From the NCBI GenBank assembly GCA_016190245.1, contig JACPQY010000085.1, positions 35,095-99,094 on the forward strand: DNA of 64,000 nucleotides. The letters are read 5' to 3'. The position numbers were made by a program, and so were the translations under genes. The DNA comes from Nitrospirota bacterium. GTDB taxonomy: Bacteria > JACPQY01. Below, one piece after another: positions 1 to 64,000 of this stretch. The notes under the pieces were generated by a model, which had not been told where the DNA came from, did not search any database, and was given only the letters and a program-made list of their open reading frames with translations. Position 1 is the stretch's first letter. The number at the start of each line of letters is the position of its first letter.

Positions 1-774
1 CGCGTTGATTCGGACCCGTTCGGATGACAGATCGCCGTCGGCCAGCCCCAGCGCGACGCAGCCCTTCATGGGGATCGAGAATCCGTTCGGGGTCACCCAG
101 TTGTCCATCACGACCATCTCCACCGGGAAGGCCGATTGCGCGCCTCCGGCCGCTGGATAGGCGGACACGCCGTTGAGCGTGCGCACTTTCACCACGCTGC
201 CGGCCGGCAGGTAGTGGGGTGAGGATGGCGCGCCTCGCAGTCCCAATGCTCCGTCGGCCCTCGGCTTCTCCTCCCTGGGTGGCGGCACCTGAATCATCTC
301 GATTGGAGGGATGTCGGAGGCCCGGGCGCCCGGTCGTCGACCTGCTTCCTCACCCCCCGCGCCGGCCGCCCGGACTGCCTCGACTACGCGCCCTTGGAGG
401 GCGGCCTGGCCGACCTGTATCTCATTGAGCTGCGCGGCAAAGCCTTGAAGAATCTCTGCCTTGGTCTTGTCCGACTTCTCAAGCGCCTGGAGGCGGCCAT
501 CAAGCCGCTTTCCCTCCTCGACTCGTTTCTCGATGTCCTGCCGGATCTTCTCGATCGCAAGACCGGTCGAGAACTCACCCATCTGGATGGGCGACTCATC
601 CCGCGTCTTCGTGACCGTCCGCCCAGCCGGGGCCTCGGTCAGGCGCGATCCTGTGTCTGCCGGCTTCTCCGACCGAAGCCACACGTACAGGACCAGTGCC
701 AGAATCAGGATGGCCGACACACCAACTATTTTTCGTTGCCTTGGAATGCTCTGCAACCGTTCACGCCAGCTCAT
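1..774 (-). CDS. traB: F-type conjugative pilus assembly protein TraB (VirB10-like), 3'-truncated by window edge
   Basis: Not in the ORF track because it has no stop in the window. My translation from ATG 774 (ATGA overlap with the traK stop): MSWRERLQSIPRQRKIVGVSAILILALVLYVWL (one TM), a coiled coil, then HYLPAGSVVKV..NGVSA..FPV..PNGF..MKGCVALGLADGDLSSERVRI, the characteristic TraB C-terminal motif. Confidence 0.85.
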   Translation of the reverse strand, partial: MSWRERLQSIPRQRKIVGVSAILILALVLYVWLRSEKPADTGSRLTEAPAGRTVTKTRDESPIQMGEFSTGLAIEKIRQDIEKRVEEGKRLDGRLQALEKSDKTKAEILQGFAAQLNEIQVGQAALQGRVVEAVRAAGAGGEEAGRRPGARASDIPPIEMIQVPPPREEKPRADGALGLRGAPSSPHYLPAGSVVKVRTLNGVSAYPAAGGAQSAFPVEMVVMDNWVTPNGFSIPMKGCVALGLADGDLSSERVRINA

Positions 775-1607
775 GGTTTCACCTCCCCACCCCCGGTCTC
801 GAACATCATGCGATCCACCACGAGATACCCCATCGTCTTCCTGGGCATCCCCTTGAAGGCCTCGATGGTCTCCGCCGGTTCCCTCGGCGCCAGGTGCTTG
901 TCCGTTATGGAGCCCAGAACCATGCCCCGGTAGTGCCACCCCTCAGGCGTCACGAGTTGCGGCTCGTTCGAGAGGTTTTCAATCTCGAGCACGAAGCCGC
1001 GGTTAGTCGGTCCCTCGTAGACACGCCTCGCGCGGTAGCGGATCACGTGGGGCTCCTCGAAAATGATCTTTCCGCCTCCGTCTTGAATCTCATAGCCGGG
1101 CACCGGTTGTTCCAACTTCATCGCGCCGAGAAGCATCAGCGCCTCCATCGGAGGCGTGATCGTTTGCGGCACCGGGGCCTGGAAGGTCTCGGGGACGAGG
1201 TGGACGGCGTCGTCTTCTCTCTGACCCTCCGTGGTCTCCAGAAGCTCCACCATGTAGGTCTGTCCTTTACTGTCGAACAGAAACAGCCGGTAGCGCTCGA
1301 ACGACAAGAGCGGCTTGATCAAGATGCCGTCCGGCGCCCGCAGGATCGAGAACGTCCTGCTGTCAGGATTGGAGAAGTTGCCCATCGGCCCCGGCAGTAC
1401 GATCTGTGTGGTTTGGGCCAGTGTGAGATAGACGATGACCGGACGACCGGGGGCCCATGGGACAGCCCGTCCCGCGTGGGCCGGTTGTGGACTCGCCAGC
1501 CCGAGCCCGATCACGATCGCGGCAACGCACATCGGCCGGAACGTGATGAGTGGTACGTGGTGAGTGATAGCAAACCAAACACTCTTGCATGTGACCGAAG
1601 CCTTCAT
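771..1607 (-). CDS. traK: F-type T4SS secretin-like protein TraK (VirB9-like)
   Basis: Signal peptide ending AHA; C-terminal GFVLEIENLSNEPQLV..LAP..T.GYLV resembles the TraK C-terminus; directly upstream of and coupled to traB; RBS-like AAGGGGG before ATG 1607. Confidence 0.65.
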   Translation of the reverse strand: MKASVTCKSVWFAITHHVPLITFRPMCVAAIVIGLGLASPQPAHAGRAVPWAPGRPVIVYLTLAQTTQIVLPGPMGNFSNPDSRTFSILRAPDGILIKPLLSFERYRLFLFDSKGQTYMVELLETTEGQREDDAVHLVPETFQAPVPQTITPPMEALMLLGAMKLEQPVPGYEIQDGGGKIIFEEPHVIRYRARRVYEGPTNRGFVLEIENLSNEPQLVTPEGWHYRGMVLGSITDKHLAPREPAETIEAFKGMPRKTMGYLVVDRMMFETGGGEVKP

Positions 1608-1720
1608 CTTGGTCCCCCTTTCCTTGTCCGCCTTTCTCCACGGATGCAGCCCCTTGTGTGGCCTCGCCGTCGCATCGCTCTTGTTGATGTCTAGATTGAG
1701 AATGGAGTCGCACCCGGCAG

Positions 1721-1791
1721 GAGATTGCTTCGTCGAAGACTTCTCGCAATGACGGCCGAGGGTGTCATTGCGAGCGACGCGAAGCAATCTC
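1721..1791. repeat. Imperfect long palindrome (GAGATTGCTTCG..CTCGCAATGAC / GTCATTGCGAG..GAAGCAATCTC), REP/RPE-like
   Basis: Two inverted half-units read directly; one half-unit recurs at 16037-16064. Confidence 0.8.
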
Positions 1792-1876
1792 ATGAGTCCA
1801 CTATCAATCCAGACCTCAATATCTTGATCCACTTGATCCATGTCTTCCCCCTCTTTCGCTCATCACACACCACCCT

Positions 1877-3031
1877 TCACGCCGCCATCCGCTTGTTGAA
1901 ATACACGAGCCCGAAGCCCAGCAAGAGGATACAGAATCCCCGGTAGGCCCACGTGTCCCGGCCGATTTCCGCTTTCTTGGCCATGCACCCATTGTACAGT
2001 TCGGCATAGGCCCAGTCGGTCGCGTTTGCTTGGACAAAGTAGCCGGCGAATGAGTGGAGGGGATGAAGGTTCGCGTCGGTATCGGCCGCCGTCAGCCCGC
2101 CGATACATCCCTGGTCCGCCTGATGGGCCCGGTAGGCGTACCATGTGAGACCGCGTGCCGCAGCCACGGCCACCACGTAGAGGACCACGTTGACCAGGCC
2201 GGCCGGAAGCTGAACCAAGGCCGGCATGGCCACAAACGCCGCGGTGACCCGTCCGGTGTTCTCCCCCACCAGCCTCGCAGCCCAACCCGCGTCATGTTCA
2301 TCCTCGACCGGGGCGGTAGCCTCCAACAGGCCCCGGATTTCCTCCGGCGCCAGGCCCACCCCCCCCTCCTGAGCCGAGACCACCCCACGGGCGACCTCGC
2401 GCGCCGTGGCCCTCCTGACCGCATAGCGAGACCGCGACCCCTTCCAGGTGGTCACGTCGGTTTCGATTTGCGTGGCGTGAGCGGCGCAGGTCGTGCTCAC
2501 ACTCCCAACCTCAATCGAGCGATTCGCAAGATTCGCCTTGGCCGTGGTTTCGTCTCCCTCCATCAACTTCTCAAGAACCGAACCCACGATGCACTCGCTC
2601 CCGAACTGACGCGCCGCGGCGGCCTCGGCCGCATCGAGGACCGACTCGAAGTCTTCCGTCACCTTGGCCGCCAGGGGAAACTGAGTGGCGGGGGCGGTGA
2701 ACCCGGAGGCCTTCTTCAGGTCCCAGTCGTGAATGAGTCCCGTCGGGATATCAGCCAATGGCCGCACCACGGCCTCGAAGAGCGTCGAGGGATACCCTGT
2801 GCCCGACTTCTCCGCGCTCACGGCCACGGCCCAACCCAGGAGAATCTGGACCATCGCCAGGCCACCCATGAGCTGGCGCCCCTCACCGATCCTGCGGACG
2901 CCCCATAGGAACATCCCGATGCTTGTGAGCGCCGCCACGGCCAGGATGGCCCCATGAACCAAGTATTGGGCCACGAAATCCAGCCACGGCTGGATGAGCG
3001 CCGCCTCGAGGGTGAACGTGGTCCGGAACAT
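1877..3031 (-). CDS. Membrane protein, possibly TraG_N/VirB6-like
   Basis: 384 aa with N- and C-terminal hydrophobic helices; follows the TraU-like and TraH-like genes as traG does in F-type order; no diagnostic motif recognised. Confidence 0.4.
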   Translation of the reverse strand: MFRTTFTLEAALIQPWLDFVAQYLVHGAILAVAALTSIGMFLWGVRRIGEGRQLMGGLAMVQILLGWAVAVSAEKSGTGYPSTLFEAVVRPLADIPTGLIHDWDLKKASGFTAPATQFPLAAKVTEDFESVLDAAEAAAARQFGSECIVGSVLEKLMEGDETTAKANLANRSIEVGSVSTTCAAHATQIETDVTTWKGSRSRYAVRRATAREVARGVVSAQEGGVGLAPEEIRGLLEATAPVEDEHDAGWAARLVGENTGRVTAAFVAMPALVQLPAGLVNVVLYVVAVAAARGLTWYAYRAHQADQGCIGGLTAADTDANLHPLHSFAGYFVQANATDWAYAELYNGCMAKKAEIGRDTWAYRGFCILLLGFGLVYFNKRMAA

Positions 3032-3194
3032 GACCTAGTACGGCGTTAAGGAATTCCTGGAGCGGTTCCCTGCCACGTCGCCGTGCGGTAGCCCCGCTCT
3101 CCGTTCGAATGCACCAATAGGGGCGGGGCGTAAGTACCGTGTTGATGAGAACCACCCCATTCTCGATCTGCTCCCACTATTGCTCAACACGGTA

Positions 3195-4445
3195 TCAGAA
3201 CGGTCCCTTGTAGTTGAAGATCAGCTTCGCCACCGCCTCGAGGCGCTCGCGCAGCAACTGGAGGATCCACGCCTGCACGTCCGCATACGTGCTCTTCTTG
3301 ACCTTCTGGTCCTCGATCCATGCCTCCAGATCCACCCGCAGCCGCTCCCGCATCCGCCAGATCTGTTCGAGCATGATCGGCTGGATCCCGGCGCGCGCCT
3401 GGACGAAGCCCACCAGCGAAACCACAATCCGCGCCTCCCGCTGAACCGCCTCCGCCGCGAGGGCCCCGCGGAGCTTGGGACATTTGACCGTATCCTTGTG
3501 GGCCTCGTGGTAGACGACGGTGTCAATCGGGATGGGCTGGAGGTCGGGCAGATCCGTGCGCCATTGATACTGAGGCGGCGCAGGAAAGATCCCGCAGTCG
3601 GACCCCATGATCGTGTCCAGCACGCTGCCGCCCTCTTGAAGATTCTCAAGCCGCCCGTATAAGCCCTGGAAGTAGTAGGTGGGATTGTTGTTGGAATCGG
3701 GATAGTAGTCGGCGTTCTCGCCTTCGAGGATCAAGTGCGACACCATCCGGCCGTCTTCGAGCCTGCTGTCGCCCAAGTAGTTCCACACGAGGCCCCGGTA
3801 GGTGTCGTTCGTGAACAGCCTCGTCACCACCGAATCGTAGGCCGTGCCCGAACCCGTGGCACTCGGCAGTCCTGTCATCTCCTCGACAAACGGCTTGCCG
3901 CTGGTCGCATCTCTCCACTTGGGGTCCTTGTAGGCCTCCACGCACTTGGCAAAGATGTCCGGGTGATAGGCGGTGTAGTCGATGCCCCCCACCGTCACCC
4001 CTCTCCCCACGCACGTCGCGATCGCGTCGTACGCCGCGCGGTCGGAGACCAGCGTCGCATTCCCCGCGTGCGTCTCGATCGTCCGCCTCTGGAAGCCGTA
4101 GAGTTGGAAGTAGAGCGCCGCGACCGCCGGGAGCACATGCTCCATTCCGGGATTCTTGGTGATCAGGGATTGGGTATACGTGGCGGGGGGAGACTTCTCG
4201 ATCTCAAGCAAGACATCATATAGGAGTGCGCCCAGATCCACGTTCCCAGCAAAACCCTTGAGATCGGGCGGTGCGATCACGGCATAGGGAACCTGCTGCG
4301 ATGGCACGTTCGTCTTGTCGCGCCAGTTGTCGGTCAAATCCCCCTCGGAAGGCGGCCAGACAACTTGCTGCGCCTTCGCCTGCCCCCAACCCGCCAGTGT
4401 AGACGCAAGAACCGCCGCTGTGATGATTCCGTTGTTCAGTCGCAT
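3195..4445 (-). CDS. Secreted protein, possibly TraH-like (ICE PFL_4711-type)
   Basis: Signal peptide (AKA); segment PPATYTQSLITKNPGMEHVL resembles the P..iqranPglydlL motif of TraH-equivalent ICE proteins; overlaps the end of the TraU-like gene. Start could be 4472. Confidence 0.4.
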   Translation of the reverse strand: MRLNNGIITAAVLASTLAGWGQAKAQQVVWPPSEGDLTDNWRDKTNVPSQQVPYAVIAPPDLKGFAGNVDLGALLYDVLLEIEKSPPATYTQSLITKNPGMEHVLPAVAALYFQLYGFQRRTIETHAGNATLVSDRAAYDAIATCVGRGVTVGGIDYTAYHPDIFAKCVEAYKDPKWRDATSGKPFVEEMTGLPSATGSGTAYDSVVTRLFTNDTYRGLVWNYLGDSRLEDGRMVSHLILEGENADYYPDSNNNPTYYFQGLYGRLENLQEGGSVLDTIMGSDCGIFPAPPQYQWRTDLPDLQPIPIDTVVYHEAHKDTVKCPKLRGALAAEAVQREARIVVSLVGFVQARAGIQPIMLEQIWRMRERLRVDLEAWIEDQKVKKSTYADVQAWILQLLRERLEAVAKLIFNYKGPF

Positions 4446-7400
4446 ACGATCTTGTCCATCCTTTCTTTCCATTCGGGACTCTTGGCCGAGAACTTGGCCT
4501 TGACTTCCTCGCAGGCCTGGCGGCTGCCCTCCGCACGTTTGCCCGCCCGCTGCTTCCGGGTGGCCTCAGCGTCTTTCTTGGCCTCGTCCAACGCTTTCAT
4601 GTAGGGCGAATTGGGATCGGTGAGCTGCTGGTGTGTCGGACCGGGATCGGTCGGCTTGCCCATGCCGTAGCCCTGGCGCTTGAGGTATTCTTCCTTTGCC
4701 TTTCGCTCCAGTACGTCTCGGGCCTGATCCACGTTGCCCTGTGCGTCGTCGATCTCTTTCTGCCGCGGCTCCACCTTCTTGCGCACGTAGCGCCCCTCCG
4801 CGGCAGCCGCCTCCTCGGCCCTCGACACGCCCCCAGCCCGAACCTCCTCGCGGGCTACCTGCAACGTGCCGGAGGAGGCACCCGATCTCATGCGGGCCAC
4901 CGCCTCCAGAAGCTGAAGGAACTCCCACACCTCCGCACCCGTCGCCACCGTCCCCTTGAACACAGGCCCCGTGAACGAGGAGGACAGGGTCTCGAAGTCG
5001 GCGGCCATCGTCCCAAAGTCGCCCGATACCCCTTCCAACTCAGCCAAGAGGTTCCCCTGCCCCGCCGCCTTGCCCTTGCCCACCAACCCCTCCAAGGCAT
5101 CGGCCGCCTTGCCCAGAGCGTCGTGAATCGGGTTCAATGCGGCATACAACGTCCCCTTGGAAAACTTCCCCATCGCGTCGGACACTCGGATGAGGCCATC
5201 CGATGCCGTCCGCAAAGTCCCCTCGATGCCCGGCGGAGCGTCACGAAGTCCCCGCGCCCGATTCGCCATCACACCCAACCGGTCGCCCATCTGACGCAGG
5301 GCTACCGGCGAGAGAAAGGCCGCGGCGTACACCCGGTCTGCAAAGTCCCGGTCGAGATTGCGCAGCTTGTCAGGCAAGCTCCCCAATCCCACCGAGACAG
5401 CCTGCGAGGCACTCCCCACGCTCGCCTTCCGTCCCCCCGCCTTCTTCATCGCCCCCTGCGCGTCGGTCAACCACTTCTCGAACTCCACCTTCACCTCCGC
5501 AAATGCGATGAGCGCCTCCATCACCTCCTCGGGACTGCCGATGCTCGTGATGTCTCCTGCCTCCCGGAGCTTCCTCATCAACTTCTCCCCCCGATGCGTG
5601 AGCGCCCCCATGTCCTCCCACAACCCCTTGGGGACGCCCGTGCCCGGCGAGAAGAGCGCCTTCACGTCCACCTCCACGGGCTTCACCAAGTCCTTCACAA
5701 AGTCGGGACCCACCGCGTCGCGCAAGGCCAATGCCCGCGCGCGAATCCCCTGTCCCGTCAAGCCCGCCGCGGCGATGGAAGACTGCAACCCCTGGACCTC
5801 ATTCTGCCACCACTGAAGTTCGAGAGCCGGGAGTCGAGAGGCGGGAGCCGACAGGGACGACAGGATCCCGCTCAACATCGCCGAAGGATCGCCCAGCCTC
5901 CCCAAGTCCCCCGCCAGCGTCACAACGGGACTGACCTCGCCCAACTTCACATCCCCAAACTTGCGGATGAGGTCCGCCGTGTCGCGCGGGGGATTGGAAA
6001 TGAGGCGAACCGCGGCGCATGCGTAGTCGGCGTACGTGAGGTACCCCTCCAGCTTCGCGAGCCGCCGGTGCAGAAGATCCAGCTTCGTGTGTACGGTCTG
6101 CACGGGGGCGTGGACGGGCATGATGGTGCAGGCCTGCTCGGCCATGTGGGATAGCGGCGGCTTGAGGAGCACGGGAGGAATCCGTGACTCCACGGCCGCG
6201 ATCTTCGTCTTGACCAGGGAAGCACCGGGAATGTCTCCCGTCCCCATCCCGCAGGCCGAGAGGCCCGTGAGCGTCTTGCCGGCCTCGAGCGCGTGCCGCC
6301 CGATGTCCACCGCGCACTCGACGTCGTACACCCCGCTCTCCACGTCCGGATCGACCTGAAAGTGGGTCATCAACCCCTTCATGGCCGCATGAATCACCGT
6401 GGGACCGGTCTGCCCCGCCGCCTGCCTCACGATGGGCTCGATCTGCTGGAAGAGGCGGAGATACTGCTGCAACACCGCCACCATGGCGTGGATCTTCTCC
6501 TCGATCTTCTTCGCGAAATCGAGGACTTCCTTGGCGGATTGGTAAAGATTGCGGATCTGCTTGATGGCGTTGGAGATCGTGTAGACGTAGTCGGCAATGA
6601 TGGCCGGTCCAGCCGTCCCCAGTGATCCCGCTTCGGCACCAAGGTCCTGTGAAAGGCGCACAAAGAACCATGCCGTGTTCTTGAGATAGGTGTTCAGATC
6701 AAAAAGACACATCCGCTGGTGCTGATAGATTACGAAGAGGGCGCCCTCGCTCACGTTTCCCGTCCAATACTCCTGGCGATCCCATTGCTTCGGGTCGTAC
6801 CCGATCGGCACACACGAGTTCCAAGTTGCTCCGCCCGCGCCGGTGTGCACAAGCTGAATTGAAAGCCCATCCTGCTCATTCCAAGGGATGGAAAGCACAT
6901 CCGGGTCCAGCGGATCCAACTCATCCGCGCCCCGCCCGTCAATCCAACACCCGCCCCCGCTCGATGCTGCAAGCGGCGCCTCCCAGACACCCAGGCTGGC
7001 CCCGGCAAGCGCAAGTCTCCCCATCCCAAATCTCGGGTCGGCGTGTTTCAGCCGACCGGAACGCTCATGCAGGTTTCCCCAAGGGAGCAAACCGGGCTGG
7101 TTTACACCCTCCCAAAAGCGCACCGTATCTGCCGGATCACGAAAGATTGTGAATGTGGGCACGTGCTTCTTGAAACCGGGCAGCCACGATTTCTTGCAAC
7201 TGACGTCGGAGCAAACCTTCACTCCAAGCGCCTCCCCACACACCTCACACGTTGGCGTGCCCTTCTTGATCTTCTGCTCGCGCATGGGCAAGCCACCCTT
7301 CCAGCGGAAGAGGTCGAATTCCGAGAGATAGCAGACACTTGGCGAGGCCCATGCGTCTTTCCACGAAAGATTCATGTAGGCACCATGGGTTGCCAAACCC

Positions 7401-7972
7401 TTCACGATCTCGTCAATGACGTCCTTCACCATCGCCCCCACATCGAATGCCAGCCGGTACACGTGCACCTCGGGACGTTCAACGCCGGCGTCCAACCGCA
7501 CGCCGAGCGGACGAACGAAGGGTTCGACCAACTGCTCAATCTGACCAAGAACGGGCTGAATCACGCGTTGCCCAACATCAGGGAAGAGGAGGCTTTGCCA
7601 GCGGGTGGGCACAACCTCCACCACGTAATAGGGGATGTTGTAGTCAAGATAGATCCCGAAGCATGGGTTGGGGTCGCCATCGAACGCAGTTGAGACAGCA
7701 GCGGCAGCAGCAGTCCCGACCGGGCCTGATGTAATGGCACCCATCGCTGTTCCGAACTCCACCCCGTCGAACTTGGGCTTGATCCCACACGCCCCGCCAA
7801 AGTCCAACGACTCCGTGATGATGCGCCACATCGCATCGCCAGAGATCGGCTGTGCTCTGGCCATTCGCGCCTGAACAGCCACAAGAACGAGGAGAAGACA
7901 AACTACATGCAGACCTCGGCGGGGCTTGGGCGCGTAGCTCATTGCTCTCCGGCTTCCCAGAGTAAGCCTCAT
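4436..7972 (-). CDS. TraU-like N-terminal domain fused to a long helical/coiled-coil C-terminal rod (about 1180 aa)
   Basis: TraU-type motifs YNIPYYVVEVV, RPEVHVYRL, CYLSEFDLFRW, PWGNLHERSG in the first ~330 aa; ATG 7972 overlaps the upstream lipoprotein stop (ATGA). Confidence 0.65.
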   Translation of the reverse strand: MRLTLGSRRAMSYAPKPRRGLHVVCLLLVLVAVQARMARAQPISGDAMWRIITESLDFGGACGIKPKFDGVEFGTAMGAITSGPVGTAAAAAVSTAFDGDPNPCFGIYLDYNIPYYVVEVVPTRWQSLLFPDVGQRVIQPVLGQIEQLVEPFVRPLGVRLDAGVERPEVHVYRLAFDVGAMVKDVIDEIVKGLATHGAYMNLSWKDAWASPSVCYLSEFDLFRWKGGLPMREQKIKKGTPTCEVCGEALGVKVCSDVSCKKSWLPGFKKHVPTFTIFRDPADTVRFWEGVNQPGLLPWGNLHERSGRLKHADPRFGMGRLALAGASLGVWEAPLAASSGGGCWIDGRGADELDPLDPDVLSIPWNEQDGLSIQLVHTGAGGATWNSCVPIGYDPKQWDRQEYWTGNVSEGALFVIYQHQRMCLFDLNTYLKNTAWFFVRLSQDLGAEAGSLGTAGPAIIADYVYTISNAIKQIRNLYQSAKEVLDFAKKIEEKIHAMVAVLQQYLRLFQQIEPIVRQAAGQTGPTVIHAAMKGLMTHFQVDPDVESGVYDVECAVDIGRHALEAGKTLTGLSACGMGTGDIPGASLVKTKIAAVESRIPPVLLKPPLSHMAEQACTIMPVHAPVQTVHTKLDLLHRRLAKLEGYLTYADYACAAVRLISNPPRDTADLIRKFGDVKLGEVSPVVTLAGDLGRLGDPSAMLSGILSSLSAPASRLPALELQWWQNEVQGLQSSIAAAGLTGQGIRARALALRDAVGPDFVKDLVKPVEVDVKALFSPGTGVPKGLWEDMGALTHRGEKLMRKLREAGDITSIGSPEEVMEALIAFAEVKVEFEKWLTDAQGAMKKAGGRKASVGSASQAVSVGLGSLPDKLRNLDRDFADRVYAAAFLSPVALRQMGDRLGVMANRARGLRDAPPGIEGTLRTASDGLIRVSDAMGKFSKGTLYAALNPIHDALGKAADALEGLVGKGKAAGQGNLLAELEGVSGDFGTMAADFETLSSSFTGPVFKGTVATGAEVWEFLQLLEAVARMRSGASSGTLQVAREEVRAGGVSRAEEAAAAEGRYVRKKVEPRQKEIDDAQGNVDQARDVLERKAKEEYLKRQGYGMGKPTDPGPTHQQLTDPNSPYMKALDEAKKDAEATRKQRAGKRAEGSRQACEEVKAKFSAKSPEWKERMDKIVCD

Positions 7973-8481
7973 GGCGACCTTAGAGAAGCATAGTAGATTG
8001 CAAGACACTTGAAATCCTTGTGACCTGGGTCAACCAGTTCTGCGCATTCCGAAACACTAGTCAGATTCAACGAGATGTCTTCTTTGAAGAAAAGAGCACA
8101 CACCTCCTGATCGGTTCTGAAATTCAGCGCCTCGCTGCATCCTTCGACAGTGGGTACCAATCGGGGGATGCACTCAGCTACCTCAGGAGGGCCCGCCTTC
8201 AGCAGCCGAGCTCCTTGTGAAACAAGATCTGCCAGAGAAGCCTTGCATTCCTCCAACGTCTCGTTCCTACGTTGGAGTCCTTCAGGTTTGCAGGCGGCAG
8301 CCGCGGAGCATCGCCTATCCGCGACTTGCAGATTCGCCACTGTCCACCGCTCCCACAGTTCGTCCTTTGACGCCCCGCCTCCCCCATCCCCGCCCTCGTC
8401 CCCGCCGCAGCCCGGGAGCGTGAACAGTGACAAGTAAACGGTGAGCAGCAAGACCGTGAGATTCCGACAGATTCGATTCAT
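7969..8481 (-). CDS. 8-Cys lipoprotein, paralog L1
   Basis: Lipobox-like LPGC followed by a Gly-rich tether and CSAAAAC..TLEEC pattern; 8 Cys after the lipid Cys; visibly lower GC than flanks. Confidence 0.75.
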   Translation of the reverse strand: MNRICRNLTVLLLTVYLSLFTLPGCGGDEGGDGGGGASKDELWERWTVANLQVADRRCSAAAACKPEGLQRRNETLEECKASLADLVSQGARLLKAGPPEVAECIPRLVPTVEGCSEALNFRTDQEVCALFFKEDISLNLTSVSECAELVDPGHKDFKCLAIYYASLRSP

Positions 8482-8591
8482 GCCATTCGCTCCTTCCAAT
8501 TCAGCCTCCCCACACCCATCGTTTCCACCTCCCCCTCACGCAGCAGATCTGAATCCAGCGGATCGAACTCATCTGCCCGCGAAGAGGCTTT
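8478..8591 (-). pseudogene. 3' remnant of a gene truncated at the RAYT inverted repeat
   Basis: Frame KASSRADEFDPLDSDLL..ERMA* ends in an ATGA overlap with L1; ADEFDPLDSDLL resembles ADELDPLDPDVL in the TraU-like protein. Confidence 0.3.
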
Positions 8592-9642
8592 GGGGTCAGA
8601 GCTTGACTTTGGACTCATCGAGCCTCCTTTCGCAGGCATTCACCACGGATCGTAGCGCCAGGTCCCGTTCCAAACGCCCCTTCATTCGGTCGGCGGCTTT
8701 GGCCACCGCACTGTACTGAACTCCATCCAACGCCCGCCCAATCTCTCCATACGTCTCTGTCCCACGCCGGGTCGCCAAGTACATCGCCACCGCCCGCGCC
8801 GGCTGCTCCCCGTCCCGACGCCGAACCGCCTCGACCGGTATCCGCCAAACCTCCGCCACCACCGGAACGATCTCCTTCACGCCCCAACCACGCCCCCTTA
8901 TCGCACGGGCCTCCGGCACGTCCAAATCCTTCCCCGCATACCGACCGTCCACCATCCGACCCACTCGCTCCCAAAACGCCTCCCCACCCAACACCCCCCC
9001 GGCGCGAACTTCGCTCGCCAGGTCCCGACCGGCCCCCTCCATCCCATCGGCCACGAACCGACGGTAGAACCCCTGCGCTCGCCTCTCCGAACGGTGAAAC
9101 TGCCCCAACGTCCACTCCCGATCCAACGGGATGTCCCCCGGAACGGTGCGCGAAATGAAATGACAAAGGCTGGAATACGAGTAGGCCTCCGGCTTGTCAC
9201 AAAGACCCGCTCGAAGCGGATTGAGATGGATGTAACGCGACAGTTCCAAGCCGTAGGCCTCCTTCTCAACCAAGATCGCCTTGTACCGACCGCTGAACAG
9301 GTGCCCCACGCGCCGATGCCCACGGTTGAACCAGACCGTGTACCGGGTCTGAAGCGCCTGCATCGACCGGGAGAGATTGGCCCGCGGTGTTTCGATCATC
9401 AGGTGGTAATGGTTCGTCATCAGGCAATAGGCATGCACCACAAGACCATACTTGGCTCGAACGGCGAACAGATCGCTCAGAAAACGGGCATGATCCCTCT
9501 CCTGCATGAAAAGGTTCCGCCGCTCGATCCCTCGGGCCATCACGTGGTACAGCGCCCCTTCAAATTCCATGCGCAGCGGCCGGGCCATGGCCTCACGCAC
9601 CTCCCCGCTCAACCCTTGAGTCCATAGTCAAGCTCTGACCCC
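8592..9642 (-). mobile_element. RAYT-type element bracketed by 24-bp inverted repeats (23/24 identical)
   Basis: GGGGTCAGAGCTTGACTTTGGACT at 8592-8615 and AGTCCATAGTCAAGCTCTGACCCC at 9619-9642 flank the transposase. Confidence 0.75.
8596..9588 (-). CDS. REP-associated tyrosine (HUH/Y1) transposase with C-terminal DnaA-like HTH
   Basis: MARPLR..YHVMARG..AYCLMTNHYHL (HUH motif), GHLFSGRYKA, YIHLNPLRAG; C-terminal ARAVAMYL..TYGEIG. Confidence 0.92.
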   Translation of the reverse strand: MARPLRMEFEGALYHVMARGIERRNLFMQERDHARFLSDLFAVRAKYGLVVHAYCLMTNHYHLMIETPRANLSRSMQALQTRYTVWFNRGHRRVGHLFSGRYKAILVEKEAYGLELSRYIHLNPLRAGLCDKPEAYSYSSLCHFISRTVPGDIPLDREWTLGQFHRSERRAQGFYRRFVADGMEGAGRDLASEVRAGGVLGGEAFWERVGRMVDGRYAGKDLDVPEARAIRGRGWGVKEIVPVVAEVWRIPVEAVRRRDGEQPARAVAMYLATRRGTETYGEIGRALDGVQYSAVAKAADRMKGRLERDLALRSVVNACERRLDESKVKL

Positions 9643-9704
9643 AAATCCGAAATCGCGAATCGAGAATCGGAAGACAAACGGGCAGGACGAGCCCACCCCA
9701 CTCG

Positions 9705-9911
9705 GCGCGGGCCGTATTTCGGAAACCCCTCTTTTCCTACTCATGGGCATTCCCCCTCGGAATGCCCGCACTCGCGCGCCTTTGGCTCGCCCTCCGTGGG
9801 CTCGCCGGGGGCGCGAGTACTGGGCCGTCCTGGCCCGCACTCGGCCCCTGCTTCGGCCGCCCTTCCTTGGGTCGGCCTGGGTGGCCGAGTACTGGGCCTT
9901 CGTGGCCCGCT
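9705..9911. repeat. REP-like hairpin cluster beside the RAYT (GGCATTCC-N5-GGAATGCC; GTACTGGGCC-N5-GGCCCGC x2)
   Basis: Hairpins read directly; homologous block at about 43260-43410; further GTAC-hairpin copy at about 18293. Confidence 0.7.
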
Positions 9912-10495
9912 CATGGCTGCGCCCCTTCGGTTACGACGTAGAGGGCGTTGATTCTCAAGCACTGGCGCGTGAAGAGGGTGAAGACGGTGAGGGTGTTGAG
10001 GTCGGCTCGAACGTCGATGAGCAAGCCCTCGCGCCCGTGGGTCAGCCGTTTGCCCATCGCCCGCGCCTTCTCGATGGCCCCGGCGTAGCCGGCATCGCCG
10101 TAGACGCCGGCCAGGTTGTAGAACGGTTGGTTAATCGCCAAGGAAAGCGGTTCTCCCTTGAGCATCAGGACCGGGAGGATCAGGCGATCTCGACAGGCTT
10201 CGCCGCTGACCGCCTCGATTCCCCCGTCGGCGGCTACCCTCGCGCGGATCAGTTCCCGCGGCGTGGGCGGCCGGTAGGCGAGCGTCCCCTTCGTGTCCTC
10301 GAACAGGGGATAGGATCGAGGCCCGGGGTTCAATGCCGTCTCCGTACCCATCGTTCGAAGGCCGACGTCCTGCAAGTAGGTCGGGGGCGGCCGCAGCGAA
10401 GTGCAGGCCGGCATGAGCAGAGAGCCGACGGCAAAGGGCATGGCTATGTTGAGCAGGCGATGTCGCCTGCGCTTGAAGCCGAAAGAGACTGTCAT
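9911..10495 (-). CDS. TRL-like family lipoprotein
   Basis: LMPAC lipobox-like; GEAC..GDAGY..A..DVRAD..QC motif typical of TRL-domain proteins. Confidence 0.6.
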   Translation of the reverse strand: MTVSFGFKRRRHRLLNIAMPFAVGSLLMPACTSLRPPPTYLQDVGLRTMGTETALNPGPRSYPLFEDTKGTLAYRPPTPRELIRARVAADGGIEAVSGEACRDRLILPVLMLKGEPLSLAINQPFYNLAGVYGDAGYAGAIEKARAMGKRLTHGREGLLIDVRADLNTLTVFTLFTRQCLRINALYVVTEGAQP

Positions 10496-10512
10496 CGGCG
10501 CACCAACTCCCC

Positions 10513-10875
10513 TCACAGCCTCACGGGATGACCCTGGACGATGGAGCAGTGCTTCTGATAGACGCCCAGAATCGAAAAGGACGATGTGTCGGCCTTCACA
10601 TCGGACAGGGTTGTCGCGCCATTGGCCCGAGACAAGGCGTCCTTCAGGGCGTCGTTGTAGCCCGCCTCTCCGACGGCGATCAGCCACAGGATGACGCTCA
10701 TGCATGCCTCCCCGCGCACCTCCTCTGCCGGACCGCGCCCCTCCGACGCCGGCACTTCCGCCGGTGTGGGCGCCCGCCAAGCGAGGGGCGAGGTCACATT
10801 CGTGTAGATGCAACCACACCACGCGACAACGAGAAGAGGGATCAACAGAATACGACTACGGTTGGATGAGGTCAT
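10513..10875 (-). CDS. TRL-like family lipoprotein
   Basis: WCGC lipobox-like; GEACMSVILWLIAVGEAGY..DVKAD..ILGVY..HC; SD GGAG upstream. Confidence 0.7.
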   Translation of the reverse strand: MTSSNRSRILLIPLLVVAWCGCIYTNVTSPLAWRAPTPAEVPASEGRGPAEEVRGEACMSVILWLIAVGEAGYNDALKDALSRANGATTLSDVKADTSSFSILGVYQKHCSIVQGHPVRL

Positions 10876-11050
10876 GATAGGTTCTCCTTTCTCAGTTTCT
10901 TTCCAACTGGCCCGTCGGCGATTTCGTTCGATACGCGGCCTTGGGGACGGGGCCTTGGGGACGTTGCCAGGCAAGTCAGGTTGTGCCATCGGGGGTGCTC
11001 CTTTCGGAGAAGCGAATCGGGAATTGGGAATCGCGAGTCGATCGGGCATG

Positions 11051-11749
11051 TCAGTATGCTCCTTTCCTGGTGAACTCAGAAAGGTCCACGAACTGGCGTC
11101 CCTGAGATGGGTCCGCCGGACGGGCCACTTGGGAACGGCTTGGAGGGCTTGCAGAAACCTCTTCTTCACATCGGAGTGAGTGGTCGCGACCTCCGCCCAT
11201 CGATTCCAGGGTTGGCGCCACCGAAGCCCTCGGGCTCTCCCGCTCCACCACGTCGCCCGAGACAATGGTGGACCACGGCATCACAACCGCAATCGTTGCA
11301 ACGCCGATCACCGGATTGACCAGTGCCGAGGCCAAACCGATGCTGAACGTCTGGCCGAACAGGCTGAACCAGTCGAGCGGTGTCACCTCTCGCGTGATGA
11401 GCAGGTTCCGGACCGCGAGCCGCTTGCCATCCCCGACTTCCTCTTCCACGACGCGCTCCAGCGGCTCGTTCTCGTTGAGCGGCAAGAGCCCCCACAAGGC
11501 GAACCACGTCCGGCGGGTCTGGGAAAAACGGTGAAGCACCCGTTCGTTCTCCGCCGCCGGCGCGAAGGCCGCATCGTCGCGCACGTGGTACCGCGTGCTG
11601 TAGCAGCCGGCCGTTGCAACCAGTGAGCAGTGAACAGTGAACAGCAAAACGAGGATGGAGAACCGGGAACGGCGACACTCTCCGCGGCCCTCCATGGCGC
11701 TGCGGGTGCCGTTCGCCGTCGCGGCACGGATCGGGAATCGCGATGTCAT
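11051..11749 (-). CDS. Bor/Iss-like lipoprotein (putative)
   Basis: TAGC lipobox; WFALWGL..ITREVTPLDWF..PWSTIVSG resembles the Bor-family pattern; SD AAGGAG. Confidence 0.45.
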   Translation of the reverse strand: MTSRFPIRAATANGTRSAMEGRGECRRSRFSILVLLFTVHCSLVATAGCYSTRYHVRDDAAFAPAAENERVLHRFSQTRRTWFALWGLLPLNENEPLERVVEEEVGDGKRLAVRNLLITREVTPLDWFSLFGQTFSIGLASALVNPVIGVATIAVVMPWSTIVSGDVVERESPRASVAPTLESMGGGRDHSLRCEEEVSASPPSRSQVARPADPSQGRQFVDLSEFTRKGAY

Positions 11750-11905
11750 CTCAGGCTCCTTTCGTGAGTTCGTGAAGCGTGAAGGGTGATGAGTGATGAG
11801 AACTGGGCTTTGGCGCGCTTCACGCCGCCTAACACTTTGGATAAGCTTAACTCTCCGCATTCCTCGTCAAGCCCATCCACAAAGGGACTTGAACGAAATT
11901 CGGGA

Positions 11906-11954
11906 CGCGGGCTAAAGCCCGCGACTACCGCCTGTGTCCCAAGTTGTGTGGTAG
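11906..11954. repeat. GTAG-type REP hairpin (GTAGTCGCGGGCTTTAGCCCGCG on minus) with an opposing GTAG
   Basis: CGCGGGCT-AA-AGCCCGCG palindrome followed by ACTAC (11906-11928); second GTAG at 11951. Confidence 0.65.
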
Positions 11955-12070
11955 CCGCACCCCCTTGCCGAGGATAGCATGGGGCCATGATAGGTTGCGG
12001 CCCAGGAGGGGCCGCATGGAACACGGCCTTTGCGGGTGCGTCTCGAAGACCCAAGGAAATGTTCCAAATG

Positions 12071-12282
12071 TCTTTGGGGACGTTGCCAATCAAAGCAACT
12101 CCCGCCGACTTCACTATGGGCCGCCCGTCACGATCTGTCGCTCCGTCCCACCCACCCCGATGACTCACCACCGCGGTCGAGTAAACGGTAATCCGCCACG
12201 GGCGGAGTGAACGGTGAACAGCGGGGCGAGAACCGGGAATCGGGAACGGGGGGCCAGAAGCCGAGAGCCGGGGAACCGTCTG
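12071..12282. repeat. ~205-bp intergenic repeat unit; permuted tandem copy at 42605-42858
   Basis: TCTTTGGGGACGTTGCCAA..CAAAGCAACTCCCGCCGACTTCACTATGGGCCGCCCGT and GTGAACGGTGAACAGCGGGGCGAGAACCGGGAATCGGGAACGGGGGGCCAGAAGCCGAGA are near-identical in both places. Confidence 0.85.
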
Positions 12283-12457
12283 GAAACAGACCGTGCGCGG
12301 ACTCAGCCTCATGAAGTTCAAGAAGCCGTCCCCATGCACATCGGGACGGCCCGGGCAGAGGCCAGGCCGGGCCTGCCGACTCACGACTGTCCGCCCAATG
12401 GCGGACTGCCGACTCCCACCTCCCAGGTTCTTGGTCACACTCATACCCCTATTAGTA

Positions 12458-12486
12458 TTAGACTCCTGATACCTTCGTTTTGTTCC
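12458..12486 (-). promoter_or_regulatory. ECF-sigma-type promoter, copy 1
   Basis: GGAAC-N18-GTCTAA on minus; surrounding ~40 bp nearly identical to 24136-24164 and 50501-50529. Confidence 0.6.
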
Positions 12487-12601
12487 AAAGAACGCCAGTT
12501 TTTCCATCGGTCCAACGTATTGTCATTGCCAACAATCCCGACTTGCCCCTCCACCCAACCTCGCCCCTTGTGGGCAGGGGAAGAGGTGCTACAATGAGCC
12601 C

Positions 12602-12991
12602 GTGAGCGTCATCCAAAAGCCCATCACCCTCGCCGGATCCAAGGCCCAGAGGGACGTGACGGCTCTTTTCGACTCGGGTGCCACGTACTCGTGCATCAAC
12701 CCCGAGATCGCCCGCGGGCTGGGGATCACTGATTCCCTCCCCAAGCCGATGATCTTCGGGACCGCCAAGAACGGGGATACCCTCCAGGCCACGGAGGCCA
12801 TCCGTTTGGATTTCCACCTCGCCGGCTATCGCTTCTCGGACGAGTTCATGCTCATCCCGGACCTCTCGGAAGATGTGATCATCGGCGCCGCCACGCTCCA
12901 GAAGTGGCGCTTCAAGCTTGACTTCGAGAACGACGAGGTGATCATCGATCCGCGCGTCACCAAGCTGCGACTCCTTCGGCTCGCGCGATAG
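12602..12991 (+). CDS. Retropepsin-like (clan AA) aspartic protease, copy 1
   Basis: ALFDSGATYSCI catalytic motif and VIIGAATL motif; TGCTACAAT 6 nt upstream of GTG (leaderless type). Confidence 0.88.
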   Translation: MSVIQKPITLAGSKAQRDVTALFDSGATYSCINPEIARGLGITDSLPKPMIFGTAKNGDTLQATEAIRLDFHLAGYRFSDEFMLIPDLSEDVIIGAATLQKWRFKLDFENDEVIIDPRVTKLRLLRLAR

Positions 12992-13045
12992 CCCGGATCC
13001 GGCCCAGTCGGTCATCGCCTCACACGCCTCCTCGCTCACCCCTTG

Positions 13046-13069
13046 GGTCCACAGTCAAGCTCTGACCCC
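13046..13069 (+). repeat. Solo copy of the RAYT terminal repeat, with ~30 bp of upstream homology to the transposase 5' end
   Basis: GGTCCACAGTCAAGCTCTGACCCC; 13018-13069 aligns to 9591-9642. Confidence 0.85.
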
Positions 13070-13084
13070 CAATCACACTTCGGG

Positions 13085-13113
13085 TTGAAAGTAGATAGCA
13101 CGAAGTGTATACT
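13085..13113 (+). promoter_or_regulatory. Sigma70 promoter of the vapBC-like operon (leaderless type)
   Basis: TTGAAA-N17-TATACT-N6-ATG. Confidence 0.75.
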
Positions 13114-13119
13114 TCGCGC

Positions 13120-13383
13120 ATGGCCATATCAGCCAAGGATCTTCGATACAGAACATCCGAGATCCTGGACCGCGTCTCGAGAGGGGAACGCATCTTGGTG
13201 CTGAAGCGAGGCAAGCCCAAGGCCGTCCTCGTCCCGATCGAGAGCCCGGGCGAGGGATCGAAGGAGGAGATTTCCCCGGCCTTCGGGCTCTGGAAAAACC
13301 ACCCCGCCTTGAAATCTCCCAGGGGTTGGCTCAGGAGGCTCCGATCGGGGCGGCACCCGTCCTCTTCGACACGGACGTCCTGA
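13120..13383 (+). CDS. Phd/YefM-family antitoxin
   Basis: ISAKDLR..SEILDRV.RGE.I.V.KRGKP.A.LVP is the Phd N-terminal pattern. Confidence 0.85.
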   Translation: MAISAKDLRYRTSEILDRVSRGERILVLKRGKPKAVLVPIESPGEGSKEEISPAFGLWKNHPALKSPRGWLRRLRSGRHPSSSTRTS

Positions 13384-13742
13384 TCGACTTTCTCCGCGGC
13401 CGTGAGAAGGCGCGGGATTTTCTCGACCGCGTGCCGATCGGCCTGCGCCGTGGCTCGCATATTGTGCTTCTGGAACTGCTCCAAGGGGCGCGCAATCGAA
13501 GGGAGCAAGGCGTCATCGAGCGGTTCTTCAGAGAGTCTTTTCCCGAAACTCATCCTGTCGCGGAGGCCGTTTCGAGCCGCGCGGTCGGGCTCATGCTGCG
13601 GTACGGGGCCACGAGCGGACTGCGGCCAGCGGACTGTTTGATCGCCGCGACGGCCCTCGTACACGGTACGGGCCTGGCCACGGGCAACGTGCGACACTAC
13701 AGCTTCATCCACGGTCTGGAACTCCTGAAATACGACCCCTGA
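13326..13742 (+). CDS. vapC: PIN-domain (VapC-like) toxin
   Basis: VLFDTDVLID..ELLQG..DCLIAATA..LATGNVRHY; start uncertain (TTG). Confidence 0.88.
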   Translation: MAQEAPIGAAPVLFDTDVLIDFLRGREKARDFLDRVPIGLRRGSHIVLLELLQGARNRREQGVIERFFRESFPETHPVAEAVSSRAVGLMLRYGATSGLRPADCLIAATALVHGTGLATGNVRHYSFIHGLELLKYDP

Positions 13743-13898
13743 AGATCCCCGGGGGCTTTGGGGCACGCCCCGTGTTGGGGACGAGAGTCGAGAACGGAGA
13801 ACCGGGAACCGGGGAGCCGGGGAAAGGGCGCGGGGTGCCCCGCCACCGTCCCGGGCTTCGCCATCCCACCCCGGCCCTTGGAACGCGAAAAGCTCCTG

Positions 13899-13914
13899 CT
13901 CACGCTCTGACCCC
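13899..13914 (+). repeat. Degenerate RAYT terminal repeat downstream of vapBC
   Basis: CTCACGCTCTGACCCC, 14/16 match to GTCAAGCTCTGACCCC. Confidence 0.55.
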
Positions 13915-13922
13915 TTTCGCAA

Positions 13923-14810
13923 CTACCTTGGTATGGGCACGGGCTCCCGCCCGGGCGAGATGGCGAGACCATCCAGCAGGAGCCTCTTGTCTCGCTCGTT
14001 TGACTCGTGGGCCCCGCTCACGGCGCCAAAGATGTTGCCCGAATACCACGTGACCTCGAAGAAAGCCGCCGCGCCTCCAACCAGGTAGAGCTGTCTGCGA
14101 AAGGCTTCGTACGTGGCAAGACCGAAGAGGGCATTCAGCACCAAGCTGGTGCCCGCATCGGCCCACCGTCCGAGGTAGACGTGGCCGGCCCCCGGCAGGA
14201 GGGCCGCTAGCAAGCCTGCCGTCACCGGCGACTTTTTCTGACGACCTTGGAGCTCGTGCGACACCCGCACTAAATCGTCGCGGTACTTCGCCAACTGCGC
14301 CTCATCAGGCATGGCTGCGAACACTGATGCGGCACGGGACCCACTGTCCTGATTCAGCCGAATCCAGCCCAGATAGAAAACGGCCTCGGAGGCGACTTCC
14401 CGATCCGAAGACGCACCCGGGGCGAGGAACCCGGAGAAACCCCTTTCGGCGTCGTTCCAGCGCCTCTCGAAGTAGTAGGTCTTCGCCTCCTCCAGCCGCG
14501 CGCGCTCTTGAAGGCCGGCTCCTCCCCCTTCCGTCAATGTTCGGAACTCATCGCGCGCGTCTTCGGCCCTGCCTTGCTGTGTGAGCGCGATCCCAGCCAA
14601 GAGCTTGGACCAGGGGGCCCGCGCACTCGCCGGGTAATAGGCACCAAAGCGACGGAACTCGAGGACGGCCTCATCGAGATGGCCTTCGGCGTAAAGCTCG
14701 CGAGCGAATGCCCAGGAGCGATCCTCGTCCGACTGCATAGGCTCGCCCCGTGCGACGGACGGCGAGACCCCCGCGAGGCTACTCAGGATGATCAGCACGC
14801 TACTCTTCAT
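13923..14810 (-). CDS. TPR (BamD/YfiO-like) protein with C-terminal membrane domain
   Basis: TPR-like helices (FARELY..A..EFRRF..YP.S); KKSPVTAGLLAALLPGAGHVYLG motif. Confidence 0.7.
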   Translation of the reverse strand: MKSSVLIILSSLAGVSPSVARGEPMQSDEDRSWAFARELYAEGHLDEAVLEFRRFGAYYPASARAPWSKLLAGIALTQQGRAEDARDEFRTLTEGGGAGLQERARLEEAKTYYFERRWNDAERGFSGFLAPGASSDREVASEAVFYLGWIRLNQDSGSRAASVFAAMPDEAQLAKYRDDLVRVSHELQGRQKKSPVTAGLLAALLPGAGHVYLGRWADAGTSLVLNALFGLATYEAFRRQLYLVGGAAAFFEVTWYSGNIFGAVSGAHESNERDKRLLLDGLAISPGREPVPIPR

Positions 14811-15312
14811 CCGGACCCACTCCCGAAAAGGACCAGAACTCATGCGCCTCCACCGGGTCAACATAGCGGAGGTGCCCATGGATGCGTTGGCGGGCATAGG
14901 CACGGAAATCTCCGTTGTCGCGGATCAGGCGGTCGCCCGTCATAGCCAAACCAAGCCACAGACCGTTGCGCCGGACCGCTTCGAGTGCGTACCGCGAGCA
15001 AGTGGGATGCATCGGGCAACGCGGGCCATCCATGCGTGAAATGGTTGTCTGGAAGAAACGCACGGCGAGATGAACAGGCAGCCCGACGAGCGACCCTGTC
15101 CCGAAGGCCAACGAGGGCTCGCCCGCAGCCGGACGCGGGGGCGGTTGGATCCACTCGATTTCGATCTGACCCGGGCTCCCCTGCGTCTGCCTTGGGCCCT
15201 GCGCCGCCAAGTCGCCGGCGATGGCGGCGCAAGGGCCCAGGCCGGAGATCGACGCGCCCCAAACCACGAGCGCGCACGACACGAAGGCAACGCATGATCG
15301 GGTCCAGGCCAT
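14800..15312 (-). CDS. YidD-like (haemolytic domain / membrane insertion efficiency factor) protein with signal peptide
   Basis: FFQTTIS..RCPMHPTCSRYALEAVRRNG..G..MT.DRLIR. Confidence 0.8.
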   Translation of the reverse strand: MAWTRSCVAFVSCALVVWGASISGLGPCAAIAGDLAAQGPRQTQGSPGQIEIEWIQPPPRPAAGEPSLAFGTGSLVGLPVHLAVRFFQTTISRMDGPRCPMHPTCSRYALEAVRRNGLWLGLAMTGDRLIRDNGDFRAYARQRIHGHLRYVDPVEAHEFWSFSGVGPDEE

Positions 15313-15602
15313 CAGTCCATCACGTACGCGATGACGAGCCCCAGACCTCCGAGCAAGCATCCCAGCGCGAACCCTTCAACCTTGTCTTCCTCCTTGCCGG
15401 CCTCGTAGGCGGCCCGCACGCGTTCTTCGCGTTGGCGTTCGAGTTCTCTCCGGCGCTGCTGGTATTCGTCCGAGCTGGCCACGATGATCTCGCGCGCTTC
15501 GGCGATCAGTTCGCGGTTCGGCTCTACGGCGAGCGCCCGGTACCTCAGACTGGGCAGACAGAGCAGAGCGGCCAGAACGATGATGCGGCTGAACTGTTTC
15601 AT
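15312..15602 (-). CDS. Small secreted coiled-coil protein with C-terminal TM
   Basis: Signal peptide, charged helix, AYEAGK..G, hydrophobic tail; SD AAGGAG. Confidence 0.65.
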   Translation of the reverse strand: MKQFSRIIVLAALLCLPSLRYRALAVEPNRELIAEAREIIVASSDEYQQRRRELERQREERVRAAYEAGKEEDKVEGFALGCLLGGLGLVIAYVMD

Positions 15603-15643
15603 GATTGCTCCTTTCTCTTGAGAAGGTTTCACCGGGAGAGTGA

Positions 15644-15982
15644 CTAGGCGAACAGGCTGAGGATCGCGATGACATAGAAGGCCGCGACGGCCACGACAGC
15701 GGTACCGCAACCCCAAAGGGCGGCCGTGGTGCGCCCCTTCCTCACGCCTTTGCGGTACGCCTCCTCTTCCTCCTTCTTAATCTGCCGCTCCAGCTCCTCG
15801 AGCCGATCCCGCTCGTCGTCGGTCAGCTCGGCGACCACGACCTCGCCGGAGTGCGCCACGTCGACCGTTCTCGTCGGTCCAGGGGGTGCGACCTCCGTGG
15901 CGGCACGGCCCACACTTGGGGCGGCCAGCGTGAGGATTGAGACCAGAACGAGTCCGCCCATCCGATTCGGCATCACGTGCAT
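15644..15982 (-). CDS. Small secreted coiled-coil protein with C-terminal TM (similar to neighbour)
   Basis: Signal peptide, charged helix, AYRKGVRKG, hydrophobic tail; SD GGAGG. Confidence 0.65.
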   Translation of the reverse strand: MHVMPNRMGGLVLVSILTLAAPSVGRAATEVAPPGPTRTVDVAHSGEVVVAELTDDERDRLEELERQIKKEEEEAYRKGVRKGRTTAALWGCGTAVVAVAAFYVIAILSLFA

Positions 15983-16036
15983 CTTTTTCCTCCTTTGGTC
16001 TTGTGCTCTTGATATCCATGCGGTCGAAGGACCCAT

Positions 16037-16064
16037 GAGATTGCTTCGCTGCGCTCGCAATGAC
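16037..16064. repeat. Half-unit of the 1721-1791 palindrome family
   Basis: GAGATTGCTTCGCTGCGCTCGCAATGAC. Confidence 0.75.
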
Positions 16065-16139
16065 GCGAGAACTCTGAGTCCGTTATCAATCCCGACATCG
16101 ATTCTCGGCCACGTGTCCGTCACGATTCGCACGCCGGCC

Positions 16140-16787
16140 TCAGGATTCATCATCGAGCTTGAGGACCTTTTTCGTCAGGACCGTCAGACCGATGGTGCCT
16201 TGGAAGGTTGGGCCATCCAGGAAACCGACACCCACATCCGTGAGGTAGCCTGCCTCGATAAAAACACGGTGAGAAGTTCCGAGACCGAGGCCCGCCACGG
16301 CACCGACGAGGTTCTGATTTCCGAAACTGCCGGCCGCCCGGAGGACGTATCTGGGCGATGCGTACAAGGACAGCGAGGGCGAGGGGTCATAGCTTGCGAA
16401 GAGGGGCAGGTAGACGTCGTACCAGCCGATATCCGCGCTCGAATAGTCGAAACCGAAACCGGCCGACAGCGCCACGTCGGACTTCGGATCCCGCCCATAG
16501 AACTGATACTTCGCATCCGCGAGGGCCCCGCTCGCGAACCACTTGATGCCGACATCGAGCGACGGCAAGACACCCAGTCGGACCATGGTCTCCACGTTCG
16601 GCCAGATGGCGTTTATGTCCTCTTCCGTCGGATCGTCGGACTCAATGCGGACTCCAGTGAATCCACCGGCGCCCACTACCGTGACTTCACCTTGTTCGAG
16701 CGTGCGACCGCTCTGCAAGGCGGACATCGAAGCGCACCCGCCCAGCACGATGGCGCTGAGGCCGGCGGCCAGGATTGTTTTGTTCAT
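16140..16787 (-). CDS. Lipoprotein / outer-membrane beta-barrel-like protein
   Basis: LGGC lipobox, alternating beta-strand pattern, SD GGAGG. Confidence 0.65.
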   Translation of the reverse strand: MNKTILAAGLSAIVLGGCASMSALQSGRTLEQGEVTVVGAGGFTGVRIESDDPTEEDINAIWPNVETMVRLGVLPSLDVGIKWFASGALADAKYQFYGRDPKSDVALSAGFGFDYSSADIGWYDVYLPLFASYDPSPSLSLYASPRYVLRAAGSFGNQNLVGAVAGLGLGTSHRVFIEAGYLTDVGVGFLDGPTFQGTIGLTVLTKKVLKLDDES

Positions 16788-17183
16788 CGTGTTCCTCCTA
16801 CTGTTGTTTGTTGCGTGGTCGGTCTGAGTTCGGGGTCGGTCCACGCGGCCGGGCCCGATGGACGTTGTGAGAGATTCCAAGTGAATGACAGGTCCGGGCC
16901 TCTACCTCCCCTTGTCCGCCGCGGCGGACTTGCCCCTCCTCACCACGGTCATCGCCCCGCCTTCCTGGCGGGGCCACACCTGGACAAGGAGTCCTGGTGC
17001 CACGTAAGGAAGGCAGGCCAGGATGGCCTGCAAATAGCGTGGCATTGCGTGGTACCTGGCCCTCCTGGGCCACGGTACAAAGGAGGGGCAGATCTTCCCC
17101 CGCGTATCGGGCGGCGGGAGAGGCCTGAGATTCCAGTACGGTGAAGGTGCCGATAGTCGCCTGAGACAGGCAGGCGTGTGCGC

Positions 17184-18395
17184 TCACTTGTCCGGCTCCT
17201 TCAGAAACTTCGGGAGGGGCGGAGGGGGGCAGGGACGATTCTCCGGGGTGCCGTCCCACCGGAGAAGCCCCATGCGCATGAGTTTCCGGTCCACCACCTC
17301 CATCGACGATTCCGGCATGGGGACTTCGATGCCGGCTTTTTCGAGGGCATACCGCCAGGAGCCGAAATGCCGGCGGGCCGCGGCCACCAACCCAGGCCTG
17401 ATCTTTAGCGCGTGGCTTACGACGAGACTGCCCGCGTCCGCGACATAGGCACGTACACGCGCGAGCACTTCTTCATCGGAGAGACGCAGGTGAGTCGCCA
17501 TCCCGTCGTAAGGCACGCCGACGGCTTCAAGCGCCGCACGCCACGAGCTGAAATGCTCGCAGGCCTTCGAGTAGAGCTTCCGGTCCTGCCTGAAGACGTC
17601 GTACGGGCGCACACTCAGACCCGCTCCTTTTCGCGCCTCGATGGCCTGCAAGACCTGCTCCCGGGTCCACCGCCGCCGGGCGCGGCACTTTTCAGCGTCT
17701 AGATCGGCCGCCCTGAGCGCCTCCGACCACGACCCGAATCGTCTGACGGCACGGTGATAGAGGGAGTCCCATTCCAAGCGGACGCCGTTAGAGTTGAGCG
17801 GCAGGCCTGCTGCGATCCTTTCGTGGATCATCTTGACAATGGCCGCTCGGCGTTCCTGCCTCCGGTACGGATGCGGAGCGCGGCTGAGTCCTGCCGCCTG
17901 GAGGGCGTACCGATAGCAGCCGAAGTACCGCCGCACGGCTCTGGACAGGGGCGGGTCCTTACGGACGAGGTGGTACGGGACGAAGTCGCCCCCGCCCACG
18001 AGGTCTCGGAGGGCCTCGATGACACGCTCGCGGTTCCAGCGATTGAATCCTTGGCCTCGGGGGGGCGACTGTGGCGGGGCGACGGGACTCCTCACCCCAG
18101 CCCTCCCCGGCTGTCCAGTCCGCCACGGCGGACGGACGGGCAGGTCCTCTTCGAGGAGAGGGGACGGATGCTGCCCGTGCTGGGGCCCGACGGGATCGGC
18201 GTTGAAAAGGCCGGAGGGGGAGGCGCTCCGATCCACCGGTGGCAGGACCATGGCTCGCCCTCTCCGCCACGGCGGACTCGCCTCGTTCCGCCGGTACAGG
18301 GCCTTCGTGGCCCGCACCGGTGGACCGGATGGTTGGGACAGCGACGAAACAGACCGGAGGCCGTCGCGCCTCCCGTTTCCTGCAGTTTCAGTCAT
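17184..18395 (-). CDS. Protein with four homing-endonuclease-associated (HNH_repeat-like) helical repeats, no nuclease domain
   Basis: Four ~52-aa repeats ending (Y/R/H)F(G/S)(C/S)(Y/W)..AL..AG(L/V/I); ATGA overlap with traE; N-terminal ~100 aa derived from DNA repeats, so the start is uncertain. Confidence 0.7.
   Translation of the reverse strand: MTETAGNGRRDGLRSVSSLSQPSGPPVRATKALYRRNEASPPWRRGRAMVLPPVDRSASPSGLFNADPVGPQHGQHPSPLLEEDLPVRPPWRTGQPGRAGVRSPVAPPQSPPRGQGFNRWNRERVIEALRDLVGGGDFVPYHLVRKDPPLSRAVRRYFGCYRYALQAAGLSRAPHPYRRQERRAAIVKMIHERIAAGLPLNSNGVRLEWDSLYHRAVRRFGSWSEALRAADLDAEKCRARRRWTREQVLQAIEARKGAGLSVRPYDVFRQDRKLYSKACEHFSSWRAALEAVGVPYDGMATHLRLSDEEVLARVRAYVADAGSLVVSHALKIRPGLVAAARRHFGSWRYALEKAGIEVPMPESSMEVVDRKLMRMGLLRWDGTPENRPCPPPPLPKFLKEPDK
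18088..18163. repeat. 76-bp palindrome-containing element (core GTCCGCCACGGCGGAC), second copy at 30373-30448
   Basis: Near-identical copies, both inside ORF 5' ends; a related inverted variant at 58311-58355. Confidence 0.85.
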
Positions 18396-19069
18396 GGTGG
18401 GCCCGCGCTCGTTTCCACCTGCCCCCCTGTCTGGATCGCGCCCTGGTTCACTTTCACAACGGCGACCGCGCGCGGCGCCGCTGGCGTGGGCGCCCGGCGG
18501 CGAAGTTCGACTTCGTAGAAGTAGGGACCGGTCCAGACCGGCTTCGTGCCCACGTACATCTCCCGCAACCCTTCCAAGCGGACGAGGTAGCGATCGCCTT
18601 TTTGCGAGACGATCCGGCCCTCGCCCACGTGAAACACTTCCGAGATCTGATTGCGCCGGATGTCCTCGAGGCGGTCCGAGACACGAACGTCGAACTCGGC
18701 AAGGACGACCTTGTCCATCATCGCGCGCACCGCTGCGAACGCCTTGTCCGCTGTGGAGTAGTTCCAGTTTGCGAAGGAGAGGATGAAGGACTTGGCGGTA
18801 TCCTCGATGTACTCGGTCGGCACCTCGCCCGGGCGGAACACGCCGCCTTCGGAGGCACCGGGGACAACCAATACCGGTCGCGGCCGCGCGGCGAGGTAGA
18901 TCAGGCCCACAAAGAGCAGGCCCGCGAGGGCCGTGACGGAGACGGCATAGAGTCGCACGACGTTGTAGCGGGCTTCGGCTTCGCCCCAGACTTCCCAGAA
19001 TTTCGGCAGTCGGGAGTCGGCAGTCGGGAGTCGAGGGACGGGAGTCGGGTGGCGATCACTAGCGGACAT
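18392..19069 (-). CDS. traE: F-type T4SS protein TraE (VirB8-like)
   Basis: One N-terminal TM then VLVVPG..EYIEDTAKSFILSFANW; downstream of traL; SD GGAGG. Confidence 0.7.
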   Translation of the reverse strand: MSASDRHPTPVPRLPTADSRLPKFWEVWGEAEARYNVVRLYAVSVTALAGLLFVGLIYLAARPRPVLVVPGASEGGVFRPGEVPTEYIEDTAKSFILSFANWNYSTADKAFAAVRAMMDKVVLAEFDVRVSDRLEDIRRNQISEVFHVGEGRIVSQKGDRYLVRLEGLREMYVGTKPVWTGPYFYEVELRRRAPTPAAPRAVAVVKVNQGAIQTGGQVETSAGPP

Positions 19070-19595
19070 GCCCACCTCCCTCCGGCCCAGCCGGGCTTGA
19101 CCATGGAGCGTTTGCGGAGCGATTAGGCATCGTCTGCCCGGGCGAAGCCGCCGTTCGAAGGATCGCCTGGATGAGGCGGGTCAACATCCTTCCGACATCG
19201 TCCATGAGCGGCTCCATCTGAGGATCGAGCGTGTAGCCGAGGTCCCGGACCAGATCGGACAGCGTGTCCACCTCGCTCAAGGATGCGCGCGACATCCGAA
19301 GAAACCGGACGTACTCCTTGGCAGAACCTCGGGCGGCGCCCTCGGCGATGTTGCACGCTACGCTGACCGCGGCCCTCTGCATCTGAGAGGCCAGACCGTA
19401 TCGCTCGTGCACCGGCCAAGTACGCGTGCAGTGGTAGGCCCTGCGCGCCAAGGCCATCGACTTTTGCCAGACATCCAGCTCCTTGTGGGGTTTCCATGCC
19501 CCTTTCTTTCCGACCTCCAGCTCGGAAACGATCTTTCGGGATTGGGTCTTGGCGACTCCCGACTGCCGAATGCCGACTGTCGCCTCGCGGCTCAC
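19059..19595 (-). CDS. Four-helix-bundle protein (IVS-encoded/Avd-like family)
   Basis: HKELDVWQKSM..WPVHERYGLASQMQRAAVSVACNIAEG..FL..SRASLSEVDT; GTG 19595 overlaps the traL stop; flanked by heptamer repeats. Confidence 0.88.
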   Translation of the reverse strand: MSREATVGIRQSGVAKTQSRKIVSELEVGKKGAWKPHKELDVWQKSMALARRAYHCTRTWPVHERYGLASQMQRAAVSVACNIAEGAARGSAKEYVRFLRMSRASLSEVDTLSDLVRDLGYTLDPQMEPLMDDVGRMLTRLIQAILRTAASPGQTMPNRSANAPWSSPAGPEGGGHVR

Positions 19596-19864
19596 GAGGA
19601 ATACCTCCACCGCCCCCTCTGCGGCTTGGGCCAGCCTTTGACGGGAAGGCCCTTGCGGTAGAGGAAGTGGACGAGGTAGCCCGGCGGTTTGCCCCTCTTG
19701 AGCCTCTTGATGGCGATGACCGCGGCGAGGCCGCCGATGACGGCAAGGACAGCGGAACCCAGCACGAGGTTGACGATCCCCATGGCGGCGGGCAGAACGG
19801 CCCACTCCTCGGGCTCGAGACCGAGGACGGTGATGGGCTTGTCAATGTTCTGGTGGACTCTCAT
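19592..19864 (-). CDS. traL: F-type T4SS protein TraL (VirB3-like)
   Basis: QNIDKPITVLGLEPEE..two TMs..KRGKPPGYLVHFLYRKG matches the TraL signature. Confidence 0.8.
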   Translation of the reverse strand: MRVHQNIDKPITVLGLEPEEWAVLPAAMGIVNLVLGSAVLAVIGGLAAVIAIKRLKRGKPPGYLVHFLYRKGLPVKGWPKPQRGRWRYSS

Positions 19865-20160
19865 CGGACGGTGAACCCGTGAGCCCGGGAACCCGGGAAC
19901 CCGAGAGCCCGGGAACCCCGAAGGCAGCAAGATGCGAGAGCGGGGAACCGGGGAGCTCGGGAGCCCGAGAGCAGGGCAAGAAACCCGGTCCTCCGGGAAC
20001 CGAGAACAGCGTAGGCGGGGAAAGGCGTCATGTGGCCACGACCTCCCGAGCTACCGGCCTCATGCACCGATCCCGCCTTGGCCTTGGCTCACGGAAGCAG
20101 CCGCGGACCGGCCGGCGCATCCGGGGGGTGGAATGGGTGCTCAGTCTGCGCATGGGCGAC

Positions 20161-22926
20161 CTACGGCTCAAGCTCGGCCCAGACCACCCGCGCGACCGCC
20201 GCATCGTAGTACACGACGTCAAGTTTTCCATCGGCGCGGAAGGCAAAGGCGCTATGGAAACCGGGGTTCTCCGTTGGGGAGAGGAGAGTGAGGAACTCCC
20301 ATGTCTCCCGACGATTTGTGGCGTACTTGAGGGCGGCGTTGGTTTCATCGCGGTACGTGACATGGACAAAACCGTCGGCGTCGACCCGCATGAAGGCGCC
20401 GTAACCCACGTCTCCCACGCTGTCCACCGTCTCCACTGTCCAGCCCTCGTCCCCGAGTATGGCGTGGAGCAAGTCACGGGCCGTTGTGTCTTGGTACGCG
20501 ATGTGAACCGCCCCCCCGGGCACAACTCCTATGCTCGGCCAAGCCGCTGTTCCCTCTGCATCTACCACCTCTGTCGTCCACGCGCCCTCAATGCGGTGCG
20601 CGTACCGCAGGTCACCCGAGGGTGCATTCTGGTAGGCCGCGTGGAGCTCGCCCTGACCGACGGCTGCGAGGGCGAAATGGGGGCCGGCCTCCACGTCGTC
20701 GCCCAGATCCGACAGCAGCCACGCTGTGGATCCAAGCGAGCGCTCGGCAATCTTGAGGCGCTTGCTTAGCGCATCGCGGTAAAGGATGTACACGCTGCCG
20801 GCGGCGCCAATGGCGATGCTCGGAGAAGAATCCACCGGCGTCGCCGTGTCGACGACTTCCGACTGCCACGCGCCCGCGGCATCCTTGCGCGCGTACCGCA
20901 GGCGCTGTGTCTCAGCATCGTAGTAGGCCACATGCAACAATCCCTGGCCATCGAGGGCGAGCGAAAGGCCGCGGCCGGGATCCCCAGTATTGTCGATGAA
21001 ACCGTTGCTGCCCGGGTCCCCTACCCAGCCCCCCAGACCGGTGCGGACAACATCCCATAGCCACTCGCGAGACCTGTCGTAGTAGAGCACGTGCAGCTTG
21101 CCGTCAGGCGTGTAGGCGACTCGGGCGTACTCGCCTACGATCCCGAACCCGTCCACGACTGACCTTACCCAGCGCCCGGTCCGGTTGGTCGCATAAACGA
21201 GTTGGCCGCGCACCTCGGCCTTGTAGGCCAGATGCGCAACACCACTAGAATCGACGGCAAGCCCCACGCTGCCGCCATCCCCCGAATCCACAGCCGTGGA
21301 TGCCCACCCTCCCCCGGTGTTCGTGTAGTAGTAGACGGCGTTTCCGGAATGACCTGGGGCGCCGTATCCGCCTCGGGCGGCATGAAGGCTGCCGCCGGGG
21401 CCTTTCGCCAGGGAGCCGCGCTCGGGAAAAGACATTGCGGGGGGTATCACTCCACTTGTAGACCACTCTCCAAGAACCACCATGCGAGTCGTGTGATAGA
21501 GACCGCTTGTAGCGTGATGAAGGAGATGAAGGTTGGCGAGACCGTCGAAAGCGATCCCCAAGGGGTCCCCTGGCGGCTGGGGAGAGAGGCTCAGAGGGGT
21601 GACGACCCAGAGCCCGACGGGCTTCGACGCGTAGCGCAGCCGGGTGTCATAGTGGCTGTCGTAGACGAGATGAGGCATCCCCAGCGCGTCGAACCCGAGA
21701 GTGATGTCGCATCCGGGATCCCCTGAATCGACGCTCTCGGGAAGCCAAATGCCGAGGCCAAGCCGAGTTGCAAGGCGGGCCTCGTATTTGCCGCCGGAGT
21801 AGGCACGCACGTAGGCGACGTGGATGGCACCGCCGGGATGCACCGCGGCCTGCGGGCAGTAGCCCGTGTCGTCGAGCGAATCCACTGTGTCCTGCGACCA
21901 GACCCCGCCGGCCAAGGTCGCATAGCGCAGGTCCTTGTTCGTTTTGTCGCGATGAAAGATGTGGCCCTGTGTGCCATCGAAGACCATCGAAATGTCCCAC
22001 CCATCGTCGGCGGAGGTAGGAAGGACGTGGAGGCTCCAGTCCCGTCCGTCACCGGTGGCGTAGCGCAGGTCGGCAGCCTCGTCGTCGCGGTAGGCGATGT
22101 GGAGAATCCCTCCGGAGTCGAACGCGATCGATGGATATGAACCCCGGTCATGGGCAACCGTGCCGGACACACCGTCCGCAACGACGTCGAAGCTGACGAA
22201 GGCGGGGGCGGAGGTGTCGACCCTCCAGGCGTAGGTCAGGTTCTCCCCTGCTGCGCCAGCCGAATCATATGGCGAGAAGTTCGCCGTGTGGGTTCCTTCG
22301 GAAAGGCCGGACAAGACCCAAGGAGGCACGCAGGGGAGAGGTTCGCCACTGTCCAGGGCACACGTTGTGGAGCACGGTTTGTCGCATGAGAACTCGAACT
22401 GCGCGTCGGTGTCGGGGCTGACGGCCGGAGGTGAGACCGAGAGGAGGACTTGAGGGAGAGTCGTATCGATGATCCAAGTGTGGATGGCAGGGGCATCATC
22501 CGAAACCCCCTCGACCAAGAGGGCCCGAACCTCGAAGACATGTTCCCCATCCGCAAGGGAGTCATACGCCTGTGGAGAGGCGCATGATTCCCATGAGGTT
22601 CTGTCGAGCCGGCACTCGAAACCCGAAACCGAATTCATTCCGTTGAACTCGAAAACTGCTGTTCCGGTGGCACTGGGGTTCGGAGGCACCCGGGTGAGCT
22701 CAGTCCCCACACTCACATCCCCTGCCTCGTCAGCACCCCCTCCTTGTGATCCGGCGCCTTCCGTTTCAGCGGCTTCCTCCGGCGCTGGGTTGCCCCCGTC
22801 ACCCTTGTCCTTCTCACAGGGGCTGACTCCGACTACGAGGGGTACAAGAAGAATGCAGAGGAGTCCAGCCAGAGGACTGCTCAAACTGGCTGCGCTCGAG
22901 GCTAGAACTGGCTGATGATGGGGCAT
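20161..22926 (-). CDS. Secreted protein with two Ig-like modules and a repeat beta-propeller region
   Basis: Ig-like modules FEC.LD..W..C.SP..Y..L.DG.H.F.V.A; many repeats of type S(I/L)A.D..G..H(I/V)AY. Confidence 0.75.
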   Translation of the reverse strand: MPHHQPVLASSAASLSSPLAGLLCILLVPLVVGVSPCEKDKGDGGNPAPEEAAETEGAGSQGGGADEAGDVSVGTELTRVPPNPSATGTAVFEFNGMNSVSGFECRLDRTSWESCASPQAYDSLADGEHVFEVRALLVEGVSDDAPAIHTWIIDTTLPQVLLSVSPPAVSPDTDAQFEFSCDKPCSTTCALDSGEPLPCVPPWVLSGLSEGTHTANFSPYDSAGAAGENLTYAWRVDTSAPAFVSFDVVADGVSGTVAHDRGSYPSIAFDSGGILHIAYRDDEAADLRYATGDGRDWSLHVLPTSADDGWDISMVFDGTQGHIFHRDKTNKDLRYATLAGGVWSQDTVDSLDDTGYCPQAAVHPGGAIHVAYVRAYSGGKYEARLATRLGLGIWLPESVDSGDPGCDITLGFDALGMPHLVYDSHYDTRLRYASKPVGLWVVTPLSLSPQPPGDPLGIAFDGLANLHLLHHATSGLYHTTRMVVLGEWSTSGVIPPAMSFPERGSLAKGPGGSLHAARGGYGAPGHSGNAVYYYTNTGGGWASTAVDSGDGGSVGLAVDSSGVAHLAYKAEVRGQLVYATNRTGRWVRSVVDGFGIVGEYARVAYTPDGKLHVLYYDRSREWLWDVVRTGLGGWVGDPGSNGFIDNTGDPGRGLSLALDGQGLLHVAYYDAETQRLRYARKDAAGAWQSEVVDTATPVDSSPSIAIGAAGSVYILYRDALSKRLKIAERSLGSTAWLLSDLGDDVEAGPHFALAAVGQGELHAAYQNAPSGDLRYAHRIEGAWTTEVVDAEGTAAWPSIGVVPGGAVHIAYQDTTARDLLHAILGDEGWTVETVDSVGDVGYGAFMRVDADGFVHVTYRDETNAALKYATNRRETWEFLTLLSPTENPGFHSAFAFRADGKLDVVYYDAAVARVVWAELEP

Positions 22927-23000
22927 GGCGCGTTCACCTTTCATGAAATCCCTTGACCGGGCCGAGGGCACTCGGTGGCCTCATTGCCTGTCGTGGGGCA

Positions 23001-23495
23001 TCAGGGGCAGGTTTGGGCGGTCACGAACGCCGCCTGAATGACCGCCGGGCCCAGCATCAGGATCAGGCCACCTCCCATACCGCCAGCGACGTATCCCCAC
23101 TTTCCCGCGAAGGCCGCCACAGCTCCCCCTGCCAGGAAGGCAAAGGCGAGCGCTTTGCCGGCGAAGCCCTCGACGAGCTTGATGACCGTGCAGGCCACTT
23201 CGGTCACCTGCGTGTTGACTTCGTCCATCGGCGTTTGCGCCCACGCCCGCGCCGCCACGAAGACGGCGGCGATGATGACCGGCGCCCAGACGGGCCTGAT
23301 TGTGTTCGGTGTTCGATCGGCGGCGGCGCGGAAGGCTTGGAGGCGCATCCAGGCCCCCAGGGTGCGGAGGCGTTCCGCGGACCGCCCGACCACCAATGCC
23401 GTGACCAGAAGCGCGCGCGGCCAGGTTCCTGCAAAGGGCAAGATTCCCCTCGCATCCGCCTTTCTCGGCGTCTCGTCAGCTTGGTTTCTTTTCAT
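23001..23495 (-). CDS. Conjugative pilin precursor (TraA/VirB2-like)
   Basis: Long leader ending ARAWA, then two hydrophobic helices (AGKALAFAFLAGGAVAAF, GGMGGGLILMLGP); SD GAGGAGG; in the traV-pilin-traL-traE block. Confidence 0.65.
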   Translation of the reverse strand: MKRNQADETPRKADARGILPFAGTWPRALLVTALVVGRSAERLRTLGAWMRLQAFRAAADRTPNTIRPVWAPVIIAAVFVAARAWAQTPMDEVNTQVTEVACTVIKLVEGFAGKALAFAFLAGGAVAAFAGKWGYVAGGMGGGLILMLGPAVIQAAFVTAQTCP

Positions 23496-23535
23496 GGTTC
23501 CTCCTCTTCGATTGGCTTTCATCGCAAACATCCCC

Positions 23536-24117
23536 TCACTTCTTCTCTGCTTCATCGGGCGCCTGAAGCTTCCACTCGCCGGGATCGAGCAGCACGAACT
23601 CATGGTGACCCGGGAGGAAAGTGCCGGAGACGATCATCGGGGGCATCCAGACCCGCTGGACGAGGGGGCGCTTCCAGACGTAGTGCTCCACTTCCGTCAT
23701 TTCCTGCCGCAGCGTGACCGCTTCCTGGAGTCCTCGTTTATATCCTTTCACGTAGGCTTCTTTGAGGTCCTTCCCTGAGGCCTTGGGGAGGTCGGCGTCT
23801 TTGGGTGGCGCCAGCTCGAGGTGGAGCCCCTCCGATTCGCAGCGGAGCGTCTCGCCGATCTGGTCGCACTTGAGTTCCATCTGGGGGGCCTTTCGGCCGG
23901 AGGGCTCGCCGGCCACCGCGTGAGCGGTGAGCAGTGAACAGTGAACGGTGAACAGGAGGGCGAGGAGCCAGGAGTGGGCCGCCATCAACCCCACCACCAG
24001 AGAAAAAGAACGCGGAAGCCAGGATCGCTTTCGTCCACAAGGCCAAATACCGACATCAGGATCCGCACTTCCCCTCTCTTTCCACGTTTTCCAACTCATT
24101 CTGGTGACGCTATGCAC
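23536..24117 (-). CDS. TraV-like outer-membrane complex protein (putative)
   Basis: C-terminal PLVQRVWMPP..GTFLPGHHEFVLLDPGEW resembles the TraV motif R.WIAP..G..H.G..V.V.PG.W; no clear lipobox. Confidence 0.45.
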   Translation of the reverse strand: MHSVTRMSWKTWKERGSADPDVGIWPCGRKRSWLPRSFSLVVGLMAAHSWLLALLFTVHCSLLTAHAVAGEPSGRKAPQMELKCDQIGETLRCESEGLHLELAPPKDADLPKASGKDLKEAYVKGYKRGLQEAVTLRQEMTEVEHYVWKRPLVQRVWMPPMIVSGTFLPGHHEFVLLDPGEWKLQAPDEAEKK

Positions 24118-24135
24118 TTGGTCCTCCTGTTAATA

Positions 24136-24164
24136 TTAGACTCCTGAGACCTCGGTTTTGTTCC
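24136..24164 (-). promoter_or_regulatory. ECF-sigma-type promoter, copy 2, followed by SD AGGAGG
   Basis: GGAAC-N18-GTCTAA directly upstream of the traV-like/pilin block. Confidence 0.65.
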
Positions 24165-24291
24165 AAGAATCGGGGGGCGGGAGTCGGCAGTAGGTAATTC
24201 TGGGATATCCGGAAGAACCGGGAGGCCGAGAGGTAGGGATGCCGGGAGGCTGGCGACCCTCCGCCCTGTTGTGGACCTCGCCTGTAACCAT

Positions 24292-25161
24292 TCAAAACGG
24301 CACCTCCAGCCCGGCGCTGCCTCCGAAGGCGCCGAACCAACGGATGCCCAGTTTGAGGATGAGGACGCGCAGGTCGAGTCCCACGTTCCCCCCCACCCCG
24401 ATCAGGTGGCGCGCCTGGGCATCCACGTCCGAGAGTTTCTGCTCGGTGGACTGCTGTCCACCGGAGGTTGCGAGCTTCTGTGTGTAGAAGCCATCCCCGA
24501 CAAATCGGGGCGAAACGAACACGTAGAACCCGGGGAAGACGAACTTGCGGGGCCCGATCTGCCACCACCACTGGGGCCCGATCCCGAGGGTGAGACCGAC
24601 CATGTCCCGAAGCTCCATCCGGCCGCTTGCCCGCACGTTCCCGATCGTGAGGGGCGTGTCCTGAACGAGAGACGTAACGTAGTCGAACTCCGTGAAGAGC
24701 CCGACTTCGGCGCTCCGGCTCCCGGCGAGCGAATAGCGGAGACCCGCTCCGGCGAGGAGACCCGTGGCGCGATCGTCATCGAGGACGGACGGCGAGAGCA
24801 CTCCGCCGATCTTCAGGAAGGCGTCCATCCGCTCCGTGAACCCGTATCCGCCCACGCCGGCGATCACCGTGCCTTCGACGTCGTACGGCGTGCGCGCCGC
24901 GCCGGTGCCGAAGCTGCCGGTGACGCTCAGCCGTTCGCCCAGGATTCCGCCTTCGACGCCCAGCATCCCCTCACCACGACGGAGGAGGTTGGACGGCATG
25001 GAAGATGTGAAGGCGTGCGCGGGCGGCGCGCAGAACGTGAGCAGTGAGCAGTAAGCAGTGAGCAGCAGCGTGGCGAACCCGAGGGCCGGGCGGCGGGGGA
25101 GGAGGGGAGCGGGAGATCCCGGGAGCCGGGGGCACAGTTTGTCGGGGGAGATGATGCTCAT
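24292..25161 (-). CDS. Outer-membrane beta-barrel protein
   Basis: Signal peptide, amphipathic strands, C-terminal aromatic residue (GLEVPF); ATGA overlap with the upstream adhesin. Confidence 0.65.
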   Translation of the reverse strand: MSIISPDKLCPRLPGSPAPLLPRRPALGFATLLLTAYCSLLTFCAPPAHAFTSSMPSNLLRRGEGMLGVEGGILGERLSVTGSFGTGAARTPYDVEGTVIAGVGGYGFTERMDAFLKIGGVLSPSVLDDDRATGLLAGAGLRYSLAGSRSAEVGLFTEFDYVTSLVQDTPLTIGNVRASGRMELRDMVGLTLGIGPQWWWQIGPRKFVFPGFYVFVSPRFVGDGFYTQKLATSGGQQSTEQKLSDVDAQARHLIGVGGNVGLDLRVLILKLGIRWFGAFGGSAGLEVPF

Positions 25162-28100
25162 GGCAGATTGATCACGGCCGTAGCCATGCTCCTCTGAGCC
25201 GTCGTCCCATCCCCCACCTGCCCGTACGTGTTCCCCCCCCAGCACTTGGCGGCACCATCGGACAGGGAGGCGCACGTGAAGTCACCGCCACCCGCTAGCG
25301 ACACGATGCTCGCAAGGCCGAAAACGCCCTTGGGGATGTTCCAATCCGCCGTGGACCCGTCCCCGATCTGGCCGTTCGCGTTGTCCCCCCAGCAGGTCGC
25401 GGTCCCGCTGACATTCAACGCGCACGTGTGGTTCTTGCCGGCGGTCAGCCACAGGTTCCAGCTCCCCGCCACCGCCGCCGGCGTGTTGCGCGTGGTGTTC
25501 GTCCCGTCCCCGAGTTGACCGTCTGTGTTCAACCCCCAGCACTGGGCCGTGCCTCCTGCGCCTACGAAACATGCGTGATCCCCACCCGCCGCGATGCTCC
25601 TGACGCCGGCGGGGTTCCCGGACAGCGTCACGGGTGTGTTCTGGTTCACGTTGTCCCCGTTGCCGAGTTGCCCGCTGGCGTTGTAGCCCCAGCACCGCGG
25701 CGTCCCGTCCGCCAAGACCGCGCACGTGTGGTTGTCCCCTGTGGAAACGGCGACGGCGGTCGTAATCCCGCTCACCGCAACGGGCGTCAAGCTCTGGTTG
25801 TTCGTCCCGTCCCCGAGCTGCCCGCTCGTGTTCAGTCCCCAGCACTTGATCGTGCCATCGTAGATGAGCGCGCAAGTGTGGCTGCCTCCGGCCGCGATCG
25901 CCGCGACCTTCGAGAGCGACGTGGCGCACGACCCCGCGTCACACACGGCCACGGGACTCGTCCTCTCCGTCGTCGAATTGTCCCCCAACTGCCCGTTCGC
26001 GTTCTTGCCCCAGCATTTCACGGTCCCGCCGGCTACCAGGGCGCAGGCGTGCGATCCCCCGCTCGAGACCGACACCACGTTTCCGATGGACGTGATCTTG
26101 ACCGGCGTGGTGCTGTTCGTCGTGCTACCGATGCCGAGCTGACCGTTCGCGTTCAGCCCCCAGCAGCGCGCCTGGCCATCCGTCGCCACCGCGCACGCGT
26201 GGCCGTCACCGGCCGAGATCGGCTCGTGCGCCCGTGTGGCGCCCGCCCCCGAGCCTGAGGCGCGCGCGCGGGTCGGCGCGATCAGACCGACCGGACCTTC
26301 GAGCACGGTCACGGCGCCCGGGCTGGCGCAAGGGGCCCCACACACTCGCCCCAGAGGGCTGTTCGGGGTGTTGTATCCCCAGCTCTGGAGCGTCCCATCG
26401 GCCATGAGGGCAAAGCTCGTCTGGCTTCCGTTCGAGGCCCACGCCACGGACGTGAGCGTCTGCACCGCCCCGGAGGACTTGCCGCACGCATTGCCGGAAC
26501 AGTCGTCCGGCCCTGTGTTGGTCCCATTGCCGAGCTCTCCAGTTGTGTTGCTCCCCCAGCATCGTTCGGTCCCGTCCGACATCACCGCGCAATTGTGGTC
26601 GGCTCCGCCCGCGCTCGAGCCCGTCACCCCGAGCGCACCCGTACCAGCGCCGAACCCCGCGACAATCACCGGCGTGGTGGAGTTCGCCGTTCCCCCGTTC
26701 CCCAACTGGCCGTTGTTGCTCAGCCCCCAACACCGCGCCCCGCCGTCCGACAGCCTCGCGCACGCGACCCGGCTCCCGGCCGAGATCGAAACGACATTCG
26801 AGAGGCTCCCCACCCCGCCCACACCCAGCACCGTCTGGGCTGTCATCGCGCAGGACTGCCCGTTGCACACCTCGGGGCCCGACCCTGAGCCCTCCCCGAG
26901 CTGCCCGACGTTATTCCAACCCCAGCACTTCGCGCCGCCCCCCGAGGTGATCGCGCACGCGTGACTCCCGGTCGTGGAGATGGCCGTGAAAGTGTTTCCC
27001 CCGCTGACCGCGGCGGGCGTGTAGGTGTCCGTCGTGTTCCCGATCCCCAACTGGCCGTAGTAGTTGTCGCCCCAGCAATACGCGGCTCCATCGGAACGCA
27101 GCGCGCACGTGTTTTCGCTGCCCACGCTGATTGCCACGACATTCGCCAGCGAGCCCTGCACCTGCAAGGGCAGCTTCGAGCAGGCCACGCTCGAACAGGT
27201 CTCCGGACCCGTGTTGTTCCCGATCCCGAGTTCCCCCTGAGCGTTTCTGCCCCAGCACCAGACATACCCGTCGGCCTTGAGGGCGCAGGCGTGGGGCTCT
27301 TGGTTGTTGGGCCCTGCGGAGATTGCCACCACAGCGGAGAGACCGCTCACCGTCACCGGAGTCGTGGAGGCGGTGGTCGTGCCGTTCCCGAGCTGACCGT
27401 ACGTGTTGCCCCCCCAGCATTTCACGGTACCGTTCCCCACCAGGGCGCACGAATAGTCATCCGCGGCAGAGCCTCCTGCGCTGAACCCCTGCACGGCCTG
27501 CGTGCTCCACGTGTAGGCGCTCTTCTCCACCACGTTCGTGTCCACGTTCCCTGCCTGGTCCCGAGCGCGGATCACGAAGAAATAGCGAGTCCCCGAGTTC
27601 AGCGTCGTGGCCGAGTAGGACGTGGCCCCTGCGGTCGTCGTATACGTCGTGGTGAAGTTGGAGGCGCACGCTCCGTAGGTCGTGTTCCGGCAGATGAGGT
27701 AGACGATGCTGCCCTGAGGAGTAAGCGCGTCTGTCGCCGCCGTCCACGTCAGGTCGATCTGGGTGGACGACACCATGCTCGCCGTGCCCGCACCGGCGAA
27801 TGTCGGTGCGATGCTGTCGTGGACGTACACCAGCCCGTTGGAGGAACCCGAAACGTTCCCGGCCGCGTCGGTCGCCTTGGCCGTGATCGTGTTCATCGCG
27901 TTGGCGGTCACGGCCGTCGTCGCCCCCACGGAGAACGATCCATTCACAGGCGCGCTCCCGGTCCCGATCAGGTTCCCGTCGTCGAATACCTGGATCGTCG
28001 CGTTGGCCTCCGCCCACCCCTTGATGGTGGGCTTGTCGTTGCTCGCGGGGCTGGAAGGAACCGTTTCCAGGTAAGTCGGGGCGTTGGGCGGCGTCGTGTC

Positions 28101-30491
28101 CACCAGGATCCCGTTCGAGGCCACCCATGCCCCGCTGTTCCCCACCGTGTCCCGCGCGCGAACGCAATTGTAGTATGTGACACCGTTGGCGAGGGTGAGA
28201 CCGCCGGTTGCCCGACTCGTGACCAGCCCCACGTCGTTCGATGCGATTTTCTCTCCCTGGCAGTTCGGTGACACACTCAGGTTGTACTCGTAGCTCGCGA
28301 TCCCGTTGGCATCCGTGAACCCGCTCCAGACCGCCGTCATACCCCAAGTCCCTTTCTGCGAGGCCACGTCATTAGGGCCGCCGTCCGTCACGAGCCCGCC
28401 GGAAGGCAGGAGATTGTCATGGAGATAGGTGAGCGTGTTCGAAACCGAAGATACATTCCCCGCGCTGTCGATAGCCTTGGCCGTGATCGCGCTCGACGTG
28501 TTGGATGGCACGGGCGAGGAGGGCGTGATCCCGAACGACCCGTTGCTCCCCGCCCATCCGTCGTCGATAAAGACCCCATTGGCCAGAATCTGCACCTTCG
28601 CACCGGCCTCGGTGGTCCCCGACACCGTGGGTGTGGAGGAACCGCCGGAGCCCGAGGGGGTCAAGGATGACAGGGTGATCGTGGGAGGCGTCTTGTCGTT
28701 TGCGACCGAGGTGGGGGCGCTCGTGTTGCCCGCGATGTCCGTAGCCGTCACGTAGATCCTGTCCGCGGCGTCTCCCTTGTTGTCACCGATCTCCACAGTG
28801 GAAAACGAGCCGTCCGCATCCGCGGCCGCCTCCGCCAGCTTGCCCATCAGCAAGGCGTCCTCGTAGATCCCGACGATCGCGGCCCCCTCCACCGCACCAG
28901 ACAGGCCATACACCTTGTCCGCCAGCCCCGGCGCTTGTTGCCCGACTATCACATACACCGCTTCGGGCGGGGCGGGAGCGGTTGTGTCCACGGTCCAGGC
29001 GTACGCCGCCACGGCCGACTCGTTGCCCGCGGGGTCCACAGCCTTGACCTGGAGCGTGTGGGAACCGTCGGCCAAACCGCTCAACACGTGGGGTGAGGTA
29101 CAAGTGGAGAATGGGTCGCCGTCCAGAGAGCACGTCGCGGAGCAGTCGGCCTCGCTGCACGTGAACGCGAACGAGGCAGTAGAGGAGGCATCGAGCGCCG
29201 CGGGCTGGCTCTGGATGAGAGCAAGGGGAGCAACGGTATCGACTACCCAGTCATGCCGCGCGGGAGTGTCATCGGGGATGCCGAACTGTGTGGCACGCAC
29301 CTCCAGTACATGGGCACCGGCTTGCGCCTCGACTGTGAAGGGGGTGGAACAGGCGGCAAACGGCGAGCCATCCAGCGAGCACTCGAAAAGACAGTCGATC
29401 CCCTGGCATGCGAAAGTGAACGTGAGAGAGGTCGCGTTGACGAACGGAGGCAGCCCCGGTCCCAGGATCGTATCCAGGGACAGGAATCGCTGGACGCCGC
29501 CCGATCCCTGGGTCCATTCCACCGCCGAAGGGAGTGCCTGGAGCGTCCCATACTCGTCCGCCGCGCGGACCTCGAGGCGGTGGTCTCCATCAGGCAGGGA
29601 AGCGAGTGGCAGAGTGTCCGAGCACGGCTCGGGCGGGGAACCGTCGAGGGAGCACAAGAAGACTGCGCCTGGATCATCGCTCAGCAGTTGAAAGACGTAC
29701 CTCCCTCCTTCGGGCGCTGCCAGAATGATGCGGGACGAAGGTGACACCACATCGAGATCCGGCACCGGCTGCCAGGTGACGAAGGGCGCGAGGTGCTTGA
29801 GAGTTTGCAGCATCGCATCCCGCGCGGCGTTCGGTTCGGGAACGGAATTGGGATCCTCGGGCGAGGAGCCGACGACCAGTTCGAGGGCGCTCGAGTAGCC
29901 GTCGCCGTCGTGATCGGAGAAGTACATCCGCAGCTCGTCCAATGCGGCAGGTCCGTTCTCCACCGGCAGCCGCACGATGCCGACCACCCGGGCCAATTCG
30001 GCCGGACTGCCCTGGCTGCCGAGGAGGATCGTGACACTGTCCGCCGTGAGAGGTAGTTCGGTAGGGGCGTGGACCCGAAGAGAGCACGCGGTTGATGCGG
30101 GGACCGGCGGACCCGACGCCGATGCAACGACAGGAGCGAGGGTCGGTCCGCAGGCGAGCCATGCCGACGCGTCCGCAACCGCTCCGCCCACCTCGACGCG
30201 GGCCCACAGAGGGGAGGCGGCCGCGAGGAGGAAGGACTGCGGCGTGGTGAGACCGCTTTCGAGCTCCTGCCATGTGGGCGGGGCGGGGTCATCCTTTTGG
30301 CAGGAGAGCGCGAGGAAGATGGTGGCGGCGGCCAACAAAGAAGTCATTCGAGGTCGTACAACTGCGGCGGATCTCCTCACCCCAACCCTCCCCGCCTGTC
30401 CGGTCCGCCACGGCGGACGGACGGGCAGGTCCTCTTCGAGGAGAGGGGCTTGGGATAGTTGCGCACGACGACTTCGTTTCATGTCGCTCAC
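25158..30491 (-). CDS. Giant surface lipoprotein: Ig-like/FN3 stalk plus RCC1/BLIP-II repeats (adhesin 1)
   Basis: LALSC lipobox-like; repeated DTTPP/D.AGN Ig-like units; many H.CA..G...CWG.N..GQLG repeats. Confidence 0.9.
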   Translation of the reverse strand: MSDMKRSRRAQLSQAPLLEEDLPVRPPWRTGQAGRVGVRRSAAVVRPRMTSLLAAATIFLALSCQKDDPAPPTWQELESGLTTPQSFLLAAASPLWARVEVGGAVADASAWLACGPTLAPVVASASGPPVPASTACSLRVHAPTELPLTADSVTILLGSQGSPAELARVVGIVRLPVENGPAALDELRMYFSDHDGDGYSSALELVVGSSPEDPNSVPEPNAARDAMLQTLKHLAPFVTWQPVPDLDVVSPSSRIILAAPEGGRYVFQLLSDDPGAVFLCSLDGSPPEPCSDTLPLASLPDGDHRLEVRAADEYGTLQALPSAVEWTQGSGGVQRFLSLDTILGPGLPPFVNATSLTFTFACQGIDCLFECSLDGSPFAACSTPFTVEAQAGAHVLEVRATQFGIPDDTPARHDWVVDTVAPLALIQSQPAALDASSTASFAFTCSEADCSATCSLDGDPFSTCTSPHVLSGLADGSHTLQVKAVDPAGNESAVAAYAWTVDTTAPAPPEAVYVIVGQQAPGLADKVYGLSGAVEGAAIVGIYEDALLMGKLAEAAADADGSFSTVEIGDNKGDAADRIYVTATDIAGNTSAPTSVANDKTPPTITLSSLTPSGSGGSSTPTVSGTTEAGAKVQILANGVFIDDGWAGSNGSFGITPSSPVPSNTSSAITAKAIDSAGNVSSVSNTLTYLHDNLLPSGGLVTDGGPNDVASQKGTWGMTAVWSGFTDANGIASYEYNLSVSPNCQGEKIASNDVGLVTSRATGGLTLANGVTYYNCVRARDTVGNSGAWVASNGILVDTTPPNAPTYLETVPSSPASNDKPTIKGWAEANATIQVFDDGNLIGTGSAPVNGSFSVGATTAVTANAMNTITAKATDAAGNVSGSSNGLVYVHDSIAPTFAGAGTASMVSSTQIDLTWTAATDALTPQGSIVYLICRNTTYGACASNFTTTYTTTAGATSYSATTLNSGTRYFFVIRARDQAGNVDTNVVEKSAYTWSTQAVQGFSAGGSAADDYSCALVGNGTVKCWGGNTYGQLGNGTTTASTTPVTVSGLSAVVAISAGPNNQEPHACALKADGYVWCWGRNAQGELGIGNNTGPETCSSVACSKLPLQVQGSLANVVAISVGSENTCALRSDGAAYCWGDNYYGQLGIGNTTDTYTPAAVSGGNTFTAISTTGSHACAITSGGGAKCWGWNNVGQLGEGSGSGPEVCNGQSCAMTAQTVLGVGGVGSLSNVVSISAGSRVACARLSDGGARCWGLSNNGQLGNGGTANSTTPVIVAGFGAGTGALGVTGSSAGGADHNCAVMSDGTERCWGSNTTGELGNGTNTGPDDCSGNACGKSSGAVQTLTSVAWASNGSQTSFALMADGTLQSWGYNTPNSPLGRVCGAPCASPGAVTVLEGPVGLIAPTRARASGSGAGATRAHEPISAGDGHACAVATDGQARCWGLNANGQLGIGSTTNSTTPVKITSIGNVVSVSSGGSHACALVAGGTVKCWGKNANGQLGDNSTTERTSPVAVCDAGSCATSLSKVAAIAAGGSHTCALIYDGTIKCWGLNTSGQLGDGTNNQSLTPVAVSGITTAVAVSTGDNHTCAVLADGTPRCWGYNASGQLGNGDNVNQNTPVTLSGNPAGVRSIAAGGDHACFVGAGGTAQCWGLNTDGQLGDGTNTTRNTPAAVAGSWNLWLTAGKNHTCALNVSGTATCWGDNANGQIGDGSTADWNIPKGVFGLASIVSLAGGGDFTCASLSDGAAKCWGGNTYGQVGDGTTAQRSMATAVINLP

Positions 30492-33229
30492 TCCTTCTTT
30501 GCGAGATAGATGACCTTGACCGTCTGGCCGGGCTGCGGCGTGAGCTGGGAGCCCACGAACGAGATCGTGCGGGAGACGATGTCGTAGATGAATCCGTCCG
30601 TGCGCGTGACGGCGCCCGTCCCGCCGATCGTCACGCTGCGGCGCGCTTCGATGTCTTCAACGAAAACCCTGATCCGAGACGGGACAGCCGGACGGGCCAG
30701 CTTGAACTGGCTGGCGGCGGTGCCGACCGCCTGCGAGATGAGACTCAACGTCGGCGCGAACGTGCCCGAGCAGATGGATGCCCACGCCCCTCCGGTGGCC
30801 TGGGCCACTTCGATCACGGAGTTGCCTTCGTCGGCGCTCCCGTTGGTGCTGGAACATCCGCCGGCCGAGAAGGCATCGGCCGGATCCCCGGTGATCGCAA
30901 AGACTGTGGCCGCTTGCGCGGCTAAGAAATCGATAAAGAGCTGGGGTGAGGTAGCGCCGGCGGTGTAGGAATAAGTGTATGAGCCCTCCCAGGATTGGTC
31001 GATTTCATCCGTTACGAGGATGACCACCAGCGACGCGCCGGACCGGCGGAAACCGGCGTTCTTCCCGTCTGTTACCCGCGAAGAGAGCGCCTCTCGGGCG
31101 GCCAGAAGGGGGCGCTCGAAGGCGGAGCCCCACGTGCCCGGCGTGCTGAGAGTGGCCCACTCCGACTTGGCGTTGGGCGTGGAGGGAGCGAGATACTTCG
31201 CGCCGGATGCGAGCGACCGCAGGGCGCCGCAGTTGCCCGAGACGTCGCAGTCGGTCGTCGTCACGCCGAGGTGGTAGTCGAGGCCCATCGCCTGAAGCTG
31301 GGTGAAGAACGCGTCGAAGTTTGACGCCAGGTTCTTCTGCTCCTGCGACATGCTGCCCGAGTCATCAATGACCCACAGGATGTCCACCAGGTTCGAATTC
31401 ACGACGATCTGAGCCGCCTGGGCGGCGGTGAAGGTTTCTACGTATCGAGTCAGGGTCGTGGACGCCCCCGTGGCGGCGCCGACCGACTGGAACATTTCGT
31501 CGGATAGCGTGTTGAAATCGTCGAAGGGCGCCGCCGCAATCGCGTGCGCGTTCTTGCCGTCCTTCCGAGTCGCGCTCCCGATCACGGCGACGAAATCGGA
31601 TGCGAGTCGGCCGGTCTTGGGATCCGAAGGCACGTTCGGGAGCGTCACATCGGCGTCGCCGGCGCTTGCGCCCAGGACGGCGGCGAGCTGGGCCACCACG
31701 CTCTCCAGGCTGCGGTCGCTCGCGAAAGAGAGGAAATACGTGGAGAGGCTCATGGGGTCGCCCTCTGCGCTCGTGGCGGCGAAAGCGGTCACCGTGCTCA
31801 GGGAGAGCGACGAATCGGCCGGGATGAGGGTGCCGTTCACCGTGGCCTGTTTGGGCATGCCCGCCGCGAGTTGGGAGGCCGCCTGGTTCGGCGGAAACGC
31901 CGAGAGCAGATAGGCCCCGCGAACCCCGCCCTCGCGGTGGAAGAACAGCGCCGTCACATCCCCTTCGACGGGTACGGCCGAATAGCTTTCCGGGAGGGCC
32001 ACAGCAAGGTCGCCGGAGGGGTGGGTGCTCTGTCGCGGCAGAATATCGGAATCGGTCGAGATGACGGGAAGGGCCTCGACAAACGTCGCCTCCGAGTCGC
32101 CGGCCCCCGAGTTGGAGGCGGAACCGCCCGCCGGCTCGAACAGGTCGGGGGATTCCGGCATCGGGTCCCGGGGCGGCGCGGGATCGGTCCAGCAGAGCCG
32201 CTCATCCCGGCCCTCGATCAGCGCGCAGCCGCTGCAATCGTCCGCAAAGACGAGGCGGAAGGTGTTGAGCGATTCGACCGCGAGCGTACCCGCGTGGGGC
32301 ATTCGGGGCCGGTCGTGACAGAGACCTGTCCGAATCCCTTCGAAGCGAATCGCGATCCGGCCCGGCGATGAAGTGAGCAGCGCCAGACGGGTGCCGCCCA
32401 CCTCGACCTCTCCGTCGGTTGCGAGTACGGCCGGCGTCTCCGACCGGCGCGATTCGATGCTCGCGCGCAGGGCCGTCGCGTCAGGTTGGGTCTCCACCAA
32501 CCAGGATGCCTCGGAGGCCACGAAATCGGAGTCCATCCCCCAAGTCCGCCATCGGAAGGACTCGCGCAGCGGCCGGTATTCGTTGAGGAGGCCGGTGAGT
32601 TCGCGTTCGGCCTCCATCCGATACTCTTCTCCCGGCCGGTAGGTGCTGTGGAGGGTTTGCTCCCCTTCCACCGTATGACGGGCGAACGGCGTGTCCTCAA
32701 CCCACCCATTCCATTCGTACTCTGCGGAGTAGTTTCCGAGATGGAAATCTCCGCTGACACGGATCTCGCCGTCGTACCGGATGGGGAGGTCGCCGACGGC
32801 GGTGCCGCAGCCCCCCTTGAGACGCAAATCGATCCGCCCCGTCGGATATTCGGATGCATCCGCCACGCGGGGGCAACGGGCCTCATCCTGCCGGCGCAGC
32901 GCGCGCAGCGGAACCCGGTCGGAGGCATCGCGCGTCACTCCGAGAATCGGCAGTCCGCCGAACAGCGAGGGCGCTTCCTGACCGAATCCCGACAGGTCAA
33001 CGGGCGTCTCCACGGATCCTAGCGACCAGTACTGAACCGCTGCGGGGAGGTGGCTGACAGCCCAGGCGGTGAGCGCGGCGAGCGCCTCCCGGTCGTTCGA
33101 GAGTTCGGCGACGGGCCAGGATTCGATCAGCGCATCCGGTGTGGGGCGGCGGTCGGGGGAGGGACTCCCGGTACAGGCTGCCAGAAAACTCATGGAGGCG
33201 AAGCACAGAAATGGTCGGCGCACAGTCAT
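30488..33229 (-). CDS. Lipoprotein with C-terminal von Willebrand A domain (CglB-like)
   Basis: LAAC lipobox; DILWVIDDSGSMSQEQ..DYHLGVTTTD MIDAS-containing vWA typical of CglB-like proteins. Confidence 0.8.
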   Translation of the reverse strand: MTVRRPFLCFASMSFLAACTGSPSPDRRPTPDALIESWPVAELSNDREALAALTAWAVSHLPAAVQYWSLGSVETPVDLSGFGQEAPSLFGGLPILGVTRDASDRVPLRALRRQDEARCPRVADASEYPTGRIDLRLKGGCGTAVGDLPIRYDGEIRVSGDFHLGNYSAEYEWNGWVEDTPFARHTVEGEQTLHSTYRPGEEYRMEAERELTGLLNEYRPLRESFRWRTWGMDSDFVASEASWLVETQPDATALRASIESRRSETPAVLATDGEVEVGGTRLALLTSSPGRIAIRFEGIRTGLCHDRPRMPHAGTLAVESLNTFRLVFADDCSGCALIEGRDERLCWTDPAPPRDPMPESPDLFEPAGGSASNSGAGDSEATFVEALPVISTDSDILPRQSTHPSGDLAVALPESYSAVPVEGDVTALFFHREGGVRGAYLLSAFPPNQAASQLAAGMPKQATVNGTLIPADSSLSLSTVTAFAATSAEGDPMSLSTYFLSFASDRSLESVVAQLAAVLGASAGDADVTLPNVPSDPKTGRLASDFVAVIGSATRKDGKNAHAIAAAPFDDFNTLSDEMFQSVGAATGASTTLTRYVETFTAAQAAQIVVNSNLVDILWVIDDSGSMSQEQKNLASNFDAFFTQLQAMGLDYHLGVTTTDCDVSGNCGALRSLASGAKYLAPSTPNAKSEWATLSTPGTWGSAFERPLLAAREALSSRVTDGKNAGFRRSGASLVVILVTDEIDQSWEGSYTYSYTAGATSPQLFIDFLAAQAATVFAITGDPADAFSAGGCSSTNGSADEGNSVIEVAQATGGAWASICSGTFAPTLSLISQAVGTAASQFKLARPAVPSRIRVFVEDIEARRSVTIGGTGAVTRTDGFIYDIVSRTISFVGSQLTPQPGQTVKVIYLAKKE

Positions 33230-35691
33230 GATTCCAGCCGGACGGCATCAATGAGAACGACGGTGTCGTACACCCTGTCGCCACCGTCTTTGACTTCGAA
33301 GATCAGCGTGGCACCCTGATTTCGAGCCGCCTCGGGCAGTGGGGCCGACACCGTGGTCCACTCCGTCGCGAAGACCGTGTGGTCGCCGCCCTCCAGGTCC
33401 AGGCCCATCACCGGGGCCCACGAGCCCCCGTCCGTCGTTATCGAGGTCAGAGTGGTCTTTGCGCCCGCCACGTCCAATGAGGCTTCGAAGGTGTCCCGGT
33501 AGGGCGACCCGACGAACTCAAGAGGCTCTTCGGAGACGAGCCGGTAGTCAAAAACGAGCTTCGTCGAACCCGGCGATACGCAGAAGGGCTGGCTGAGGCG
33601 GCTGGTCGCACCGTCCGCGGCTTTTTCCCCGGTGCTCACGAACGCCATGTAGCGGCCATCCTTCGAGGTGAGGGATCCCACGCGCGTGACAACCTGCACG
33701 TCGCCCTCCGGGTCCCATCCGCCGGCCGTTCCGTCTTCGAACGAGGCGTTGTTGAAGCCGTCGGCGGTGATTGTGACACTAGTGTCACCCGCAACTAACA
33801 GTGTGGCCGGATGGGGCTCGGGTTCAGGGGAACAGACCGCATCGGTCGGCCCGATCGTTCGGGTCACGAAATCGTACACCTCGCCCAACTTGGAACCCTT
33901 GAGGAACTCGCCGAAGACGGAGCGGACAACCGGGCCGTCGTAGCAGGTGCTGACGACCTCGCTGTAGCCGAGGTAGCCGGTCGTGCCGGCATTGATGAAT
34001 CCGTTCGGCAAGGAACCTCCGTAGTAGCTGCGGCAGGACCCGTTGAAGACGAGAGAGTTGGGACGCGAGGGCCCGTAGGAGGCGGCGAAGCCGGGGGAGA
34101 TGGCGTAGTAGGTCAACTGCGGAAGGCTGATTACCTTCCCGCCCAGGATTTCGCTCGCATACTGGGTTTCCCGATCGGGGCTCTTGGGCGTCCCGGACAG
34201 CGCGATCGAGACAACGACGTCCGCTGGATCTGGATCACTCGGGCACACTTTCATGTTCCCCGGTTTGCCGCAGTAAGCATCACCATGGGTGTCCAAGACA
34301 ACGATGTCGTAGTCCTTCATCGTCTTGAGCGTGTCGATTCCGGCGTCCTGGTTGTACACGCGGTGTGCTTCGAAAACGGGGCACTTGTGCCCCTCGATCA
34401 TGGAGTGCACCTCATCGTACGCGGCGGCCGGCAGGCGATCGCCTTGGTCACGAAATGCGGAGGCGACGAGGACTTTCGGGTTGGTCAGCGCCGCCCGCTC
34501 GGACGATCGGGCTGGCTGACGCTTGTATCGAATCGGATCGGGGCGCCGCTTCTCGTCGGGTTTGGGGGGCGCGGGGGCCGCGGGCGGTTCAGGCGCCGGT
34601 TTGGGAGCGCAGTTGACTCGCACCGGGCCGACTTTCGTCTTGAACGAGCCTCCACAGAATCCGTGCCTGCCACTGTCGAGCAAGTAGCTGTACGTGTCAC
34701 CACTCGAGGAGGCCTCGACCACGTTGGGCTGTTTTTTCAGCCATTCCGCCACCTGCCGGGCCGCCTCTTCATCGCCAGCTTCCACCCGCAGCTTCTCGTA
34801 CATCGTTCCTGCTTGGCCTTCGATCTCCCAGCTCCGCGCCCACTGCTCCTCCGTCCACGGCACGTACACTTGGGGCCCGAAAACCTCCGAATAGGCCCGG
34901 AACGAGCCGGCGCCCTCGCGTCCGCCCGAGACCGCGATTCGAAACCGCGCCCGCCCCTCGACGGTCTCGCGCAGGGTGGTCTTGTTGCTGAAGACGGCGT
35001 CCTTGGGGATGGAATCGGAGTGCTCCTTCTTGCCGTCGTCGAAAAGCTCGGCGATCGTTTCGATCGCCTCGTTGCCCTCGTTCACGCGCACGACTTCCAC
35101 GCGATCGATCATGACGCCTTTGGCTTCCTGGATTCCGATCCGGATCAGAACCTCCTCGGGCTGGTCGGTCATGAGAACCGTCTCGGAGAGGTCGGGGTAG
35201 CTGATGAAGTCCACCTCGGTGGTGCGGATGACCCACAGCACCACGGAGCCCGTGTTGGCCGCCGCGTCCCAAGCCGTGATGGTGATCCGGTTGTCGCCCG
35301 GCTCCAGATGAATCCCGCGGGCCTCCCAGTGAAGGCCGAAGGGCTCTGGACGGACGTCCGCGATCCCTTGTCCCCCTCGATCGCTCTCCCACTTCACGCG
35401 GACGACGGCCCGATCATCGCCGGCCGAGCCGGTCAGGTCGAGGGTGGGTTCGCGCGTCGAGTACCCCTCGACGTGTTCGGGTCGGATGGGCTCCGAGACC
35501 GATACGGAGGGACCCTGAGTATCTCGATCGGGGGCCTGCACCTCGGCCTCAGCCCGACCTCGCATCCGGTCCCATCCCGATTCGATCTGGTCGCACCCGG
35601 CGACCAGTGCGCCGTGGGCCGCGAGCAACAGGATCGCGAGCAGGCGGCCAAGAAAACGCGGCCGGATCTCAGTCCATCGGCGTCGCCCCAC
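33226..35691 (-). CDS. Lipoprotein with Ig-like domain and putative clan CD (caspase/gingipain-like) peptidase domain
   Basis: VAGC lipobox; DIVVLDTHG and SLVFNGSC His/Cys motifs; GTG 35691 with SD GGAGGA (the ORF-track extension to 36237 overlaps hicBA). Confidence 0.6.
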   Translation of the reverse strand: MGRRRWTEIRPRFLGRLLAILLLAAHGALVAGCDQIESGWDRMRGRAEAEVQAPDRDTQGPSVSVSEPIRPEHVEGYSTREPTLDLTGSAGDDRAVVRVKWESDRGGQGIADVRPEPFGLHWEARGIHLEPGDNRITITAWDAAANTGSVVLWVIRTTEVDFISYPDLSETVLMTDQPEEVLIRIGIQEAKGVMIDRVEVVRVNEGNEAIETIAELFDDGKKEHSDSIPKDAVFSNKTTLRETVEGRARFRIAVSGGREGAGSFRAYSEVFGPQVYVPWTEEQWARSWEIEGQAGTMYEKLRVEAGDEEAARQVAEWLKKQPNVVEASSSGDTYSYLLDSGRHGFCGGSFKTKVGPVRVNCAPKPAPEPPAAPAPPKPDEKRRPDPIRYKRQPARSSERAALTNPKVLVASAFRDQGDRLPAAAYDEVHSMIEGHKCPVFEAHRVYNQDAGIDTLKTMKDYDIVVLDTHGDAYCGKPGNMKVCPSDPDPADVVVSIALSGTPKSPDRETQYASEILGGKVISLPQLTYYAISPGFAASYGPSRPNSLVFNGSCRSYYGGSLPNGFINAGTTGYLGYSEVVSTCYDGPVVRSVFGEFLKGSKLGEVYDFVTRTIGPTDAVCSPEPEPHPATLLVAGDTSVTITADGFNNASFEDGTAGGWDPEGDVQVVTRVGSLTSKDGRYMAFVSTGEKAADGATSRLSQPFCVSPGSTKLVFDYRLVSEEPLEFVGSPYRDTFEASLDVAGAKTTLTSITTDGGSWAPVMGLDLEGGDHTVFATEWTTVSAPLPEAARNQGATLIFEVKDGGDRVYDTVVLIDAVRLES

Positions 35692-35755
35692 CCCCTGCCC
35701 TCCTCCACCCAGGCCCGAATTGCCGCCCGTGGCGCGTGGTGGTACGATTCTCTTC

Positions 35756-35971
35756 GTGGCAAGAAAGCGGGAAACCTTTCGCGCGACGTTCGTAAAGGAC
35801 GGCAAGTGGTGGGTAGCCTGGACGGATGACGTGCCCGGTGCCCTCACGCAGGGCGCAACTCTGGCAGAGGCTCGCGAGAACCTGAGGGACGCCATTCGAC
35901 TCATGCTTGAGCCCCTCGACTTGACCCGGCTGCCCAAGCGGGACGTCCGCGTCGAAACGATCTCCGTTTGA
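35756..35971 (+). CDS. hicB: HicB-family antitoxin (short form)
   Basis: WWVAW.DDVPGALTQG.TL.EARENL.DAI; TGGTACGAT 7 nt upstream of GTG. Confidence 0.85.
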   Translation: MARKRETFRATFVKDGKWWVAWTDDVPGALTQGATLAEARENLRDAIRLMLEPLDLTRLPKRDVRVETISV

Positions 35972-36159
35972 AGCGCCGCGAGTTGATCCGTCATCTCGAA
36001 AGCCACGGGTGTGCGCTGATCCGAGAGGGAGCCAAGCACAGCCGGTACGTGAATCTCGCCGACCCTCGACGCCAGACTTCGGTGCCGAGGCACCGAGAAA
36101 TCGCCGACCTCCTCGCGGTCAAGATCTGCCGCCAGCTCGGCGTTCCGGATATCCGGTAG
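35968..36159 (+). CDS. hicA: HicA-family mRNA interferase toxin
   Basis: MKRRELIRHL..GC..IREGAKH..T.VPRH.EI...L...IC.QL. Confidence 0.9.
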   Translation: MKRRELIRHLESHGCALIREGAKHSRYVNLADPRRQTSVPRHREIADLLAVKICRQLGVPDIR

Positions 36160-36224
36160 TCGGAACCTCCGCTCTCCTCCATCTGCGCGCCTCGCCTTCC
36201 GCCCCATGCAATGCGGCCGGTTCT

Positions 36225-36248
36225 GGTCCATCGTCAAGCTCTGACCTC
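36225..36248 (+). repeat. Solo copy of the RAYT terminal repeat downstream of hicBA
   Basis: GGTCCATCGTCAAGCTCTGACCTC; upstream ~35 bp similar to 44260-44297. Confidence 0.8.
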
Positions 36249-36334
36249 AAAGTTCAGCTCCTGCATTGTCCGAAGCTGACAGCTGATCGCTGACCGCTGA
36301 AGGCCTACAGGATTCAGTACCTGCTTCATTCTCC

Positions 36335-37663
36335 CTACCTCCCTCGCCCCCTGATGTGCCCAAGCTGTTGTTCGTCCCACTCGTTGGCCACCTCGGCCAG
36401 CCGCTGCAACCGCTCCGAATAGCCCGCCACCGTCAGCCCCGTGCTCGCTTCCAACCCCTGCCGCATGGCCCGGATGCGGGGGAGGGCCGCACGCAGGTAG
36501 GGCTCAAGCATCGGGAACATCGGATCGCCGCCGTACCCCAGTTCCCACCCGGCCGTCCGCGCCTCGGCATCCGCAAGCTGGGCCTCGATTCCACCGAGCG
36601 TCTGGAGCGCCTCCCCCACGGCCACGAACGTGGCCAAGGATTCCACCCCCTCACATCGCGTCGGCGTTCTGGACGCGTCCCACAGCACATTCCCACACTC
36701 CTTCATGTAGAGCTTGAACACACTGAAGGGCACGCCCAGTTTCTTGAGCACCGTCGAGAACTCCTTGTTGTCGGGAATGTTGCCGGGCGTGTTGGGGATA
36801 CCGGCCGAGAGGACCGGCAAGCCATCCGAGGCCTCCAGGATCTGGTAGGCGAGCGGCTTCGGATCGCTGGGATTTCCCGACCACTTCAGTTGCGCCTCGA
36901 CCACGTCGTAAGTGGTCTTCGCTGGACTCGACACCACCACGCCATTCGTTGCCACCCAGTTCCCCGCCTCCACGTCGCCCAGGAGATCCCACGACGGCGA
37001 ATCCACACCGGCGCCGCTGAGAACCGTCGAGAGCTTGAGCGGGGGCACAGCCACACCCTTGTTGGCGACCTCCATCGCATCCTTGGGATTCTCGATGCAA
37101 TCCTCCTGGTCACCGCCGAAACGCATACAGGTGGCCAACAGAAGACTGGAGATATCGGGCGCCCCATCACCGCCTCCGCCAGACCCAGCCAAAGTTGAAA
37201 GCGCCTGCGTCGTGGCCCCCTGAGACAGATCTCCAAGCTGCCCCTGCTGCATGGCCTTGGTAAGGAGGTCCCCAACAGATGGGAGGGCTGCCGTCATTGT
37301 CAGTTGGGTCAGGAAAATCCGCGACGTCGGCAGACTAAGGAGCGTGTCTTTCACCTTCGACTTGCCGTCCTCCGCCCACTTTTTCCCCAACTTCCCGGTC
37401 CGTTCCTTCATCATCCGGCCTACTCCTCGATCCAACGGTTGGACGGTCGTGGCCGCTGGAGAGCCGGCTCCGGCCTGCCCACCTGCCGGCGTGGCCGTCC
37501 CTGCCTGCGGCTGCCCCGCAGCCGGGGCCGGGCCGGTGCTCTGCACCTGCTTGGGCTTCTTGATTCCCCGCATGACCTGTTCCGTTTCCGCCGCGCGGGC
37601 GGTGGAGCCGAGCAGGCCGATCACAAGCGCACTGCCCATCCCGATGATGATTGCCTTTCGCAT
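36335..37663 (-). CDS. Secreted protein, possibly second TraH-like protein
   Basis: Signal peptide ARA; LPTSRIFLTQLTMTAALPSVGDLL weakly resembles the TraH helix; follows the second TraU-like gene. Confidence 0.3.
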   Translation of the reverse strand: MRKAIIIGMGSALVIGLLGSTARAAETEQVMRGIKKPKQVQSTGPAPAAGQPQAGTATPAGGQAGAGSPAATTVQPLDRGVGRMMKERTGKLGKKWAEDGKSKVKDTLLSLPTSRIFLTQLTMTAALPSVGDLLTKAMQQGQLGDLSQGATTQALSTLAGSGGGGDGAPDISSLLLATCMRFGGDQEDCIENPKDAMEVANKGVAVPPLKLSTVLSGAGVDSPSWDLLGDVEAGNWVATNGVVVSSPAKTTYDVVEAQLKWSGNPSDPKPLAYQILEASDGLPVLSAGIPNTPGNIPDNKEFSTVLKKLGVPFSVFKLYMKECGNVLWDASRTPTRCEGVESLATFVAVGEALQTLGGIEAQLADAEARTAGWELGYGGDPMFPMLEPYLRAALPRIRAMRQGLEASTGLTVAGYSERLQRLAEVANEWDEQQLGHIRGRGR

Positions 37664-37683
37664 ATCTCACCCCTTTCCCCTCA

Positions 37684-37745
37684 TTAGTGTGTCCATCATG
37701 TCATCATATATATCTATGCCATATGATATCAATGTCAATATCCCT
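37684..37745 (-). promoter_or_regulatory. AT-rich promoter/operator island
   Basis: TTGACA (37733-38) and TTGATA-N18-TATGAT on minus; inverted ATCATAT..ATATGAT. Confidence 0.55.
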
Positions 37746-40700
37746 ATTGCCACACGCACATCGTGGGCGGCGTGGCCAGGAATTCAGCCGACCTCGAAGT
37801 GTTCGGTTCGTCCATCTTCGGACACTCGACCATGTTGGGTTGATCCGTGTTCGGATCCGTCCCAAGCTGATAGTGCGTCGGCGGGCTGCACTCCGCTCCG
37901 GGAGCGCAGGTGAGCTGGCATTGGGCAGGTACCCCACCTGCCGGTGGCGGTCCCGCGTCGGAATAAATCGGAACGGATTGGCCCGTCGCCGGGTCTCGAA
38001 ACGTACCGGGACAGCCGCCTCCCTTGCGGATGCCGCTGTCGGAGTCCTGGGCACTCGGGTCCGCCGAGTCGAACTTCTCGGGGTAGCCGGTACACGTGCA
38101 AATCTGCTTGTCACTCCCATCCGGCAGCCGGAACCACATGCACTTGCGCATCCGGATCTTGTGCGATCCGTTGCCGAACGCAGGATCCGTGTCCGTGCAA
38201 TAGGCCACCGAGCACCCGCCCAAGAAGGCCACGCGTTTCTTGGGATCCTTCAGGCCGGTCAGCATCCGGCGGTAGAGGTCATAGCTCGAGTACGGAATGC
38301 CGACTCCCCCCGCCACGTGCTGCATGTCCGTCGCGTTGGATCGCGAACATTCGACGAGCGAGGCATCGGCGTTCCAGTCCAAGGCAGGACAGCTCAACGG
38401 ATCGGCGGGGTCTCGCGGAGTCTTCTCGGTCGTGGAGCTGTCGCACAGGCCCTTGGGCTTGATGGACTCCTCCAGGGCCACCTTCTGAGCCGCATCCGTG
38501 ATGCCACATCCGAAAACCTTGTATGCGTCTGAATCCGTCTTCCCCGCGTCGGCCAGCCAGCCACACGCGTCCTTGGGCTCGGGATGGACGGCAGGGTCCG
38601 GGGGGACCGGCTTGGGCAGATTGCGGCCGCGCCTCTGCCGCTCTTCCCAAAGCCTGAGATCGTATTCGTATTGGGCCCATTTCTCCGCGGCGACCACTTC
38701 GGGAGCGGGATTGTTCTTCAGTTGCTCGTTGAGGTCATGTGCCTCCTTGGCCAAGTCCATTCCCTGACGAATCCCGTCCTGCACAGGCTGAGGCAGCGCG
38801 CTCATCGGCGCGCTGGACAGGATCGCCTTGCCCAAAGTCGATCCCGAACCACCCAAACGAATATCCTCGTACACCTTGTCCTCAACACATCGGGCGATCT
38901 CACCGGGGCGAGGCTTGCCGGTGGGGACGCAGCCCGCGAACGGCCCGGCAGGGGACTGCGCAGCCAACGTTTCCAACGCCTGATTGGCCAAGCCTGAAAA
39001 CAAGCCCACACCGGCATCCTTGTCCCTATAGCGTTCGCGATTGACCTGGCACTGGCGGATCACATCGCGCGCCTCCAAGTCCAATGGGAGGTGCTTGACC
39101 GCCACCCCGGCCAACGCCTGGCGAACATCGGGCCTGAGGGCACCGTAGAAACCCTGCCCACAGTGCACCGAAGCAAGCGGGGCGTCGCAAAGCCGGTCGC
39201 GGGCCACTCGATTCAGCGTGGAAACATCCTGCCCCAAGTATGGGGGATTCGTGTCCAAAATCCGGCCCTGACAGCCCTGCCAAGGGTCGGGCATGGGCGT
39301 CCACACGAGGGGACACCACGGCGGGCACCGGTCGAGGCACACGCCGTCGAGGGCCGTGAAATCCCCAGCCGTGGCCGGAAGGTGAGGGAAAAGGGCCGCC
39401 ACCTCGTCGGGCGGCCGATTGAACAGATCGCCCATCTCATCGATAGTCCACTTGCCCGCCTTCCGGTCCGATTCGGACCCCCCGAACAGATCGTCGCACG
39501 CCTCCGGCGCACCGTTGCGGATTGCGCAGTGCCCTGCGTCCTCCGGCGCGACGGGCGGGATTGCATTGAGATCGCCCGGGGCACACTTGACGCGAACGGC
39601 CCCGTGAATCTTGTCCGCCAGGACTTGGCTCCCGATGGTCTGGATCGTGCCGCCAAACCGGACCACGCTGATGACCGTGTTGAGATTGCGGAACACCTTC
39701 TCGATACTCCCACCGGGAAAGGCCTGCTGGCAGGCCGGAAGCGAGGGCGTTTGCGCCACATCCGCCTTCGCAACAACACCCACCAGATCGCTGATCTCAC
39801 CCAGGCATTCGACCGCGTGCTCGACCATCGCGATGGCTTGCCGAATCTGACTGTAGAGGGTGCGCAACTTGTTGACGACGTCGACGATCTTGGCGAGGAT
39901 GGAAGCCGCCTCAATCGCGGCCAGCGCGATCTCGCAGGTGGGGCCAGAGAATACTGTCGTTACACTGCATGTTGGCGCATATTTTGCAGCTTCCGCGGCT
40001 GCCATGTCCGATAGCGAGGTCATCAGGCACTGCTGCAGCTTGCTCGTATCGCCCGCCTCGGTCCAAACGATGAACCCATAGGAACTCTGCCTGGCAAACT
40101 TCGTCGGGTCGGTGCGACGCGCAGAGACACTGTACTCGGCAGGAATGGTGATCGTGATGTTGCCGTCGGCATCATTCTCGGGTGCAAAGCAGCCCGTCTT
40201 CTCCGGCCAGATCGCGTTGAATTGGTACTTTGACGGCTCGGCGAAAACATCACCATGCTCCACAAGCTTACCGCTCAGCGCCGTGGCTGCCCGAGAAAAA
40301 CCCCGCAGGGCCATCTGGAACGACGAAAGGAGCGGGTCCGTTGATGCGACCACGCCCTTGCGGGCATACTGTTGGATCGCCGTACTCCGTCCGACCGAGT
40401 CGTCCTCCCAAATCACCTTCTTGCCCAAACCCAGTCCTTCACCGAAGCTCAGATCGAACAACCCAGTGTTCCACTGGAACCAGTCCACCTCGGAGAAGTA
40501 GACGGGAAAGATGATCGGGGTGTCCTTCTGGGGCGGAAGATAGTCCGGGATCTTGTAGTTGTTCTCTACGAGCTGGAACATTTCAGGAAGCATCGCGTCC
40601 GCCGCATGGCAGATCAGGATCTGGAAGAGTTCCGAGACAAACTCGGGGTTGTTGTACTTCCACACGTGGACATCCCGGAACTGGATTCCACCTCCGCCGG

Positions 40701-41196
40701 CGTCGTTCACACCCGTGCGACCCTTGAGATCGACCGAACTGGAAAGAAGCGTGGAGAGGCCGCCCCAATCGAATCCTGGAAGCGCGTCGCCGATCGCCTT
40801 CATCACGACCTTCTTGGACGATTCCACCTTGGTCACGTCCGCGAGCTTGCGGAGAAAGTTTGTCCCATGCGGCGGAAACAAGAGCGTCTGCTCCCGCTCG
40901 GTCACCACTTCGATGTAGTACGTGGGGACCCAGAACTTCACCTCAAACCCAAGGGGAGTTGACGCCGGTGCCGTGAACTTGAAATCGAGGCAACTGGGTT
41001 CAATGAAGCCCTCCGCGTAGATATCCGCTGTGACCCCCCAGCCCTGAGCATGCGCAGGTACCCCAGCCATGGAGACCAAGCTACTCGCGACCACCATGAT
41101 CACGTACCGCGCATTCGCTGCTCTTCTTCGGCCAAGGTAAGCCGGAAAACTAGTCGGGAGGCGCACATTGATCGCCCGCTCGGGATCATGCGCCAT
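37744..41196 (-). CDS. TraU-like N-terminal domain fused to a Cys-rich C-terminal region (about 1150 aa)
   Basis: FWVPTYYIEVV, FRDVHVWKY, VYFSEVDWFQW motifs match TraU and the 4436-7972 protein; many Cys in the C-terminal two thirds. Confidence 0.6.
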   Translation of the reverse strand: MAHDPERAINVRLPTSFPAYLGRRRAANARYVIMVVASSLVSMAGVPAHAQGWGVTADIYAEGFIEPSCLDFKFTAPASTPLGFEVKFWVPTYYIEVVTEREQTLLFPPHGTNFLRKLADVTKVESSKKVVMKAIGDALPGFDWGGLSTLLSSSVDLKGRTGVNDAGGGGIQFRDVHVWKYNNPEFVSELFQILICHAADAMLPEMFQLVENNYKIPDYLPPQKDTPIIFPVYFSEVDWFQWNTGLFDLSFGEGLGLGKKVIWEDDSVGRSTAIQQYARKGVVASTDPLLSSFQMALRGFSRAATALSGKLVEHGDVFAEPSKYQFNAIWPEKTGCFAPENDADGNITITIPAEYSVSARRTDPTKFARQSSYGFIVWTEAGDTSKLQQCLMTSLSDMAAAEAAKYAPTCSVTTVFSGPTCEIALAAIEAASILAKIVDVVNKLRTLYSQIRQAIAMVEHAVECLGEISDLVGVVAKADVAQTPSLPACQQAFPGGSIEKVFRNLNTVISVVRFGGTIQTIGSQVLADKIHGAVRVKCAPGDLNAIPPVAPEDAGHCAIRNGAPEACDDLFGGSESDRKAGKWTIDEMGDLFNRPPDEVAALFPHLPATAGDFTALDGVCLDRCPPWCPLVWTPMPDPWQGCQGRILDTNPPYLGQDVSTLNRVARDRLCDAPLASVHCGQGFYGALRPDVRQALAGVAVKHLPLDLEARDVIRQCQVNRERYRDKDAGVGLFSGLANQALETLAAQSPAGPFAGCVPTGKPRPGEIARCVEDKVYEDIRLGGSGSTLGKAILSSAPMSALPQPVQDGIRQGMDLAKEAHDLNEQLKNNPAPEVVAAEKWAQYEYDLRLWEERQRRGRNLPKPVPPDPAVHPEPKDACGWLADAGKTDSDAYKVFGCGITDAAQKVALEESIKPKGLCDSSTTEKTPRDPADPLSCPALDWNADASLVECSRSNATDMQHVAGGVGIPYSSYDLYRRMLTGLKDPKKRVAFLGGCSVAYCTDTDPAFGNGSHKIRMRKCMWFRLPDGSDKQICTCTGYPEKFDSADPSAQDSDSGIRKGGGCPGTFRDPATGQSVPIYSDAGPPPAGGVPAQCQLTCAPGAECSPPTHYQLGTDPNTDQPNMVECPKMDEPNTSRSAEFLATPPTMCVWQ

Positions 41197-41200
41197 CTGC

Positions 41201-41797
41201 TCACCTCGGCCTCTGCGGCGCAAACGCCCCGCCGAGGAATGCGGCCTTGCACTTGGGATCCTCGGGGCCATTTCTCATGATCTCTGCCGCAAGCTTGCAA
41301 GAAGGAATGTTCGCAGCGAGCTTGAACTCCTCTGTCACTCTCGCGTCGTCCGGACCATAGAAGCTACCCGTCACTTCCATGTACGGACAGAGGCTTGCGG
41401 CAGGGCTTGCGTCGACATCTGACACGCACTGTTCGTACGCCTCGATTGCTCTTCGGGAGATTGCTTCGAGGGACGTCGCAAGATTGGGGCACTCCCCGGC
41501 AATTGTCTTGTTGCCTTCCAGAGCCTCGCTCACGGCAACATTCTCAAAGGCGCGCAGACATTCCTCGGGCGTCCCATGGATTCTTACTAGGGGGGCCTCG
41601 GGTGCACACACAAATGCAACCTCGCATACTTCCTTTTTCAGGAATTTCATCGCCGCCTCGTCGAACCTTCTGACTTCGTCGCTTTTCGCGCCTCCGCTCT
41701 TCTCTTCTCCGCCGCATGCTGCAAGGGCGAGCGTGAGAAAGACGCCTCCCATTGCGAATCTCGCGCCGCCAAGCCTGAAATGAAGACGCCCGCGCAT
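41201..41797 (-). CDS. 8-Cys lipoprotein, paralog L2
   Basis: LAAC lipobox, CEVAFVC..TPEEC, 8 Cys after the lipid Cys. Confidence 0.75.
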   Translation of the reverse strand: MRGRLHFRLGGARFAMGGVFLTLALAACGGEEKSGGAKSDEVRRFDEAAMKFLKKEVCEVAFVCAPEAPLVRIHGTPEECLRAFENVAVSEALEGNKTIAGECPNLATSLEAISRRAIEAYEQCVSDVDASPAASLCPYMEVTGSFYGPDDARVTEEFKLAANIPSCKLAAEIMRNGPEDPKCKAAFLGGAFAPQRPR

Positions 41798-41810
41798 CGT
41801 TCCTCCCCTT

Positions 41811-42467
41811 TCAACCCTTCACCAAGGGTCGTTTCGACCCGCGCTCCGGGGCAAACAACAAGTCGGTGTAGCCTTGCATCACATCGCCACAGGGATCCCC
41901 AGCGCTAAGCCGCTGGAACTCCTCTAATGAGACCCTGTTGTCTTGCCGAAAAAAATAGTCCTTGCAACCCGAGCTTGAAGCCTGTCCCAGGATTCCGAAG
42001 TCATCACCATCGTAGTAGGGCGCTTCGGACACATCCACGAACTGACACAGGCTTTCATTGGGCAGCGATGCGACATCCTCCATACATGACACGTACGACG
42101 ACGACAGGCCAGTCGCGCGAAGAAACTCTGCACACCTCGCACGGTCTGGAATCTCCAGAGATCCACTGACTCGCTGGTCCATCAATGCCCGGCACTCCCC
42201 CACTGTCGCCGGCGAAACCCGGATCGAAGTAGCGCTGTCAAAGATAGCCGCTTTTCTGCCATACCCACAGGCAAATAGGACGTCACACGTCTTGTGGTAT
42301 CGGACCTGTAGTGCATGGAGGTGGTTCTCAATTGGGTCCCCCTCGTTCCCCCCTCCCTCATCCCCCCCCCCGCAGGTGGGAAGAATCGTGAAGGGGAATG
42401 TGTAAAGGGTGAGCAGCAGGGCCAGGATCGAGAACCGTGAACCGAGAATCGTGAATCGATGGGTCAT
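41811..42467 (-). CDS. 8-Cys lipoprotein, paralog L3
   Basis: LPTC lipobox-like, CDVLFAC..TVGEC, 8 Cys after the lipid Cys; SD AAGGAG. Confidence 0.75.
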   Translation of the reverse strand: MTHRFTILGSRFSILALLLTLYTFPFTILPTCGGGDEGGGNEGDPIENHLHALQVRYHKTCDVLFACGYGRKAAIFDSATSIRVSPATVGECRALMDQRVSGSLEIPDRARCAEFLRATGLSSSYVSCMEDVASLPNESLCQFVDVSEAPYYDGDDFGILGQASSSGCKDYFFRQDNRVSLEEFQRLSAGDPCGDVMQGYTDLLFAPERGSKRPLVKG

Positions 42468-42479
42468 GTCAGGCTCCTT

Positions 42480-43500
42480 TCAGAACCGCAAATCGGGAAT
42501 CGTGAATCGGAAATCGAAAACCGAGAAAGGAGAACGGCTCTTGTGGCGAACCCTGAAGCGTGAAGCGAGACCCCATGCGGCATCGGCGCCGAGGCCCGGG
42601 AGTAACGATCATGCGTTCCGTCCCATCCGCCGCCACGACCCGCCGACGCGGTCGAGCAAACGGTGAGCAGTGAACGGTGAACAGCGGGGCGAGAACCGGG
42701 AATCGGGAACGGGGGGCCAGAAGCCGAGAACCGGGGAACCGTCTGTAAAGTCTTTGGGGACGTTGCCAAGCAAAGCAACTCCCGCCGACTTCACTATGGG
42801 CCGCCCGTGACGATCGTGCGTTCCGTCCCATCCGCCGCCACGACCCGCCGACGCGGCCGCCGTGCACGAATCCGTGCGCAGATCAAGCCTCGGGAAGTTG
42901 TAGATCGCGTCGCCGTCAACGTCGGGAGGGCCGCCGTCAAAGCGGGCACGGCTCTGCGACTGCACCTTGGGGACAGGCAAGTCAGATTGCCCCATCAGGA
43001 ATGCTCCTCTCGGGGATCGCGGAACCTTCGGGACGTTGCCAAGAAAGTCAAGCTGTGCCATCGGGGGTGCTCCTTTCGGAATCGGGAATCGCAAATAGGG
43101 GAACGGGGAGCCAGGGAGCCGGGGAACCGGGAAATGCAAATCGGGAATCGGAAACTGAGAACAGCCGGTCTGGATTCCGGCTTCCACCGGAATGACGGAC
43201 CTTGACCCCGCAGCGCGCCGGATTCCCCGCCAGCCGGCGGGGAATGACGCACCCCCCTGCCGCGGCGCGGGCGCGTCTCCGAAAACCCCTCCTGTCTCTC
43301 CATAGGCATTCCCCCTCGGAATGCCCGCACCCTCGGTTCTTCGGCTCGCCCTCTCCGCCACGGCGGACTCGCCTGATCCTCGGGTACTGGGCCTTCGTGG
43401 CCCGCACCGCTCGAAATCCCGCCTCACCTTCCCGGCTCGGCCGGTACTCACGGCACGGGGTCGTCCTGGCCCGCCACTCCACCTCTCTGGTGAGGTTCCC
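42480..43500. repeat. Repeat-dense intergenic mosaic
   Basis: Blocks homologous to 12071-12282, 10958-11030 and 9705-9911, heptamer tracts, and a GTCATTCCGG..CCGGAATCCAG-type palindrome near 43168-43197. Confidence 0.8.
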
Positions 43501-43731
43501 TGACTCATCCCCTACCATGGGCCACCTGATCGCGCAAGCGCAGCACGGCAGTCGGCAGCGGGCAGCCGGACCACCTGTCCGGGCGAGTGTATTGGAGTAT
43601 GCCGTCCCCGGTAATACCGGTGGTATGGGGGATGCCGGGTAAATCCCTGCCGGAACGTCGGAATCGTCGCCGGCGGGTCCGCTCTCCAATCGCTCGATCC
43701 CCGGGGGCGTGAACGGTGCTACAATGCCCCC

Positions 43732-44109
43732 ATGAGCGTCATCCAGAAGTCGATCACGCTGGAAGGCTCCAAGCGCCGACGCCGCGAGGAGGCTCTCTTC
43801 AACAGCGGCGCCACCTACTCCTGCATCCGGGAGGACGTGGCGCGCTCCTTGGACCTGTTGATCCCCCTGCCTCGCCCCCTCCGCTTCGGAACCGCCGAGA
43901 ATGGCCATACCGTCAAGGCCACACACGCGGTCCGCCTCGACTTCCGAATCGGGCGATACCGGTTCTCGGATGAATTCATGGTCATCCCATCGCTCTCCGA
44001 ACCCGTCCTCATCGGCGCCGCCACACTCCAGAAGTGGCGGTTCAAGCTCGACTTCGAGAACGACGAGGTGATCATCGACCCAAGGGTCACGAAGCTCAGG
44101 CTGCTGTAG
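43732..44109 (+). CDS. Retropepsin-like protease, copy 2, with catalytic Asp replaced by Asn
   Basis: ALFNSGATYSCI (AAC codon); same C-terminus as the other copies; TGCTACAAT-N6-ATG. Confidence 0.85.
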   Translation: MSVIQKSITLEGSKRRRREEALFNSGATYSCIREDVARSLDLLIPLPRPLRFGTAENGHTVKATHAVRLDFRIGRYRFSDEFMVIPSLSEPVLIGAATLQKWRFKLDFENDEVIIDPRVTKLRLL

Positions 44110-44262
44110 GCCGCACGCTTCGCAAGGAATTGAGATGCCTTCCTGGCATCTCTTTGCTGCTCCGCGTACAGGCCATCCGTGGCCGCACGCCTCGCGAGGA
44201 GTTGAGATGCCTTCCTGGCATCTCTTTGCTGCTCCGCGTACAGGCCATCCGTGGCCGCACGC
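44109..44262. repeat. 72-bp tandem repeat (2 copies plus 10 bp) containing two hairpins
   Basis: GGCCGCACGC starts at 44109, 44181 and 44253; GAGATGCC-TTCCT-GGCATCTC and GGCCA-TCCG-TGGCC stems. Confidence 0.9.
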
Positions 44263-44297
44263 CTCCACTCCCGCCCCACGCGATGCGGCAGGTCTCC

Positions 44298-44321
44298 GGT
44301 CCATGGTCAAGCTCTGACCCC
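44298..44321 (+). repeat. Solo copy of the RAYT terminal repeat upstream of protease copy 3
   Basis: GGTCCATGGTCAAGCTCTGACCCC. Confidence 0.85.
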
Positions 44322-44352
44322 CCAAGGCTTTGAACCGTGCTACAATGCCCCA

Positions 44353-44730
44353 ATGAGCGTCATTCAGAAGACGGTTCAGCTGGAGGGATCGAAGGGAGCC
44401 GCCGAGTCCCCCGCCCTGTTCGACAGCGGAGCAAGCTATTCCTGCATCAGCCCCGATCTCGCCTCTCAACTCGGCACGCTTGAGCCACTCCGCCGACCCC
44501 TTTCGCTCGGGACCGCCAAGAACGGCGACACCCTGACCGCGACACACCGAGTGACCCTCGATTTCTACCTCCAGGGCTTTCATTTCTCGGACGAATTCCT
44601 CCTCATCCCAGACCTTTCCGAGCAGGTCATCATCGGCGCCGCCACACTCCAAAAGTGGCGGTTCAAGCTCGACTTCGAGAACGACGAGGTGATCATCGAT
44701 CCCCGGGTCACGAAGCTGCGGCTGCTCTAA
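44353..44730 (+). CDS. Retropepsin-like (clan AA) aspartic protease, copy 3
   Basis: ALFDSGASYSCI; TGCTACAAT-N6-ATG. Confidence 0.88.
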   Translation: MSVIQKTVQLEGSKGAAESPALFDSGASYSCISPDLASQLGTLEPLRRPLSLGTAKNGDTLTATHRVTLDFYLQGFHFSDEFLLIPDLSEQVIIGAATLQKWRFKLDFENDEVIIDPRVTKLRLL

Positions 44731-44762
44731 CGGTCGCCGCCGTTCCACGGACTCTCCACCCT

Positions 44763-47700
44763 TCATGGCAGATTGATCACGACGGTTGCGCTCAGCTTCA
44801 TGGCCGTCGTCCCATCCCCCACTTGGCCGCTCGTGTTCCCTCCCCAGCACTTGGCCGACCCGTCCGAGAGAGATGCGCACGTGAAGTCGCCTCCTCCCGT
44901 CAGCGCCACCACGCCGGAGAGGCCGGTCACGGACACCGCGGTGTTGCGGTCGAGGATCGAGCCGTCCCCGAGCTGGCCGCTGGCGTTGTCCCCCCAGCAT
45001 TTCGCGGCCCCACTGGCGTACCACGTGCAGCTATGGTTCTTGCCCGTCACGATCGACCGCACCGTGTTTGCCCCGCTCACCGCCGCCGGCGTGTTCCTCG
45101 TGGTGTTCGTCCCGTCCCCGAGCTGGCCATCCGTGTTCAGCCCCCAGCACTGTGCCGCCGAGGCAGTCGTGGCAAAACACGCGTGATCGCCTCCCGCGGC
45201 GATCGCCCTCACCCCCGTCGGCGAACCGAAGAGCGTCACGGGCGCGTTCTGGTTCACGTTGTCCCCGTTGCCGAGCTGCCCGCTCGCGTTGTAGCCCCAG
45301 CACCTCGGCGTTCCATCCGCGAGGACCGCGCAGGTGTGGTTGTCTCCCGCCGAGAGACCCACGGCCGTCGCGATCACGCTCACCGACACGGGCGTCAAAC
45401 TCTGGTTGTTCGTCCCATCCCCGAGCTGCCCGGACGTGTTCAGCCCCCAGCACTTGATCGTGCCGTCATAGATCAAGGCGCACGTGTGGCTGCCTCCGGC
45501 CGCGATCGCCGCGACCTTCGAGAGCGACGTGGCGCACGTCCCCACGTCACACACCGCCACGGGACTCGTCCCCTCCGTCGTCGAATTGTCCCCCAACTGG
45601 CCGTTCGTGTTCTTGCCGAAGCATTTCACGGTCCCACCGGCCACGAGAACGCACGTGTGTGAGCCTCCGCCCGCCACCGACAGGACATTCGCCAACGTCG
45701 AGATGTTGAGCGGCACGGAGCTGTTCGTCGTGCTCCCGATCCCGAGCTGACCGTTCCCGCCCAGCCCCCAGCATCGCACCTTCCCCTCCGTCACGACGGC
45801 GCACGCGTGACCGTCACCGCCGGTCATTGGCTCTTGGGCCCGCGTAGGGCGGGCTCCCCACCCCGACGCAAGCGCCCGGCTCGGCGAGATCAGCCCCACC
45901 GGCCCCTCGAGGACCGTCACCGCTCCCGGCTGGTACCAGCCGGATCCCGACACCCGCCCCAGGACGCCCGATCCGGCGTCATATCCCCAGCTCTGGAGCG
46001 TCCCGTCCGCCATGAGGGCAAAGCTGTGCTGACTGCCGTTCGAGGCCCCCGCCACCGACGTGAGGGTCAGCACCGCCCCCGACGACTTGCCGCAGGCATT
46101 GCCTGCACAGTCATCGGGCCCCGTGTTGTTCCCGTTCCCAAGCTGCCCGTAATAGTTCAGCCCCCAGCATCGCTCGGTCCCGTCCGACATCACCGTGCAG
46201 GCGTGGTCGGCACCCCCGCTATCCCCCGTCGCCACCCCCAGCGCACCCGTGCCCGCGCCGAACCCCAGGACGATGGCCGGCGTGTTGGACGACGACGTCC
46301 CCCCATTCCCCAACTGGCCGTTATTGCTTATTCCCCAGCACCTCGCCCCACCGTCCGAAAGCGTCGCGCACGTGTACCGATTCGCGGCCGCGATCGCCAC
46401 GACCTTCGAGAGCGAGGTCCCGCAATCGCTCACGTTGCACACCGCCACGGGGGTCATCTGGCAGGGTTGGCCGTTGCAGTTGCCGCTGGGGTTCCCCTGC
46501 CCGAGCTGGCCCTGGTCATCCCGGCCCCAGCACTTGGCGCCCCCTCCATCAACAGCCGCGCAGGCGTGCTCGGTCCCCGTGCTGATCGCCACGGAAGTGA
46601 AGCCCCCGGAGACCGTGGCCGGGGTGTAGCTGTCGGTCGTGCTCCCGATCCCGAGCTGGCCATAGTAGTTGTCCCCCCAGCAAACCGCCACCCCATTCAC
46701 CCGCAGCGCACACGCGTAAAAGCCGCCCACGCTGATCGCTATGGCGTCCGTCAGAGAGCCTTGCACCTGCATCGGCAGCTTCGAACACGCCACGGTGGAA
46801 CAAGTGCTCGGCCCCGTGCTGGTCCCGATCCCGAGCTGCCCCTGGTCGTTCCTCCCCCAGCACCAGACCGTGCCATCATGCTTGAGCGCGCAGGTCTCCT
46901 TCGCATCGTCGCCCCGCCCCGCGAAGACGGCTATCACACCCGTCAAGGACCCCGCACCGCAGCCGGTCGAGGCGCAGACGGTCACCGGCGTCGTCGAGGC
47001 CGTCGTCGAATCGTTGCCGAGTTGGCCGTAGGTATTGCCCCCCCAGCACTTCACGGTCCCGTCCCCCACCAGGGCGCAGGCGTAGGTGTCCGAGCCCGCT
47101 CCCCCCGAACTCATCCCCACCACACTCTGGGTGGAGTGCGTGTAGGCGCTCTTCTCCACCACGTTCGTGTCCACGTTGCCCGCCTCGTCCCGGGCCCGGA
47201 TCACGAAGAAATAGCGTGTCCCCACACTTAGGGGCGTGGCCGAATACGATACGGCACCGGCGCTCGTCGTGTAGGTGGCCGTGAAGCTCGAGGCGCACCC
47301 CGTGTAGGTCGTGCTCCAACATATCTGATAGACCATGTTGGCCGCCGAGGTGACGGAATCCGTCGCCGCGCTCCAGGTCAGGTTGATCTGGGTGGACGAC
47401 ACCGCACCCGCCGTGGTCGCCCCGCTGAAGGTCGGCGCCGTCCCGTCGTGCACATACGTGACCCCCGTCGAGGGGTTCGAGACATTCCCGGCCGCGTCGG
47501 TCGCCTTGGCCGTGATCGCGTTCGAGGCGTTCAGACTCACCGCCGTGGTCACGGTCACGGAGAACGCCCCGCCGGCATTGGCGCTCCCCGTCCCGATGAG
47601 CTCCCCGTCATCGAAGATCTGGATCGTGGCATTGGCCTCCGCGCTCCCCGTCACCGTGGGCTTGCTGTTGCTGCCCGGGCTCGCGGGACTCGTGGCCAGG

Positions 47701-49886
47701 CCCGTGGGCGCCCCCGGCGCCGTCGTGTCCACCAGGATCCCGTTCGAGGCCACCCATGCCCCGCTGTTCGCAGCCGTGTCGCGCGCCCGGACGCAGTTGT
47801 AGTACGTGGCGCTGTTGACGAGCGTGAGCCCCGTCGTGGTCTTGGCCGTCACCGCCCCCACGTTCACCGCCCCCACCGTCTCCCCACCGCAGGATGTCGA
47901 GAGGCTCAGGTTGTACTCGTAGCTCGCGATCCCGTTCGCGTCCGCGAACCCGCTCCAGGCCGCCGTCATGCTCGCCGTGTTGTTCTGGGCGACGACGTCC
48001 GTCGGTCCCCCGTCCGTGACCGCCCCGCCCGACGGGACCACGTTGTCGTGCACGTAGGTCAGGGTGTTCGAGACCGCCGACACGTTGCCCGCGTTGTCCG
48101 CGGCCTTGGCCGTGATCGCGTTCGAGGCGTTGCCGCTCACCGCCGTCGAGACCACAATCGAGAAGGACCCACCGCTCCCGACCGACCCGGTTCCGATAAG
48201 CGCCCCATCGTCGAAAATCTGCACCGCGATGTTCGCCTCCGTCGTCCCCGAGACCGTGGGCAGGAGGGAGTTGCCCGGGCTGGACGGGGTCAGGGAGCTT
48301 AGGGTCACCGCCGGCGCCGTCTTGTCGTTGGTGAGCGGGAGGGCCTGGCTCACGTTGCCGGCCGCGTCCACGGCCACGACGTAGATCTTGTCCGAGGCAT
48401 CCCCCTTGTTGTCGCCGATCCCCACGGACGCGAAAGACCCGCTCGCTTGAGCGGTCGTCTCCGCCAACTTGGACGTGAGGAGCGCGTCCTCGTAGATCTT
48501 CACCGTCGCCGAGGTCTCCACGGCGCCCGCCGAACCGCTCACTTGGTCCGACGTGCCCGGCGCGTTCATGGTGACCGTCACTTTCGCCACGTCCGGCGAG
48601 CCCGGCGCGGTCGTGTCCACCGTCCACGTGTGCGCCACGATGGCCGACTCGTTGCCGGCGGGATCTATGGCCTTGACCTGGAGCGTGTGGGAACCGTCGG
48701 CAAGACCGGCCAACGCATAGGGCGAGGTGCAGGCCGAGAAAACTCCGCCGTCGAGCGCACAATTGGTCCCACAATTGAGCTCGCTGCACGAGAACGTGAA
48801 CGAGGCGCTGTTGGAGGCCACGATCGCGCCGGGACCCCCCGTCACGGTCGTTGTGGGCGCCGCCGTGTCAATCGTCCACGTGTAGCTGACCGGTGTGGAA
48901 TCGGCCACGCCGTCCGCCGAAACACCCCGCGCTTGGAACGTGTGCTTGCCCTGGGGCAGGCCCTCGTGGAGGCTGGGCGACTTGCAGTCGGCGAACCCCG
49001 CGCCGTCCAGATTGCACTGCGTGGAGACACCCGTGGTCGTGAACCGGAATGTGGCCGAGGTCGAGTTGGTCAGCGCAGGCGGCTTCGCCTGGAGGCTCGT
49101 CTCGGGCTCGGAGCCCGCGGCCACCGTGGGCGGGGTGATGACCGCGCCCGTGACCGGGTCCACCAGAGTCGTCCCCGCAGTGGTCGTCTGGCCTGAGGAA
49201 ATGGCGCCCTGGAACGCGTCCGTGAGGGTGGATGAGGCCTGCGTCACCTGCTCAGCCGTGGGCTTGCTGAGCGCGTTCTGGGGATCCGTGCCCAGGATCA
49301 GCTCGATGAAGTTTGCAATGGTGTCTCCATCGTCATCTGCGATGACCACGCCCGAGGCGTCGAGCAGAATGAGAACGTCGGAGCCGGAGAAATCGATCAC
49401 ACCGGTCGCGGTGAGAATGAGAGTGCCGCTTTTGTCGATCACATAGACCTCGAAGGTCACCTGGGAGGCTTGGCGGCGCGGGCTGCCTCTGACACCCGCG
49501 GCATCGAGGGCCACTTCCTCAGGCAGTGCGAGCGACAGCGCAGCCCCCGAGTCTGATTCCGCCATCGTCAGGGCCAAGCCCTCACCCACGGTGCGACCGT
49601 TCACCGAGATCGTGGCCGTGCCGTCGCGCGCCTTCACGGCGCCCGCCACTTCAACAGCGACGGGAATGGCGATCGTAAGCGTTTCCTCTTCGCCCGATCC
49701 CTTCTTCTTGCAGCCAGGGCCGGCCACGAGAAGCAGGCACAAAGCTGAAAGCAACAAGCGAACGAAAGATGGAACGTGGTTGGACGGATGAGACGAACGC
49801 AGCATGTGACTCCCCTCCTCACTCATGCGGGACGACAACATGGGACCAGAGGTACCCCTTTCACTCGCCACCCTCTGAAACCCCAC
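44763..49886 (-). CDS. Giant surface lipoprotein: Ig-like/FN3 stalk plus RCC1/BLIP-II repeats (adhesin 2, paralog of 25158-30491)
   Basis: Same domain string and extensive DNA similarity to adhesin 1; different N-terminus (GPGC lipobox-like); start may be near 49806. Confidence 0.9.
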   Translation of the reverse strand: MGFQRVASERGTSGPMLSSRMSEEGSHMLRSSHPSNHVPSFVRLLLSALCLLLVAGPGCKKKGSGEEETLTIAIPVAVEVAGAVKARDGTATISVNGRTVGEGLALTMAESDSGAALSLALPEEVALDAAGVRGSPRRQASQVTFEVYVIDKSGTLILTATGVIDFSGSDVLILLDASGVVIADDDGDTIANFIELILGTDPQNALSKPTAEQVTQASSTLTDAFQGAISSGQTTTAGTTLVDPVTGAVITPPTVAAGSEPETSLQAKPPALTNSTSATFRFTTTGVSTQCNLDGAGFADCKSPSLHEGLPQGKHTFQARGVSADGVADSTPVSYTWTIDTAAPTTTVTGGPGAIVASNSASFTFSCSELNCGTNCALDGGVFSACTSPYALAGLADGSHTLQVKAIDPAGNESAIVAHTWTVDTTAPGSPDVAKVTVTMNAPGTSDQVSGSAGAVETSATVKIYEDALLTSKLAETTAQASGSFASVGIGDNKGDASDKIYVVAVDAAGNVSQALPLTNDKTAPAVTLSSLTPSSPGNSLLPTVSGTTEANIAVQIFDDGALIGTGSVGSGGSFSIVVSTAVSGNASNAITAKAADNAGNVSAVSNTLTYVHDNVVPSGGAVTDGGPTDVVAQNNTASMTAAWSGFADANGIASYEYNLSLSTSCGGETVGAVNVGAVTAKTTTGLTLVNSATYYNCVRARDTAANSGAWVASNGILVDTTAPGAPTGLATSPASPGSNSKPTVTGSAEANATIQIFDDGELIGTGSANAGGAFSVTVTTAVSLNASNAITAKATDAAGNVSNPSTGVTYVHDGTAPTFSGATTAGAVSSTQINLTWSAATDSVTSAANMVYQICWSTTYTGCASSFTATYTTSAGAVSYSATPLSVGTRYFFVIRARDEAGNVDTNVVEKSAYTHSTQSVVGMSSGGAGSDTYACALVGDGTVKCWGGNTYGQLGNDSTTASTTPVTVCASTGCGAGSLTGVIAVFAGRGDDAKETCALKHDGTVWCWGRNDQGQLGIGTSTGPSTCSTVACSKLPMQVQGSLTDAIAISVGGFYACALRVNGVAVCWGDNYYGQLGIGSTTDSYTPATVSGGFTSVAISTGTEHACAAVDGGGAKCWGRDDQGQLGQGNPSGNCNGQPCQMTPVAVCNVSDCGTSLSKVVAIAAANRYTCATLSDGGARCWGISNNGQLGNGGTSSSNTPAIVLGFGAGTGALGVATGDSGGADHACTVMSDGTERCWGLNYYGQLGNGNNTGPDDCAGNACGKSSGAVLTLTSVAGASNGSQHSFALMADGTLQSWGYDAGSGVLGRVSGSGWYQPGAVTVLEGPVGLISPSRALASGWGARPTRAQEPMTGGDGHACAVVTEGKVRCWGLGGNGQLGIGSTTNSSVPLNISTLANVLSVAGGGSHTCVLVAGGTVKCFGKNTNGQLGDNSTTEGTSPVAVCDVGTCATSLSKVAAIAAGGSHTCALIYDGTIKCWGLNTSGQLGDGTNNQSLTPVSVSVIATAVGLSAGDNHTCAVLADGTPRCWGYNASGQLGNGDNVNQNAPVTLFGSPTGVRAIAAGGDHACFATTASAAQCWGLNTDGQLGDGTNTTRNTPAAVSGANTVRSIVTGKNHSCTWYASGAAKCWGDNASGQLGDGSILDRNTAVSVTGLSGVVALTGGGDFTCASLSDGSAKCWGGNTSGQVGDGTTAMKLSATVVINLP

Positions 49887-49998
49887 TCTGGCCCAGGTGA
49901 CTTGCGACTTGTGATTTCCATAGAATATGGCATCTTATTTGTCAAGTTAGCTCACCTTTTGGACCCTTCCAAAAGCGCGGGAAGGATGGTGATGGTTG

Positions 49999-50421
49999 AT
50001 GGATGATCGGAGCAAGCGGCGGAGACGCCACCCGCCTCGGACCGTGACGGTCAAACCCACTGAACTGGGCCTTCGGCTCGGCGCCCGCATCAGGGCGTTG
50101 CGCGAGCGGGGCGGGGTCACGCAGGTGCAGCTTGCGGAACGCGCAAGCATCGGCATCGAGACCGTCAGCCGCCTCGAGCGGGGCATCGAGAACCCCACGA
50201 TCGGGATCCTCGAGACGGTCTGCCGGGCGCTGAACGTGGACATCCACGAATTGTTCGAGCGGGCGTATTCGGTTGAGGAGTACATCCGGAAGCAGGAGGT
50301 GCGCCAGATCGCCGAGAGGCTCGGGGGGGCCACCCCTGCCGAGCTTGCCGCCTTCCGCACCCTGGCCAATGGGATCCGTACGCGGGGCTCGAAGCCATAC
50401 CGGCAACGGCGCTCGCGGTAG
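49999..50421 (+). CDS. XRE/Cro-CI family HTH regulator
   Basis: LGARIRALR..TQVQLAERASIGIETVSRLERG..NPT..LE.VC.AL; divergent from the adhesin operon. Confidence 0.9.
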   Translation: MDDRSKRRRRHPPRTVTVKPTELGLRLGARIRALRERGGVTQVQLAERASIGIETVSRLERGIENPTIGILETVCRALNVDIHELFERAYSVEEYIRKQEVRQIAERLGGATPAELAAFRTLANGIRTRGSKPYRQRRSR

Positions 50422-50500
50422 AGTCCAGCCCCGCAGAATCCCCCGTTCCCATCTTTTTCAGGCCCTCTGAGCAACCCCATATCATTTGCCCCTATTAACA

Positions 50501-50529
50501 TTAGACTCCTGAGACCCGCGTTTTGTTCC
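50501..50529 (-). promoter_or_regulatory. ECF-sigma-type promoter, copy 3 (convergent with the XRE gene)
   Basis: GGAAC-N18-GTCTAA. Confidence 0.55.
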
Positions 50530-50562
50530 AATGTGGACTCGGCCACTCTTCATCAGCCCCCC

Positions 50563-50962
50563 TCACTGAGCCACCGCGGCCACCTGCACCGGAGTGGCCG
50601 ACTGGGTGGTGCCTTCATCGCCCAGTTCGCCGTGGTCGCTGTCCCCCCAGCACCGAGCACTCCCGTCCGACAAGACAGTGCAGGTGTGCAGATTCCCCGC
50701 CGCAATGCCCACAGCCGATGAAAGTCCCACAACCGGGGCAGCAATGGGGAAACTGGTCAACTCAATCAACTTGGCAAACTGGTAAGATGGGACCATGGCA
50801 CCAGTGAGAGCCCCCGTTCCCAACTGGCCGACCACGTTGCCACCCCAACACCGAACCGTCCCATCCGAAATGAGCGCGCAACTGTAGTCGCTGCCCACGG
50901 CGATTGCCTTCGCACGGGAAACGCCCGCGACCGTGGCCGGCACTTTGGAGTACGTCCGCAGG
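50563..50962 (-). pseudogene. 5'-truncated RCC1-repeat gene remnant
   Basis: Two RCC1 repeats (YSCALISDGTVRCWG, HTCTVLSDGSARCWG) in a frame that begins at the RAYT inverted repeat without a proper start. Confidence 0.7.
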
Positions 50963-51698
50963 GAAAAGGGGACATTCCTATTTTTCACGGCAGCAGCCTC
51001 GGGCGACCCCGCGGCCGAAGGCTGGACTCCAACCCCAGATGCGCTGCGGTCACGAGCACCCAGTCCCGGCGACCGAACGGAGTTCCCTTGTTTACACATG
51101 TGCGCACGCGATCCAACTCCCCAGGCGCGAACGGCGTGTTGACCCAATCCGCCCAGCTGGCGGGCCACACCACTGGACCTCCATCCAGCTCGATGTGGTT
51201 TCGGACGCCCAGACGAACGCCGCTGCTGGACCACTCCCACTCACTGGCCCTCCTGACCAAGCCCGCCCGAACCGGGTTCCGCTCGATATAGCGAGCCGCG
51301 ACAAGAAGATGCCCGTCCTGCTGAATCGGAAAGGCCTTGAACCGGCCCTGCCAAATCCGGCCGCTCGTACCGTAATGCTTGTTGTACCGGCAGACGTGTG
51401 TCGTGAGCAGCCAGTGCATGTAGCGGCTCAGGTCGTCATCACCGTGAGGCCAGAGCAGGAGATGAAAATGATTTGGCATCAGGCAATACGCCAACAATCG
51501 CATGCCCACGCGAGCCCCAGCCTCTCTGAGGAGTTCAACAAAAGCCTGGTAATCGTCGCAATTGTGGAAAATCTCGCGGCGACCGTTTCCGCGATTGATC
51601 ACGTGGTAGCAGATGTCACCCACGCAGGCCCGTGAGGTTCGAGGCATCAGGATCGCTCTACTCCGCGTCTTGTCGAAAAATAGGAATGTCCCCTTTTC
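50963..51698 (-). mobile_element. RAYT-type element with perfect 24-bp terminal inverted repeats
   Basis: GAAAAGGGGACATTCCTATTTTTC (50963-86) and its exact reverse complement (51675-98). Confidence 0.8.
50985..51647 (-). CDS. REP-associated tyrosine (HUH/Y1) transposase
   Basis: YHVINRGN..AYCLMPNHFHLL..GRIWQGRFKA..YIERNPVRAG..WSS. Confidence 0.92.
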   Translation of the reverse strand: MPRTSRACVGDICYHVINRGNGRREIFHNCDDYQAFVELLREAGARVGMRLLAYCLMPNHFHLLLWPHGDDDLSRYMHWLLTTHVCRYNKHYGTSGRIWQGRFKAFPIQQDGHLLVAARYIERNPVRAGLVRRASEWEWSSSGVRLGVRNHIELDGGPVVWPASWADWVNTPFAPGELDRVRTCVNKGTPFGRRDWVLVTAAHLGLESSLRPRGRPRLLP

Positions 51699-51703
51699 TT
51701 CAT

Positions 51704-54700
51704 CTAGTCCCTCAGCGTGTTCCGATACGCCTCGACGGCGCGGTCGGCGCGGCCGGCCACGACGGCGTCGGGAGCACCATCGCCATCGAGATCGCCCAGC
51801 TTCAACTCGTGGGCGCCCGAGGCGACCGATTCGAAGAAGGGGCGACAGTAGCGCCCGCCGCCGAGCGATTTGAGGAGCATCAACTCATCGCCTTTCCCGC
51901 GCCGCCCCCCGGCGCCGACGACGGCCAGGAGGTCGCCGCGCCCATCCGCATCGAGATCCGCCTGTTGCAGGGCCAAAATGGGAGCCTCGATCTCCCGGCT
52001 CCGAAGGAGCGTGATAGGGGGCGCCGACCCCGGTGCAGGGTTGTAGAAGAGCAGGTGCCCGCTGTGCGTCCCCACGATGACCTCGCTCTTTCCGTCGCCG
52101 TCCGTGTCCCCCGCCGCCAGCGCCGAGGGCACACCCGGAAGCTTGAGAGCCATGGGCGCGCCATACGACCCGGTGGCGGGATCTCCCAGGGCGATGGAAA
52201 GCGACGAGGTGATCGGGTGGATCGCGAGGAGGTCCTTCTTGCCATCGCCATCCACGTCCAGGAAGAGTTGACCTTCCGGATCGGGCAGGGTCGTGGCGCT
52301 GCGGGCCGTGAACGCGCCCCCTGAGTTGAGGAACCACGTGACCTTGTCCTTCGCCGGAATCACATGGGCGAGGTCGAGCCTTCCGTCGCCGTCCAGATCC
52401 GCCGCCGTCAGCGCCAGACCGTTCTTCTCCGTCGAGAGGCTCGCGATGGATTGGTACGTGTCACCCCGCACGAGCAGGACCGAGCCTTCGTCCAGCAGCA
52501 CGGCAAGGTCTTCCACCGTGCCGCCGGTGAGAGGACCCGCGCCGAGGGAGGAGCCGGCGGAGGTGGTGGTGAGGGTGTCCACCACTCCGAGGAGGTTCCC
52601 CACGGAGCCGAGCCCGTAGGCGTAGATCTTCTTGTTCGCGAGGTCCGAGACGTGAACGCGCGCCACCCGCCCTCGCTCGGAGATCAGGCCCACGGCCACG
52701 GGGTCCGGCTGGGGATCGGTGACAAACGCGGTGGAGAGATGGCCGCTCGATTGCCGATAGACCGCAAGCTTCTCCGATGTGAGCGCCACCACCTCGGACG
52801 TGCCGTTGCCATCGAGATCCGCCATCGCCAACGATTCTGCGGGGCCGAATGCAGACGCGGCGGAGCCCGTCACGGTGGTCTGCACCATGCCGATGGGCTT
52901 GAGGGCGGCGCTGATGAGCATGGACCGAATCACCGCTCCGCCGTTTTCCAAGAAAACGAGGTCCTCGATGCCGTCGGTGTTAAGGTGACCGATAACGGGT
53001 CGCTCGGGTGCGTCCAGCCCCTCTTGGATCGTCGGCGTTTGGAAAAGGCCCTCCGGTTCCATCTCGAGGATTCGAAGTTCGCTCTCCGAGAGGGCGATGA
53101 TCTCGGGCGCGGCGTCGCCATCGAGGTCGGCCCCAAGAATCTCCGTGAGCGGCGGAAGGCCGCTCTCTCTACGAACGAATTCGTAGCGGCCGTCCTTCTT
53201 GGGCGAATCGAAAACGTTGAGAGCGCCCTCGAGCAGCGAGGCCGTGCCGAACACGAGCTCGGTCACGCCGTCCTGGTCGTAGTCCACCGCGGCGACACCG
53301 ATCACGCCCGAGAGGCCCGTGCGGGTTGAGGCCAGCGGCGTGAGGAGCAAACCCTTGGTCGCATCGTAGCGGCCCTTGGCGGTGAGGATCGTCGCGGTGC
53401 GCAGGTCCACCCCCACGAAGTCGTAGAGGCCGTCGGCATCAACGTCCGTCCACTCTGCCGGCATCAACAGCGTGCCGGGGTTCTCGCGCACGGGATGTTC
53501 CTTGCCCGCGAACGGACGCCCGTTGGAATCCACGCGAGACGAGAGGGCGATGTAGGGTCCCCTCAGCCCGGCCGCGGTCAGGATGGCATCGCGGACGCCG
53601 TCCGAATCCACATCGAAATACACAACCTGTTCGGGGGCCCCCACGTCGAGGTCGAGCCGGTCGAGGTGTGTGGCCAGCCGGGTGAGCGTGGGCGCTTCGA
53701 GCAGCCAGAGCCGGCTTGAGGCCGCCGAGACCATCATGAGTTCCTCCCGACCGTCGAGGTTCACGTCCGTGCCCGTGGCGCGGGCCTCACCCGAGGGGTA
53801 GATCCCCAGGTCCGTGGTCCACAAACGTTCGAGGGGGCGGACGCCCTTCACCTCGATCGTCAGCGGGAGCCCGCCAAAATCCGGCTTCTCCCCCTTGGGC
53901 CCGCGCAGCTTCACGCCGTCTTCGGTGAGCTTGAGAGTGAGCGACCGGCCGGAGAGAGACGGCCCGGCGCAATCCGCCTCGACCGCGATCACGAACCCGG
54001 TTGCGCCGCCGCTGAGCGAGATTTCCTCCCCCTCCCCCTCGCGCACGAGGCGCAAGCGGAACTTTCCTTCGCCGGTCGGCTGCGGCGCGATCTCGCCGAG
54101 CTTGATGTCCCCCTCGGAAACGGCGTGGTCTCCATCCACATCCTGGTAAAGGAAGACACGCGTCACCGCCCCCAGCGCCGCCGAATCCGAGCCCTCCACC
54201 TCGAGTTCGACGCCCCGGAAGAGGAGCGGTGAGTTGGCGTTGATCTCGAAGGCGAGCAGCGTGCCCACCCCAGAGAAGGCGCTCACCTTGGAGGAATCGG
54301 AAGCCACGCGGATGTTGCCCGCCTGCGGGATGGTATTGATCAAGCGGAGGGCGTAGGTCTCTCGCACTTCGAAAGTGCCCGCGCCACCGACGCGCACCAC
54401 CAGACGGACGGGATACGTCCCGTCCGGGTTGGTGTTCTTCTGGCTGAGAATGTAACCGACCTCGTACCTGCCGTCCGGGAGGGCCTGGATGGTGACGGCA
54501 TCCGCGGCGTACCCCGTGTCAACGGCTGAGAAGTCCGCCTGGACGGACCCCTCTTGCGGCGCGAGGCCGGAGAGACCGAGGTCGAGCGTGAGAACCACCC
54601 GATCCCCGTTGCGCACTTCGGAGGGCCCCGTCACGGTGATGGCGGGACCGATGGGAGCCTCCTGGGCCTGTTCGCAGGCGACTGCAAGTGCGAGCAGAAC

Positions 54701-54721
54701 AGCGAGCGACCCCCTCTTCAT
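51704..54721 (-). CDS. FG-GAP/VCBS-repeat lipoprotein
   Basis: AVAC lipobox; many D.(D/N)GDG..D repeats. Confidence 0.85.
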   Translation of the reverse strand: MKRGSLAVLLALAVACEQAQEAPIGPAITVTGPSEVRNGDRVVLTLDLGLSGLAPQEGSVQADFSAVDTGYAADAVTIQALPDGRYEVGYILSQKNTNPDGTYPVRLVVRVGGAGTFEVRETYALRLINTIPQAGNIRVASDSSKVSAFSGVGTLLAFEINANSPLLFRGVELEVEGSDSAALGAVTRVFLYQDVDGDHAVSEGDIKLGEIAPQPTGEGKFRLRLVREGEGEEISLSGGATGFVIAVEADCAGPSLSGRSLTLKLTEDGVKLRGPKGEKPDFGGLPLTIEVKGVRPLERLWTTDLGIYPSGEARATGTDVNLDGREELMMVSAASSRLWLLEAPTLTRLATHLDRLDLDVGAPEQVVYFDVDSDGVRDAILTAAGLRGPYIALSSRVDSNGRPFAGKEHPVRENPGTLLMPAEWTDVDADGLYDFVGVDLRTATILTAKGRYDATKGLLLTPLASTRTGLSGVIGVAAVDYDQDGVTELVFGTASLLEGALNVFDSPKKDGRYEFVRRESGLPPLTEILGADLDGDAAPEIIALSESELRILEMEPEGLFQTPTIQEGLDAPERPVIGHLNTDGIEDLVFLENGGAVIRSMLISAALKPIGMVQTTVTGSAASAFGPAESLAMADLDGNGTSEVVALTSEKLAVYRQSSGHLSTAFVTDPQPDPVAVGLISERGRVARVHVSDLANKKIYAYGLGSVGNLLGVVDTLTTTSAGSSLGAGPLTGGTVEDLAVLLDEGSVLLVRGDTYQSIASLSTEKNGLALTAADLDGDGRLDLAHVIPAKDKVTWFLNSGGAFTARSATTLPDPEGQLFLDVDGDGKKDLLAIHPITSSLSIALGDPATGSYGAPMALKLPGVPSALAAGDTDGDGKSEVIVGTHSGHLLFYNPAPGSAPPITLLRSREIEAPILALQQADLDADGRGDLLAVVGAGGRRGKGDELMLLKSLGGGRYCRPFFESVASGAHELKLGDLDGDGAPDAVVAGRADRAVEAYRNTLRD

Positions 54722-54848
54722 CCCATTACTCCCTGGCCCGGATCGGCGCGGCGGCAGACCTTCTCCGCACCCACAACTTCGAGAATGCTCCCGTGCAGGC
54801 AGCCCCTCTTGGAAGGTCCGATGCGCATAACTAGTCCCTCTATAGTTA

Positions 54849-54877
54849 TTAGACCCTTGGTGGCTACCTTCTCTTCC
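54849..54877 (-). promoter_or_regulatory. ECF-sigma-type promoter, copy 4 (diverged spacer)
   Basis: GGAAG-N18-GTCTAA upstream of the FG-GAP gene; ATAACTA..TAGTTAT inverted repeat adjacent. Confidence 0.45.
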
Positions 54878-55049
54878 GGGCCGGTTATGGGGCGCCCCTC
54901 TTTTGCGATGGGGGGAATCGGTGCAGAGGATGACGGCGAGGGGGCAGACTCAGCCCAGGACAACCGCCTGCTTCAATCAAACAGATTGAAAATACTAGCC
55001 TAATCGTGCGAGCGGGGAGCTCGCCTGGTGGACGGGGCGCCCCGCGGGG

Positions 55050-55745
55050 CTATGCGGTGGGGGTCGGACCCTCCTTGCTCAACACCCGAACGAGAATCTC
55101 TTTGAAGAAGTCCTTCCAGGCGTTCCAGGTTCCTTCGCTCGGTTCTTCGGCTAGGATGAGGCCAAGCAACGGTCGAGCACCGAAGAAGATCACCATGAGG
55201 CCCAGCGCGCAGGCCACCACCTTTTCCGCATCCACCTTGTTCAGCAACCCCGAGTCCATGGCCTGCTGCAGGATGTCGATCATCCGCTTGATCTGGAACT
55301 TGAAGATCTCGGGGTGTCGCCTGCGGATCTCTTCGAAATACTCGCCGCCGTTGGCCGACTCCCTGAGGATGATACGCATGATCTGTTCGCTGGTCTTGTA
55401 GAGCTCAAAGTTGCGGTCGAAGATCTCGAGGGCCACGCTGATGGGCTCGGTGATCTTGGAGAGCGCCGACTCGGTCTCGGTGGCGATACGCGTCACGAGC
55501 GATTCCAGCACGGCGAGATAGAGGCCCTCCTTGCTGCCGAAGTGGTAGTAGATCATGGCCTTGTTCACGTCGGCCTTGCGCGCAATCACATCAATGCGCG
55601 AGCCTTCGAGGCCGACGTCGGCAAAGACCTCTGCCGCCGCCCCGAGGATCCGTTCCCTCGACCCCCCGGGCTCCAGCGCGCCCTCGCCCCCCCCCGATGG
55701 AGGCGAGCCGCCGGGACGCTTGGGTTCGGACACCGGATGGCTCAC
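55050..55745 (-). CDS. TetR/AcrR family regulator
   Basis: RERILGAA..F...G.....I..IA..A.V.KAMIYYHFGSKEGL. Confidence 0.92.
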   Translation of the reverse strand: MSHPVSEPKRPGGSPPSGGGEGALEPGGSRERILGAAAEVFADVGLEGSRIDVIARKADVNKAMIYYHFGSKEGLYLAVLESLVTRIATETESALSKITEPISVALEIFDRNFELYKTSEQIMRIILRESANGGEYFEEIRRRHPEIFKFQIKRMIDILQQAMDSGLLNKVDAEKVVACALGLMVIFFGARPLLGLILAEEPSEGTWNAWKDFFKEILVRVLSKEGPTPTA

Positions 55746-56062
55746 GGGGTTTCCGGCACCTCCACCAGGAGGGCGTCGCCGTCCTGACGCACGTCATACA
55801 CCGTGGCCCGTGTCTCTTCGCTCATCGCGCTCTTCCCACCCTGGGCAAGGTCAAACTCCCAACCGTGCCAGGGGCAGGTGATCACCGTGCCTTCGATCTC
55901 TCCTTCGCCCACCGGGCCGCCCTTGTGCGGGCAGATGTTTTTCAGGGCGTACACGGCCTCCCCCATGCGAACCAACGCGATTTCGATGCCCTTCACGTTC
56001 ACGATTTTCGGGCGGCGATCCTCCAGTTCGGCCACCTTGGCCACCTTCACGAACTCTGCCAT
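55742..56062 (-). CDS. Rieske [2Fe-2S] ferredoxin (NirD-like)
   Basis: CPH..CPWH Rieske ligands. Confidence 0.92.
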   Translation of the reverse strand: MAEFVKVAKVAELEDRRPKIVNVKGIEIALVRMGEAVYALKNICPHKGGPVGEGEIEGTVITCPWHGWEFDLAQGGKSAMSEETRATVYDVRQDGDALLVEVPETP

Positions 56063-56213
56063 GTCGAACCTCCCGTTCGATCCTGCGATTCACCCGCTGC
56101 GGACGTGTCCGCCTTCGGCAACGGCCGCCCGCGCGCGGAAGGTCATTATCGGGCGTGTCCCCCAAGTGTCAAGGGCGCCGCTTACGCGCGGGGCTGCATG
56201 CTATACTTTGCGC

Positions 56214-57941
56214 GTGATCCCGTTCCGGCTCGAGGAGAAAAGGCGGCGTCTGCTCGAGGACGAGCAAGGCACGATCCACAAGGCAGGGGCGGATCTCTGC
56301 GTGGCCCTCGTGTATCCCAACATTTACTCCGTGGGCATGGGCAATCTCGGTTTCCAGGCGGTGTATGGCTATCTCAACGGCCTGGAAGGCGTCTCGTGCG
56401 AGCGGGCGTTTCTCCCCGATGCCGACGATGCCCCGCTCTACGACCGTCACGACACGCACCTGTTCACGCTCGAATCGGGTCGGCCCCTCTCGGCGTTCGA
56501 CGTGGTGGCTTTTTCGATTTCCTTCGAGGATGACATCATGAACCTTCCCCGCCTATTCCGGCACGCGCGGATTCCCGCTCTCGCTCGTGAGCGCGCCGAC
56601 GGTCACCCCCTCATCCTCGGGGGGGGGATGTGCGCCTTCATGAACCCGGAACCTCTCTCGCCGCTGATGGATGCGCTCTTTCTCGGCGAGGCAGAGGCGG
56701 GCATCTCGGAAGCGATGCAGGCCGTGCGAGCGTCGCTCCGGCAGGGCGGCGGAAGGAGCCGGATGCTGTCCGCCCTGGTGGGCGTGCCGGGCGTGTATCT
56801 CCCCTCGCTGTACGAGGTGATCTACGACGAGCGGCGCTGGGTGGCGGAGCGGCGCCCGCTCGGCGATGCGCCGGAACGTGTCCCGCGGCAGCGGGTAAGC
56901 GATCTGCGCGGCCTCAAGACCCAAAGCGTGATCCGAACACCCCACAGCGAATTCGGCGCGATGCACCTGATCGAAGTGACCCGGGGCTGCGGATGGCGCT
57001 GCCGGTTTTGCGCGGAGGGCCACGTGTATCTCCCGCCTCGTACCCACGCCGCGGCCGACGTATTGGCAGCACTCCCCGCCGCCGATGGTGCGCAGAAGGT
57101 CGGTCTGATCGGCACCTCGCTTCCCGAGCATCCCGATCTCGACCGGATCCTCGACGGCCTCATCCTCGATCAGCGCACGGTCTGCACGGCGAGCCTGCGG
57201 ATGGACGGCGCAAACCGTCAGATCCTCGCGCGGATGGCGGAAGGCGCGCAGAAAACCCTCACGATCGCCCCCGAGGCCGGCAACGAGCGCATGCGGCGGG
57301 TGATCAACAAGCCCATCTCCGATCGCGCGCTGCTGCGCTCCGTGGAGTCCGCGCTCGAGTGCGGGATCAAGAACATCAAACTCTACTTCATCGTCGGCCT
57401 CCCCTTCGAGAGCGACGAGGACGTGCGCGACATCGCCCGCCTCAGCCGCGAGGTGTGGACCGTGATCGAAGGGCGGAGCCGCCACCCTGACTCGAAGCTG
57501 ACGCTCAGCGTCAACCCGTTCATCCCCAAGCCCTGGACACCGTTTCAATGGTCGCCGCTCCAGGATCAGGCCGTGCTGCGCGCGCGGGTGCAGACCCTGC
57601 GCGAGGGGCTCAAGGATCTACCTCGAGTGCGCGTGGGCGGCTATTCCCCGCGCCAGGCCATCCTTCAGACGCTCCTCTCGCTGGGAGACCGCCGCGTGGG
57701 GGAGGCGGTGGCGTCAGGAGGGGGAGACGGCCGCCGCTCGTGGGCCGATCGGTTCGGCGGACTCGATTTCATCGTGCACCGGGCGAAAAGCGTGGATGAA
57801 CATCTGCCGTGGGATTTCGTGGATCATGGACTCCGGAAGTCTTTCCTCGTGGATGAGTACCGCCGCGCGGAGTCCGAGACGCGCACGCGGGCGTGTCACG
57901 TGCCGACATGCCGGATTTGCGGCGTGTGCCACGACCCGTGA
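56214..57941 (+). CDS. B12-binding-domain radical SAM protein
   Basis: YPN.Y.VGM.NLG, RGCGWRCRFC (CxxxCxxC), APEAG.ER.R..INK; TGCTATACT-N6-GTG. Confidence 0.88.
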   Translation: MIPFRLEEKRRRLLEDEQGTIHKAGADLCVALVYPNIYSVGMGNLGFQAVYGYLNGLEGVSCERAFLPDADDAPLYDRHDTHLFTLESGRPLSAFDVVAFSISFEDDIMNLPRLFRHARIPALARERADGHPLILGGGMCAFMNPEPLSPLMDALFLGEAEAGISEAMQAVRASLRQGGGRSRMLSALVGVPGVYLPSLYEVIYDERRWVAERRPLGDAPERVPRQRVSDLRGLKTQSVIRTPHSEFGAMHLIEVTRGCGWRCRFCAEGHVYLPPRTHAAADVLAALPAADGAQKVGLIGTSLPEHPDLDRILDGLILDQRTVCTASLRMDGANRQILARMAEGAQKTLTIAPEAGNERMRRVINKPISDRALLRSVESALECGIKNIKLYFIVGLPFESDEDVRDIARLSREVWTVIEGRSRHPDSKLTLSVNPFIPKPWTPFQWSPLQDQAVLRARVQTLREGLKDLPRVRVGGYSPRQAILQTLLSLGDRRVGEAVASGGGDGRRSWADRFGGLDFIVHRAKSVDEHLPWDFVDHGLRKSFLVDEYRRAESETRTRACHVPTCRICGVCHDP

Positions 57942-59278
57942 GGTCGGGAAATCGGGATGTCGTGAGATCGAGCGAGCGGGACTTCACGGAGAGCGCCCAT
58001 CAGCCGCGCCACCCTCGCGCGGGGTTTGCACCCACGACGTCCCGACCTCGCGACTTCCCGACCTCCCGAGGCCGCGTGCTGTTCATCCGCCTGAGTTCGC
58101 TGGGAGACGTGGTCCGCGTTCTCCCCGTGTTGGCCGGGTTCAAGGCCGCCGCGCCAGGGGTCGCGGTCGGACTGCTCACGGGCCGGGCCTACGGTCCGCT
58201 GTTCGCCCGCCTCCCCCTCATCGACCGCCTCCATCTTTGGCCCGGCCCCTCGGCCAGTGACGGCACCGTGACGCAGGCCCCTGGAGCGCCCGGCGCCAGG
58301 ACGCGGGCTGCCTGCCCGCCGAAGTCCGTCCGCCGTGGCGGACTGGACAGGCGGGAAGCCCGCGGCTACCGGGAACGAGCATCCGAGGTAGGCGCACCCG
58401 TGGGACGGGGCACAGCAGGCTTTGAGCCTGCGGACCTCTCGCGCCAGATGCTCATTCCCTCCAATGCGCTGAGAACCTTGCGCGAGATCCGAGGGATCGG
58501 CTACGAGCGCTGCTTCAACCTTCATCCCGGACTCCGCAGCGGTCTCATCACCGGCCTTTTGGGGATTCGAGAGAGCTACGGGTTCGGCCGGACGCTGGAC
58601 CGGGAGGGCGGGTTCCTCTTTTCACGTCACACGGTTGATCCACCGGCCATTCTCCACCGTGTGGACCAGTACATTGAGCTCCTCCGCGTCTCGGGTACGC
58701 CTGTCACTTCTTCGTTCGAGCGGCTTGCACTCGGAAGCGATTCGAGGTCGGAAATGTTGGATCGTTTTGTGAGGGCCAACGGCCTTGAGGGCGCACATCC
58801 CGTCGCCCTCTTCCCAGGTTCGAGCGGAACAAGAGACTCCAAGCGCTGGCCGGAGGAGTGCTACGGCGAAGTGGCCCGTCTGCTCCGAACACAGACCGGC
58901 TGCCGCGTGGTGGTCGTGCCCGGCCTCGGCGAGACCGACCTCGCGAGGCGCGTCGCCGAGCGAAGCGGCGGCGCGGCCCTCCTCGCCCCCGAGTGGGGGT
59001 TGGCCGACCTCGCGAGCTTTCTTGCGTCGTGCGATCTGGTGGTCGGCGGAGACACGGGTCCAATTCACCTCGCAGATGCGCTGGGCGTGCCCGTTGTCGC
59101 CATCTTCGGTCCCACCGACCCCGCGGTGTACGGCCCTCGCGGCGCCCGCGCCGTCGCGCTCGGCGGTCGGCCGGGTACGGGACGCCCCCATCGCGGCCAT
59201 TCCCGCCGGCTTGCCCCGCCGACTGCTGACGTGACCGTGGAACAGGTCGTCAACGCCTGCGCGGAGTCATTGCGGTAG
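57938..59278 (+). CDS. Glycosyltransferase family 9 (LPS heptosyltransferase-like) with internal in-frame insertion
   Basis: LFIRLSSLGDVV, FPGSS..KRWP, GGDTGPIHLA..FGPT.P; start uncertain (57938 or 58076). Confidence 0.85.
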   Translation: MRSGNRDVVRSSERDFTESAHQPRHPRAGFAPTTSRPRDFPTSRGRVLFIRLSSLGDVVRVLPVLAGFKAAAPGVAVGLLTGRAYGPLFARLPLIDRLHLWPGPSASDGTVTQAPGAPGARTRAACPPKSVRRGGLDRREARGYRERASEVGAPVGRGTAGFEPADLSRQMLIPSNALRTLREIRGIGYERCFNLHPGLRSGLITGLLGIRESYGFGRTLDREGGFLFSRHTVDPPAILHRVDQYIELLRVSGTPVTSSFERLALGSDSRSEMLDRFVRANGLEGAHPVALFPGSSGTRDSKRWPEECYGEVARLLRTQTGCRVVVVPGLGETDLARRVAERSGGAALLAPEWGLADLASFLASCDLVVGGDTGPIHLADALGVPVVAIFGPTDPAVYGPRGARAVALGGRPGTGRPHRGHSRRLAPPTADVTVEQVVNACAESLR

Positions 59279-59357
59279 GAGTTCAGTGTGCCCCGGTCAA
59301 TGACATTCAGGCCCAACTTGCCTGCATCCCTTGAAACCAAGCAGGTATCCGAACTGA

Positions 59358-59486
59358 TGGGGAACGATCTCCGGCAAGGAATATCTCATTCGTGTCGTCG
59401 TTGAGTTGAGGGACGGAACTCCGTACATCATCACCGTTTACAACACTTCCAAAATCGGCAAGTATTGGGGGGTGGAGGCCGTATGA
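59358..59486 (+). pseudogene. DUF4258-like toxin C-terminal remnant
   Basis: YLIRVVV..IITVYNTSKIGKYW with ATGA overlap to DUF2283; in-frame TGA upstream and no start. Confidence 0.5.
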
Positions 59487-59692
59487 AGGCGGTTTACGAC
59501 CGGGACACAGATACGTTGACTCTCGTTCTCTGTGAAGTTCCGATCGCAGAGAGCGATGAACTGAAGGAAGGTGTCATTGTTGATTACGACGACAAGGGAC
59601 ATGTCGTGTCCGTCGAGCTCTTGGATGCCTCCCGCCATGCGACCGATCCGGCCCGAATCGCCTACGAAGTGAAACCTGCAATCGCAGGTTAG
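59483..59692 (+). CDS. DUF2283-domain protein (antitoxin-like)
   Basis: MKAVYDRDTDTL..ESDE..GVIVDYD..G.VV.VELL.AS. Confidence 0.85.
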   Translation: MKAVYDRDTDTLTLVLCEVPIAESDELKEGVIVDYDDKGHVVSVELLDASRHATDPARIAYEVKPAIAG

Positions 59693-59757
59693 AGGCGCTA
59701 CATCGTCTTTCAGATCACCGGGAGGTTATCTCCGGTTACTCTGTTCCCTTACAGTCC

Positions 59758-60192
59758 CTAGCCCTGGCTCTTCAGCGCCGCAGCCAGGCCTTCGTTGAAC
59801 TTCTCGTAGACGGGCGCGAGGCGGGCGCGGGCCAAACGGATGAGAACCTCTCCGACCACGCCGCCAAAACACTCACCATGAATCCACAGCGTGGCGCGGC
59901 CATCGCGGACGGGCTTGGCCATGAAGTAGTGCTCCCCCGAAAATCCGGGCACGGCGCCCCGCCACCGCAGATGGCCTTCCTCGGCCGCGATGATGCGGGC
60001 CTTCACCGGCATCGCGGGCAGGCCCGGCGCACAGATCTTCAGCCGACGCGATTTCCCAACGACGAACGGCTCCCCCACCTGACCATCCTCGACGAAGCGA
60101 GCAATCTTGGGCCAGTTCGAGGAATCGATGAAGAACGACCACAGCCGCCTGGAGTCCACGGGGATCTCGATTTCGGACTTGATTTCGACCAT
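59758..60192 (-). CDS. SRPBCC/START-like domain protein
   Basis: IEI......LW....D...WP..L.WRG..F.GEH.F..E.F.G pattern. Confidence 0.75.
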   Translation of the reverse strand: MVEIKSEIEIPVDSRRLWSFFIDSSNWPKIARFVEDGQVGEPFVVGKSRRLKICAPGLPAMPVKARIIAAEEGHLRWRGAVPGFSGEHYFMAKPVRDGRATLWIHGECFGGVVGEVLIRLARARLAPVYEKFNEGLAAALKSQG

Positions 60193-60229
60193 GACTGCGG
60201 GTGCACGATAGACCCGCTGGCGCGGTGGG

Positions 60230-61651
60230 TCAAGGCGAGGGCAAGATCGCCTGTGGGCAGCCCCGGGAGAGAACCTCAGGAATGGAGTCGCCACCGCGAT
60301 TCGCACCGGAGCCATGACCCATCCGATAGGCAATCAGCCCGACACCCGCTTCCACCACCCTGCCGCCGGCCCGCACCAAGAGCCCCAATCGCCCCTGCGC
60401 GGGGAGCCGCGGGCATGAGCCATTCCTAGGCCTTCCCCCCACGACCGTCAGGTCTCGCGGCAAGCGGTCTCTCACTCCCTTGAGCGTCGCATCGGCCATG
60501 AAGAGATCTCCGCGCAGTGCGTGGACAAGACCGGCCAGCGCGCGCCCACCCGAATAGTACGGCGAGGTCACAGGGATCCGCTCGCACGCCGCAAGAGTAG
60601 TTTCGAGGTAGAGGTGCGCGAGCTTCTCGAAGGCCATCGCCTCCTCCGCGCCGCTCGCCACGGGCCGTAGGAGCAGAACGGCCATGAGCGACATCCCGAG
60701 GTGAAACGCCGCCTCATCCTCCGCCACCGGCCACGGCCCCATCCGAATCATCTCGCGCACGAGTTCGCCCCACCGCTCCATCCGCCTCGCCATGAGGTGG
60801 TCACGATGCGTCACATTCCAGCCGGACCGCGCCACCGCCAACGAGCCCTCGGGGTCCTCCAAGGCCCGCATCACGACTCGCGCGGCGTCCCTCGCGTCCC
60901 CCCAGCGGTAGGTGAGGAGGTCCCGTCCGGGCTCGAGCAGACCGCGCAGGCTCGCCGGGCAGTGACCGCTCACCACGAGTGCTCCGCAGGACATGGCCTC
61001 GAAAATCCTCAGAGTGGCTTCTCCCTTCAACGAGTGATTCAAAACGATCTTCGACCGCGGGTACACTTCGCGAGGGTCTCCACGCCCGAAGAAGTACGAG
61101 ACGCTCTGCGGGAGCCACCTCGCCACATCGTTCAGGAACCGATGGCGATCGGCGTCGTAGCGATGGGCCGAAACGAATCCGCCAATGAATGAGACGTCGA
61201 GGGGGCGGTCGAAGGAGGGTTCCAACCGCGCGCACGTTGCGGGCGGAGTTCCAGAGAACGGCGGAAACTGTTCCATGCGGAACCCCAGCGCACGTCCCGC
61301 GTCCATGTAAGGCGTCTGCAGAACCGCCGTCCGGTCGAAGAGCGGCGCATAGTACCGCTCAACCGGCCACGTCACCTGGGCGTCCCGGATCACATAGATG
61401 CTCGGCAGGGACAACCGATCGAGATCCACGATCCGGAAACCGTAGCCGTCCTCCACCACAAGCACGTCGGGCTTGACCTGGTCCACCACCGGTCCCAACA
61501 CGTAGAGACCCTGCCACGGGAGCCGGATGTCCGCGTGAGACTCGGGGCCCACGCGAACCACCTCCAGGTTCTGCCAGTGCATGTTTCCGTAGAGGCTCGA
61601 CGAGAACCACAGAACCCGCGGGCGCTGCGATGCGGTTCGAATGACAGTCAT
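60230..61651 (-). CDS. Glycosyltransferase (CgeB-like, GT-B)
   Basis: DVSFIG..R..VY..SKIVLN..LRIFEAMSCGA..F.PG. Confidence 0.75.
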   Translation of the reverse strand: MTVIRTASQRPRVLWFSSSLYGNMHWQNLEVVRVGPESHADIRLPWQGLYVLGPVVDQVKPDVLVVEDGYGFRIVDLDRLSLPSIYVIRDAQVTWPVERYYAPLFDRTAVLQTPYMDAGRALGFRMEQFPPFSGTPPATCARLEPSFDRPLDVSFIGGFVSAHRYDADRHRFLNDVARWLPQSVSYFFGRGDPREVYPRSKIVLNHSLKGEATLRIFEAMSCGALVVSGHCPASLRGLLEPGRDLLTYRWGDARDAARVVMRALEDPEGSLAVARSGWNVTHRDHLMARRMERWGELVREMIRMGPWPVAEDEAAFHLGMSLMAVLLLRPVASGAEEAMAFEKLAHLYLETTLAACERIPVTSPYYSGGRALAGLVHALRGDLFMADATLKGVRDRLPRDLTVVGGRPRNGSCPRLPAQGRLGLLVRAGGRVVEAGVGLIAYRMGHGSGANRGGDSIPEVLSRGCPQAILPSP

Positions 61652-61728
61652 GTCCTCATCGTCAGGATCGGCGGGAATCCGGGGGGTCTTGAGTCCCCGC
61701 TTCAGCCGGTCTCGGCTATAATCGCCCC

Positions 61729-62805
61729 GTGGACAAGCCGGCAGGTCCAGGGCGGGACGACGAGTTGATTCGGCTCGCCCACACGGACCCGCTCACCAAC
61801 ACCTTCAATCGCCGGTACCTCGAGGCCAAGTTGCAGGAGGAGTTCCGTCGCGCGCGACGTGACCGTGCCTCTCTCGCGCTCGTCCTCCTCGATGTGGACC
61901 ACTTCAAGCTCTACAACGACACGCTGGGGAACGCCTGGGGCGACCGCCTGCTCCAGCGCCTCGCGGAAGTGATCCAGAGCCAACTCGAGCAGACGGACCT
62001 CCTCTGCCGGTACGGGGGCGACGAATTCGCCGTCCTCCTTCCCGGTCGCGACCTGAAAAGCGCGACATCCTACGCGAAGAATCTCCTGAGGGCGATCTCA
62101 GGGGGACGCTATCCCGGCCACGAGTTGTTCGACGCGCTCTACTCGCAGGGACGGCTCACGGCGAGCATCGGCGTGGCCGCCATCCACCCCCGCCTCGAGC
62201 ACGAGACGGACCTCATCGCGTGGGCGGATTACGCCGTCTATCGGGCCAAGCGGGCGGGGCGGAACCAAGTCATCGCGCAGGACGGCCCCCCTCACACGTC
62301 CGATTCAAGGCGGCAGCCGCTCAAACTCTTCGAAACCCTCGCCGGCATCTTCTCAAAGGCGGACGAGGCCGCACGAAAACTGCAGCAAACCGTTACCGTC
62401 ATCCAGGACTGGCTGGGCGTGGACGTCTGCTCGCTCTACCTCCACGAGGCGGGCGATCTCGTGCTCAGGGCCACGGTGGGACTCCACCCCGAATCGGTGG
62501 GACGTGTGCGCATGAGCCCAAGCGAGGGACTCACCGGGCTCGCCGTTCAGACCTTGACGATGATCTGCGCGCCGGACGCCGCGCGGCACCCGCGTTACAA
62601 GTATTTTCCTGAAACGGGGGAGGAACGGTTCGCGTCCTACCTCGGCGTGCCGATCCTCTACGAGGCGAGGCCGCTCGGCGTGATCGTCGTGCAGACGCGC
62701 GCGATGCGCGACTTCTCGGACGAGGAAACCTCCACCGTCAGGGCCATCGCCGGGTTGCTCGGGGGATTTCTCGTTCCGCTCGCCGAGGCAGCACCTCGCG
62801 CCTGA
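61729..62805 (+). CDS. GGDEF (diguanylate cyclase-like) plus C-terminal GAF domain
   Basis: D.LT..NRR, D.DHFK.YND..G..GD, RYGGDEF; GAF with GEG.TG..D..HPRYKYF; TATAAT-N6-GTG. Confidence 0.9.
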   Translation: MDKPAGPGRDDELIRLAHTDPLTNTFNRRYLEAKLQEEFRRARRDRASLALVLLDVDHFKLYNDTLGNAWGDRLLQRLAEVIQSQLEQTDLLCRYGGDEFAVLLPGRDLKSATSYAKNLLRAISGGRYPGHELFDALYSQGRLTASIGVAAIHPRLEHETDLIAWADYAVYRAKRAGRNQVIAQDGPPHTSDSRRQPLKLFETLAGIFSKADEAARKLQQTVTVIQDWLGVDVCSLYLHEAGDLVLRATVGLHPESVGRVRMSPSEGLTGLAVQTLTMICAPDAARHPRYKYFPETGEERFASYLGVPILYEARPLGVIVVQTRAMRDFSDEETSTVRAIAGLLGGFLVPLAEAAPRA

Positions 62806-62872
62806 CCCCCACTCGAAACCGCGCGACCTGCTTTGCGCGCGCGCAATCCCGGTGGCCGCGGCGCCGAATTCC

Positions 62873-64000
62873 TCAGCGGTTCTTCCAGGCCCAATGCAAC
62901 GGGGCCGGAAGCCACATGAGAAGCCGGCGAACCCGGGCGTGGAGATCGTCGTCCGACACGGTGCAGGTTGAACACACGGGGAGGGCCGACTTCCTCGCAA
63001 GCATCCCGCGGCGAAAGTCTGCGTATCTCTCCCCGCGCCAGATCTCACCGAACGAGCGATCGAACACGTTGCCCATCTTCAGCGAACCCTCGCGGTCCAC
63101 CGAGAAACAGCAGGGGTACACATCGCCGCGCGCGTCCACGTAGGCGGTCGTCCACGGCTTGTAGCACACTCGGCTTGGCCCTGGCGGCGTACAGGCCTCG
63201 CGCGCCGCCCGCCGCCAACGCTCGTAGAAATCGAGCGCGTCCGGCGGGGTCCCGTCGCGCGCGCGACCGTCAAGCCGTGCCTCCATGTCGGCCAGGAGGG
63301 ACTCCTCGGCCCGGCAGGTCCGGGCCACCTCCGGCTGCTCCAGGTACTTGACGGGAATGAGCTGGATCGTGAGTCCGAGCTCCCGCTGGAGGGCCAGGGC
63401 GTGGTCAAAATCCATCAGATTGCCCTTCTGCACCACGAAGAGGACACGAAGCTCCGGTGCTGTGGCCGCGTGGCGGGCGCACAGATCGCGGAAGAGCCGA
63501 ACATGCCCCATCACCTTCTCGAACCGGGACCCCTTTCGCACGGCCTCGAAACTGTCCTTTGTCGCCCCGTCGAGAGAGAAACTCAGAACGTCCAACCCCG
63601 CCTCGATCAGCTTGCGACCTCGAACCTCGCTGGTGATCGTCATGTTGGACGGCATCACCACGATGCACCCCAGGGCCTTCGCCGCCTTGATCTTGTCGGC
63701 CAGCCCGCGATCCAGAAGGGGCTCGCCATCGCCGTTGAGAGTGAGGTAGGAAGGCCGCGCCTCGGCCAAGAGCGTCGCGAAACGATCGTTGGGGAAATCC
63801 TTGCTGAAAACGTCGCGGAATTCCCGGGCGCACATGATACAGGAGAGGTTGCACTTGTTGGTGGGCTCCACCTGCAGCCGGATCGGGAGCGGTGGCCTCG
63901 CGGGCAGGAATGCAATGGCCCAGGCGGTGCGGAGGAGGTGGACGATCCGCCGCGCGAGCGTGCGGAGGTAACCCCAGCCGGCGGCGCTGCGCGGCCAATC
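62873..64000 (-). CDS. Radical SAM/SPASM-domain protein, 5'-truncated by window edge
   Basis: EPTNKCNLSCIMC, GDGEPLL, C-terminal C..PW..G.VYPCC..C..C; frame open to 64000. Confidence 0.88.
   Translation of the reverse strand, partial: DWPRSAAGWGYLRTLARRIVHLLRTAWAIAFLPARPPLPIRLQVEPTNKCNLSCIMCAREFRDVFSKDFPNDRFATLLAEARPSYLTLNGDGEPLLDRGLADKIKAAKALGCIVVMPSNMTITSEVRGRKLIEAGLDVLSFSLDGATKDSFEAVRKGSRFEKVMGHVRLFRDLCARHAATAPELRVLFVVQKGNLMDFDHALALQRELGLTIQLIPVKYLEQPEVARTCRAEESLLADMEARLDGRARDGTPPDALDFYERWRRAAREACTPPGPSRVCYKPWTTAYVDARGDVYPCCFSVDREGSLKMGNVFDRSFGEIWRGERYADFRRGMLARKSALPVCSTCTVSDDDLHARVRRLLMWLPAPLHWAWKNR

Follow-up and report, generated by a model that had tools for sequence, protein, structure and literature searches.

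A 64,000-nt window of contig C79 (133 kb) from a Nitrospirota-labelled uncultured bacterium (genome G000) and its left flank carry what is, by sequence, one intact set of F-type-like T4SS core genes, including a candidate pilin, over ~31 kb of one strand. We tentatively read it as a very divergent F-type (MPF-F-like) T4SS that is intact and owned by the chromosome, not a self-transmissible element. With similar reserve, we suggest that this host-owned, coupling-protein-less system may serve as a pilus, in adhesion or in two-step export, like Bartonella Trw or Ptl. If true, the host has taken over a conjugation apparatus as its own pilus or adhesion device. The first-pass annotation had proposed a domesticated contact or adhesion machine in place of a plain ICE; an F-type T4SS beside adhesins is still the best fit, but the dispersal of the tra genes is partly due to cassettes and the chromosomal position is not kept.

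The host assembly consists of 86 contigs, with 85% completeness. Comparisons were made with G001, the only same-family genome (from a different genus), and with L043, one metagenome contig from a third organism. The system is known from these three sequences only, so conservation statistics are thin.

An F-type-like T4SS core

The core genes found in the window are as follows.

1..939, minus strand: TraB (VirB10-like); Pfam TrbI, E 2.8e-18
771..1841, minus strand: TraK (VirB9/secretin-like); Pfam TraK_C, E 3.2e-6
18392..19075, minus strand: TraE (VirB8-like); Pfam TraE PF05309, E 2.2e-9
19592..19930, minus strand: TraL (VirB3-like); Pfam PF07178, E 1.5e-8
23001..23603, minus strand: candidate TraA/VirB2-type pilin (C-terminal ~80 aa); sub-threshold matches to TrbC/VirB2 (E 0.009) and TraA (E 0.004)

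HMM searches bore out the earlier assignment of all four of TraL, TraE, TraK and TraB. TraE and TraL exceed their Pfam cut-offs, TraL additionally matching TIGR02762 (E 3.6e-6), and TraK falls slightly under (27.7 bits against a TraK_C cut-off of 28.5). The interval given for TraK is the longest ORF, with the true start probably near 1607; its orthologues (43-44% identity) adjoin TraB in G001 (contig C43) and in L043. TraB runs 425 nt past the left end of the window to make a protein of 454 aa whose top NCBIfam match is F-type TraB (NF010289, E 6.8e-19). All core-gene scores are below the equivalog cut-offs.

A traV-like gene had been placed at 18-24 kb, where no gene scores as TraV. Annotation of the left flank located TraV just outside the window (C79:34229-34672; PF09676, 23.1 bits against a cut-off of 21), as well as the TraC (VirB4) ATPase, and no coupling protein, relaxase, integrase or att site. 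The top model for TraC is TraC-F-type (309 bits); the protein carries the F-specific N-domain PF11130 and intact, invariant Walker A (GxGKS) and Walker B (DEAW) motifs, and is at most ~29% identical to anything outside its family. TraC and the following gene (g22) end the T4SS operon in both the host genome and G001. F-specific TraW, TrbC, TraN, TraF, TraH and TraG were not detectable at the locus, and VirB11 is absent from the system.

The pilin proposed at 18-24 kb has the typical layout in its last 80 residues (a leader, then two hydrophobic segments), although its HMM matches are sub-threshold; we regard 23001-23603 as a probable, weakly supported pilin gene. A paralogue lies at C78:70364-70600. 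Between TraL and TraE, inside the operon, stands a further gene:

19059..19805, minus strand: four-helix-bundle 'IVP' protein (PF05635, Avd-like); Pfam E 8.4e-31

Three of the four IVP genes of the genome are inside the locus, and IVP genes hold conserved operon positions in all three organisms.

TraU-domain modules and inserted cassettes separate the core genes

TraE and TraK had been described as ~17 kb apart, and we measured 16.5 kb. About 6.6 kb of this gap is a conserved T4SS-linked module (the first four lines below), and a second module of similar make-up lies further right.

1877..3031, minus strand: 384-aa multi-pass membrane protein, directly upstream of TraK, conserved partner
3195..4472, minus strand: 425-aa secreted partner of the 1190-aa protein
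4436..8008, minus strand: 1190-aa protein, putative TraU-like N-terminal domain (~330 aa) and long, mostly helical extension
7969..8499, minus strand: Cys-rich lipoprotein (176 aa; lipobox, 10 Cys) heading the module
36335..37663, minus strand: 442-aa secreted partner of the 1175-aa protein
37744..41271, minus strand: 1175-aa protein, putative TraU-like N-domain and Cys-rich extension (36 Cys)
41201..42467, minus strand: two Cys-rich lipoproteins (198 and 218 aa; lipoboxes, 9 Cys each) heading the second module

That the two giants (1190 and 1175 aa) carry a TraU-like N-domain is moderately supported by profile matches. The motifs of the domain are invariant in eight family members, and a profile of the eight N-domains matches F-plasmid TraU with E 1.8e-4 in a set of 2603 sequences (next decoy, E 1.4). 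The 1175-aa N-domain is also homologous (tblastn E 1e-10) to the gene downstream of TraC on G001 contig C20, which itself has a weak Pfam TraU match (E 8.8e-4). The 1190-aa protein has an orthologue on G001:C43 (41% identity); a search of 1.84 billion representative proteins gave just three further relatives of the 1175-aa protein.

Partners are conserved as well. Homologues of the 384-aa protein occupy the same position on G000:C63, G001:C43 and L043; its AF2 model is all-helical, of low confidence (pLDDT 64) and without a PDB fold match, and a VirB6-like role is conjectural. The 425-aa protein has paralogues at C63 and C31 and a same-position ORF on G001:C43, and its family profile gave no link to F TraH. 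The 176-aa lipoprotein has a same-position homologue on G001:C43. The 442-aa protein has a paralogue at C71/C48 and an orthologue in L043 (43% identity), both directly 3' of a TraU-domain gene, and homologues of the 198/218-aa lipoproteins precede TraU-domain genes at C71 and in L043. Intact orthologous modules are found in G001 (C43, C37) and in L043, which keeps the TraU-domain module contiguous with TraK-B-V-C.

The remaining ~10 kb of the gap consists mostly of selfish RAYT/REP-type and toxin-antitoxin cassettes and REP-like repeats, together with some envelope-type genes. Much of the dispersal of the tra genes thus comes from these cassettes and the conserved accessory module. Similar elements recur further right.

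8596..9612, minus strand: selfish RAYT-type IS200-like Y1 transposase fused to a DnaA-C HTH; Y1_Tnp E 7.9e-13, Bac_DnaA_C E 4e-6
9613..17183, no single strand: cassette region, bulk of the TraE-TraK gap (Pfam matches)
12602-12991, plus strand: retropepsin-like gene; Pfam Asp_protease_2 / RVP_2
13326-13742, plus strand: PIN toxin (Pfam)
17184..18395, minus strand: HNH-associated-repeat ORF; Pfam HNH_repeat E 1.7e-18
43732..44730, plus strand: two retropepsin-like genes (cassettes), paralogues of 12602-12991 (proteins 69-71% identical)
49996..50421, plus strand: Xre-type HTH regulator; Pfam HTH_31 E 3.9e-15

Other parts of the genome contain six or more paralogues of the RAYT. The cassette region also holds a TRL-like ORF, REP-like repeats, TPR and YidD-like genes, two small membrane proteins and an OMP-like lipoprotein, and shares repeat families D4 and D15-D20 with 42.6-44.7 kb. 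The 5' part of the HNH-repeat ORF is a translated 85-nt repeat with a second copy at 30364-30448 (family D19, 93% identical). The minus-strand gene train does not form a single operon: it is interrupted by the plus-strand PIN, three retropepsin-like and HTH genes.

DNA-transfer genes and the possibility of an ICE

The first-pass annotation saw no relaxase, coupling protein, integrase, att site or tRNA at the right boundary, and this extends beyond the window to the whole contig and, for coupling protein and relaxase, to the 85% complete genome. No coupling protein was found in the genome with PF12696, PF02534 or jackhmmer (F TraD and the G001 coupling protein as queries), and no relaxase (PF03432, PF08751, PF07514, PF03389) in the host genome or G001. 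The 133-kb contig contains no integrase, tyrosine recombinase or att site, and no tRNA lies within ~60 kb of the locus. G001 has a second, more canonical F-like locus, which encodes TraF and a coupling-protein-like ATPase and matches TraH and TraU weakly, so conjugation-type systems exist in the lineage. A relaxase is unrecognisable there too, and the searches may therefore fail to recognise the relaxases of this lineage; moreover, the gaps in an 85% complete assembly could hide a coupling protein or relaxase. The absence of DNA-processing genes is for both reasons suggestive, not proof.

It is possible, but in our view unlikely, that the locus is a present or recent ICE whose T4SS mates cells and transfers DNA, with the adhesins as mating-pair stabilisers or cargo, and whose coupling protein, relaxase and integrase lie in the unassembled 15%, elsewhere, or are too divergent to recognise. 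Nearly all known F-type T4SSs are conjugative (PMC12857230), which favours such an element, as do the canonical locus of G001 and the blindness to relaxases that it suggests. The same can be said of the multiple copies of the system and its richness in transposase, toxin-antitoxin and REP elements, and of its position: the locus has different genomic contexts in the host and in G001, so the same chromosomal position is not kept. Against an ICE, the coupling protein of G001 is easily detected, yet has no homologue in the host genome by HMM, tblastn or jackhmmer, and integrase, tRNA and att site are all absent over 133 kb. Locus composition is that of the genome (GC 64.2% vs 64.6%), and the flanks are ordinary metabolic genes. 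TraC identity to G001 (73-75%) is similar to that of flanking housekeeping proteins (63-69%), neither much higher nor much lower, and every T4SS ORF is intact despite genus-level divergence. Finally, paralogous partial modules adjoin mraZ-rsmH-ftsI-murE and uvrA, that is, core-gene neighbourhoods.

Giant lipoproteins accompany the T4SS genes

The surface proteins encoded among the T4SS genes are as follows.

20161..22971, minus strand: 936-aa lipoprotein with Ig-like modules common to the RCC1 giants and a BNR-like region
23536..25275, minus strand: 193-aa protein and 327-aa beta-barrel-like outer-membrane protein, upstream of the pilin gene
24135..24164, minus strand: promoter-like motif GGAACAAAAC-N5-CTCAGGAGTCTAAT, 18 nt upstream of the 193-aa/pilin/936-aa/TraL unit
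25158..30491, minus strand: RCC1-A, 1777-aa ORF, lipoprotein with Ig-like domains and RCC1 beta-propellers; WD40_RLD E 9e-182
30488..33229, minus strand: 913-aa lipoprotein with vWA/MIDAS-like region; NCBIfam CglD E 1.6e-20 and MIDAS adhesin E 1.9e-14, both partial
33226..36237, minus strand: 1003-aa ORF (~820 aa as lipoprotein), found only beside T4SS genes
44763..49886, minus strand: RCC1-B, 1707-aa ORF, lipoprotein, 68% identical to RCC1-A over 1450 aa
50563..51647, minus strand: truncated RCC1 fragment (RCC1 repeats) overlapped by a second RAYT (IS200-like); Y1_Tnp E 1.6e-15
51704..54721, minus strand: 1005-aa FG-GAP beta-propeller lipoprotein (lipobox), right end of the gene train; FG-GAP_3 E 2.1e-40

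RCC1, vWA, FG-GAP and propeller surface proteins had been noted in the train. Pfam confirmed the two RCC1/Ig giants (RCC1-A also matching RCC1, Big_6 and Big_13, with lipobox LALSC) and the FG-GAP protein; the vWA assignment is weaker, with partial NCBIfam matches and no match in Pfam. The ATGA/GTGA overlaps reported between genes are present at 33226-33229, 30488-30491 and 18392-18395. Beyond the FG-GAP gene lie a TetR gene and radical-SAM/glycosyltransferase genes.

Might the T4SS be real and its giant-adhesin neighbourhood without functional meaning, lipoproteins and selfish cassettes having simply accumulated in a permissive region? We consider this improbable. RCC1, Kelch and FG-GAP giant lipoproteins do occur on other contigs of the host genome, so some of the adjacency could be coincidence, and RCC1-A and RCC1-B, a local duplication, amount to one event. 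Interruptions by plus-strand genes and by intergenic repeats divide the train into several transcription units, cassettes separate FG-GAP and RCC1-B from the T4SS genes, selfish elements are abundant and one RCC1 gene is truncated. Chance does not readily account for a triad of 1003-aa, vWA/MIDAS-like and beta-propeller lipoproteins (RCC1 in the host, NHL in G001) that abuts T4SS genes in two genera, with the 1003-aa and vWA-like genes found only there and translationally coupled to the propeller gene in both genomes. In the host these two genes lie between a TraU-domain module and the pilin/TraL unit, and in G001 directly upstream of TraC. The vWA-like orthologue (47% identity) is two genes upstream of TraC on G001:C37, and a search of 5.8 billion protein clusters gave homologues of the 1003-aa protein (AF2 model unreliable, pLDDT 43) only on that contig, as four to five copies in tandem. 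Ig-domain lipoproteins, including a 936-like gene, also follow TraV on G001:C29. Upstream in that TraE-K-B-V locus come homologues of the 193-aa and 327-aa proteins, their order unchanged (the host's 327-aa protein ends in Phe). On G001:C20 the T4SS locus is followed by an RCC1 giant.

The promoter-like motif argues in the same direction. It has 13 sites in the genome against none in shuffles, and further copies precede RCC1-B (50500-50529), the C63 module and the C78 pilin paralogue, so that these and the pilin unit are possibly co-regulated; no conservation of the motif was seen in G001.

The least probable reading, a coupling-protein-less T4SS for DNA uptake or release like Helicobacter ComB or gonococcal GGI and not for adhesion or export, draws on a core set comparable to ComB and on a lipoprotein between TraV and TraC that weakly matches the DNA-uptake secretin HofQ (E 2.5e-4), but that score is far below the cut-off, no ComEC, ComH or ComF-type genes were seen in or beside the locus, and its distinguishing parts are adhesin-type lipoproteins, Cys-rich lipoproteins and TraU-domain giants. 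We know of no DNA-uptake T4SS with any of these.

A host-owned machine of the kind we favour would build an envelope-spanning core and a conjugative-type pilus, with TraC as presumed sole power source, and would work without recruiting cytoplasmic substrates. It may be an adhesive or retractile pilus organelle; alternatively, it may carry Sec-exported periplasmic lipoproteins outward in a second step or serve as a platform for their display. Predation and kin recognition, also raised in the first-pass annotation, are speculative roles. Judging by conserved linkage, the 1003-aa, vWA/MIDAS-like, RCC1 or NHL propeller, 936-aa Ig and FG-GAP lipoproteins are likely contact partners or cargo. The scatter of the genes would reflect lineage-specific accessory modules interleaved with the core, and inserted RAYT/REP, toxin-antitoxin and retropepsin cassettes.

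Comparison with known systems

The system shares with MPF-F T4SSs (plasmid F, pED208, the SXT/R391 family) TraL, TraE, TraK, TraB, TraV and an F-type TraC, the lack of VirB11, a TraU-like domain, a pilin-like gene and the local order K-B-V...C. It differs in that the locus is without a TraD coupling protein, TraI relaxase, oriT-type accessory genes and detectable TraW, TrbC, TraN, TraF, TraH and TraG, in that the putative TraU domain is joined to an extension of 700-900 aa and occurs at least five times, and in the IVP four-helix genes inside the operon.

The Rickettsiales amplified genetic elements (RAGE) of Orientia and Rickettsia likewise have multi-copy F-type tra clusters with transposases at several chromosomal sites. 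RAGE encode integrases as well as TraD and TraI, use tRNA genes as insertion sites and have decayed largely into pseudogenes, whereas here the ORFs are intact, integrase, tRNA, TraD and TraI are absent, and the copies are old paralogues (22-55% identity).

T4SSs without a coupling protein are known in adhesion, two-step export and DNA uptake, ComB comprising only VirB2-4 and VirB6-10 homologues without VirD4 and VirB11 (PMC12857230). Bordetella Ptl and Brucella VirB, which export in two steps, also have no coupling protein; candidate substrates here have Sec or lipoprotein signals and would thus enter from the periplasm, and export of the neighbouring lipoproteins by the T4SS is conjectural. 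Ptl and Brucella VirB are P-type and compact, and no toxin-like substrate is evident at our locus. Bartonella Trw is, like the present system, chromosomal, conjugation-derived and without VirD4, with multiplied envelope/surface components (PMC12857230). Its proposed role is in adhesive pili, not translocation (PMC12857230), a role that the present system may share. Trw is P-type (R388-like) with VirB2 and VirB5 genes amplified in tandem, whereas in the F-type system described here amplification has affected TraK-B-V modules and TraU-domain giants, now dispersed over several contigs, with separate lipoprotein adhesins alongside.

A divergent F-type core on a chromosomal contig

We compared the locus, which lies on a 132,860-bp contig (C79, the window being bases 35095-99094) of an assembly of 3.29 Mb in 86 contigs (85% complete), with the only same-family genome retrieved (G001, another genus; 4.7 Mb, 97% complete), the remaining relatives being of the same domain only, and with a 12.4-kb metagenome contig from a third organism (L043, run SRR22387949, GC 58.9%). 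On C79 the boundaries of the locus are placed at about 27.6 kb and 89.8 kb. These three metagenome-derived sequences are the basis of the T4SS described here.

The first-pass annotation had named traL, traE, traK and traB, and HMM searches back these assignments, TraK_C being 0.8 bit under its cut-off. The TraK assignment is corroborated by orthologues that adjoin TraB. A traV-like gene had been placed at 18-24 kb; no gene there scores as TraV, and the gene that does score above the Pfam cut-off lies left of the window. The pilin proposed for the same interval has a TraA/VirB2-pilin-like layout in its C-terminal 80 residues, but its HMM matches are sub-threshold.

Core T4SS genes of the window
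19592-19930, minus strand: TraL, above Pfam cut-off
18392-19075, minus strand: TraE, above Pfam cut-off
771-1841, minus strand: TraK, TraK_C 27.7 bits versus a cut-off of 28.5
1-939, with 425 nt more beyond the left window end, minus strand: TraB, TrbI domain E 2.8e-18, above Pfam cut-off
23001-23603, minus strand: pilin candidate, sub-threshold TraA and TrbC/VirB2 matches only, E 0.004-0.009

Annotation of the left flank for traC/virB4, which had been proposed as a check, found TraC and, with it, TraV. Directly downstream of TraB and on the same strand are TraV, a four-helix-bundle 'IVP' gene (PF05635) that shares a single long ORF with a 440-aa lipoprotein gene, a second PF05635 gene, TraC and a conserved gene for a 199-aa membrane protein, beyond which housekeeping genes begin (GGDEF-FHA, nitrilase-type, agmatine deiminase, FapA, GlnA). 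The best NCBIfam model for TraC is TIGR02746 TraC-F-type (E 4.7e-92, 309 bits versus an equivalog cut-off of 567 bits); its N-terminal F-type domain PF11130 TraC_F_IV scores above cut-off (E 2.5e-18), a P-loop_TraG domain is present (E 6.7e-38), and the Walker A and B motifs are intact. TraB and TraL likewise have F-type TraB and TraL_TIGR as their best NCBIfam models. Since all three proteins fall below the equivalog cut-offs, the T4SS is F-like but very divergent. The nearest TraC proteins outside the lineage (Verrucomicrobiota, Silvanigrella and other MAGs) reach no more than about 29% identity, and their loci lack the accessory genes of this T4SS.

No ORF of the locus matched TraW, TrbC, TraN, TraF, TraH or TraG in Pfam and NCBIfam scans; within the F-specific assembly set, TraU included, only a TraU-like domain finds support. 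The VirB-type core, for which VirD4 was not found, is on a chromosomal contig: C79 carries glnA, accA-like and mutase genes and a tRNA.

Mobility and DNA-transfer genes

The first-pass annotation had seen no relaxase, coupling protein or integrase and no tRNA at the right boundary. HMM searches agree, on C79 and, for relaxase and coupling protein, genome-wide. For the coupling protein, PF12696 and PF02534 had no match in the 85%-complete genome, and tblastn with a coupling-protein-like ATPase of G001 and jackhmmer with the same protein and with F TraD were all negative. The relaxase families PF03432, PF08751, PF07514 and PF03389 gave nothing above cut-off in either genome. The tyrosine recombinase family PF00589 had no match on C79 or on C63 and C71, two contigs with paralogous modules. 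The window holds no tRNA, and none was found closer than about 30 kb to the locus; on the contig, a tRNA-Pro about 32 kb to the right comes nearest.

On both flanks the large genes have ordinary metabolic or envelope functions. The GC content of the locus is 64.2% versus 64.6% for the genome, and its tetranucleotide distance is mildly raised (87th-96th percentile). TraC identity between the genera is 73-75%, near the values of the flanking radical-SAM protein (69%) and deiminase (63%), which fits co-divergence with the host; the envelope parts of the T4SS diverge faster than TraC (38-47% identity). Conservation at the same chromosomal position, another check that had been proposed, did not hold: orthologous modules of G001 are in a different context on short contigs, and the flank orthologues are on two different large contigs, so that the position is not conserved and an empty site is unreadable.

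G001 has a second F-like locus (G001:C20:30797-61509, spanning L016-L017) with TraL, a weak TraH match, TraF, a TraC of 39% identity, a short TraU-like protein (weak) and the coupling-protein-like ATPase. It adjoins a 2433-aa RCC1 protein and also holds several proteins 390-990 aa long; the TraE-K-B-V genes that go with it are on a different contig, C29. No relaxase is recognisable at this more canonical locus, which suggests that relaxase searches may be blind in the lineage and makes the locus a candidate place to look for a novel relaxase.

This possible blindness, together with the differing position in G001 and the 15% of the genome that is missing, a caveat on every absent DNA-transfer gene, speaks for an ICE whose DNA-processing genes went unseen. 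We consider such an ICE unlikely, given that no coupling protein, relaxase or tyrosine recombinase was detected, that the locus has nearly the GC content of the genome and that TraC fits co-divergence. The locus is F-type by its core, yet it did not pass as a conjugative element in the tests that could be run.

A conserved accessory module between TraE and TraK

The 16.5 kb between TraE and TraK consist of a conserved four-gene module and a patchwork of about 10 kb. The module (positions 1877-8499) encodes a Cys-rich lipoprotein, a 1190-aa protein, a 425-aa protein and a 384-aa membrane protein. In the relative, a whole 12.4-kb contig (G001:C43) reads lipoprotein, 1190-like protein, 394-aa ORF, 384-like protein, TraK, TraB, TraV, PF05635 gene, lipoprotein, PF05635 gene. 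The contig of the third organism reads lipoprotein, 1202-aa protein (like a second giant of the window, of 1175 aa), 442-like protein, 384-like protein, a 263-aa protein with a weak thioredoxin fold, TraK, TraB, TraV and a PF05635 gene, followed by the start of TraC at 66% identity. Retention of the module in both indicates that its genes belong to the T4SS and are not a spacer. A VirB6-like fold considered for the 384-aa protein found no support (AF2 pLDDT 64; best Foldseek match to PDB E 0.38).

The patchwork (8.6-18.4 kb) is made up largely of selfish elements, namely a RAYT-type IS200-like transposase, a PIN toxin, a retropepsin-like gene, REP-like repeats and an HNH-repeat ORF, with TPR, YidD-like and OMP-like genes also present. 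The REP-like repeats recur at 42.6-42.9 kb; they are intergenic, 80-98% identical and placed at unit boundaries (18079-18163 and 30364-30448; 12047-12286 and 42593-42859). Their translation in the longest ORFs, for instance RCC1-A and the HNH-repeat ORF, gives rise to N-terminal extensions that are spurious and to N-termini that only seem to be shared. The 79%-identical N-termini of these two ORFs were accordingly discarded as a translated 85-nt intergenic repeat and not a common signal.

Three retropepsin-like aspartyl-protease genes (12602-12991, 43732-44109 and 44251-44730; plus strand, antisense to the gene train) are 69-71% identical, each preceded by conserved sequence that includes GTGCTACAATG, and have distant paralogues on five other contigs. 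The only clear pseudogene of the locus is a start-less RCC1-repeat fragment at 50563-51647, which a second RAYT gene overlaps. Outside the window, a 946-aa ORF on the minus strand (C79:115651-118491, L004:2651-5491) combines an N-terminal RRXRR domain (PF14239) with a central HNH nuclease domain and is a candidate IscB/Cas9-like nuclease. An Rfam scan of the window returned no family.

TraU-like domains in the giant proteins

The 1190-aa and 1175-aa proteins have three short collinear motifs in common, PxYxVEVV, (E/R)VHVW and YFSExDxxxW, which also occur in three paralogues of the same genome (on C63, C71 and C29), in G001 and in L043. Matching motifs are present in the F TraU sequence (YWEP...DVT, HVHWYKYP and AYLSEIDPTW). 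When a profile of eight N-domains was run against 2603 unrelated proteins, F TraU ranked first (E 1.8e-4; next decoy E 1.4), and a short family member directly after the second TraC of G001 (on C20) has a weak Pfam TraU match (E 8.8e-4). An hhalign comparison of the 1175-aa family with the single F TraU sequence gave no signal, a search with the isolated N-domain found nothing, and tblastn of plasmids for diverse TraU sequences saturated on IncF copies. We regard the homology of the N-domains to TraU as moderately supported.

At least five copies of TraU-domain giants were found, and a search of 1.84 billion representative proteins yielded just three further relatives of the 1175-aa family. 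A PDB sequence search with the 1190-aa protein gave nothing meaningful. The 425-aa and 442-aa partners were tried as TraH-like and rejected, their family profiles having no signal against F TraH or the weak TraH match of G001.

Surface proteins linked to the T4SS in two genera

The RCC1 and FG-GAP surface giants described earlier are real, and the vWA call corresponds to partial CglD and MIDAS-adhesin matches on a 913-aa protein. Two RCC1/Ig giants, RCC1-A and RCC1-B, are 68% identical to each other; a 936-aa Ig/BNR-like protein is a further giant, and lipoboxes occur in at least 12 proteins of the locus. The ATGA and GTGA overlaps reported for the minus-strand gene train exist, but the train is several units, split by plus-strand genes and repeats.

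Flanked by the second TraU-domain module on one side and the pilin/TraL unit on the other, genes joined by 4-nt overlaps encode a 1003-aa lipoprotein, the 913-aa protein and, as last member, an RCC1 propeller. Homologues of the 1003-aa protein are confined to G001 in a search of 5.8 billion protein clusters and form four to five tandem copies there. On G001:C37 these copies, a 913-like gene and an NHL-propeller lipoprotein gene lie directly upstream of TraC. The NHL protein and RCC1-A have an N-terminal part in common, so the propeller head is swapped on one base. On G001:C29, a 936-like Ig protein follows TraE-K-B-V, which is preceded by homologues of 327-aa and 193-aa proteins of the locus.

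That this linkage recurs in both genera speaks for a functional connection; it falls short of proof, as RCC1-A and RCC1-B are a local duplicate and only two genomes are available. That the neighbourhood of T4SS and giant adhesins is mere coincidence we hold to be distinctly improbable.

In the G001 array, a near-identical lipoprotein signal peptide is encoded by each of the tandem 1003-aa copies and by the vWA-like and NHL genes. The 1003-aa family (window 33226-35691; L013, G001:C37 114-12504) has an invariant DTHG...(about 80 aa)...FNGSC in an alpha/beta region; that it resembles the His-Cys dyads of clan-CD (caspase/gingipain-like) peptidases is only an impression, with no HMM or fold support. 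The AF2 model of the 1003-aa protein was unusable (pLDDT 43), and in PDB neither its profile nor its single sequence, nor the sequence of the 913-aa protein, had a meaningful match.

Avd-like genes, paralogous modules and a promoter-like motif

Three of the four PF05635 genes of the genome are inside the T4SS locus, and one directly follows TraV in all three organisms.

PF05635 genes
19059-19805 of the window
C79:32277-34007
C79:31642-32142
C79:18176-18592
G001:C43 (L025), 10249-10851
L043, 11279-11692

PF05635 has a relative in Avd, an accessory protein of DGRs (PMC10053308). As no reverse transcriptase turned up when the ORFs of the locus were scanned with Pfam, the role of these genes may be unrelated to DGRs.

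Partial paralogous T4SS modules are scattered among core gene neighbourhoods. One on C63 (L037, C63:80001-100000), directly upstream of mraZ-rsmH-ftsI-murE, contains two small ORFs, a 1237-aa TraU-domain protein, proteins of 416 and 390 aa, TraB, TraK and TraV, with TraB before TraK, an inversion of the usual order; a protein of 231 aa that matches TraK_C weakly is also present, and TraC, TraL, TraE and pilin are absent from the module. Another (C71/C48) is downstream of uvrA, and others are at C29 and C31. At 22-55% identity, the modules are old duplicates. Two candidates at C63 were rejected: a TraC fragment (a short low-complexity match only) and a TGA-interrupted TraB (the alignment spanned the stop between two intact genes).

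A 30-nt motif, GGAACAAAAC-N5-CTCAGGAGTCTAAT, has 13 copies in the genome and none in shuffles.

Copies of GGAACAAAAC-N5-CTCAGGAGTCTAAT
24135-24164 of the window, minus strand
50500-50529 of the window, minus strand
12457-12486 of the window, minus strand
C63:99520-99549
C78:70680-70709
C50:20339-20368
C53, three copies
C55, C29 and C38
C79:1074

Nearly all copies face a close downstream gene on the same strand, and copies lie upstream of the pilin unit, RCC1-B, the C63 module and a second pilin gene on C78. The motif was not found in the G001 contigs examined or in L043. In our reading its spacing resembles that of an ECF-sigma promoter, and it may mark a regulon joining the dispersed T4SS modules and the giant surface proteins.

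Discussion

Because the core parts are shown and DNA-processing parts could not be detected, the mechanism that assumes least is a complex in which TraC would power the envelope assembly and a pilus, and no substrates would be recruited from the cytoplasm. To our knowledge, the F pilus is the only T4SS pilus for which retraction has been shown. The roles known for T4SSs that lack a coupling protein are adhesive variable pili (Bartonella Trw), two-step export of periplasmic substrates (Ptl, Brucella) and DNA uptake (ComB) (PMC12857230). The many lipoprotein adhesins and amplified envelope modules make Trw-like or Ptl-like readings the most attractive, and by this analogy we give a coupling-protein-less T4SS with such a role a little under an even chance. 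That the T4SS instead serves DNA uptake, as ComB does, or DNA release seems very unlikely.

A Trw-like or Ptl-like machine might be extended to a larger proposal, which we put forward tentatively and, with all its parts taken jointly, as doubtful: in a deep-branching, barely sampled lineage, an F-lineage conjugation machine would have become a surface organelle of several modules, owned by the host. A single core, driven by VirB4, would be common to a number of paralogous outer-membrane modules (TraK-B-V and TraU-domain giants) at scattered chromosomal sites, including one next to the cell-division cluster. The modules would display or fire changeable lipoprotein adhesins (the 1003-aa and vWA-like proteins with swappable propeller heads), and the Avd-like four-helix proteins would add conserved subunits or regulators of a new kind.

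The locus offers a handle on the cell-surface biology of a lineage known from few metagenome bins only, and an ICE, should it prove to be one, would point to a relaxase and coupling system missed by current HMM sets. A chromosomal F-type core tied to adhesin modules would bring new parts: the giant TraU-domain fusions (at least five copies), the Avd-like four-helix proteins fixed in the operon and the conserved lipoprotein triad (1003-aa, vWA-like and propeller proteins), whose propeller heads are interchangeable. The well-studied T4SSs without a coupling protein are all P-type (Ptl, Brucella VirB, ComB and Trw), and the same source gives no coupling-protein-less F-type system, its non-conjugative F-type example being the gonococcal GGI DNA-release system (PMC12857230). 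Beside these, the organelle would be the first coupling-protein-less F-type T4SS, with a new accessory repertoire; a chromosomal core tied to adhesin modules and free of DNA-transfer genes would mean that the F-type lineage, too, is open to exaptation.

Follow-up and report, generated by a model that had tools for sequence, protein, structure and literature searches.

Diverged cassettes built around a distant TraU homologue in a genome with an F-like T4SS operon

Two copies of one cassette lie on the minus strand of the window, by which we mean the whole 64,000-nucleotide stretch of DNA analysed here: module 1 at 3195-8481 and module 2 at 36335-42467 (Table 1). Each locus encodes one or more 8-Cys lipoproteins, a secreted protein of ~1,100 aa and a second secreted protein of ~430 aa, which bears out the duplicated module of the initial annotation in its coordinates. 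Signal peptides and lipoboxes of the module proteins in the window were called by inspection. The large protein of module 1 (P0001, rod type) probably starts at one of two ATGs (7972 or 7942) and then carries a Sec signal peptide; that of module 2 (P0002, Cys type) probably starts at the ATG at 41196, directly past the P0007 stop. Past the signal peptide both measure ~1,110-1,130 aa, including an extension of ~750 aa. The P0005 ORF could reach 8499 with a TTG start.

Table 1 Features of the two cassettes and of T4SS genes in the window
Feature	Position	Strand	Evidence or remark
Module 1 8-Cys lipoprotein P0005	7969..8481	-	Lipobox LPGC, Gly-rich tether, 8 Cys past lipobox
Module 1 large secreted protein P0001, rod type	4436..8008	-	Orthologue P0009 in sister genome G001
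TraU-homologous N-terminal domain of P0001	6701..7831	-	hhalign, family profile vs TraU profile
P0001 C-terminal ~750-aa all-helical extension (rod)	4439..6700	-	AF2 secondary structure, PDB profile matches
Module 1 secreted partner P0003, 425 aa	3195..4472	-	Signal peptide; rod-type partner family
Module 2 8-Cys lipoprotein P0006	41811..42467	-	BLAST to C71 paralogue and P0007
Module 2 second 8-Cys lipoprotein P0007	41201..41797	-	BLAST links within lipoprotein family
Module 2 large secreted protein P0002, Cys-rich type	37744..41271	-	Paralogue P0011 (contig C71); P0134 (another organism)
TraU-homologous N-terminal domain of P0002	40015..41070	-	hhalign link to rod-type N-domain
P0002 C-terminal ~755-aa Cys-rich extension	37747..40014	-	Helical middle; Cys-dense last ~250 aa
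Module 2 secreted partner P0004, 442 aa	36335..37663	-	Cys-type partner family
384-aa polytopic membrane protein, possibly TraG-N/VirB6-like	1877..3031	-	Orthologues in G001 and L090
TraK-like (VirB9-type) T4SS core protein	771..1841	-	Pfam TraK_C, F-type TraK HMM
TraB/VirB10-like protein, N-terminal part; gene extends beyond window	1..939	-	F-type TraB HMM
TraE-like T4SS inner-membrane protein	18392..19075	-	Pfam TraE E 2.2e-9, above cut-off
TraL-like ORF, stop-to-stop range	19595..20050	-	F-type TraL HMM E 1.1e-6, C79 54689-55144

The lipoproteins each carry a lipobox, a Gly-rich tether and exactly eight Cys after the lipobox Cys, and they form one family by BLAST. P0007 connects the window copies, matching P0005 (198-aa versus 176-aa, E 9e-7) and P0006 (198 versus 218 aa, E 2.6e-5), and is also linked to a lipoprotein of the sister genome G001 and to a 177-aa lipoprotein on contig C63. 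P0005 matches its sister-genome orthologue at E 3e-19 and P0006 its paralogue on contig C71 at E 2.6e-24. This lipoprotein family and both families of partner proteins are without known relatives.

Full-length alignments give 45% identity both between P0001 and its sister-genome orthologue P0009 and between P0002 and its paralogue P0011 (contig C71); in the best local match of the N-domains, identity rises to 57% for the first pair and 50% for the second. P0001 and P0002 themselves are homologous only in their N-terminal ~350 aa. Pairwise BLAST between them returned a single 35-aa match (E 5e-4), and profile-profile comparison (hhalign) of their N-domains gave 91% probability and E 9e-7 over 125 columns, so the proposed homology of the two large proteins stands.

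By profile comparison this N-domain is a distant TraU homologue that falls below every curated family cut-off. Against a TraU profile of 24 non-redundant sequences, the N-domain profile of seven family sequences scored E 2.9e-8 in local and 2.6e-11 in global hhalign alignments, and the eight-sequence family profile E 5.5e-10 over 222 columns (TraU 79-329) locally and E 2.5e-12 globally. Twenty column-shuffled TraU controls gave E 0.1-1, and values of 0.57 and 0.36 were obtained with the reversed profile and with TraH, respectively; of the 17 F Tra family profiles compared, TraU alone scored, the next best reaching E 0.099. With these controls the match supports the TraU fusion that had been read from the sequence. 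For the Cys type the link to TraU is transitive, since this subfamily alone does not match the TraU profile significantly (hhalign E 0.05); adding its sequences to the family profile improved the TraU match from 4.3e-6 to 2.9e-8. Pfam and NCBIfam gave no match for P0001, P0002 or their N-domains, and a whole-genome search with PF06834 (TraU) returned nothing. Sub-threshold matches are seen in two relatives: TraU is the sole Pfam match of the N-domain of the C63 paralogue (E 7.7e-4, HMM 252-304) and the top Pfam match of a 592-aa relative in G001 (E 8.8e-4, HMM 51-237), at 19.4 and 19.2 bits respectively against a cut-off of 26.5. The TraU motifs in the N-domain are real and collinear. TraU and the N-terminal ~350 aa have in common (Y/F)WxP..(E/D)V, HVxxYK and YLSE(I/V)DP.W, as well as an (F/I)W(C/E)xG region, C.P.G...W and a C-terminal aromatic-G-hydrophobic-W...C. 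TraU has ten conserved cysteines (bioRxiv 10.1101/2023.12.05.570194), of which only the C-terminal pair, C294 and C327 of F TraU, aligns with cysteines in P0001, and one or both equivalents are missing in the C63 and C29 paralogues.

Beyond the N-domain the two proteins diverge as had been described, one being all-alpha with coiled-coil-like matches and the other Cys-rich. In the AF2 secondary structure, at low to moderate confidence, the rod extension is entirely helical from residue 379 of P0008 onwards, its PDB profile search found only coiled-coil and heptad-repeat chains, and six of its Cys are invariant among four homologues. The P0002 ORF holds 36 Cys, and many Cys of its extension are invariant in a three-sequence alignment. 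AlphaFold models of the large proteins reach pLDDT values of only 43.6 (rod type) and 30.8 (Cys type), and neither gives a usable fold. The amphipathic helix thought to be common to both lies at an equivalent position in the alignment, but the match is not significant (hhalign E 0.14). The supposed relatives of the extensions did not hold up either. Likeness to TraN (mating-pair stabilisation) and to the pilus-tip helical proteins VirB5/TrbJ is compositional only, with no sequence or profile similarity found. The Cys-rich extension had no Pfam match at E <= 1 and no TraN signal; among the 17 F profiles (hhalign) TraN was outside its three best matches, the best being TraU at a non-significant E of 0.044. 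The rod extension scored E 0.11 against TraN, and P0001 and P0009 had no T4SS-related Pfam match, only weak ones of coiled-coil type, which leaves the VirB5/TrbJ comparison unsupported. The extensions also do not appear to have been swapped between modules, as was first assumed, because the N-domain tree groups by extension type; N-domains and extensions co-diverge, and each extension type retains its own partner family.

Homologues of the partner P0003 adjoin rod-type fusions in the sister genome (E 2.7e-20) and on contig C63 (E 6e-12), with a further copy of the family on contig C31. An orthologue of P0004 adjoins the Cys-type fusion at L090, a locus of another organism (44% identity, E 2e-111), and a split copy of the P0004 family follows the C71 fusion and continues on contig C48. 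The two partners have no detectable relation to each other (E 0.08 to 0.75). Their designation as TraH-like is not supported: P0003 and P0004 had no match in Pfam and NCBIfam (E <= 1 to 10), a genome search with PF06122 (TraH) returned nothing, and against a 28-sequence TraH profile hhalign gave E 0.2 to 0.76 for the P0003 family and 0.09 to 0.32 for the P0004 family. A search of the PDB found no TraH structure.

The cassette is found within an F-like T4SS operon (TraL, TraE, TraK, TraB, TraC) in three lineages. All five genes lie on the window's contig, with F-type HMM matches at E 6e-74 for TraC, 2.3e-24 for TraB (C79 34672-36036) and 3e-6 for the TraE-like protein. The TraK-like gene has a Pfam TraK_C match at E 3.2e-6 (27.7 bits, just short of the 28.5-bit cut-off) and an F-type TraK HMM match at E 1e-3. 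A VirB4-type ATPase of the TraC kind is thus accompanied by TraL, TraE, TraK and TraB, as in an MPF-F-type T4SS, and the TraU-like gene lies inside this F-type T4SS gene cluster. In the sister genome (locus L002) and at L090 the cassette is likewise followed by TraK_C and TrbI genes, the TraK-like gene having the same position in both and their syntenic TraB/VirB10-like genes carrying Pfam TrbI. The 384-aa membrane protein has orthologues in G001 (E 5e-49) and L090 (E 1e-12), and its hhalign match to the TraG N-terminus is weak (E 1e-3, 21% probability). A second TraK/TraB set adjoins the C63 paralogue, and the L090 operon includes a thioredoxin-like gene (Thioredoxin_2 E 7e-4). At L090 the Cys-type form stands in exactly the operon slot that holds the rod form in both the window and the sister genome; by position, therefore, the two forms are alternatives, as had been suspected. 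TraW, TrbC, TraF, TraH and TraN were not detectable in the window genome with F-type HMMs; the assembly (G000) is ~85% complete, so such absences are provisional.

Five TraU-fusion paralogues are present in the window genome, and in a set of 1.84 billion representative proteins the whole family makes up about five clusters at 50% identity. Compared with TraU of F-type T4SS (PF06834), the cassette proteins are alike in their significant profile-profile match, their signal peptides and the placement of their genes among TraL/E/K/B/C. F TraU, however, is a stand-alone protein of 330 aa, whereas the cassette proteins add the ~750-aa extension (~200 aa in the short G001 form), lack most of TraU's ten Cys and exist as five paralogues in a genome where TraU's partners are undetectable. 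TraU homologues have also been reported in MPF-G ICEs (PMC4027160). The F-specific interaction group comprises TraF/TraH/TraW/TraU/TrbC/TrbB/TraN (Harris and Silverman 2004, cited in bioRxiv 10.1101/2023.12.05.570194). As in that group, exported Cys-containing accessory proteins are encoded here beside a TraK/TraB/TraV core, but beyond the TraU domain no cassette protein is detectably related to any of its members. Amplified and diversified surface-component genes are a feature of the Bartonella Trw T4SS (copies of trwL and trwJ-I-H), and families of VirB6 and VirB2 paralogues occur in Rickettsiales. These systems, too, have one T4SS core with many diverged peripheral paralogues and repeated small cassettes that include a lipoprotein. 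They differ in that VirB5/VirB6/VirB7 take the place of the TraU fusion, partner and 8-Cys lipoprotein, and the copies described here are scattered over several contigs and far more diverged.

Taken together, we lean towards the view that the cassettes are diverged paralogous accessory cassettes of an MPF-F-like T4SS or pilus machine, in which a TraU-like domain docks to the core and the flavours vary an outer module, a view to which we give somewhat better than an even chance. What the data show is that the proteins are homologous and their genes syntenic, that partner and extension vary together, that there are five paralogues and that the module proteins of the window carry export signals. 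On this view the two loci are paralogues of a single accessory cassette that separated long ago and have diverged strongly, and the F-type-like machine they serve is apparently encoded on the chromosome in a candidate phylum of two species. Such a cassette would combine one or two 8-Cys lipoproteins of outer-membrane type, a Sec-exported ~1,100-aa protein with a TraU-homologous first ~350 residues and a probably disulfide-rich ~750-aa extension, and the secreted ~430-aa partner, the rod type pairing an all-helical extension with P0003-family partners and the Cys type a Cys-rich one with P0004-family partners. Both flavours would fit a single slot upstream of the TraG-N/VirB6-like membrane protein, TraK and TraB. 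TraU in F is thought to dock on the periplasmic side of the core. By analogy, the TraU-like domain may dock the large protein on the periplasmic side of a TraK/TraB/TraV core, leaving extension, partner and lipoprotein to make up a peripheral or outer module specific to each flavour. With its paralogues the machine might then have alternative versions of this module, which perhaps vary what it binds or assembles rather than stabilise mating pairs. We infer this mechanism for what is a very rare and unusual variant of a known secretion machine.

Alternatively, as the initial annotation proposed, the cassettes could serve a conjugation system as alternative modules for the pilus tip or for mating-pair stabilisation, with a TraH homologue as third gene and extensions like TraN and VirB5/TrbJ. 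In favour of this, the fusion to a TraU domain is real, the third gene encodes a secreted protein of TraH size and lies just upstream of a weakly TraG-N-like gene (F has the order traH then traG), and Cys-richness is common to TraN, which has 22 Cys (bioRxiv 10.1101/2023.12.05.570194). Yet neither Pfam and NCBIfam (for TraH, TraN or VirB5-type proteins) nor hhalign (for TraH and TraN) gave a signal for partners and extensions, and the family is missing from 72,556 plasmids. In addition, PF02534 (coupling protein) found nothing in either genome of the phylum, relaxase profiles PF08751, PF07514 and PF03432 (MOBF, MOBH, MOBP) found nothing over cut-off in either, and phmmer with F TraD and TraI found nothing; the matches of PF10412 were weak and short, covering 30-40 profile positions, and one of them reaches the cut-off only when summed with its neighbours. 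These searches thus brought to light neither a coupling protein nor a relaxase, provisional as this is with G000 ~85% complete; a role in mating pairs or at the pilus tip is therefore doubtful, and this conjugative interpretation strikes us as quite improbable. A different scenario, also unlikely but less so, is that of a lineage-specific, non-conjugative descendant of an F-type T4SS in which the F-specific periplasmic set TraW/TrbC/TraF/TraH/TraN has been replaced by exchangeable three-gene cassettes, each made of an 8-Cys lipoprotein, a long extension anchored by the TraU domain and a partner specific to the flavour. If true, a cell keeping several cassettes could refit a single machine at its outer or target-contacting side, and the strong conservation of 5' regions and leader sequences would favour joint regulation of the cassettes or recombination between them.

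A further possibility is that the cassettes, or at least orphans like module 2, are secreted or surface systems (adhesin or toxin-like) that use a TraU-derived scaffold independently of the T4SS and act with giant RCC1/Ig-repeat neighbours. Module 2 is flanked by RCC1/Big proteins of 1,777 aa and 1,707 aa and by proteins of 1,003 aa and 913 aa, with no T4SS genes, and the C71 and C29 copies are also distant from core genes. Since both Cys-type cassettes of the window genome lie away from the core, beside giant RCC1/Ig-repeat proteins, they might work independently of the machine. However, the orthologous Cys-type cassette of L090 sits inside a TraK/TraB operon, the short G001 relative directly follows a VirB4-like ATPase gene, and searches of the fusions revealed neither another secretion signal nor an adhesin or toxin domain of known type, so that we regard such independence as unlikely for the cassettes. 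Finally, the extra copies could be redundant or decaying duplicates without a distinct role. Partial duplications do occur, as is seen directly upstream of the C63 cassette, where a stretch of ~50 aa is nearly identical to part of its rod protein. Decay nevertheless seems very improbable: all five large ORFs are intact (1,096-1,237 aa), the members of each type share conserved Cys and motif positions, and the paralogues are only 16-58% identical and must therefore have been kept for a long time.

The window spans positions 35095-99094 of contig C79, and its two modules belong to a 3.29-Mb assembly (86 contigs, ~64% G+C, estimated ~85% complete) from a GTDB phylum of only two species. All seven module proteins carry a signal peptide or lipobox and, as read from the sequence, each lipoprotein has exactly eight Cys downstream of the lipobox Cys. 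Pfam and NCBIfam gave no relevant match for any of the seven, and Rfam had no match in the whole window. The initial annotation had seen a duplicated module here, and its observation was largely right. The lipoproteins of the cassettes are joined by BLAST (E 9e-7 to 3e-24). The large proteins P0001 (module 1) and P0002 (module 2) share a single 35-aa match in pairwise comparison (E 5e-4), and each has one close relative, namely P0009 in the sister genome and P0011 on contig C71 of the same genome. A P0008+P0009 profile for the rod type aligns with a P0010+P0011 profile for the Cys type at 91% probability (E 9e-7, ~125 columns), with the corresponding N-domain motifs FGIYLxYNxPYYxVEVVP / LGFxVxFxxPTYYIEV, EVHVYR / DVHVWKY and CYLSEFDxFRWK / VYFSEVDWxQWN. 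Since the lipoproteins and large proteins are homologous but the third proteins, P0003 and P0004, have no detectable relationship, the duplication holds for two of the three gene families, while the third slot is filled by a different family in each module.

Features of the two modules, their surroundings and related loci (window positions unless a contig or locus is named)
Feature	Position	Strand	Remark
TraB/VirB10-like gene	1-939	minus	start only
TraK_C protein	771-1841	minus	module 1 side
384-aa membrane protein	1877-3031	minus	after P0003
P0003, 425-aa ORF	3195-4472	minus	module 1
P0001, 1,190-aa ORF	4436-8008	minus	module 1
Lipoprotein, 176 aa	7969-8499	minus	module 1; ATG at 8481
Y1 transposase-DnaA fusion	8596-9612	minus	
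Shorter copies of upstream blocks	~9680-12966, 18252-18319		5' of module 1
DNA copies, 72-74% identity	12585-12966, 44331-44729		one 5' of each module
HNH_repeat protein	17184-18395		
TraE	18392-19075		F-type HMM + Pfam
23S_rRNA_IVP-family gene	19059-19805; L002 10297-10854; L090 11336-11695		
TraL	~19595-20050		F-type HMM
Giant protein, 1,777 aa	25158-30491	minus	
P0004, 442-aa ORF	36335-37663	minus	module 2
P0002, 1,175-aa ORF	37744-41271	minus	module 2
P0007 lipoprotein	41201-41797	minus	module 2
P0006 lipoprotein	41811-42467	minus	module 2
Blocks shared with C71	42348-43474; C71 67194-69142		5' region + first ~120 nt of P0006
Giant protein, 1,707 aa	44763-49886	minus	
RCC1 fragment, 225 aa	50563-51240		
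FG-GAP protein, 1,005 aa	51704-54721		
Second lipoprotein type	C63 97915-98529; C29 124574-125797		
ORF fragment	C63 99498-99947		just 5' of C63 cassette
592-aa form	L007 841-2619		sister genome, contig C20

By profile comparison, the N-domains of the fusions are true, very distant homologues of TraU that stand outside the curated family. P0001 and P0002 matched none of the curated TraU models of Pfam and NCBIfam, and whole-genome searches with PF06834 and PF06122 returned nothing. F TraU as a protein query found only relatives of at least 68% identity among the matches listed, its tblastn matches on plasmids were saturated with IncF, and an Enterobacterales-only TraU alignment of low diversity gave no significant hhalign match. 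Purpose-built TraU and TraH HMMs were likewise blind against all ORFs of the genome, so that profile-profile comparison was the only working test. From 80 TraU loci on genome contigs, 24 sequences with all pairs below 75% identity were aligned into a TraU profile; the family profile comprised the five paralogues of the genome (two on C79 and one each on C71, C63 and C29), P0009, and P0134, a Cys-type fusion from another organism. The two match over 178 columns in local hhalign mode (95.2% probability, E 2.9e-8) and at E 2.6e-11 in global mode, and adding the 592-aa relative from the sister genome extends the match to 222 columns (TraU 79-329, E 5.5e-10). A chance likeness is ruled out by the controls: E was 0.11-0.98 for 20 column-shuffled TraU alignments, 0.57 for the reversed one and 0.36 for a TraH profile, and among 17 F Tra family profiles TraU alone scores (runner-up 0.099). 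The TraU identity originally proposed is thereby confirmed, with all controls at E ~0.1 or above. Independent sequence support comes from Pfam, where the C63 N-domain matches TraU alone (E 7.7e-4, HMM 252-304) and the 592-aa protein matches TraU best (E 8.8e-4, HMM 51-237), each at ~19 bits against a cut-off of 26.5. The rod subfamily reaches TraU by itself (E 4.3e-6) and the Cys subfamily by itself does not (E 0.05), and adding Cys-subfamily sequences to the rod subfamily improves the joint score. PDB sequence searches returned neither a TraU nor a TraH structure.

Behind this domain the family divides into a rod type (P0001, P0009 and the C63 and C29 copies), a Cys type (P0002, P0011 and P0134) and the short 592-aa form, a third variant with a ~200-aa tail that may bridge the gap from free-standing TraU to the ~1,100-aa fusions. 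The rod extension has six invariant Cys and is predicted to be helical throughout, starting where the TraU domain ends; the Cys-type extension has ~30 Cys, many of them invariant. AlphaFold2 models of both large proteins, from four- and three-sequence alignments, have a mean pLDDT of 43.6 (rod, with only two stretches at 70-86) and 30.8 (Cys type). The suggested likeness of the rod extension to VirB5 found no backing in the PDB, where its profile matched only coiled-coil/heptad-repeat chains and viral HR1 repeats, which we read as compositional. The Cys-type profile had no PDB match, and neither extension gave anything significant against the 17 F profiles including TraN, TraH and TraG, which leaves the proposed TraN likeness of the Cys-rich region without a match. 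The extensions were also thought to have been swapped by recombination. This is ruled out by the N-domain tree, in which sequences cluster by extension type with support of 0.98-1.0, and judging from this tree the two types are old lineages. Between the extensions there is one weak collinear match in the middle parts (E 1.4e-3, 17% probability). The amphipathic helix noted at both junctions does occupy an equivalent position in the alignment, but the similarity is not significant (E 0.14).

The third genes follow the same division. On C79, C63 and the sister genome's contig, the gene downstream of the rod-type fusion is of the P0003 family; on C79, C71 and locus L090 of a third organism, the gene downstream of the Cys-type fusion is of the P0004 family, the C71 copy being interrupted by a contig break in a Gly run and continued on C48. 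The initial description of these genes as TraH-like is not borne out by Pfam or NCBIfam (no match) or by hhalign (E 0.09-0.76), and the likeness is limited to size, export and a position 5' of a membrane protein. As that membrane protein has a weak TraG-N/VirB6-like signal (E 1e-3), the arrangement echoes the traH-traG order of F. Nothing significant was found for the partner families against F profiles (all 17 for the P0003 three-sequence and P0004 queries, as for the extensions; TraH and 12 others for the four-sequence partner profiles); the best match, the P0003 family to TraC (E 0.004 over 41 columns), was judged spurious. In these searches neither the lipoprotein family nor the two partner families had any known relatives.

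F-type HMMs built for this analysis also placed TraK, TraB and the TraC ATPase (E 6e-74) on C79 and a second TraK/TraB pair beside the C63 cassette, and found no TraW, TrbC, TraF, TraH, TraN, TraU or TraG in the genome. In the sister genome, where no Cys-type copy was found, the order is lipoprotein, rod fusion, 394-aa and 378-aa proteins, TraK_C and TrbI; in L090 it is lipoprotein, Cys-type fusion, P0004 orthologue, membrane protein, thioredoxin-like protein, TraK_C, TrbI and a small lipoprotein. Rod and Cys flavours thus fill the same operon slot. Directly upstream of the 592-aa form lies a VirB4-like ATPase gene (PF19044, E 6.6e-20). Neither a coupling protein nor a relaxase was found in the two genomes of the phylum, and the fusions matched none of 72,556 plasmids. 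The suggested mating-pair and tip roles are without support. Exhaustive HMMER searching of 1.84 billion representative proteins gave only five at E <= 0.001, and word-indexed and exhaustive searches together returned only P0008-P0011 and P0134.

The best reading is that the cassettes are paralogous accessory units of a chromosomal, F-type-derived and probably non-conjugative machine, which seems to lack DNA-transfer components. The TraU-derived domain would serve to anchor an extension that is long and variable, accompanied by its own lipoprotein and by a partner specific to the flavour. Synteny, co-variation and reports on TraU in F suggest that this domain may dock to the core and that the cassettes may serve as alternative modules. 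F TraU counts among the Class II factors, has a part in pilus production and transfer and is a member of an F-specific interaction group (bioRxiv 10.1101/2023.12.05.570194), and both MPF-F and MPF-G are reported to have homologues (PMC4027160). It is among the least understood F-specific T4SS factors. The literature consulted presents it solely as a small, stand-alone protein from MPF-F and MPF-G systems, whereas here its domain forms the anchoring N-terminus of ~1,100-aa proteins with at least three extension types and five copies in a 3.3-Mb genome. The cassettes are a new, very rare variant within F-like T4SS; their function is read from context only, because the family is very small and all its members are from uncultured organisms. 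If the extensions are alternative outer modules, they would offer a natural experiment on the connections of TraU and an F-type apparatus re-purposed outside conjugation.

Several repeats and neighbours accompany the cassettes. The ~1.1-kb regions 5' of the two Cys-type cassettes, at P0006 and at its counterpart on C71, have DNA blocks of 81-96% identity in common, with 96% across the RBS and the part coding for signal peptide and lipobox. By contrast, amino-acid identity between the two lipoproteins is only ~42% in the stretch that BLAST aligns. The conserved 5' ends suggest shared regulation or gene conversion. Shorter copies of the blocks also occur on C31 and C84. In the C63 ORF fragment, ~50 residues of the rod protein from the same contig recur near-exactly (...LDLACTGVKLIKNPPRNF.DLAGAFVQVPTPNHPDLKRVQDVLGTIETLR...); it is a partial duplicate or else the remains of a pseudogene. 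A second lipoprotein type, unrelated to the 8-Cys family, stands directly 5' of the rod-type fusion on C63 and on C29, and the two loci have a C-terminal ~75-aa Cys motif in common (E 4.6e-10). On C63, its leader peptide and that of the neighbouring 8-Cys lipoprotein show 66% identity, although the mature parts differ.

Directly 5' of module 1, within the T4SS-like gene array, lies a protein that combines an IS200-like Y1 transposase domain and the C-terminal helix-turn-helix of DnaA (Pfam E 8e-13 and 4e-6). The HNH_repeat protein lies between TraE and the remaining cluster, and a 23S_rRNA_IVP-family (four-helix-bundle) gene adjoins T4SS-like genes in all three lineages. Module 2 is flanked by giant paralogues with bacterial Ig domains and RCC1 beta-propeller repeats, followed by the RCC1 fragment and the FG-GAP protein.

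Follow-up and report, generated by a model that had tools for sequence, protein, structure and literature searches.

A putative TIRtron and solo copies of its terminal repeat beside toxin–antitoxin and protease modules in a Nitrospirota bacterium

The TIRYT gene and its terminal inverted repeats

The window (the whole stretch of DNA analysed, 64,000 nucleotides of contig JACPQY010000085.1 from a Nitrospirota bacterium) contains a Y1/HUH nuclease gene, several short repeats and a number of small plus-strand modules. The relevant features, by position in the window, are as follows:

8592-8615, minus strand: 3' terminal inverted repeat of TIRtron 1; the outer tip, GGGG, is at 8592, and the TIRYT stop codon TGA (8596-8598) falls within the repeat
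8596-9591, minus strand: predicted TIRYT gene, Y1/HUH nuclease with a C-terminal HTH resembling DnaA domain IV (Pfam, NCBIfam)
9619-9642, plus strand: 5' terminal inverted repeat of TIRtron 1, outer tip at 9642
12076-12105, plus strand: orphan repeat of a second TIRYT family (GGGGACGTTGCCA...), cognate to a TIRYT gene on contig C81
12602-12991, plus strand: retropepsin-like aspartic protease 1 (Pfam), with an extended -10 element TGCTACAAT at 12587-12595
13010-13069, plus strand: apparent orphan 5'-type TIRtron end, consisting of a repeat (13046-13069) and a 36 bp match to the TIRYT leader
13085-13742, plus strand: vapBC-type toxin–antitoxin (TA) module, with promoter/operator (13085-13113), Phd/YefM antitoxin (13120-13383) and PIN toxin (13326-13742)
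13891-13914, plus strand: degenerate solo copy with core CTCACGCTCTGACCCC, in the gap where vapC and the minus-strand gene 13923-14903 both end
35720-36159, plus strand: hicBA TA module, with HicB-like antitoxin (35720-35971; weak Pfam matches) and HicA toxin (35968-36159)
36185-36248, plus strand: solo repeat unit, a 40-bp inner flank and a repeat (36225-36248), 3' of hicA and convergent with gene 36335-37663
43732-44109, plus strand: retropepsin-like protease 2 (Pfam), with FNSG where FDSG is expected
44109-44265, plus strand: 72-bp tandem repeat, about 2.2 copies, with a hairpin GAGATGCC..GGCATCTC
44257-44321, plus strand: solo repeat unit sharing the subtype of 36185-36248, with the 72-bp repeats that follow protease 2 on one side and the protease 3 promoter on the other
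44353-44730, plus strand: retropepsin-like protease 3 (Pfam), with no repeat copy downstream

The genes named in the preliminary description (HUH transposase, proteases, vapBC and hicBA) were thus confirmed by Pfam, and the 72-bp repeats that it placed after protease 2 are real and arranged in tandem. The nuclease matched PF01797 (Y1_Tnp) with an E-value of 7.6e-13 (49 bits, cut-off 23), and its translation retains an HYH motif and a catalytic tyrosine in SRYIHLNP, the HUH and Tyr residues being intact. Its C-terminus matched Bac_DnaA_C (E 4e-6) with a score of 27.2 bits, below the Pfam gathering score of 31.5, and TIGR00362 (DnaA C-terminus; E 1.5e-6). The score against NCBIfam NF047646 (REP_Tyr_transpos), 69.6 bits, lay under the cut-off of 80.

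A 24-bp motif had been described as bracketing this gene in the form of inverted repeats; the bracketing was found as described, but the inverted repeat is 27 bp long, with one mismatch (8589-8615 / 9619-9645), TTT...AAA lengthening the motif. The 5' repeat is separated from the ATG at 9591 by a 27-nt leader, and the entire unit spans 1,051 bp (8592-9642). The repeat tip, GGGGTCAG, fits the GGGGWSAS consensus. The repeat folds into a hairpin of only 4-5 bp (z -0.5 to -1.8, no better than shuffles), and is for this reason a terminal inverted repeat (TIR) rather than a REP. The premise that IS200/605 elements lack TIRs and that RAYTs normally act on REPs was incomplete, because a class of RAYT-like genes flanked by TIRs with a GGGGWSAS tip, and not by REP hairpins, has already been named TIRYT/TIRtron (Di Nocera, De Gregorio & Rocco 2013, PMC3733652). 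This class is equivalent to TnpA-REP subclass 2.1.2, with Bac_DnaA_C (Quentin, Siguier, Chandler & Fichant 2018, PMC6006769), and its repeats are known as single, dimeric and grouped copies (PMC3733652; PMC6006769). From the sequence, we identify the “RAYT” of the window as a predicted TIRYT, in which a Y1/HUH nuclease domain carries a DnaA-C-like HTH, and the 24-base motif as the putative cognate TIR of a TIRtron, an element of an already described kind.

No defining difference from TIRtrons was found, only local particulars. The shared features are a RAYT-like Y1/HUH gene, TIRs with GGGGWSAS tips, a 3' repeat overlapping the end of the gene, several distinct paralogues per genome with their own repeats, and moderately abundant single, dimeric and grouped copies; the C-terminal matches point towards a Bac_DnaA_C-like HTH as well, at a score below the Pfam threshold. 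RAYT/REP and REPIN systems (Nunvar 2010, PMC2817692; Bertels & Rainey 2011, PMC3116915) likewise have a Y1 HUH enzyme between inverted short repeats, with the repeat dispersed, typically as inverted doublets, in intergenic positions 3' of genes. However, the flanking repeats of RAYT/REP elements (REPtrons) are palindromic REPs of 20-40 bp with a GTAG (or CGTC) tag, whereas the window repeat has no such tagged palindromic hairpin but a stem of 4-5 bp only, is present in about 10 copies rather than tens to hundreds, and accompanies a protein with an extra HTH domain and a score below the REP_Tyr_transpos cut-off. IS200/IS605 elements have imperfect subterminal hairpins, no TIRs and multiple near-identical gene copies, in contrast to the TIRs and the eight paralogues, 35-46% identical, found here.

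Solo repeats and the modules beside them

The window was scanned with the pattern RGTCCANNGTCAAGCTCTGACCCC, with 100 shuffles as a control. Matches were obtained at 8592-8615 (minus strand) and, on the plus strand, at 9619-9642, 13046-13069, 36225-36248 (one mismatch) and 44298-44321, with none in the 100 window shuffles. The degenerate copy, with a 16-nt core at 13899-13914 and two mismatches, is also real, as only 0.05 such matches are expected per window. The plus-strand solo positions previously reported (13046, 13899, 36225 and 44298) were thus reproduced, and neither additional motif copies nor an inverted partner for any solo copy were found above chance in the window. The geometry was also as claimed, with small plus-strand cassettes set against minus-strand operons: each solo copy lies directly 3' of a small plus-strand gene, within an otherwise minus-strand region.

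At the solo copies, the sequence that recurs extends over about 63-65 bp rather than 24 bp: 13010-13074 and 9583-9647 match at 86% over 65 bp, and 36185-36246 and 44257-44319 at 84% over 63 bp. The 36 bp at 13010-13045 match the TIRYT 5' leader as far as the start codon (score 42, shuffle maximum 25), no TIRYT coding sequence being left at this end, and the 13046 copy is therefore considered an orphan element end. All four solo copies look, from their sequences, like orphan single ends, each comprising the repeat and 36-40 bp of inner flank. Inspection of structure and sequence revealed no terminator-like structure or T-run at the window repeats. The repeat includes an inward-facing TTGAC, a -35-like hexamer; a direct reading of the sequence revealed no -10 element at the proper spacing from it.

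The modules carry their own promoters, both for vapBC (TTGAAA-17-TATACT) and for the proteases. The repeat-associated modules lie 22 kb and 8 kb apart, with unrelated operons between them. The three protease copies are 70% identical, and the homology common to them covers the promoter and ORF only (12585-12975, 43710-44108 and 44331-44729), the repeat lying outside. Single copies of the 72-bp repeat also occur on contigs C9, C11 and C29, making up a small dispersed family. Orphan repeats of the second TIRYT family occur in the same stretches of the window, at 10957, 12076, 42756 and 43029, and, together with copies of the TIRtron 1 repeat (hereafter win1-type), bracket protease 1 (12076-13069) and protease 2 (43029-44321) as inward-facing pairs. 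The orphan ends of two TIRYT families are thus interleaved in the window. The win1-type single copies are all confined to 36 kb of DNA 5' of the TIRYT gene, where they adjoin TA or protease modules.

Repeats in the genome, in relatives and in metagenomes

The genome contains eight TIRYT paralogues with a mutual identity of 35-46%, seven of which lie between inverted repeats of their own, one at about -45 and the other close to the end of the gene or slightly beyond it; no repeat pair was found at the paralogue on contig C13. The tips of these repeats are GGGGTCAA/G or GGGGACAT/GT, with the exception of that on contig C28 (GGGACGTT); most pairs begin with GGGGTCA or GGGGAC, and the C28 pair with GGGAC. 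Most gene-less dispersed repeats form head-to-head doublets of 51-105 bp, about 20 across the repeat types, and some stand singly. The win1-type repeat, with a copy number of about 10, forms doublets without cassettes, of 81 bp between dapA and dapB (C81:8368-8448) and of 51 bp in the gap that separates galU from a DsbD-like gene (C79:128620-128670). The doublets fit a REPIN/MITE-like form (two inverted ends, a short non-coding spacer and an intergenic position), whereas the four solo copies of the window do not.

Pairs beginning with GGGGTCAGGTCTTG were found at about 18-20 of 31 distant homologues, from Gamma-, Beta- and Zetaproteobacteria, Planctomycetota, Lentisphaeria, Desulfobacterota and others. 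AT-rich metagenomic genomes with TIRYT proteins that are just 33-39% identical contain the exact 21-24 nt repeat as well; at L057, the TIRYT protein is 33% identical, yet 23/23 repeat bases are identical. Orphan ends are also indicated by a relative (L105), which has a 45-bp stretch of a 3'-type end identical to 8592-8636 and a TraH-like module protein with 44% identity; its operon genes lie 5 bp apart, with no insert. The locus was absent from the only family-level genome and identical in three other assemblies. TIRYT repeats tend to sit 3' of genes, and one is retained 3' of orthologous msrAB genes with 88% DNA identity. In other TIRtrons, extra repeat copies are found on both sides of the gene.

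Two metagenomic loci, L080 and L088, have their flanks and TIRYT gene in common, but the genes that lie between three repeat copies of the same orientation are not the same in both, with one junction exactly at a repeat tip. A third (L097) has a 2-kb repeat-bounded segment with radical-SAM and GT2 genes, between argJ and hcp. At 50 loci with the exact motif, TA toxins accounted for 7/66 inner-side neighbours (five PIN, one HepT and one MazF, the last two each being a single occurrence), against 5-8 of 150 ORFs on the same contigs, an inner-side excess of about two- to three-fold (p 0.04-0.13). The six TA toxins checked individually (four PIN, HepT and MazF) were all co-oriented with the repeat. 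In the sampled part of the TA-rich contig L053, one motif copy was present among about a dozen small ORFs.

Origin of the association between repeats and modules

The preliminary description proposed that the enzyme captures or shuffles cassettes as in an integron. For the TIRYT, its 5' repeat and the solo repeats of the same orientation might serve either as alternative ends or as sites of recombination, such that TA pairs, proteases and glycosyltransferases would be captured, exchanged or carried, by analogy to an integron or to one-ended IS91/ISCR transposition, run by a Y1 HUH enzyme. The resemblance to an integron is superficial: a recombinase-type gene is divergent from a set of small modules that share one orientation, each with a similar short site of the same orientation behind it. 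However, no tyrosine recombinase gene (PF00589) was found on C79, the contig of the window, all seven matches in the genome being on other contigs; the sites lack the structured hairpins of attC; and the modules are self-promoted and up to 22 kb apart (integron cassettes being contiguous and mostly promoterless), and not all are provided with a site. IS91/ISCR elements also have an HUH enzyme, and alternative downstream ends could conceivably carry neighbouring DNA, but their enzymes are of a Y2/Rep-like lineage, with distinct ori and ter ends rather than inverted repeats, and there is no sign here of read-through products. Handling of cassettes would account for the layout of the window and the similar one in L088 and L080 with its differing gene content, for the repeat-bounded cargo in L097, for the co-orientation of the six TA operons on the inner side of solo copies, and for proteases far younger than the barely alignable modules that they adjoin. 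It was not borne out genome-wide: of 24 PIN genes, only one had any of the 77 repeat copies at a distance of 600 bp or less (null mean 0.59, P = 0.45), and the module on contig C71, the third of its kind, has a Phd/RelE pair in antisense at the corresponding position, where no repeat is present. The proposed scan of the genome for enrichment beside TA genes or small cassettes showed the motif, outside the window, in ordinary intergenic DNA with no cassettes, in line with the first of the outcomes that the preliminary description had named as refuting its idea. Integron-like capture is not supported, given the win1-type copies without a cassette in housekeeping gaps (dapA/dapB and next to galU), the lack of a copy downstream of protease 3 and the nature of the 13046 copy as an orphan end. 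Moreover, most L053 TA genes have no repeat, the operon genes of L105 adjoin each other with nothing inserted, the protease duplication unit leaves the repeat out, extra copies flank the gene on both sides in other TIRtrons, the metagenomic enrichment is borderline against the local background, and no pair of empty and filled sites was found. The residual metagenomic hints (toxin excess, L080/L088 difference and L097 cargo) are the reason why we consider cassette handling unlikely, rather than dismissing it.

The solo copies might instead have been left behind when the upstream regions of the three conjugation-like modules duplicated and recombined, never having been inserted singly. Module B and the C71 module have upstream regions with patches of 81-96% DNA identity, the modules themselves being far more diverged, and several segments are common to the protease 1 and protease 2 regions. 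Such a purely segmental history is nevertheless quite improbable, as the 63-bp unit at 36185-36248 sits 3' of a module, behind an unrelated hicBA, the win1-type repeat is absent from C71, the protease 1 and protease 2 regions differ in segment order, and the motif is also dispersed in unrelated metagenomic genomes. We give even less credence to domestication, in which the TIRYT would no longer be a transposase and the solo repeats would be putative binding sites for its DnaA-like HTH; where antisense modules embedded in minus-strand operons end, they would serve as insulators, roadblocks or antisense promoters. The far stronger conservation of the repeat than of the protein, its persistence 3' of the msrAB orthologues and its tendency to lie on the 3' side of genes are consistent with this idea, but the intact HUH and Tyr residues, the copying implied by REPIN-like doublets, the lack of terminator-like structures or T-runs and the lack of a properly spaced -10 element for the TTGAC hexamer argue against it.

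The explanation that we favour, with a probability of about 70%, is that the window contains a TIRtron and orphan solo ends that have accumulated together with the modules, with no repeat-mediated capture. Some observations fit this explanation less well. All four solo copies have the same orientation, on the 5' side of the TIRYT gene, each right after a plus-strand module, and, with about seven such plus-strand genes among some 35 gaps, random placement would be unlikely, although this test is post hoc. The metagenomic hints listed above, including the frequency of inner-side toxins, the junction at a repeat tip in L080/L088 and the 2-kb segment of L097, and the position of proteases 1 and 2, each inside an inward-facing pair from two repeat families, also count against co-accumulation.

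In a TIRtron of this kind, the HTH tail would bind the repeat at its inner, clade-specific part. Nicking at the conserved GGGG tip would be the task of the HUH/Tyr core, and would move or copy the gene-bearing unit and, in trans, short gene-less units. The solo copies are probably remnants of the decay of TIRtrons or doublets, or the products of one-ended events, and would occupy permissive gaps, of which there are few, in a lineage-specific cluster that contains conjugation-like (TraU/TraH-type) modules. The same gaps may independently have gathered other small selfish or accessory modules with promoters of their own, namely vapBC, hicBA, the recently triplicated protease gene, the 72-bp repeat and the orphan repeats of the second family. 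On this view, the adjacency of solo repeats to TA and protease genes looks like the presence of orphan ends in permissive DNA rather than gene capture, and would reflect co-accumulation, aided by the preference that these repeats generally show for positions 3' of genes.

The motif and its cognate gene

The recurrence of the 24-nt motif in the window was confirmed, with five matches to the pattern (8592 on the minus strand, and 9619, 13046, 36225 and 44298 on the plus strand, that at 36225 with one mismatch) and none in 100 shuffles. The copy at 13899 (plus strand), previously described as degenerate, proved to be real in a scan with the 16-nt core (two mismatches, 0.05 expected). A core scan allowing up to four mismatches detected no inverted partner of the solo copies beyond chance in the window. 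Pfam backed all the genes named in the preliminary description, and the geometry described there for the motif copies and modules was correct.

Genes associated with the motif copies in the window (Pfam)
8596-9591, minus strand: Y1_Tnp, the TIRYT (RAYT-like) gene
12602-12991, 43732-44109 and 44353-44730, all plus strand: three retropepsin-like proteases (protease1, protease2 and protease3)
13120-13742, plus strand: Phd/YefM antitoxin with PIN toxin (vapBC)
35720-36159, plus strand: HicB-like antitoxin with HicA toxin (hicBA)

The protein encoded at 8596-9591 has the HUH (HYH) motif and the catalytic tyrosine. Its C-terminal stretch matches Bac_DnaA_C (E 4e-6, just below the Pfam cut-off) and also the DnaA C-terminus in NCBIfam, and its score of 69.6 bits lies below the curated cut-off of 80 for REP-associated transposases. 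The inverted repeat around the gene is 27 bp long (TTT-GGGG...CCCC-AAA), with the stop codon inside the 3' copy. When every copy was folded as single-stranded DNA, for either strand, the stem reached 4-5 bp at most, not above shuffles; the repeat is therefore a terminal inverted repeat rather than a REP hairpin, and an attC-like structure was rejected on the same grounds. RAYT-like genes with such flanking repeats have been named TIRYTs and the units TIRtrons, with the tip consensus GGGGWSAS, a 3' repeat that overlaps the gene and, in some genomes, repeats occurring singly, as dimers or in groups (Di Nocera et al. 2013, PMC3733652); TIRYTs were assigned to subclass 2.1 of TnpA-REP, with a Bac_DnaA_C tail in 2.1.2 (Quentin et al. 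2018, PMC6006769). The tip of the window repeat, GGGGTCAG, agrees with this consensus. The motif is thus the cognate repeat of a TIRtron, an element type that is already known and that had been correctly observed. No biochemistry on TIRYTs was found in the literature searched, in which only these two papers use the term.

The TIRYT leader also holds a 10-codon ORF starting inside the repeat (ATGGACTCAAGG...TGA; 9593-9625, minus strand), the frame and stop of which are kept, with a GTG start, at the copy at 13046 (13020-13052, minus strand). An Rfam search of the whole window yielded no match to a known RNA family. No terminator-like site was found at any repeat copy, and a role of the repeat as an intrinsic terminator was therefore rejected.

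Solo copies and TIRYT repeats in the genome

Similarity among the motif copies runs inward past the 24 nt. The match between 13010-13074 and 9583-9647 (86%; score 42 versus a shuffle maximum of 25) spans the TIRYT 5' leader to ATG+3 and then ends, whereas 36185-36246 and 44257-44319 (84%) have a common 40-bp inner flank unlike that of the 13046 copy; among these three solo copies, leader sequence is kept only at 13046. Relic TIRYT coding sequence at 36225 and 44298 was rejected, the likeness of CCGGCCGC..GCATGG to N-terminal codons being no better than that of shuffles. In a Logan contig (L105, from SRR22387949; 59% GC), 45 bp (545-589) are identical to 8592-8636, that is, the repeat and the last TIRYT codons, just upstream of a compact operon including TraK_C and TrbI genes; there is no TIRYT gene on this contig. 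Its TraH-like protein, 44% identical to the 442-amino acid protein encoded at 36335-37663, is the closest homologue found. These inner-flank matches, together with the L105 stretch, identify the solo copies as single element ends, of 5' or 3' type, with short inner flanks; judged from these alignments, they are orphan TIRtron ends. The L105 stretch corresponds in relative position to the TIRtron that precedes the other module of the window (3195-8481).

Eight TIRYT paralogues, with pairwise identities of 35-46%, were identified by tblastn in the genome (3.29 Mb, 86 contigs). Seven of the eight are surrounded by an inverted repeat pair of their own, with one member at about -45 and the other close to the gene end or just past it. 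Most of the pair tips are GGGGTCA or GGGGAC, that on contig C28 being GGGAC; the paralogue on C13 has no pair. Dispersed copies of the TIRYT repeat types without a gene occur mostly as head-to-head doublets of 51-105 bp, of which about 20 were found. Outside the window, the repeat family of the window TIRYT is represented by two clean doublets, in the dapA/dapB gap on C81 and between a DsbD-like gene and galU on the window's own contig (C79:128620-128670), as well as by a degenerate doublet and a solo copy on C28. Inverted pairs starting GGGGTCAGGTCTTG were present at about 18-20 of 31 distant TIRYT homologues from many phyla. In 19 other TIRtrons, extra copies occurred on both sides of the gene, and an array of repeats on the 5' side was rejected as a general TIRtron trait. 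Four other orphan ends in the window (10957, 12076, 42756 and 43029) belong to the C81-type family, and repeats of differing TIRYT families cluster on C68, C39, C41, C63 and C65; the ends of TIRYT-type repeats tend to accumulate together.

Directly before an orphan C81-type repeat lies a further repeat of about 100-130 bp (11940-12068), with more than 40 copies (77-95% identity) on at least 25 contigs and no match in Rfam; it is often found at contig ends and therefore probably breaks the assembly. A 72-bp unit with a hairpin (GAGATGCC-N4-GGCATCTC) is repeated in tandem, in about 2.2 copies, after protease2 (44109-44265) and occurs singly at C9:39422-39503, C11:34921-34995 and C29:25225-25304; judging by the adjacent sequence, one or more of these other copies may be within a coding region.

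The repeat as a cassette boundary

The preliminary description had proposed that the TIRYT may capture or shuffle small cassettes at the solo copies, like an integron. In this genome outside the window, no copy of the window's repeat family adjoins a cassette. The predicted association with toxin-antitoxin genes was not recovered genome-wide: of the 24 PIN genes, the window's own vapC alone has any of the 77 repeat copies within 600 bp (null mean 0.59, P = 0.45). An equivalent slot is found at a third conjugation-like module, with TraH/TraU-like genes, on C71 (62001-73820, reverse strand). In patches, the repeat-rich DNA upstream of this module shares 81-96% identity with the corresponding region of module B (42348-43600); at the position of protease2, repeat and protease3 in module B, it contains a Phd/RelE pair on the plus strand, and a repeat of the window's type is absent.

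The repeat does not appear to be part of a protease cassette either. The unit common to the three proteases consists of promoter and ORF only (TGCTACAAT precedes every protease gene), the protease-to-repeat spacers are unequal (54 bp versus 188 bp), and protease3 is followed by no repeat; the spacer between protease2 and protease3 consists wholly of two small repeat families. In favor of cassette handling, protease1 and protease2 each lie inside an inward-facing repeat pair from two different families. No repeats lie near the more distant protease paralogues on C6, C10, C62, C63 and C71. Two of these retropepsin-like paralogues (26-31% identical) lie near PIN-domain genes (C10:52183-53136, about 0.2 kb; C71:48439-50168, about 1.1 kb), and protease1 likewise adjoins vapBC. 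From the repeat to the vapBC start codon, the intervening DNA holds a sigma-70 promoter (10/12) and, overlapping it, a 9-bp stem-loop.

That the proteases were duplicated together with modules A and B was rejected, as the window proteases are 70% identical to each other, whereas the BLASTP alignment of the TraU-like proteins of the two modules (4436-8008 versus 37744-41271) covers a 35-residue motif only (E 4e-4). Relative to the modules beside them, the proteases are much younger, a further hint toward cassette handling; if the modules were duplicated, they would have separated very long ago. The L105 genes that follow the TraH-like homologue have a spacing of 5 bp, which is consistent with hicBA and its repeat being an insertion but is silent on how they were inserted. 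In the only family-level genome, the one solo copy follows a gene for a multihaem cytochrome, and the window's genes are absent; three Logan contigs were 100% identical to the window. There is no tyrosine recombinase on C79, and the analogy with integrons fails on every defining feature testable here. The inference of integron-like gene capture is not supported.

Metagenomic loci and the reading favored

A scan of metagenomes for the exact 21-nt motif yielded 50 loci, nearly all copies being solo; most of these loci are AT-rich and therefore from other organisms. The only complete TIRtron among them (L057) encodes a protein 33% identical to the window TIRYT, with a repeat identical at 23 of 23 bases. 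In L057 and another metagenome contig, L088 (genomes of 44-47% GC), the repeat is much better conserved than the enzyme (TIRYTs 33-39% identical) relative to 8592-9642; the L088 repeat has one difference within the 16-nt core.

The ORFs beside the metagenome motif copies were tallied by Pfam family.

Pfam tallies of ORFs on motif-bearing metagenome contigs
Inner-side neighbors, 66 ORFs: toxin-antitoxin toxins, comprising five PIN, plus HepT and MazF
Outer-side neighbors, 57 ORFs: PIN absent from the families listed; two DUF433
Background, 150 further ORFs from these contigs: four PIN (plus three PIN_3) and one PemK

The enrichment of toxins on the inner side relative to background ORFs was borderline (odds ratio 2.1-3.4, p 0.04-0.13), and the motif-bearing contigs are rich in toxin-antitoxin genes overall. 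All six individually checked toxins were on the inner side and co-oriented with the repeat (baseline 56%, p = 0.03). Two related contigs, L080 (1057-4677) and L088 (2181-4381), have their flanks in common, and both carry a TIRYT gene and, 5' of it, two more same-orientation repeats; the content between the repeats differs, with HEPN-MNT and methyltransferase genes in one and a glycosyltransferase gene in the other, and one junction coincides exactly with a repeat tip. A third contig (L097:794-2797) carries a 2-kb segment between inverted motif copies, flanked by argJ and hcp, with radical-SAM and GT2 genes and no TIRYT; a search for the empty site returned the same contig only.

These residual hints (the borderline inner-side enrichment, the gene content that varies from L080 to L088, and the cargo between repeats in L097) point toward a reading in which TIRYTs with same-orientation solo repeats 5' of the gene form a cassette-handling platform for small self-contained modules, which we regard as unlikely. 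Toxin-antitoxin pairs, small proteases and glycosyltransferases would then be picked up, exchanged or carried along; the function would resemble that of integrons or ISCR elements, but the enzyme would be a Y1 HUH nuclease with a DnaA-type HTH as its guide. The co-accumulation of small selfish and accessory DNA in a few tolerant gaps of a lineage-specific cluster fits the data better than repeat-mediated capture.

TIRYTs, named since 2013, are present in many phyla, and this genome offers a compact natural setting for testing them: it has eight paralogues, seven with private repeat pairs, numerous REPIN-like doublets, and one family of repeats with orphan ends clustered near its own gene. If the hints were confirmed, a new enzyme class would join the few gene-capture systems. 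As it stands, the window shows selfish modules piling up in tolerant gaps of a dense accessory gene cluster.
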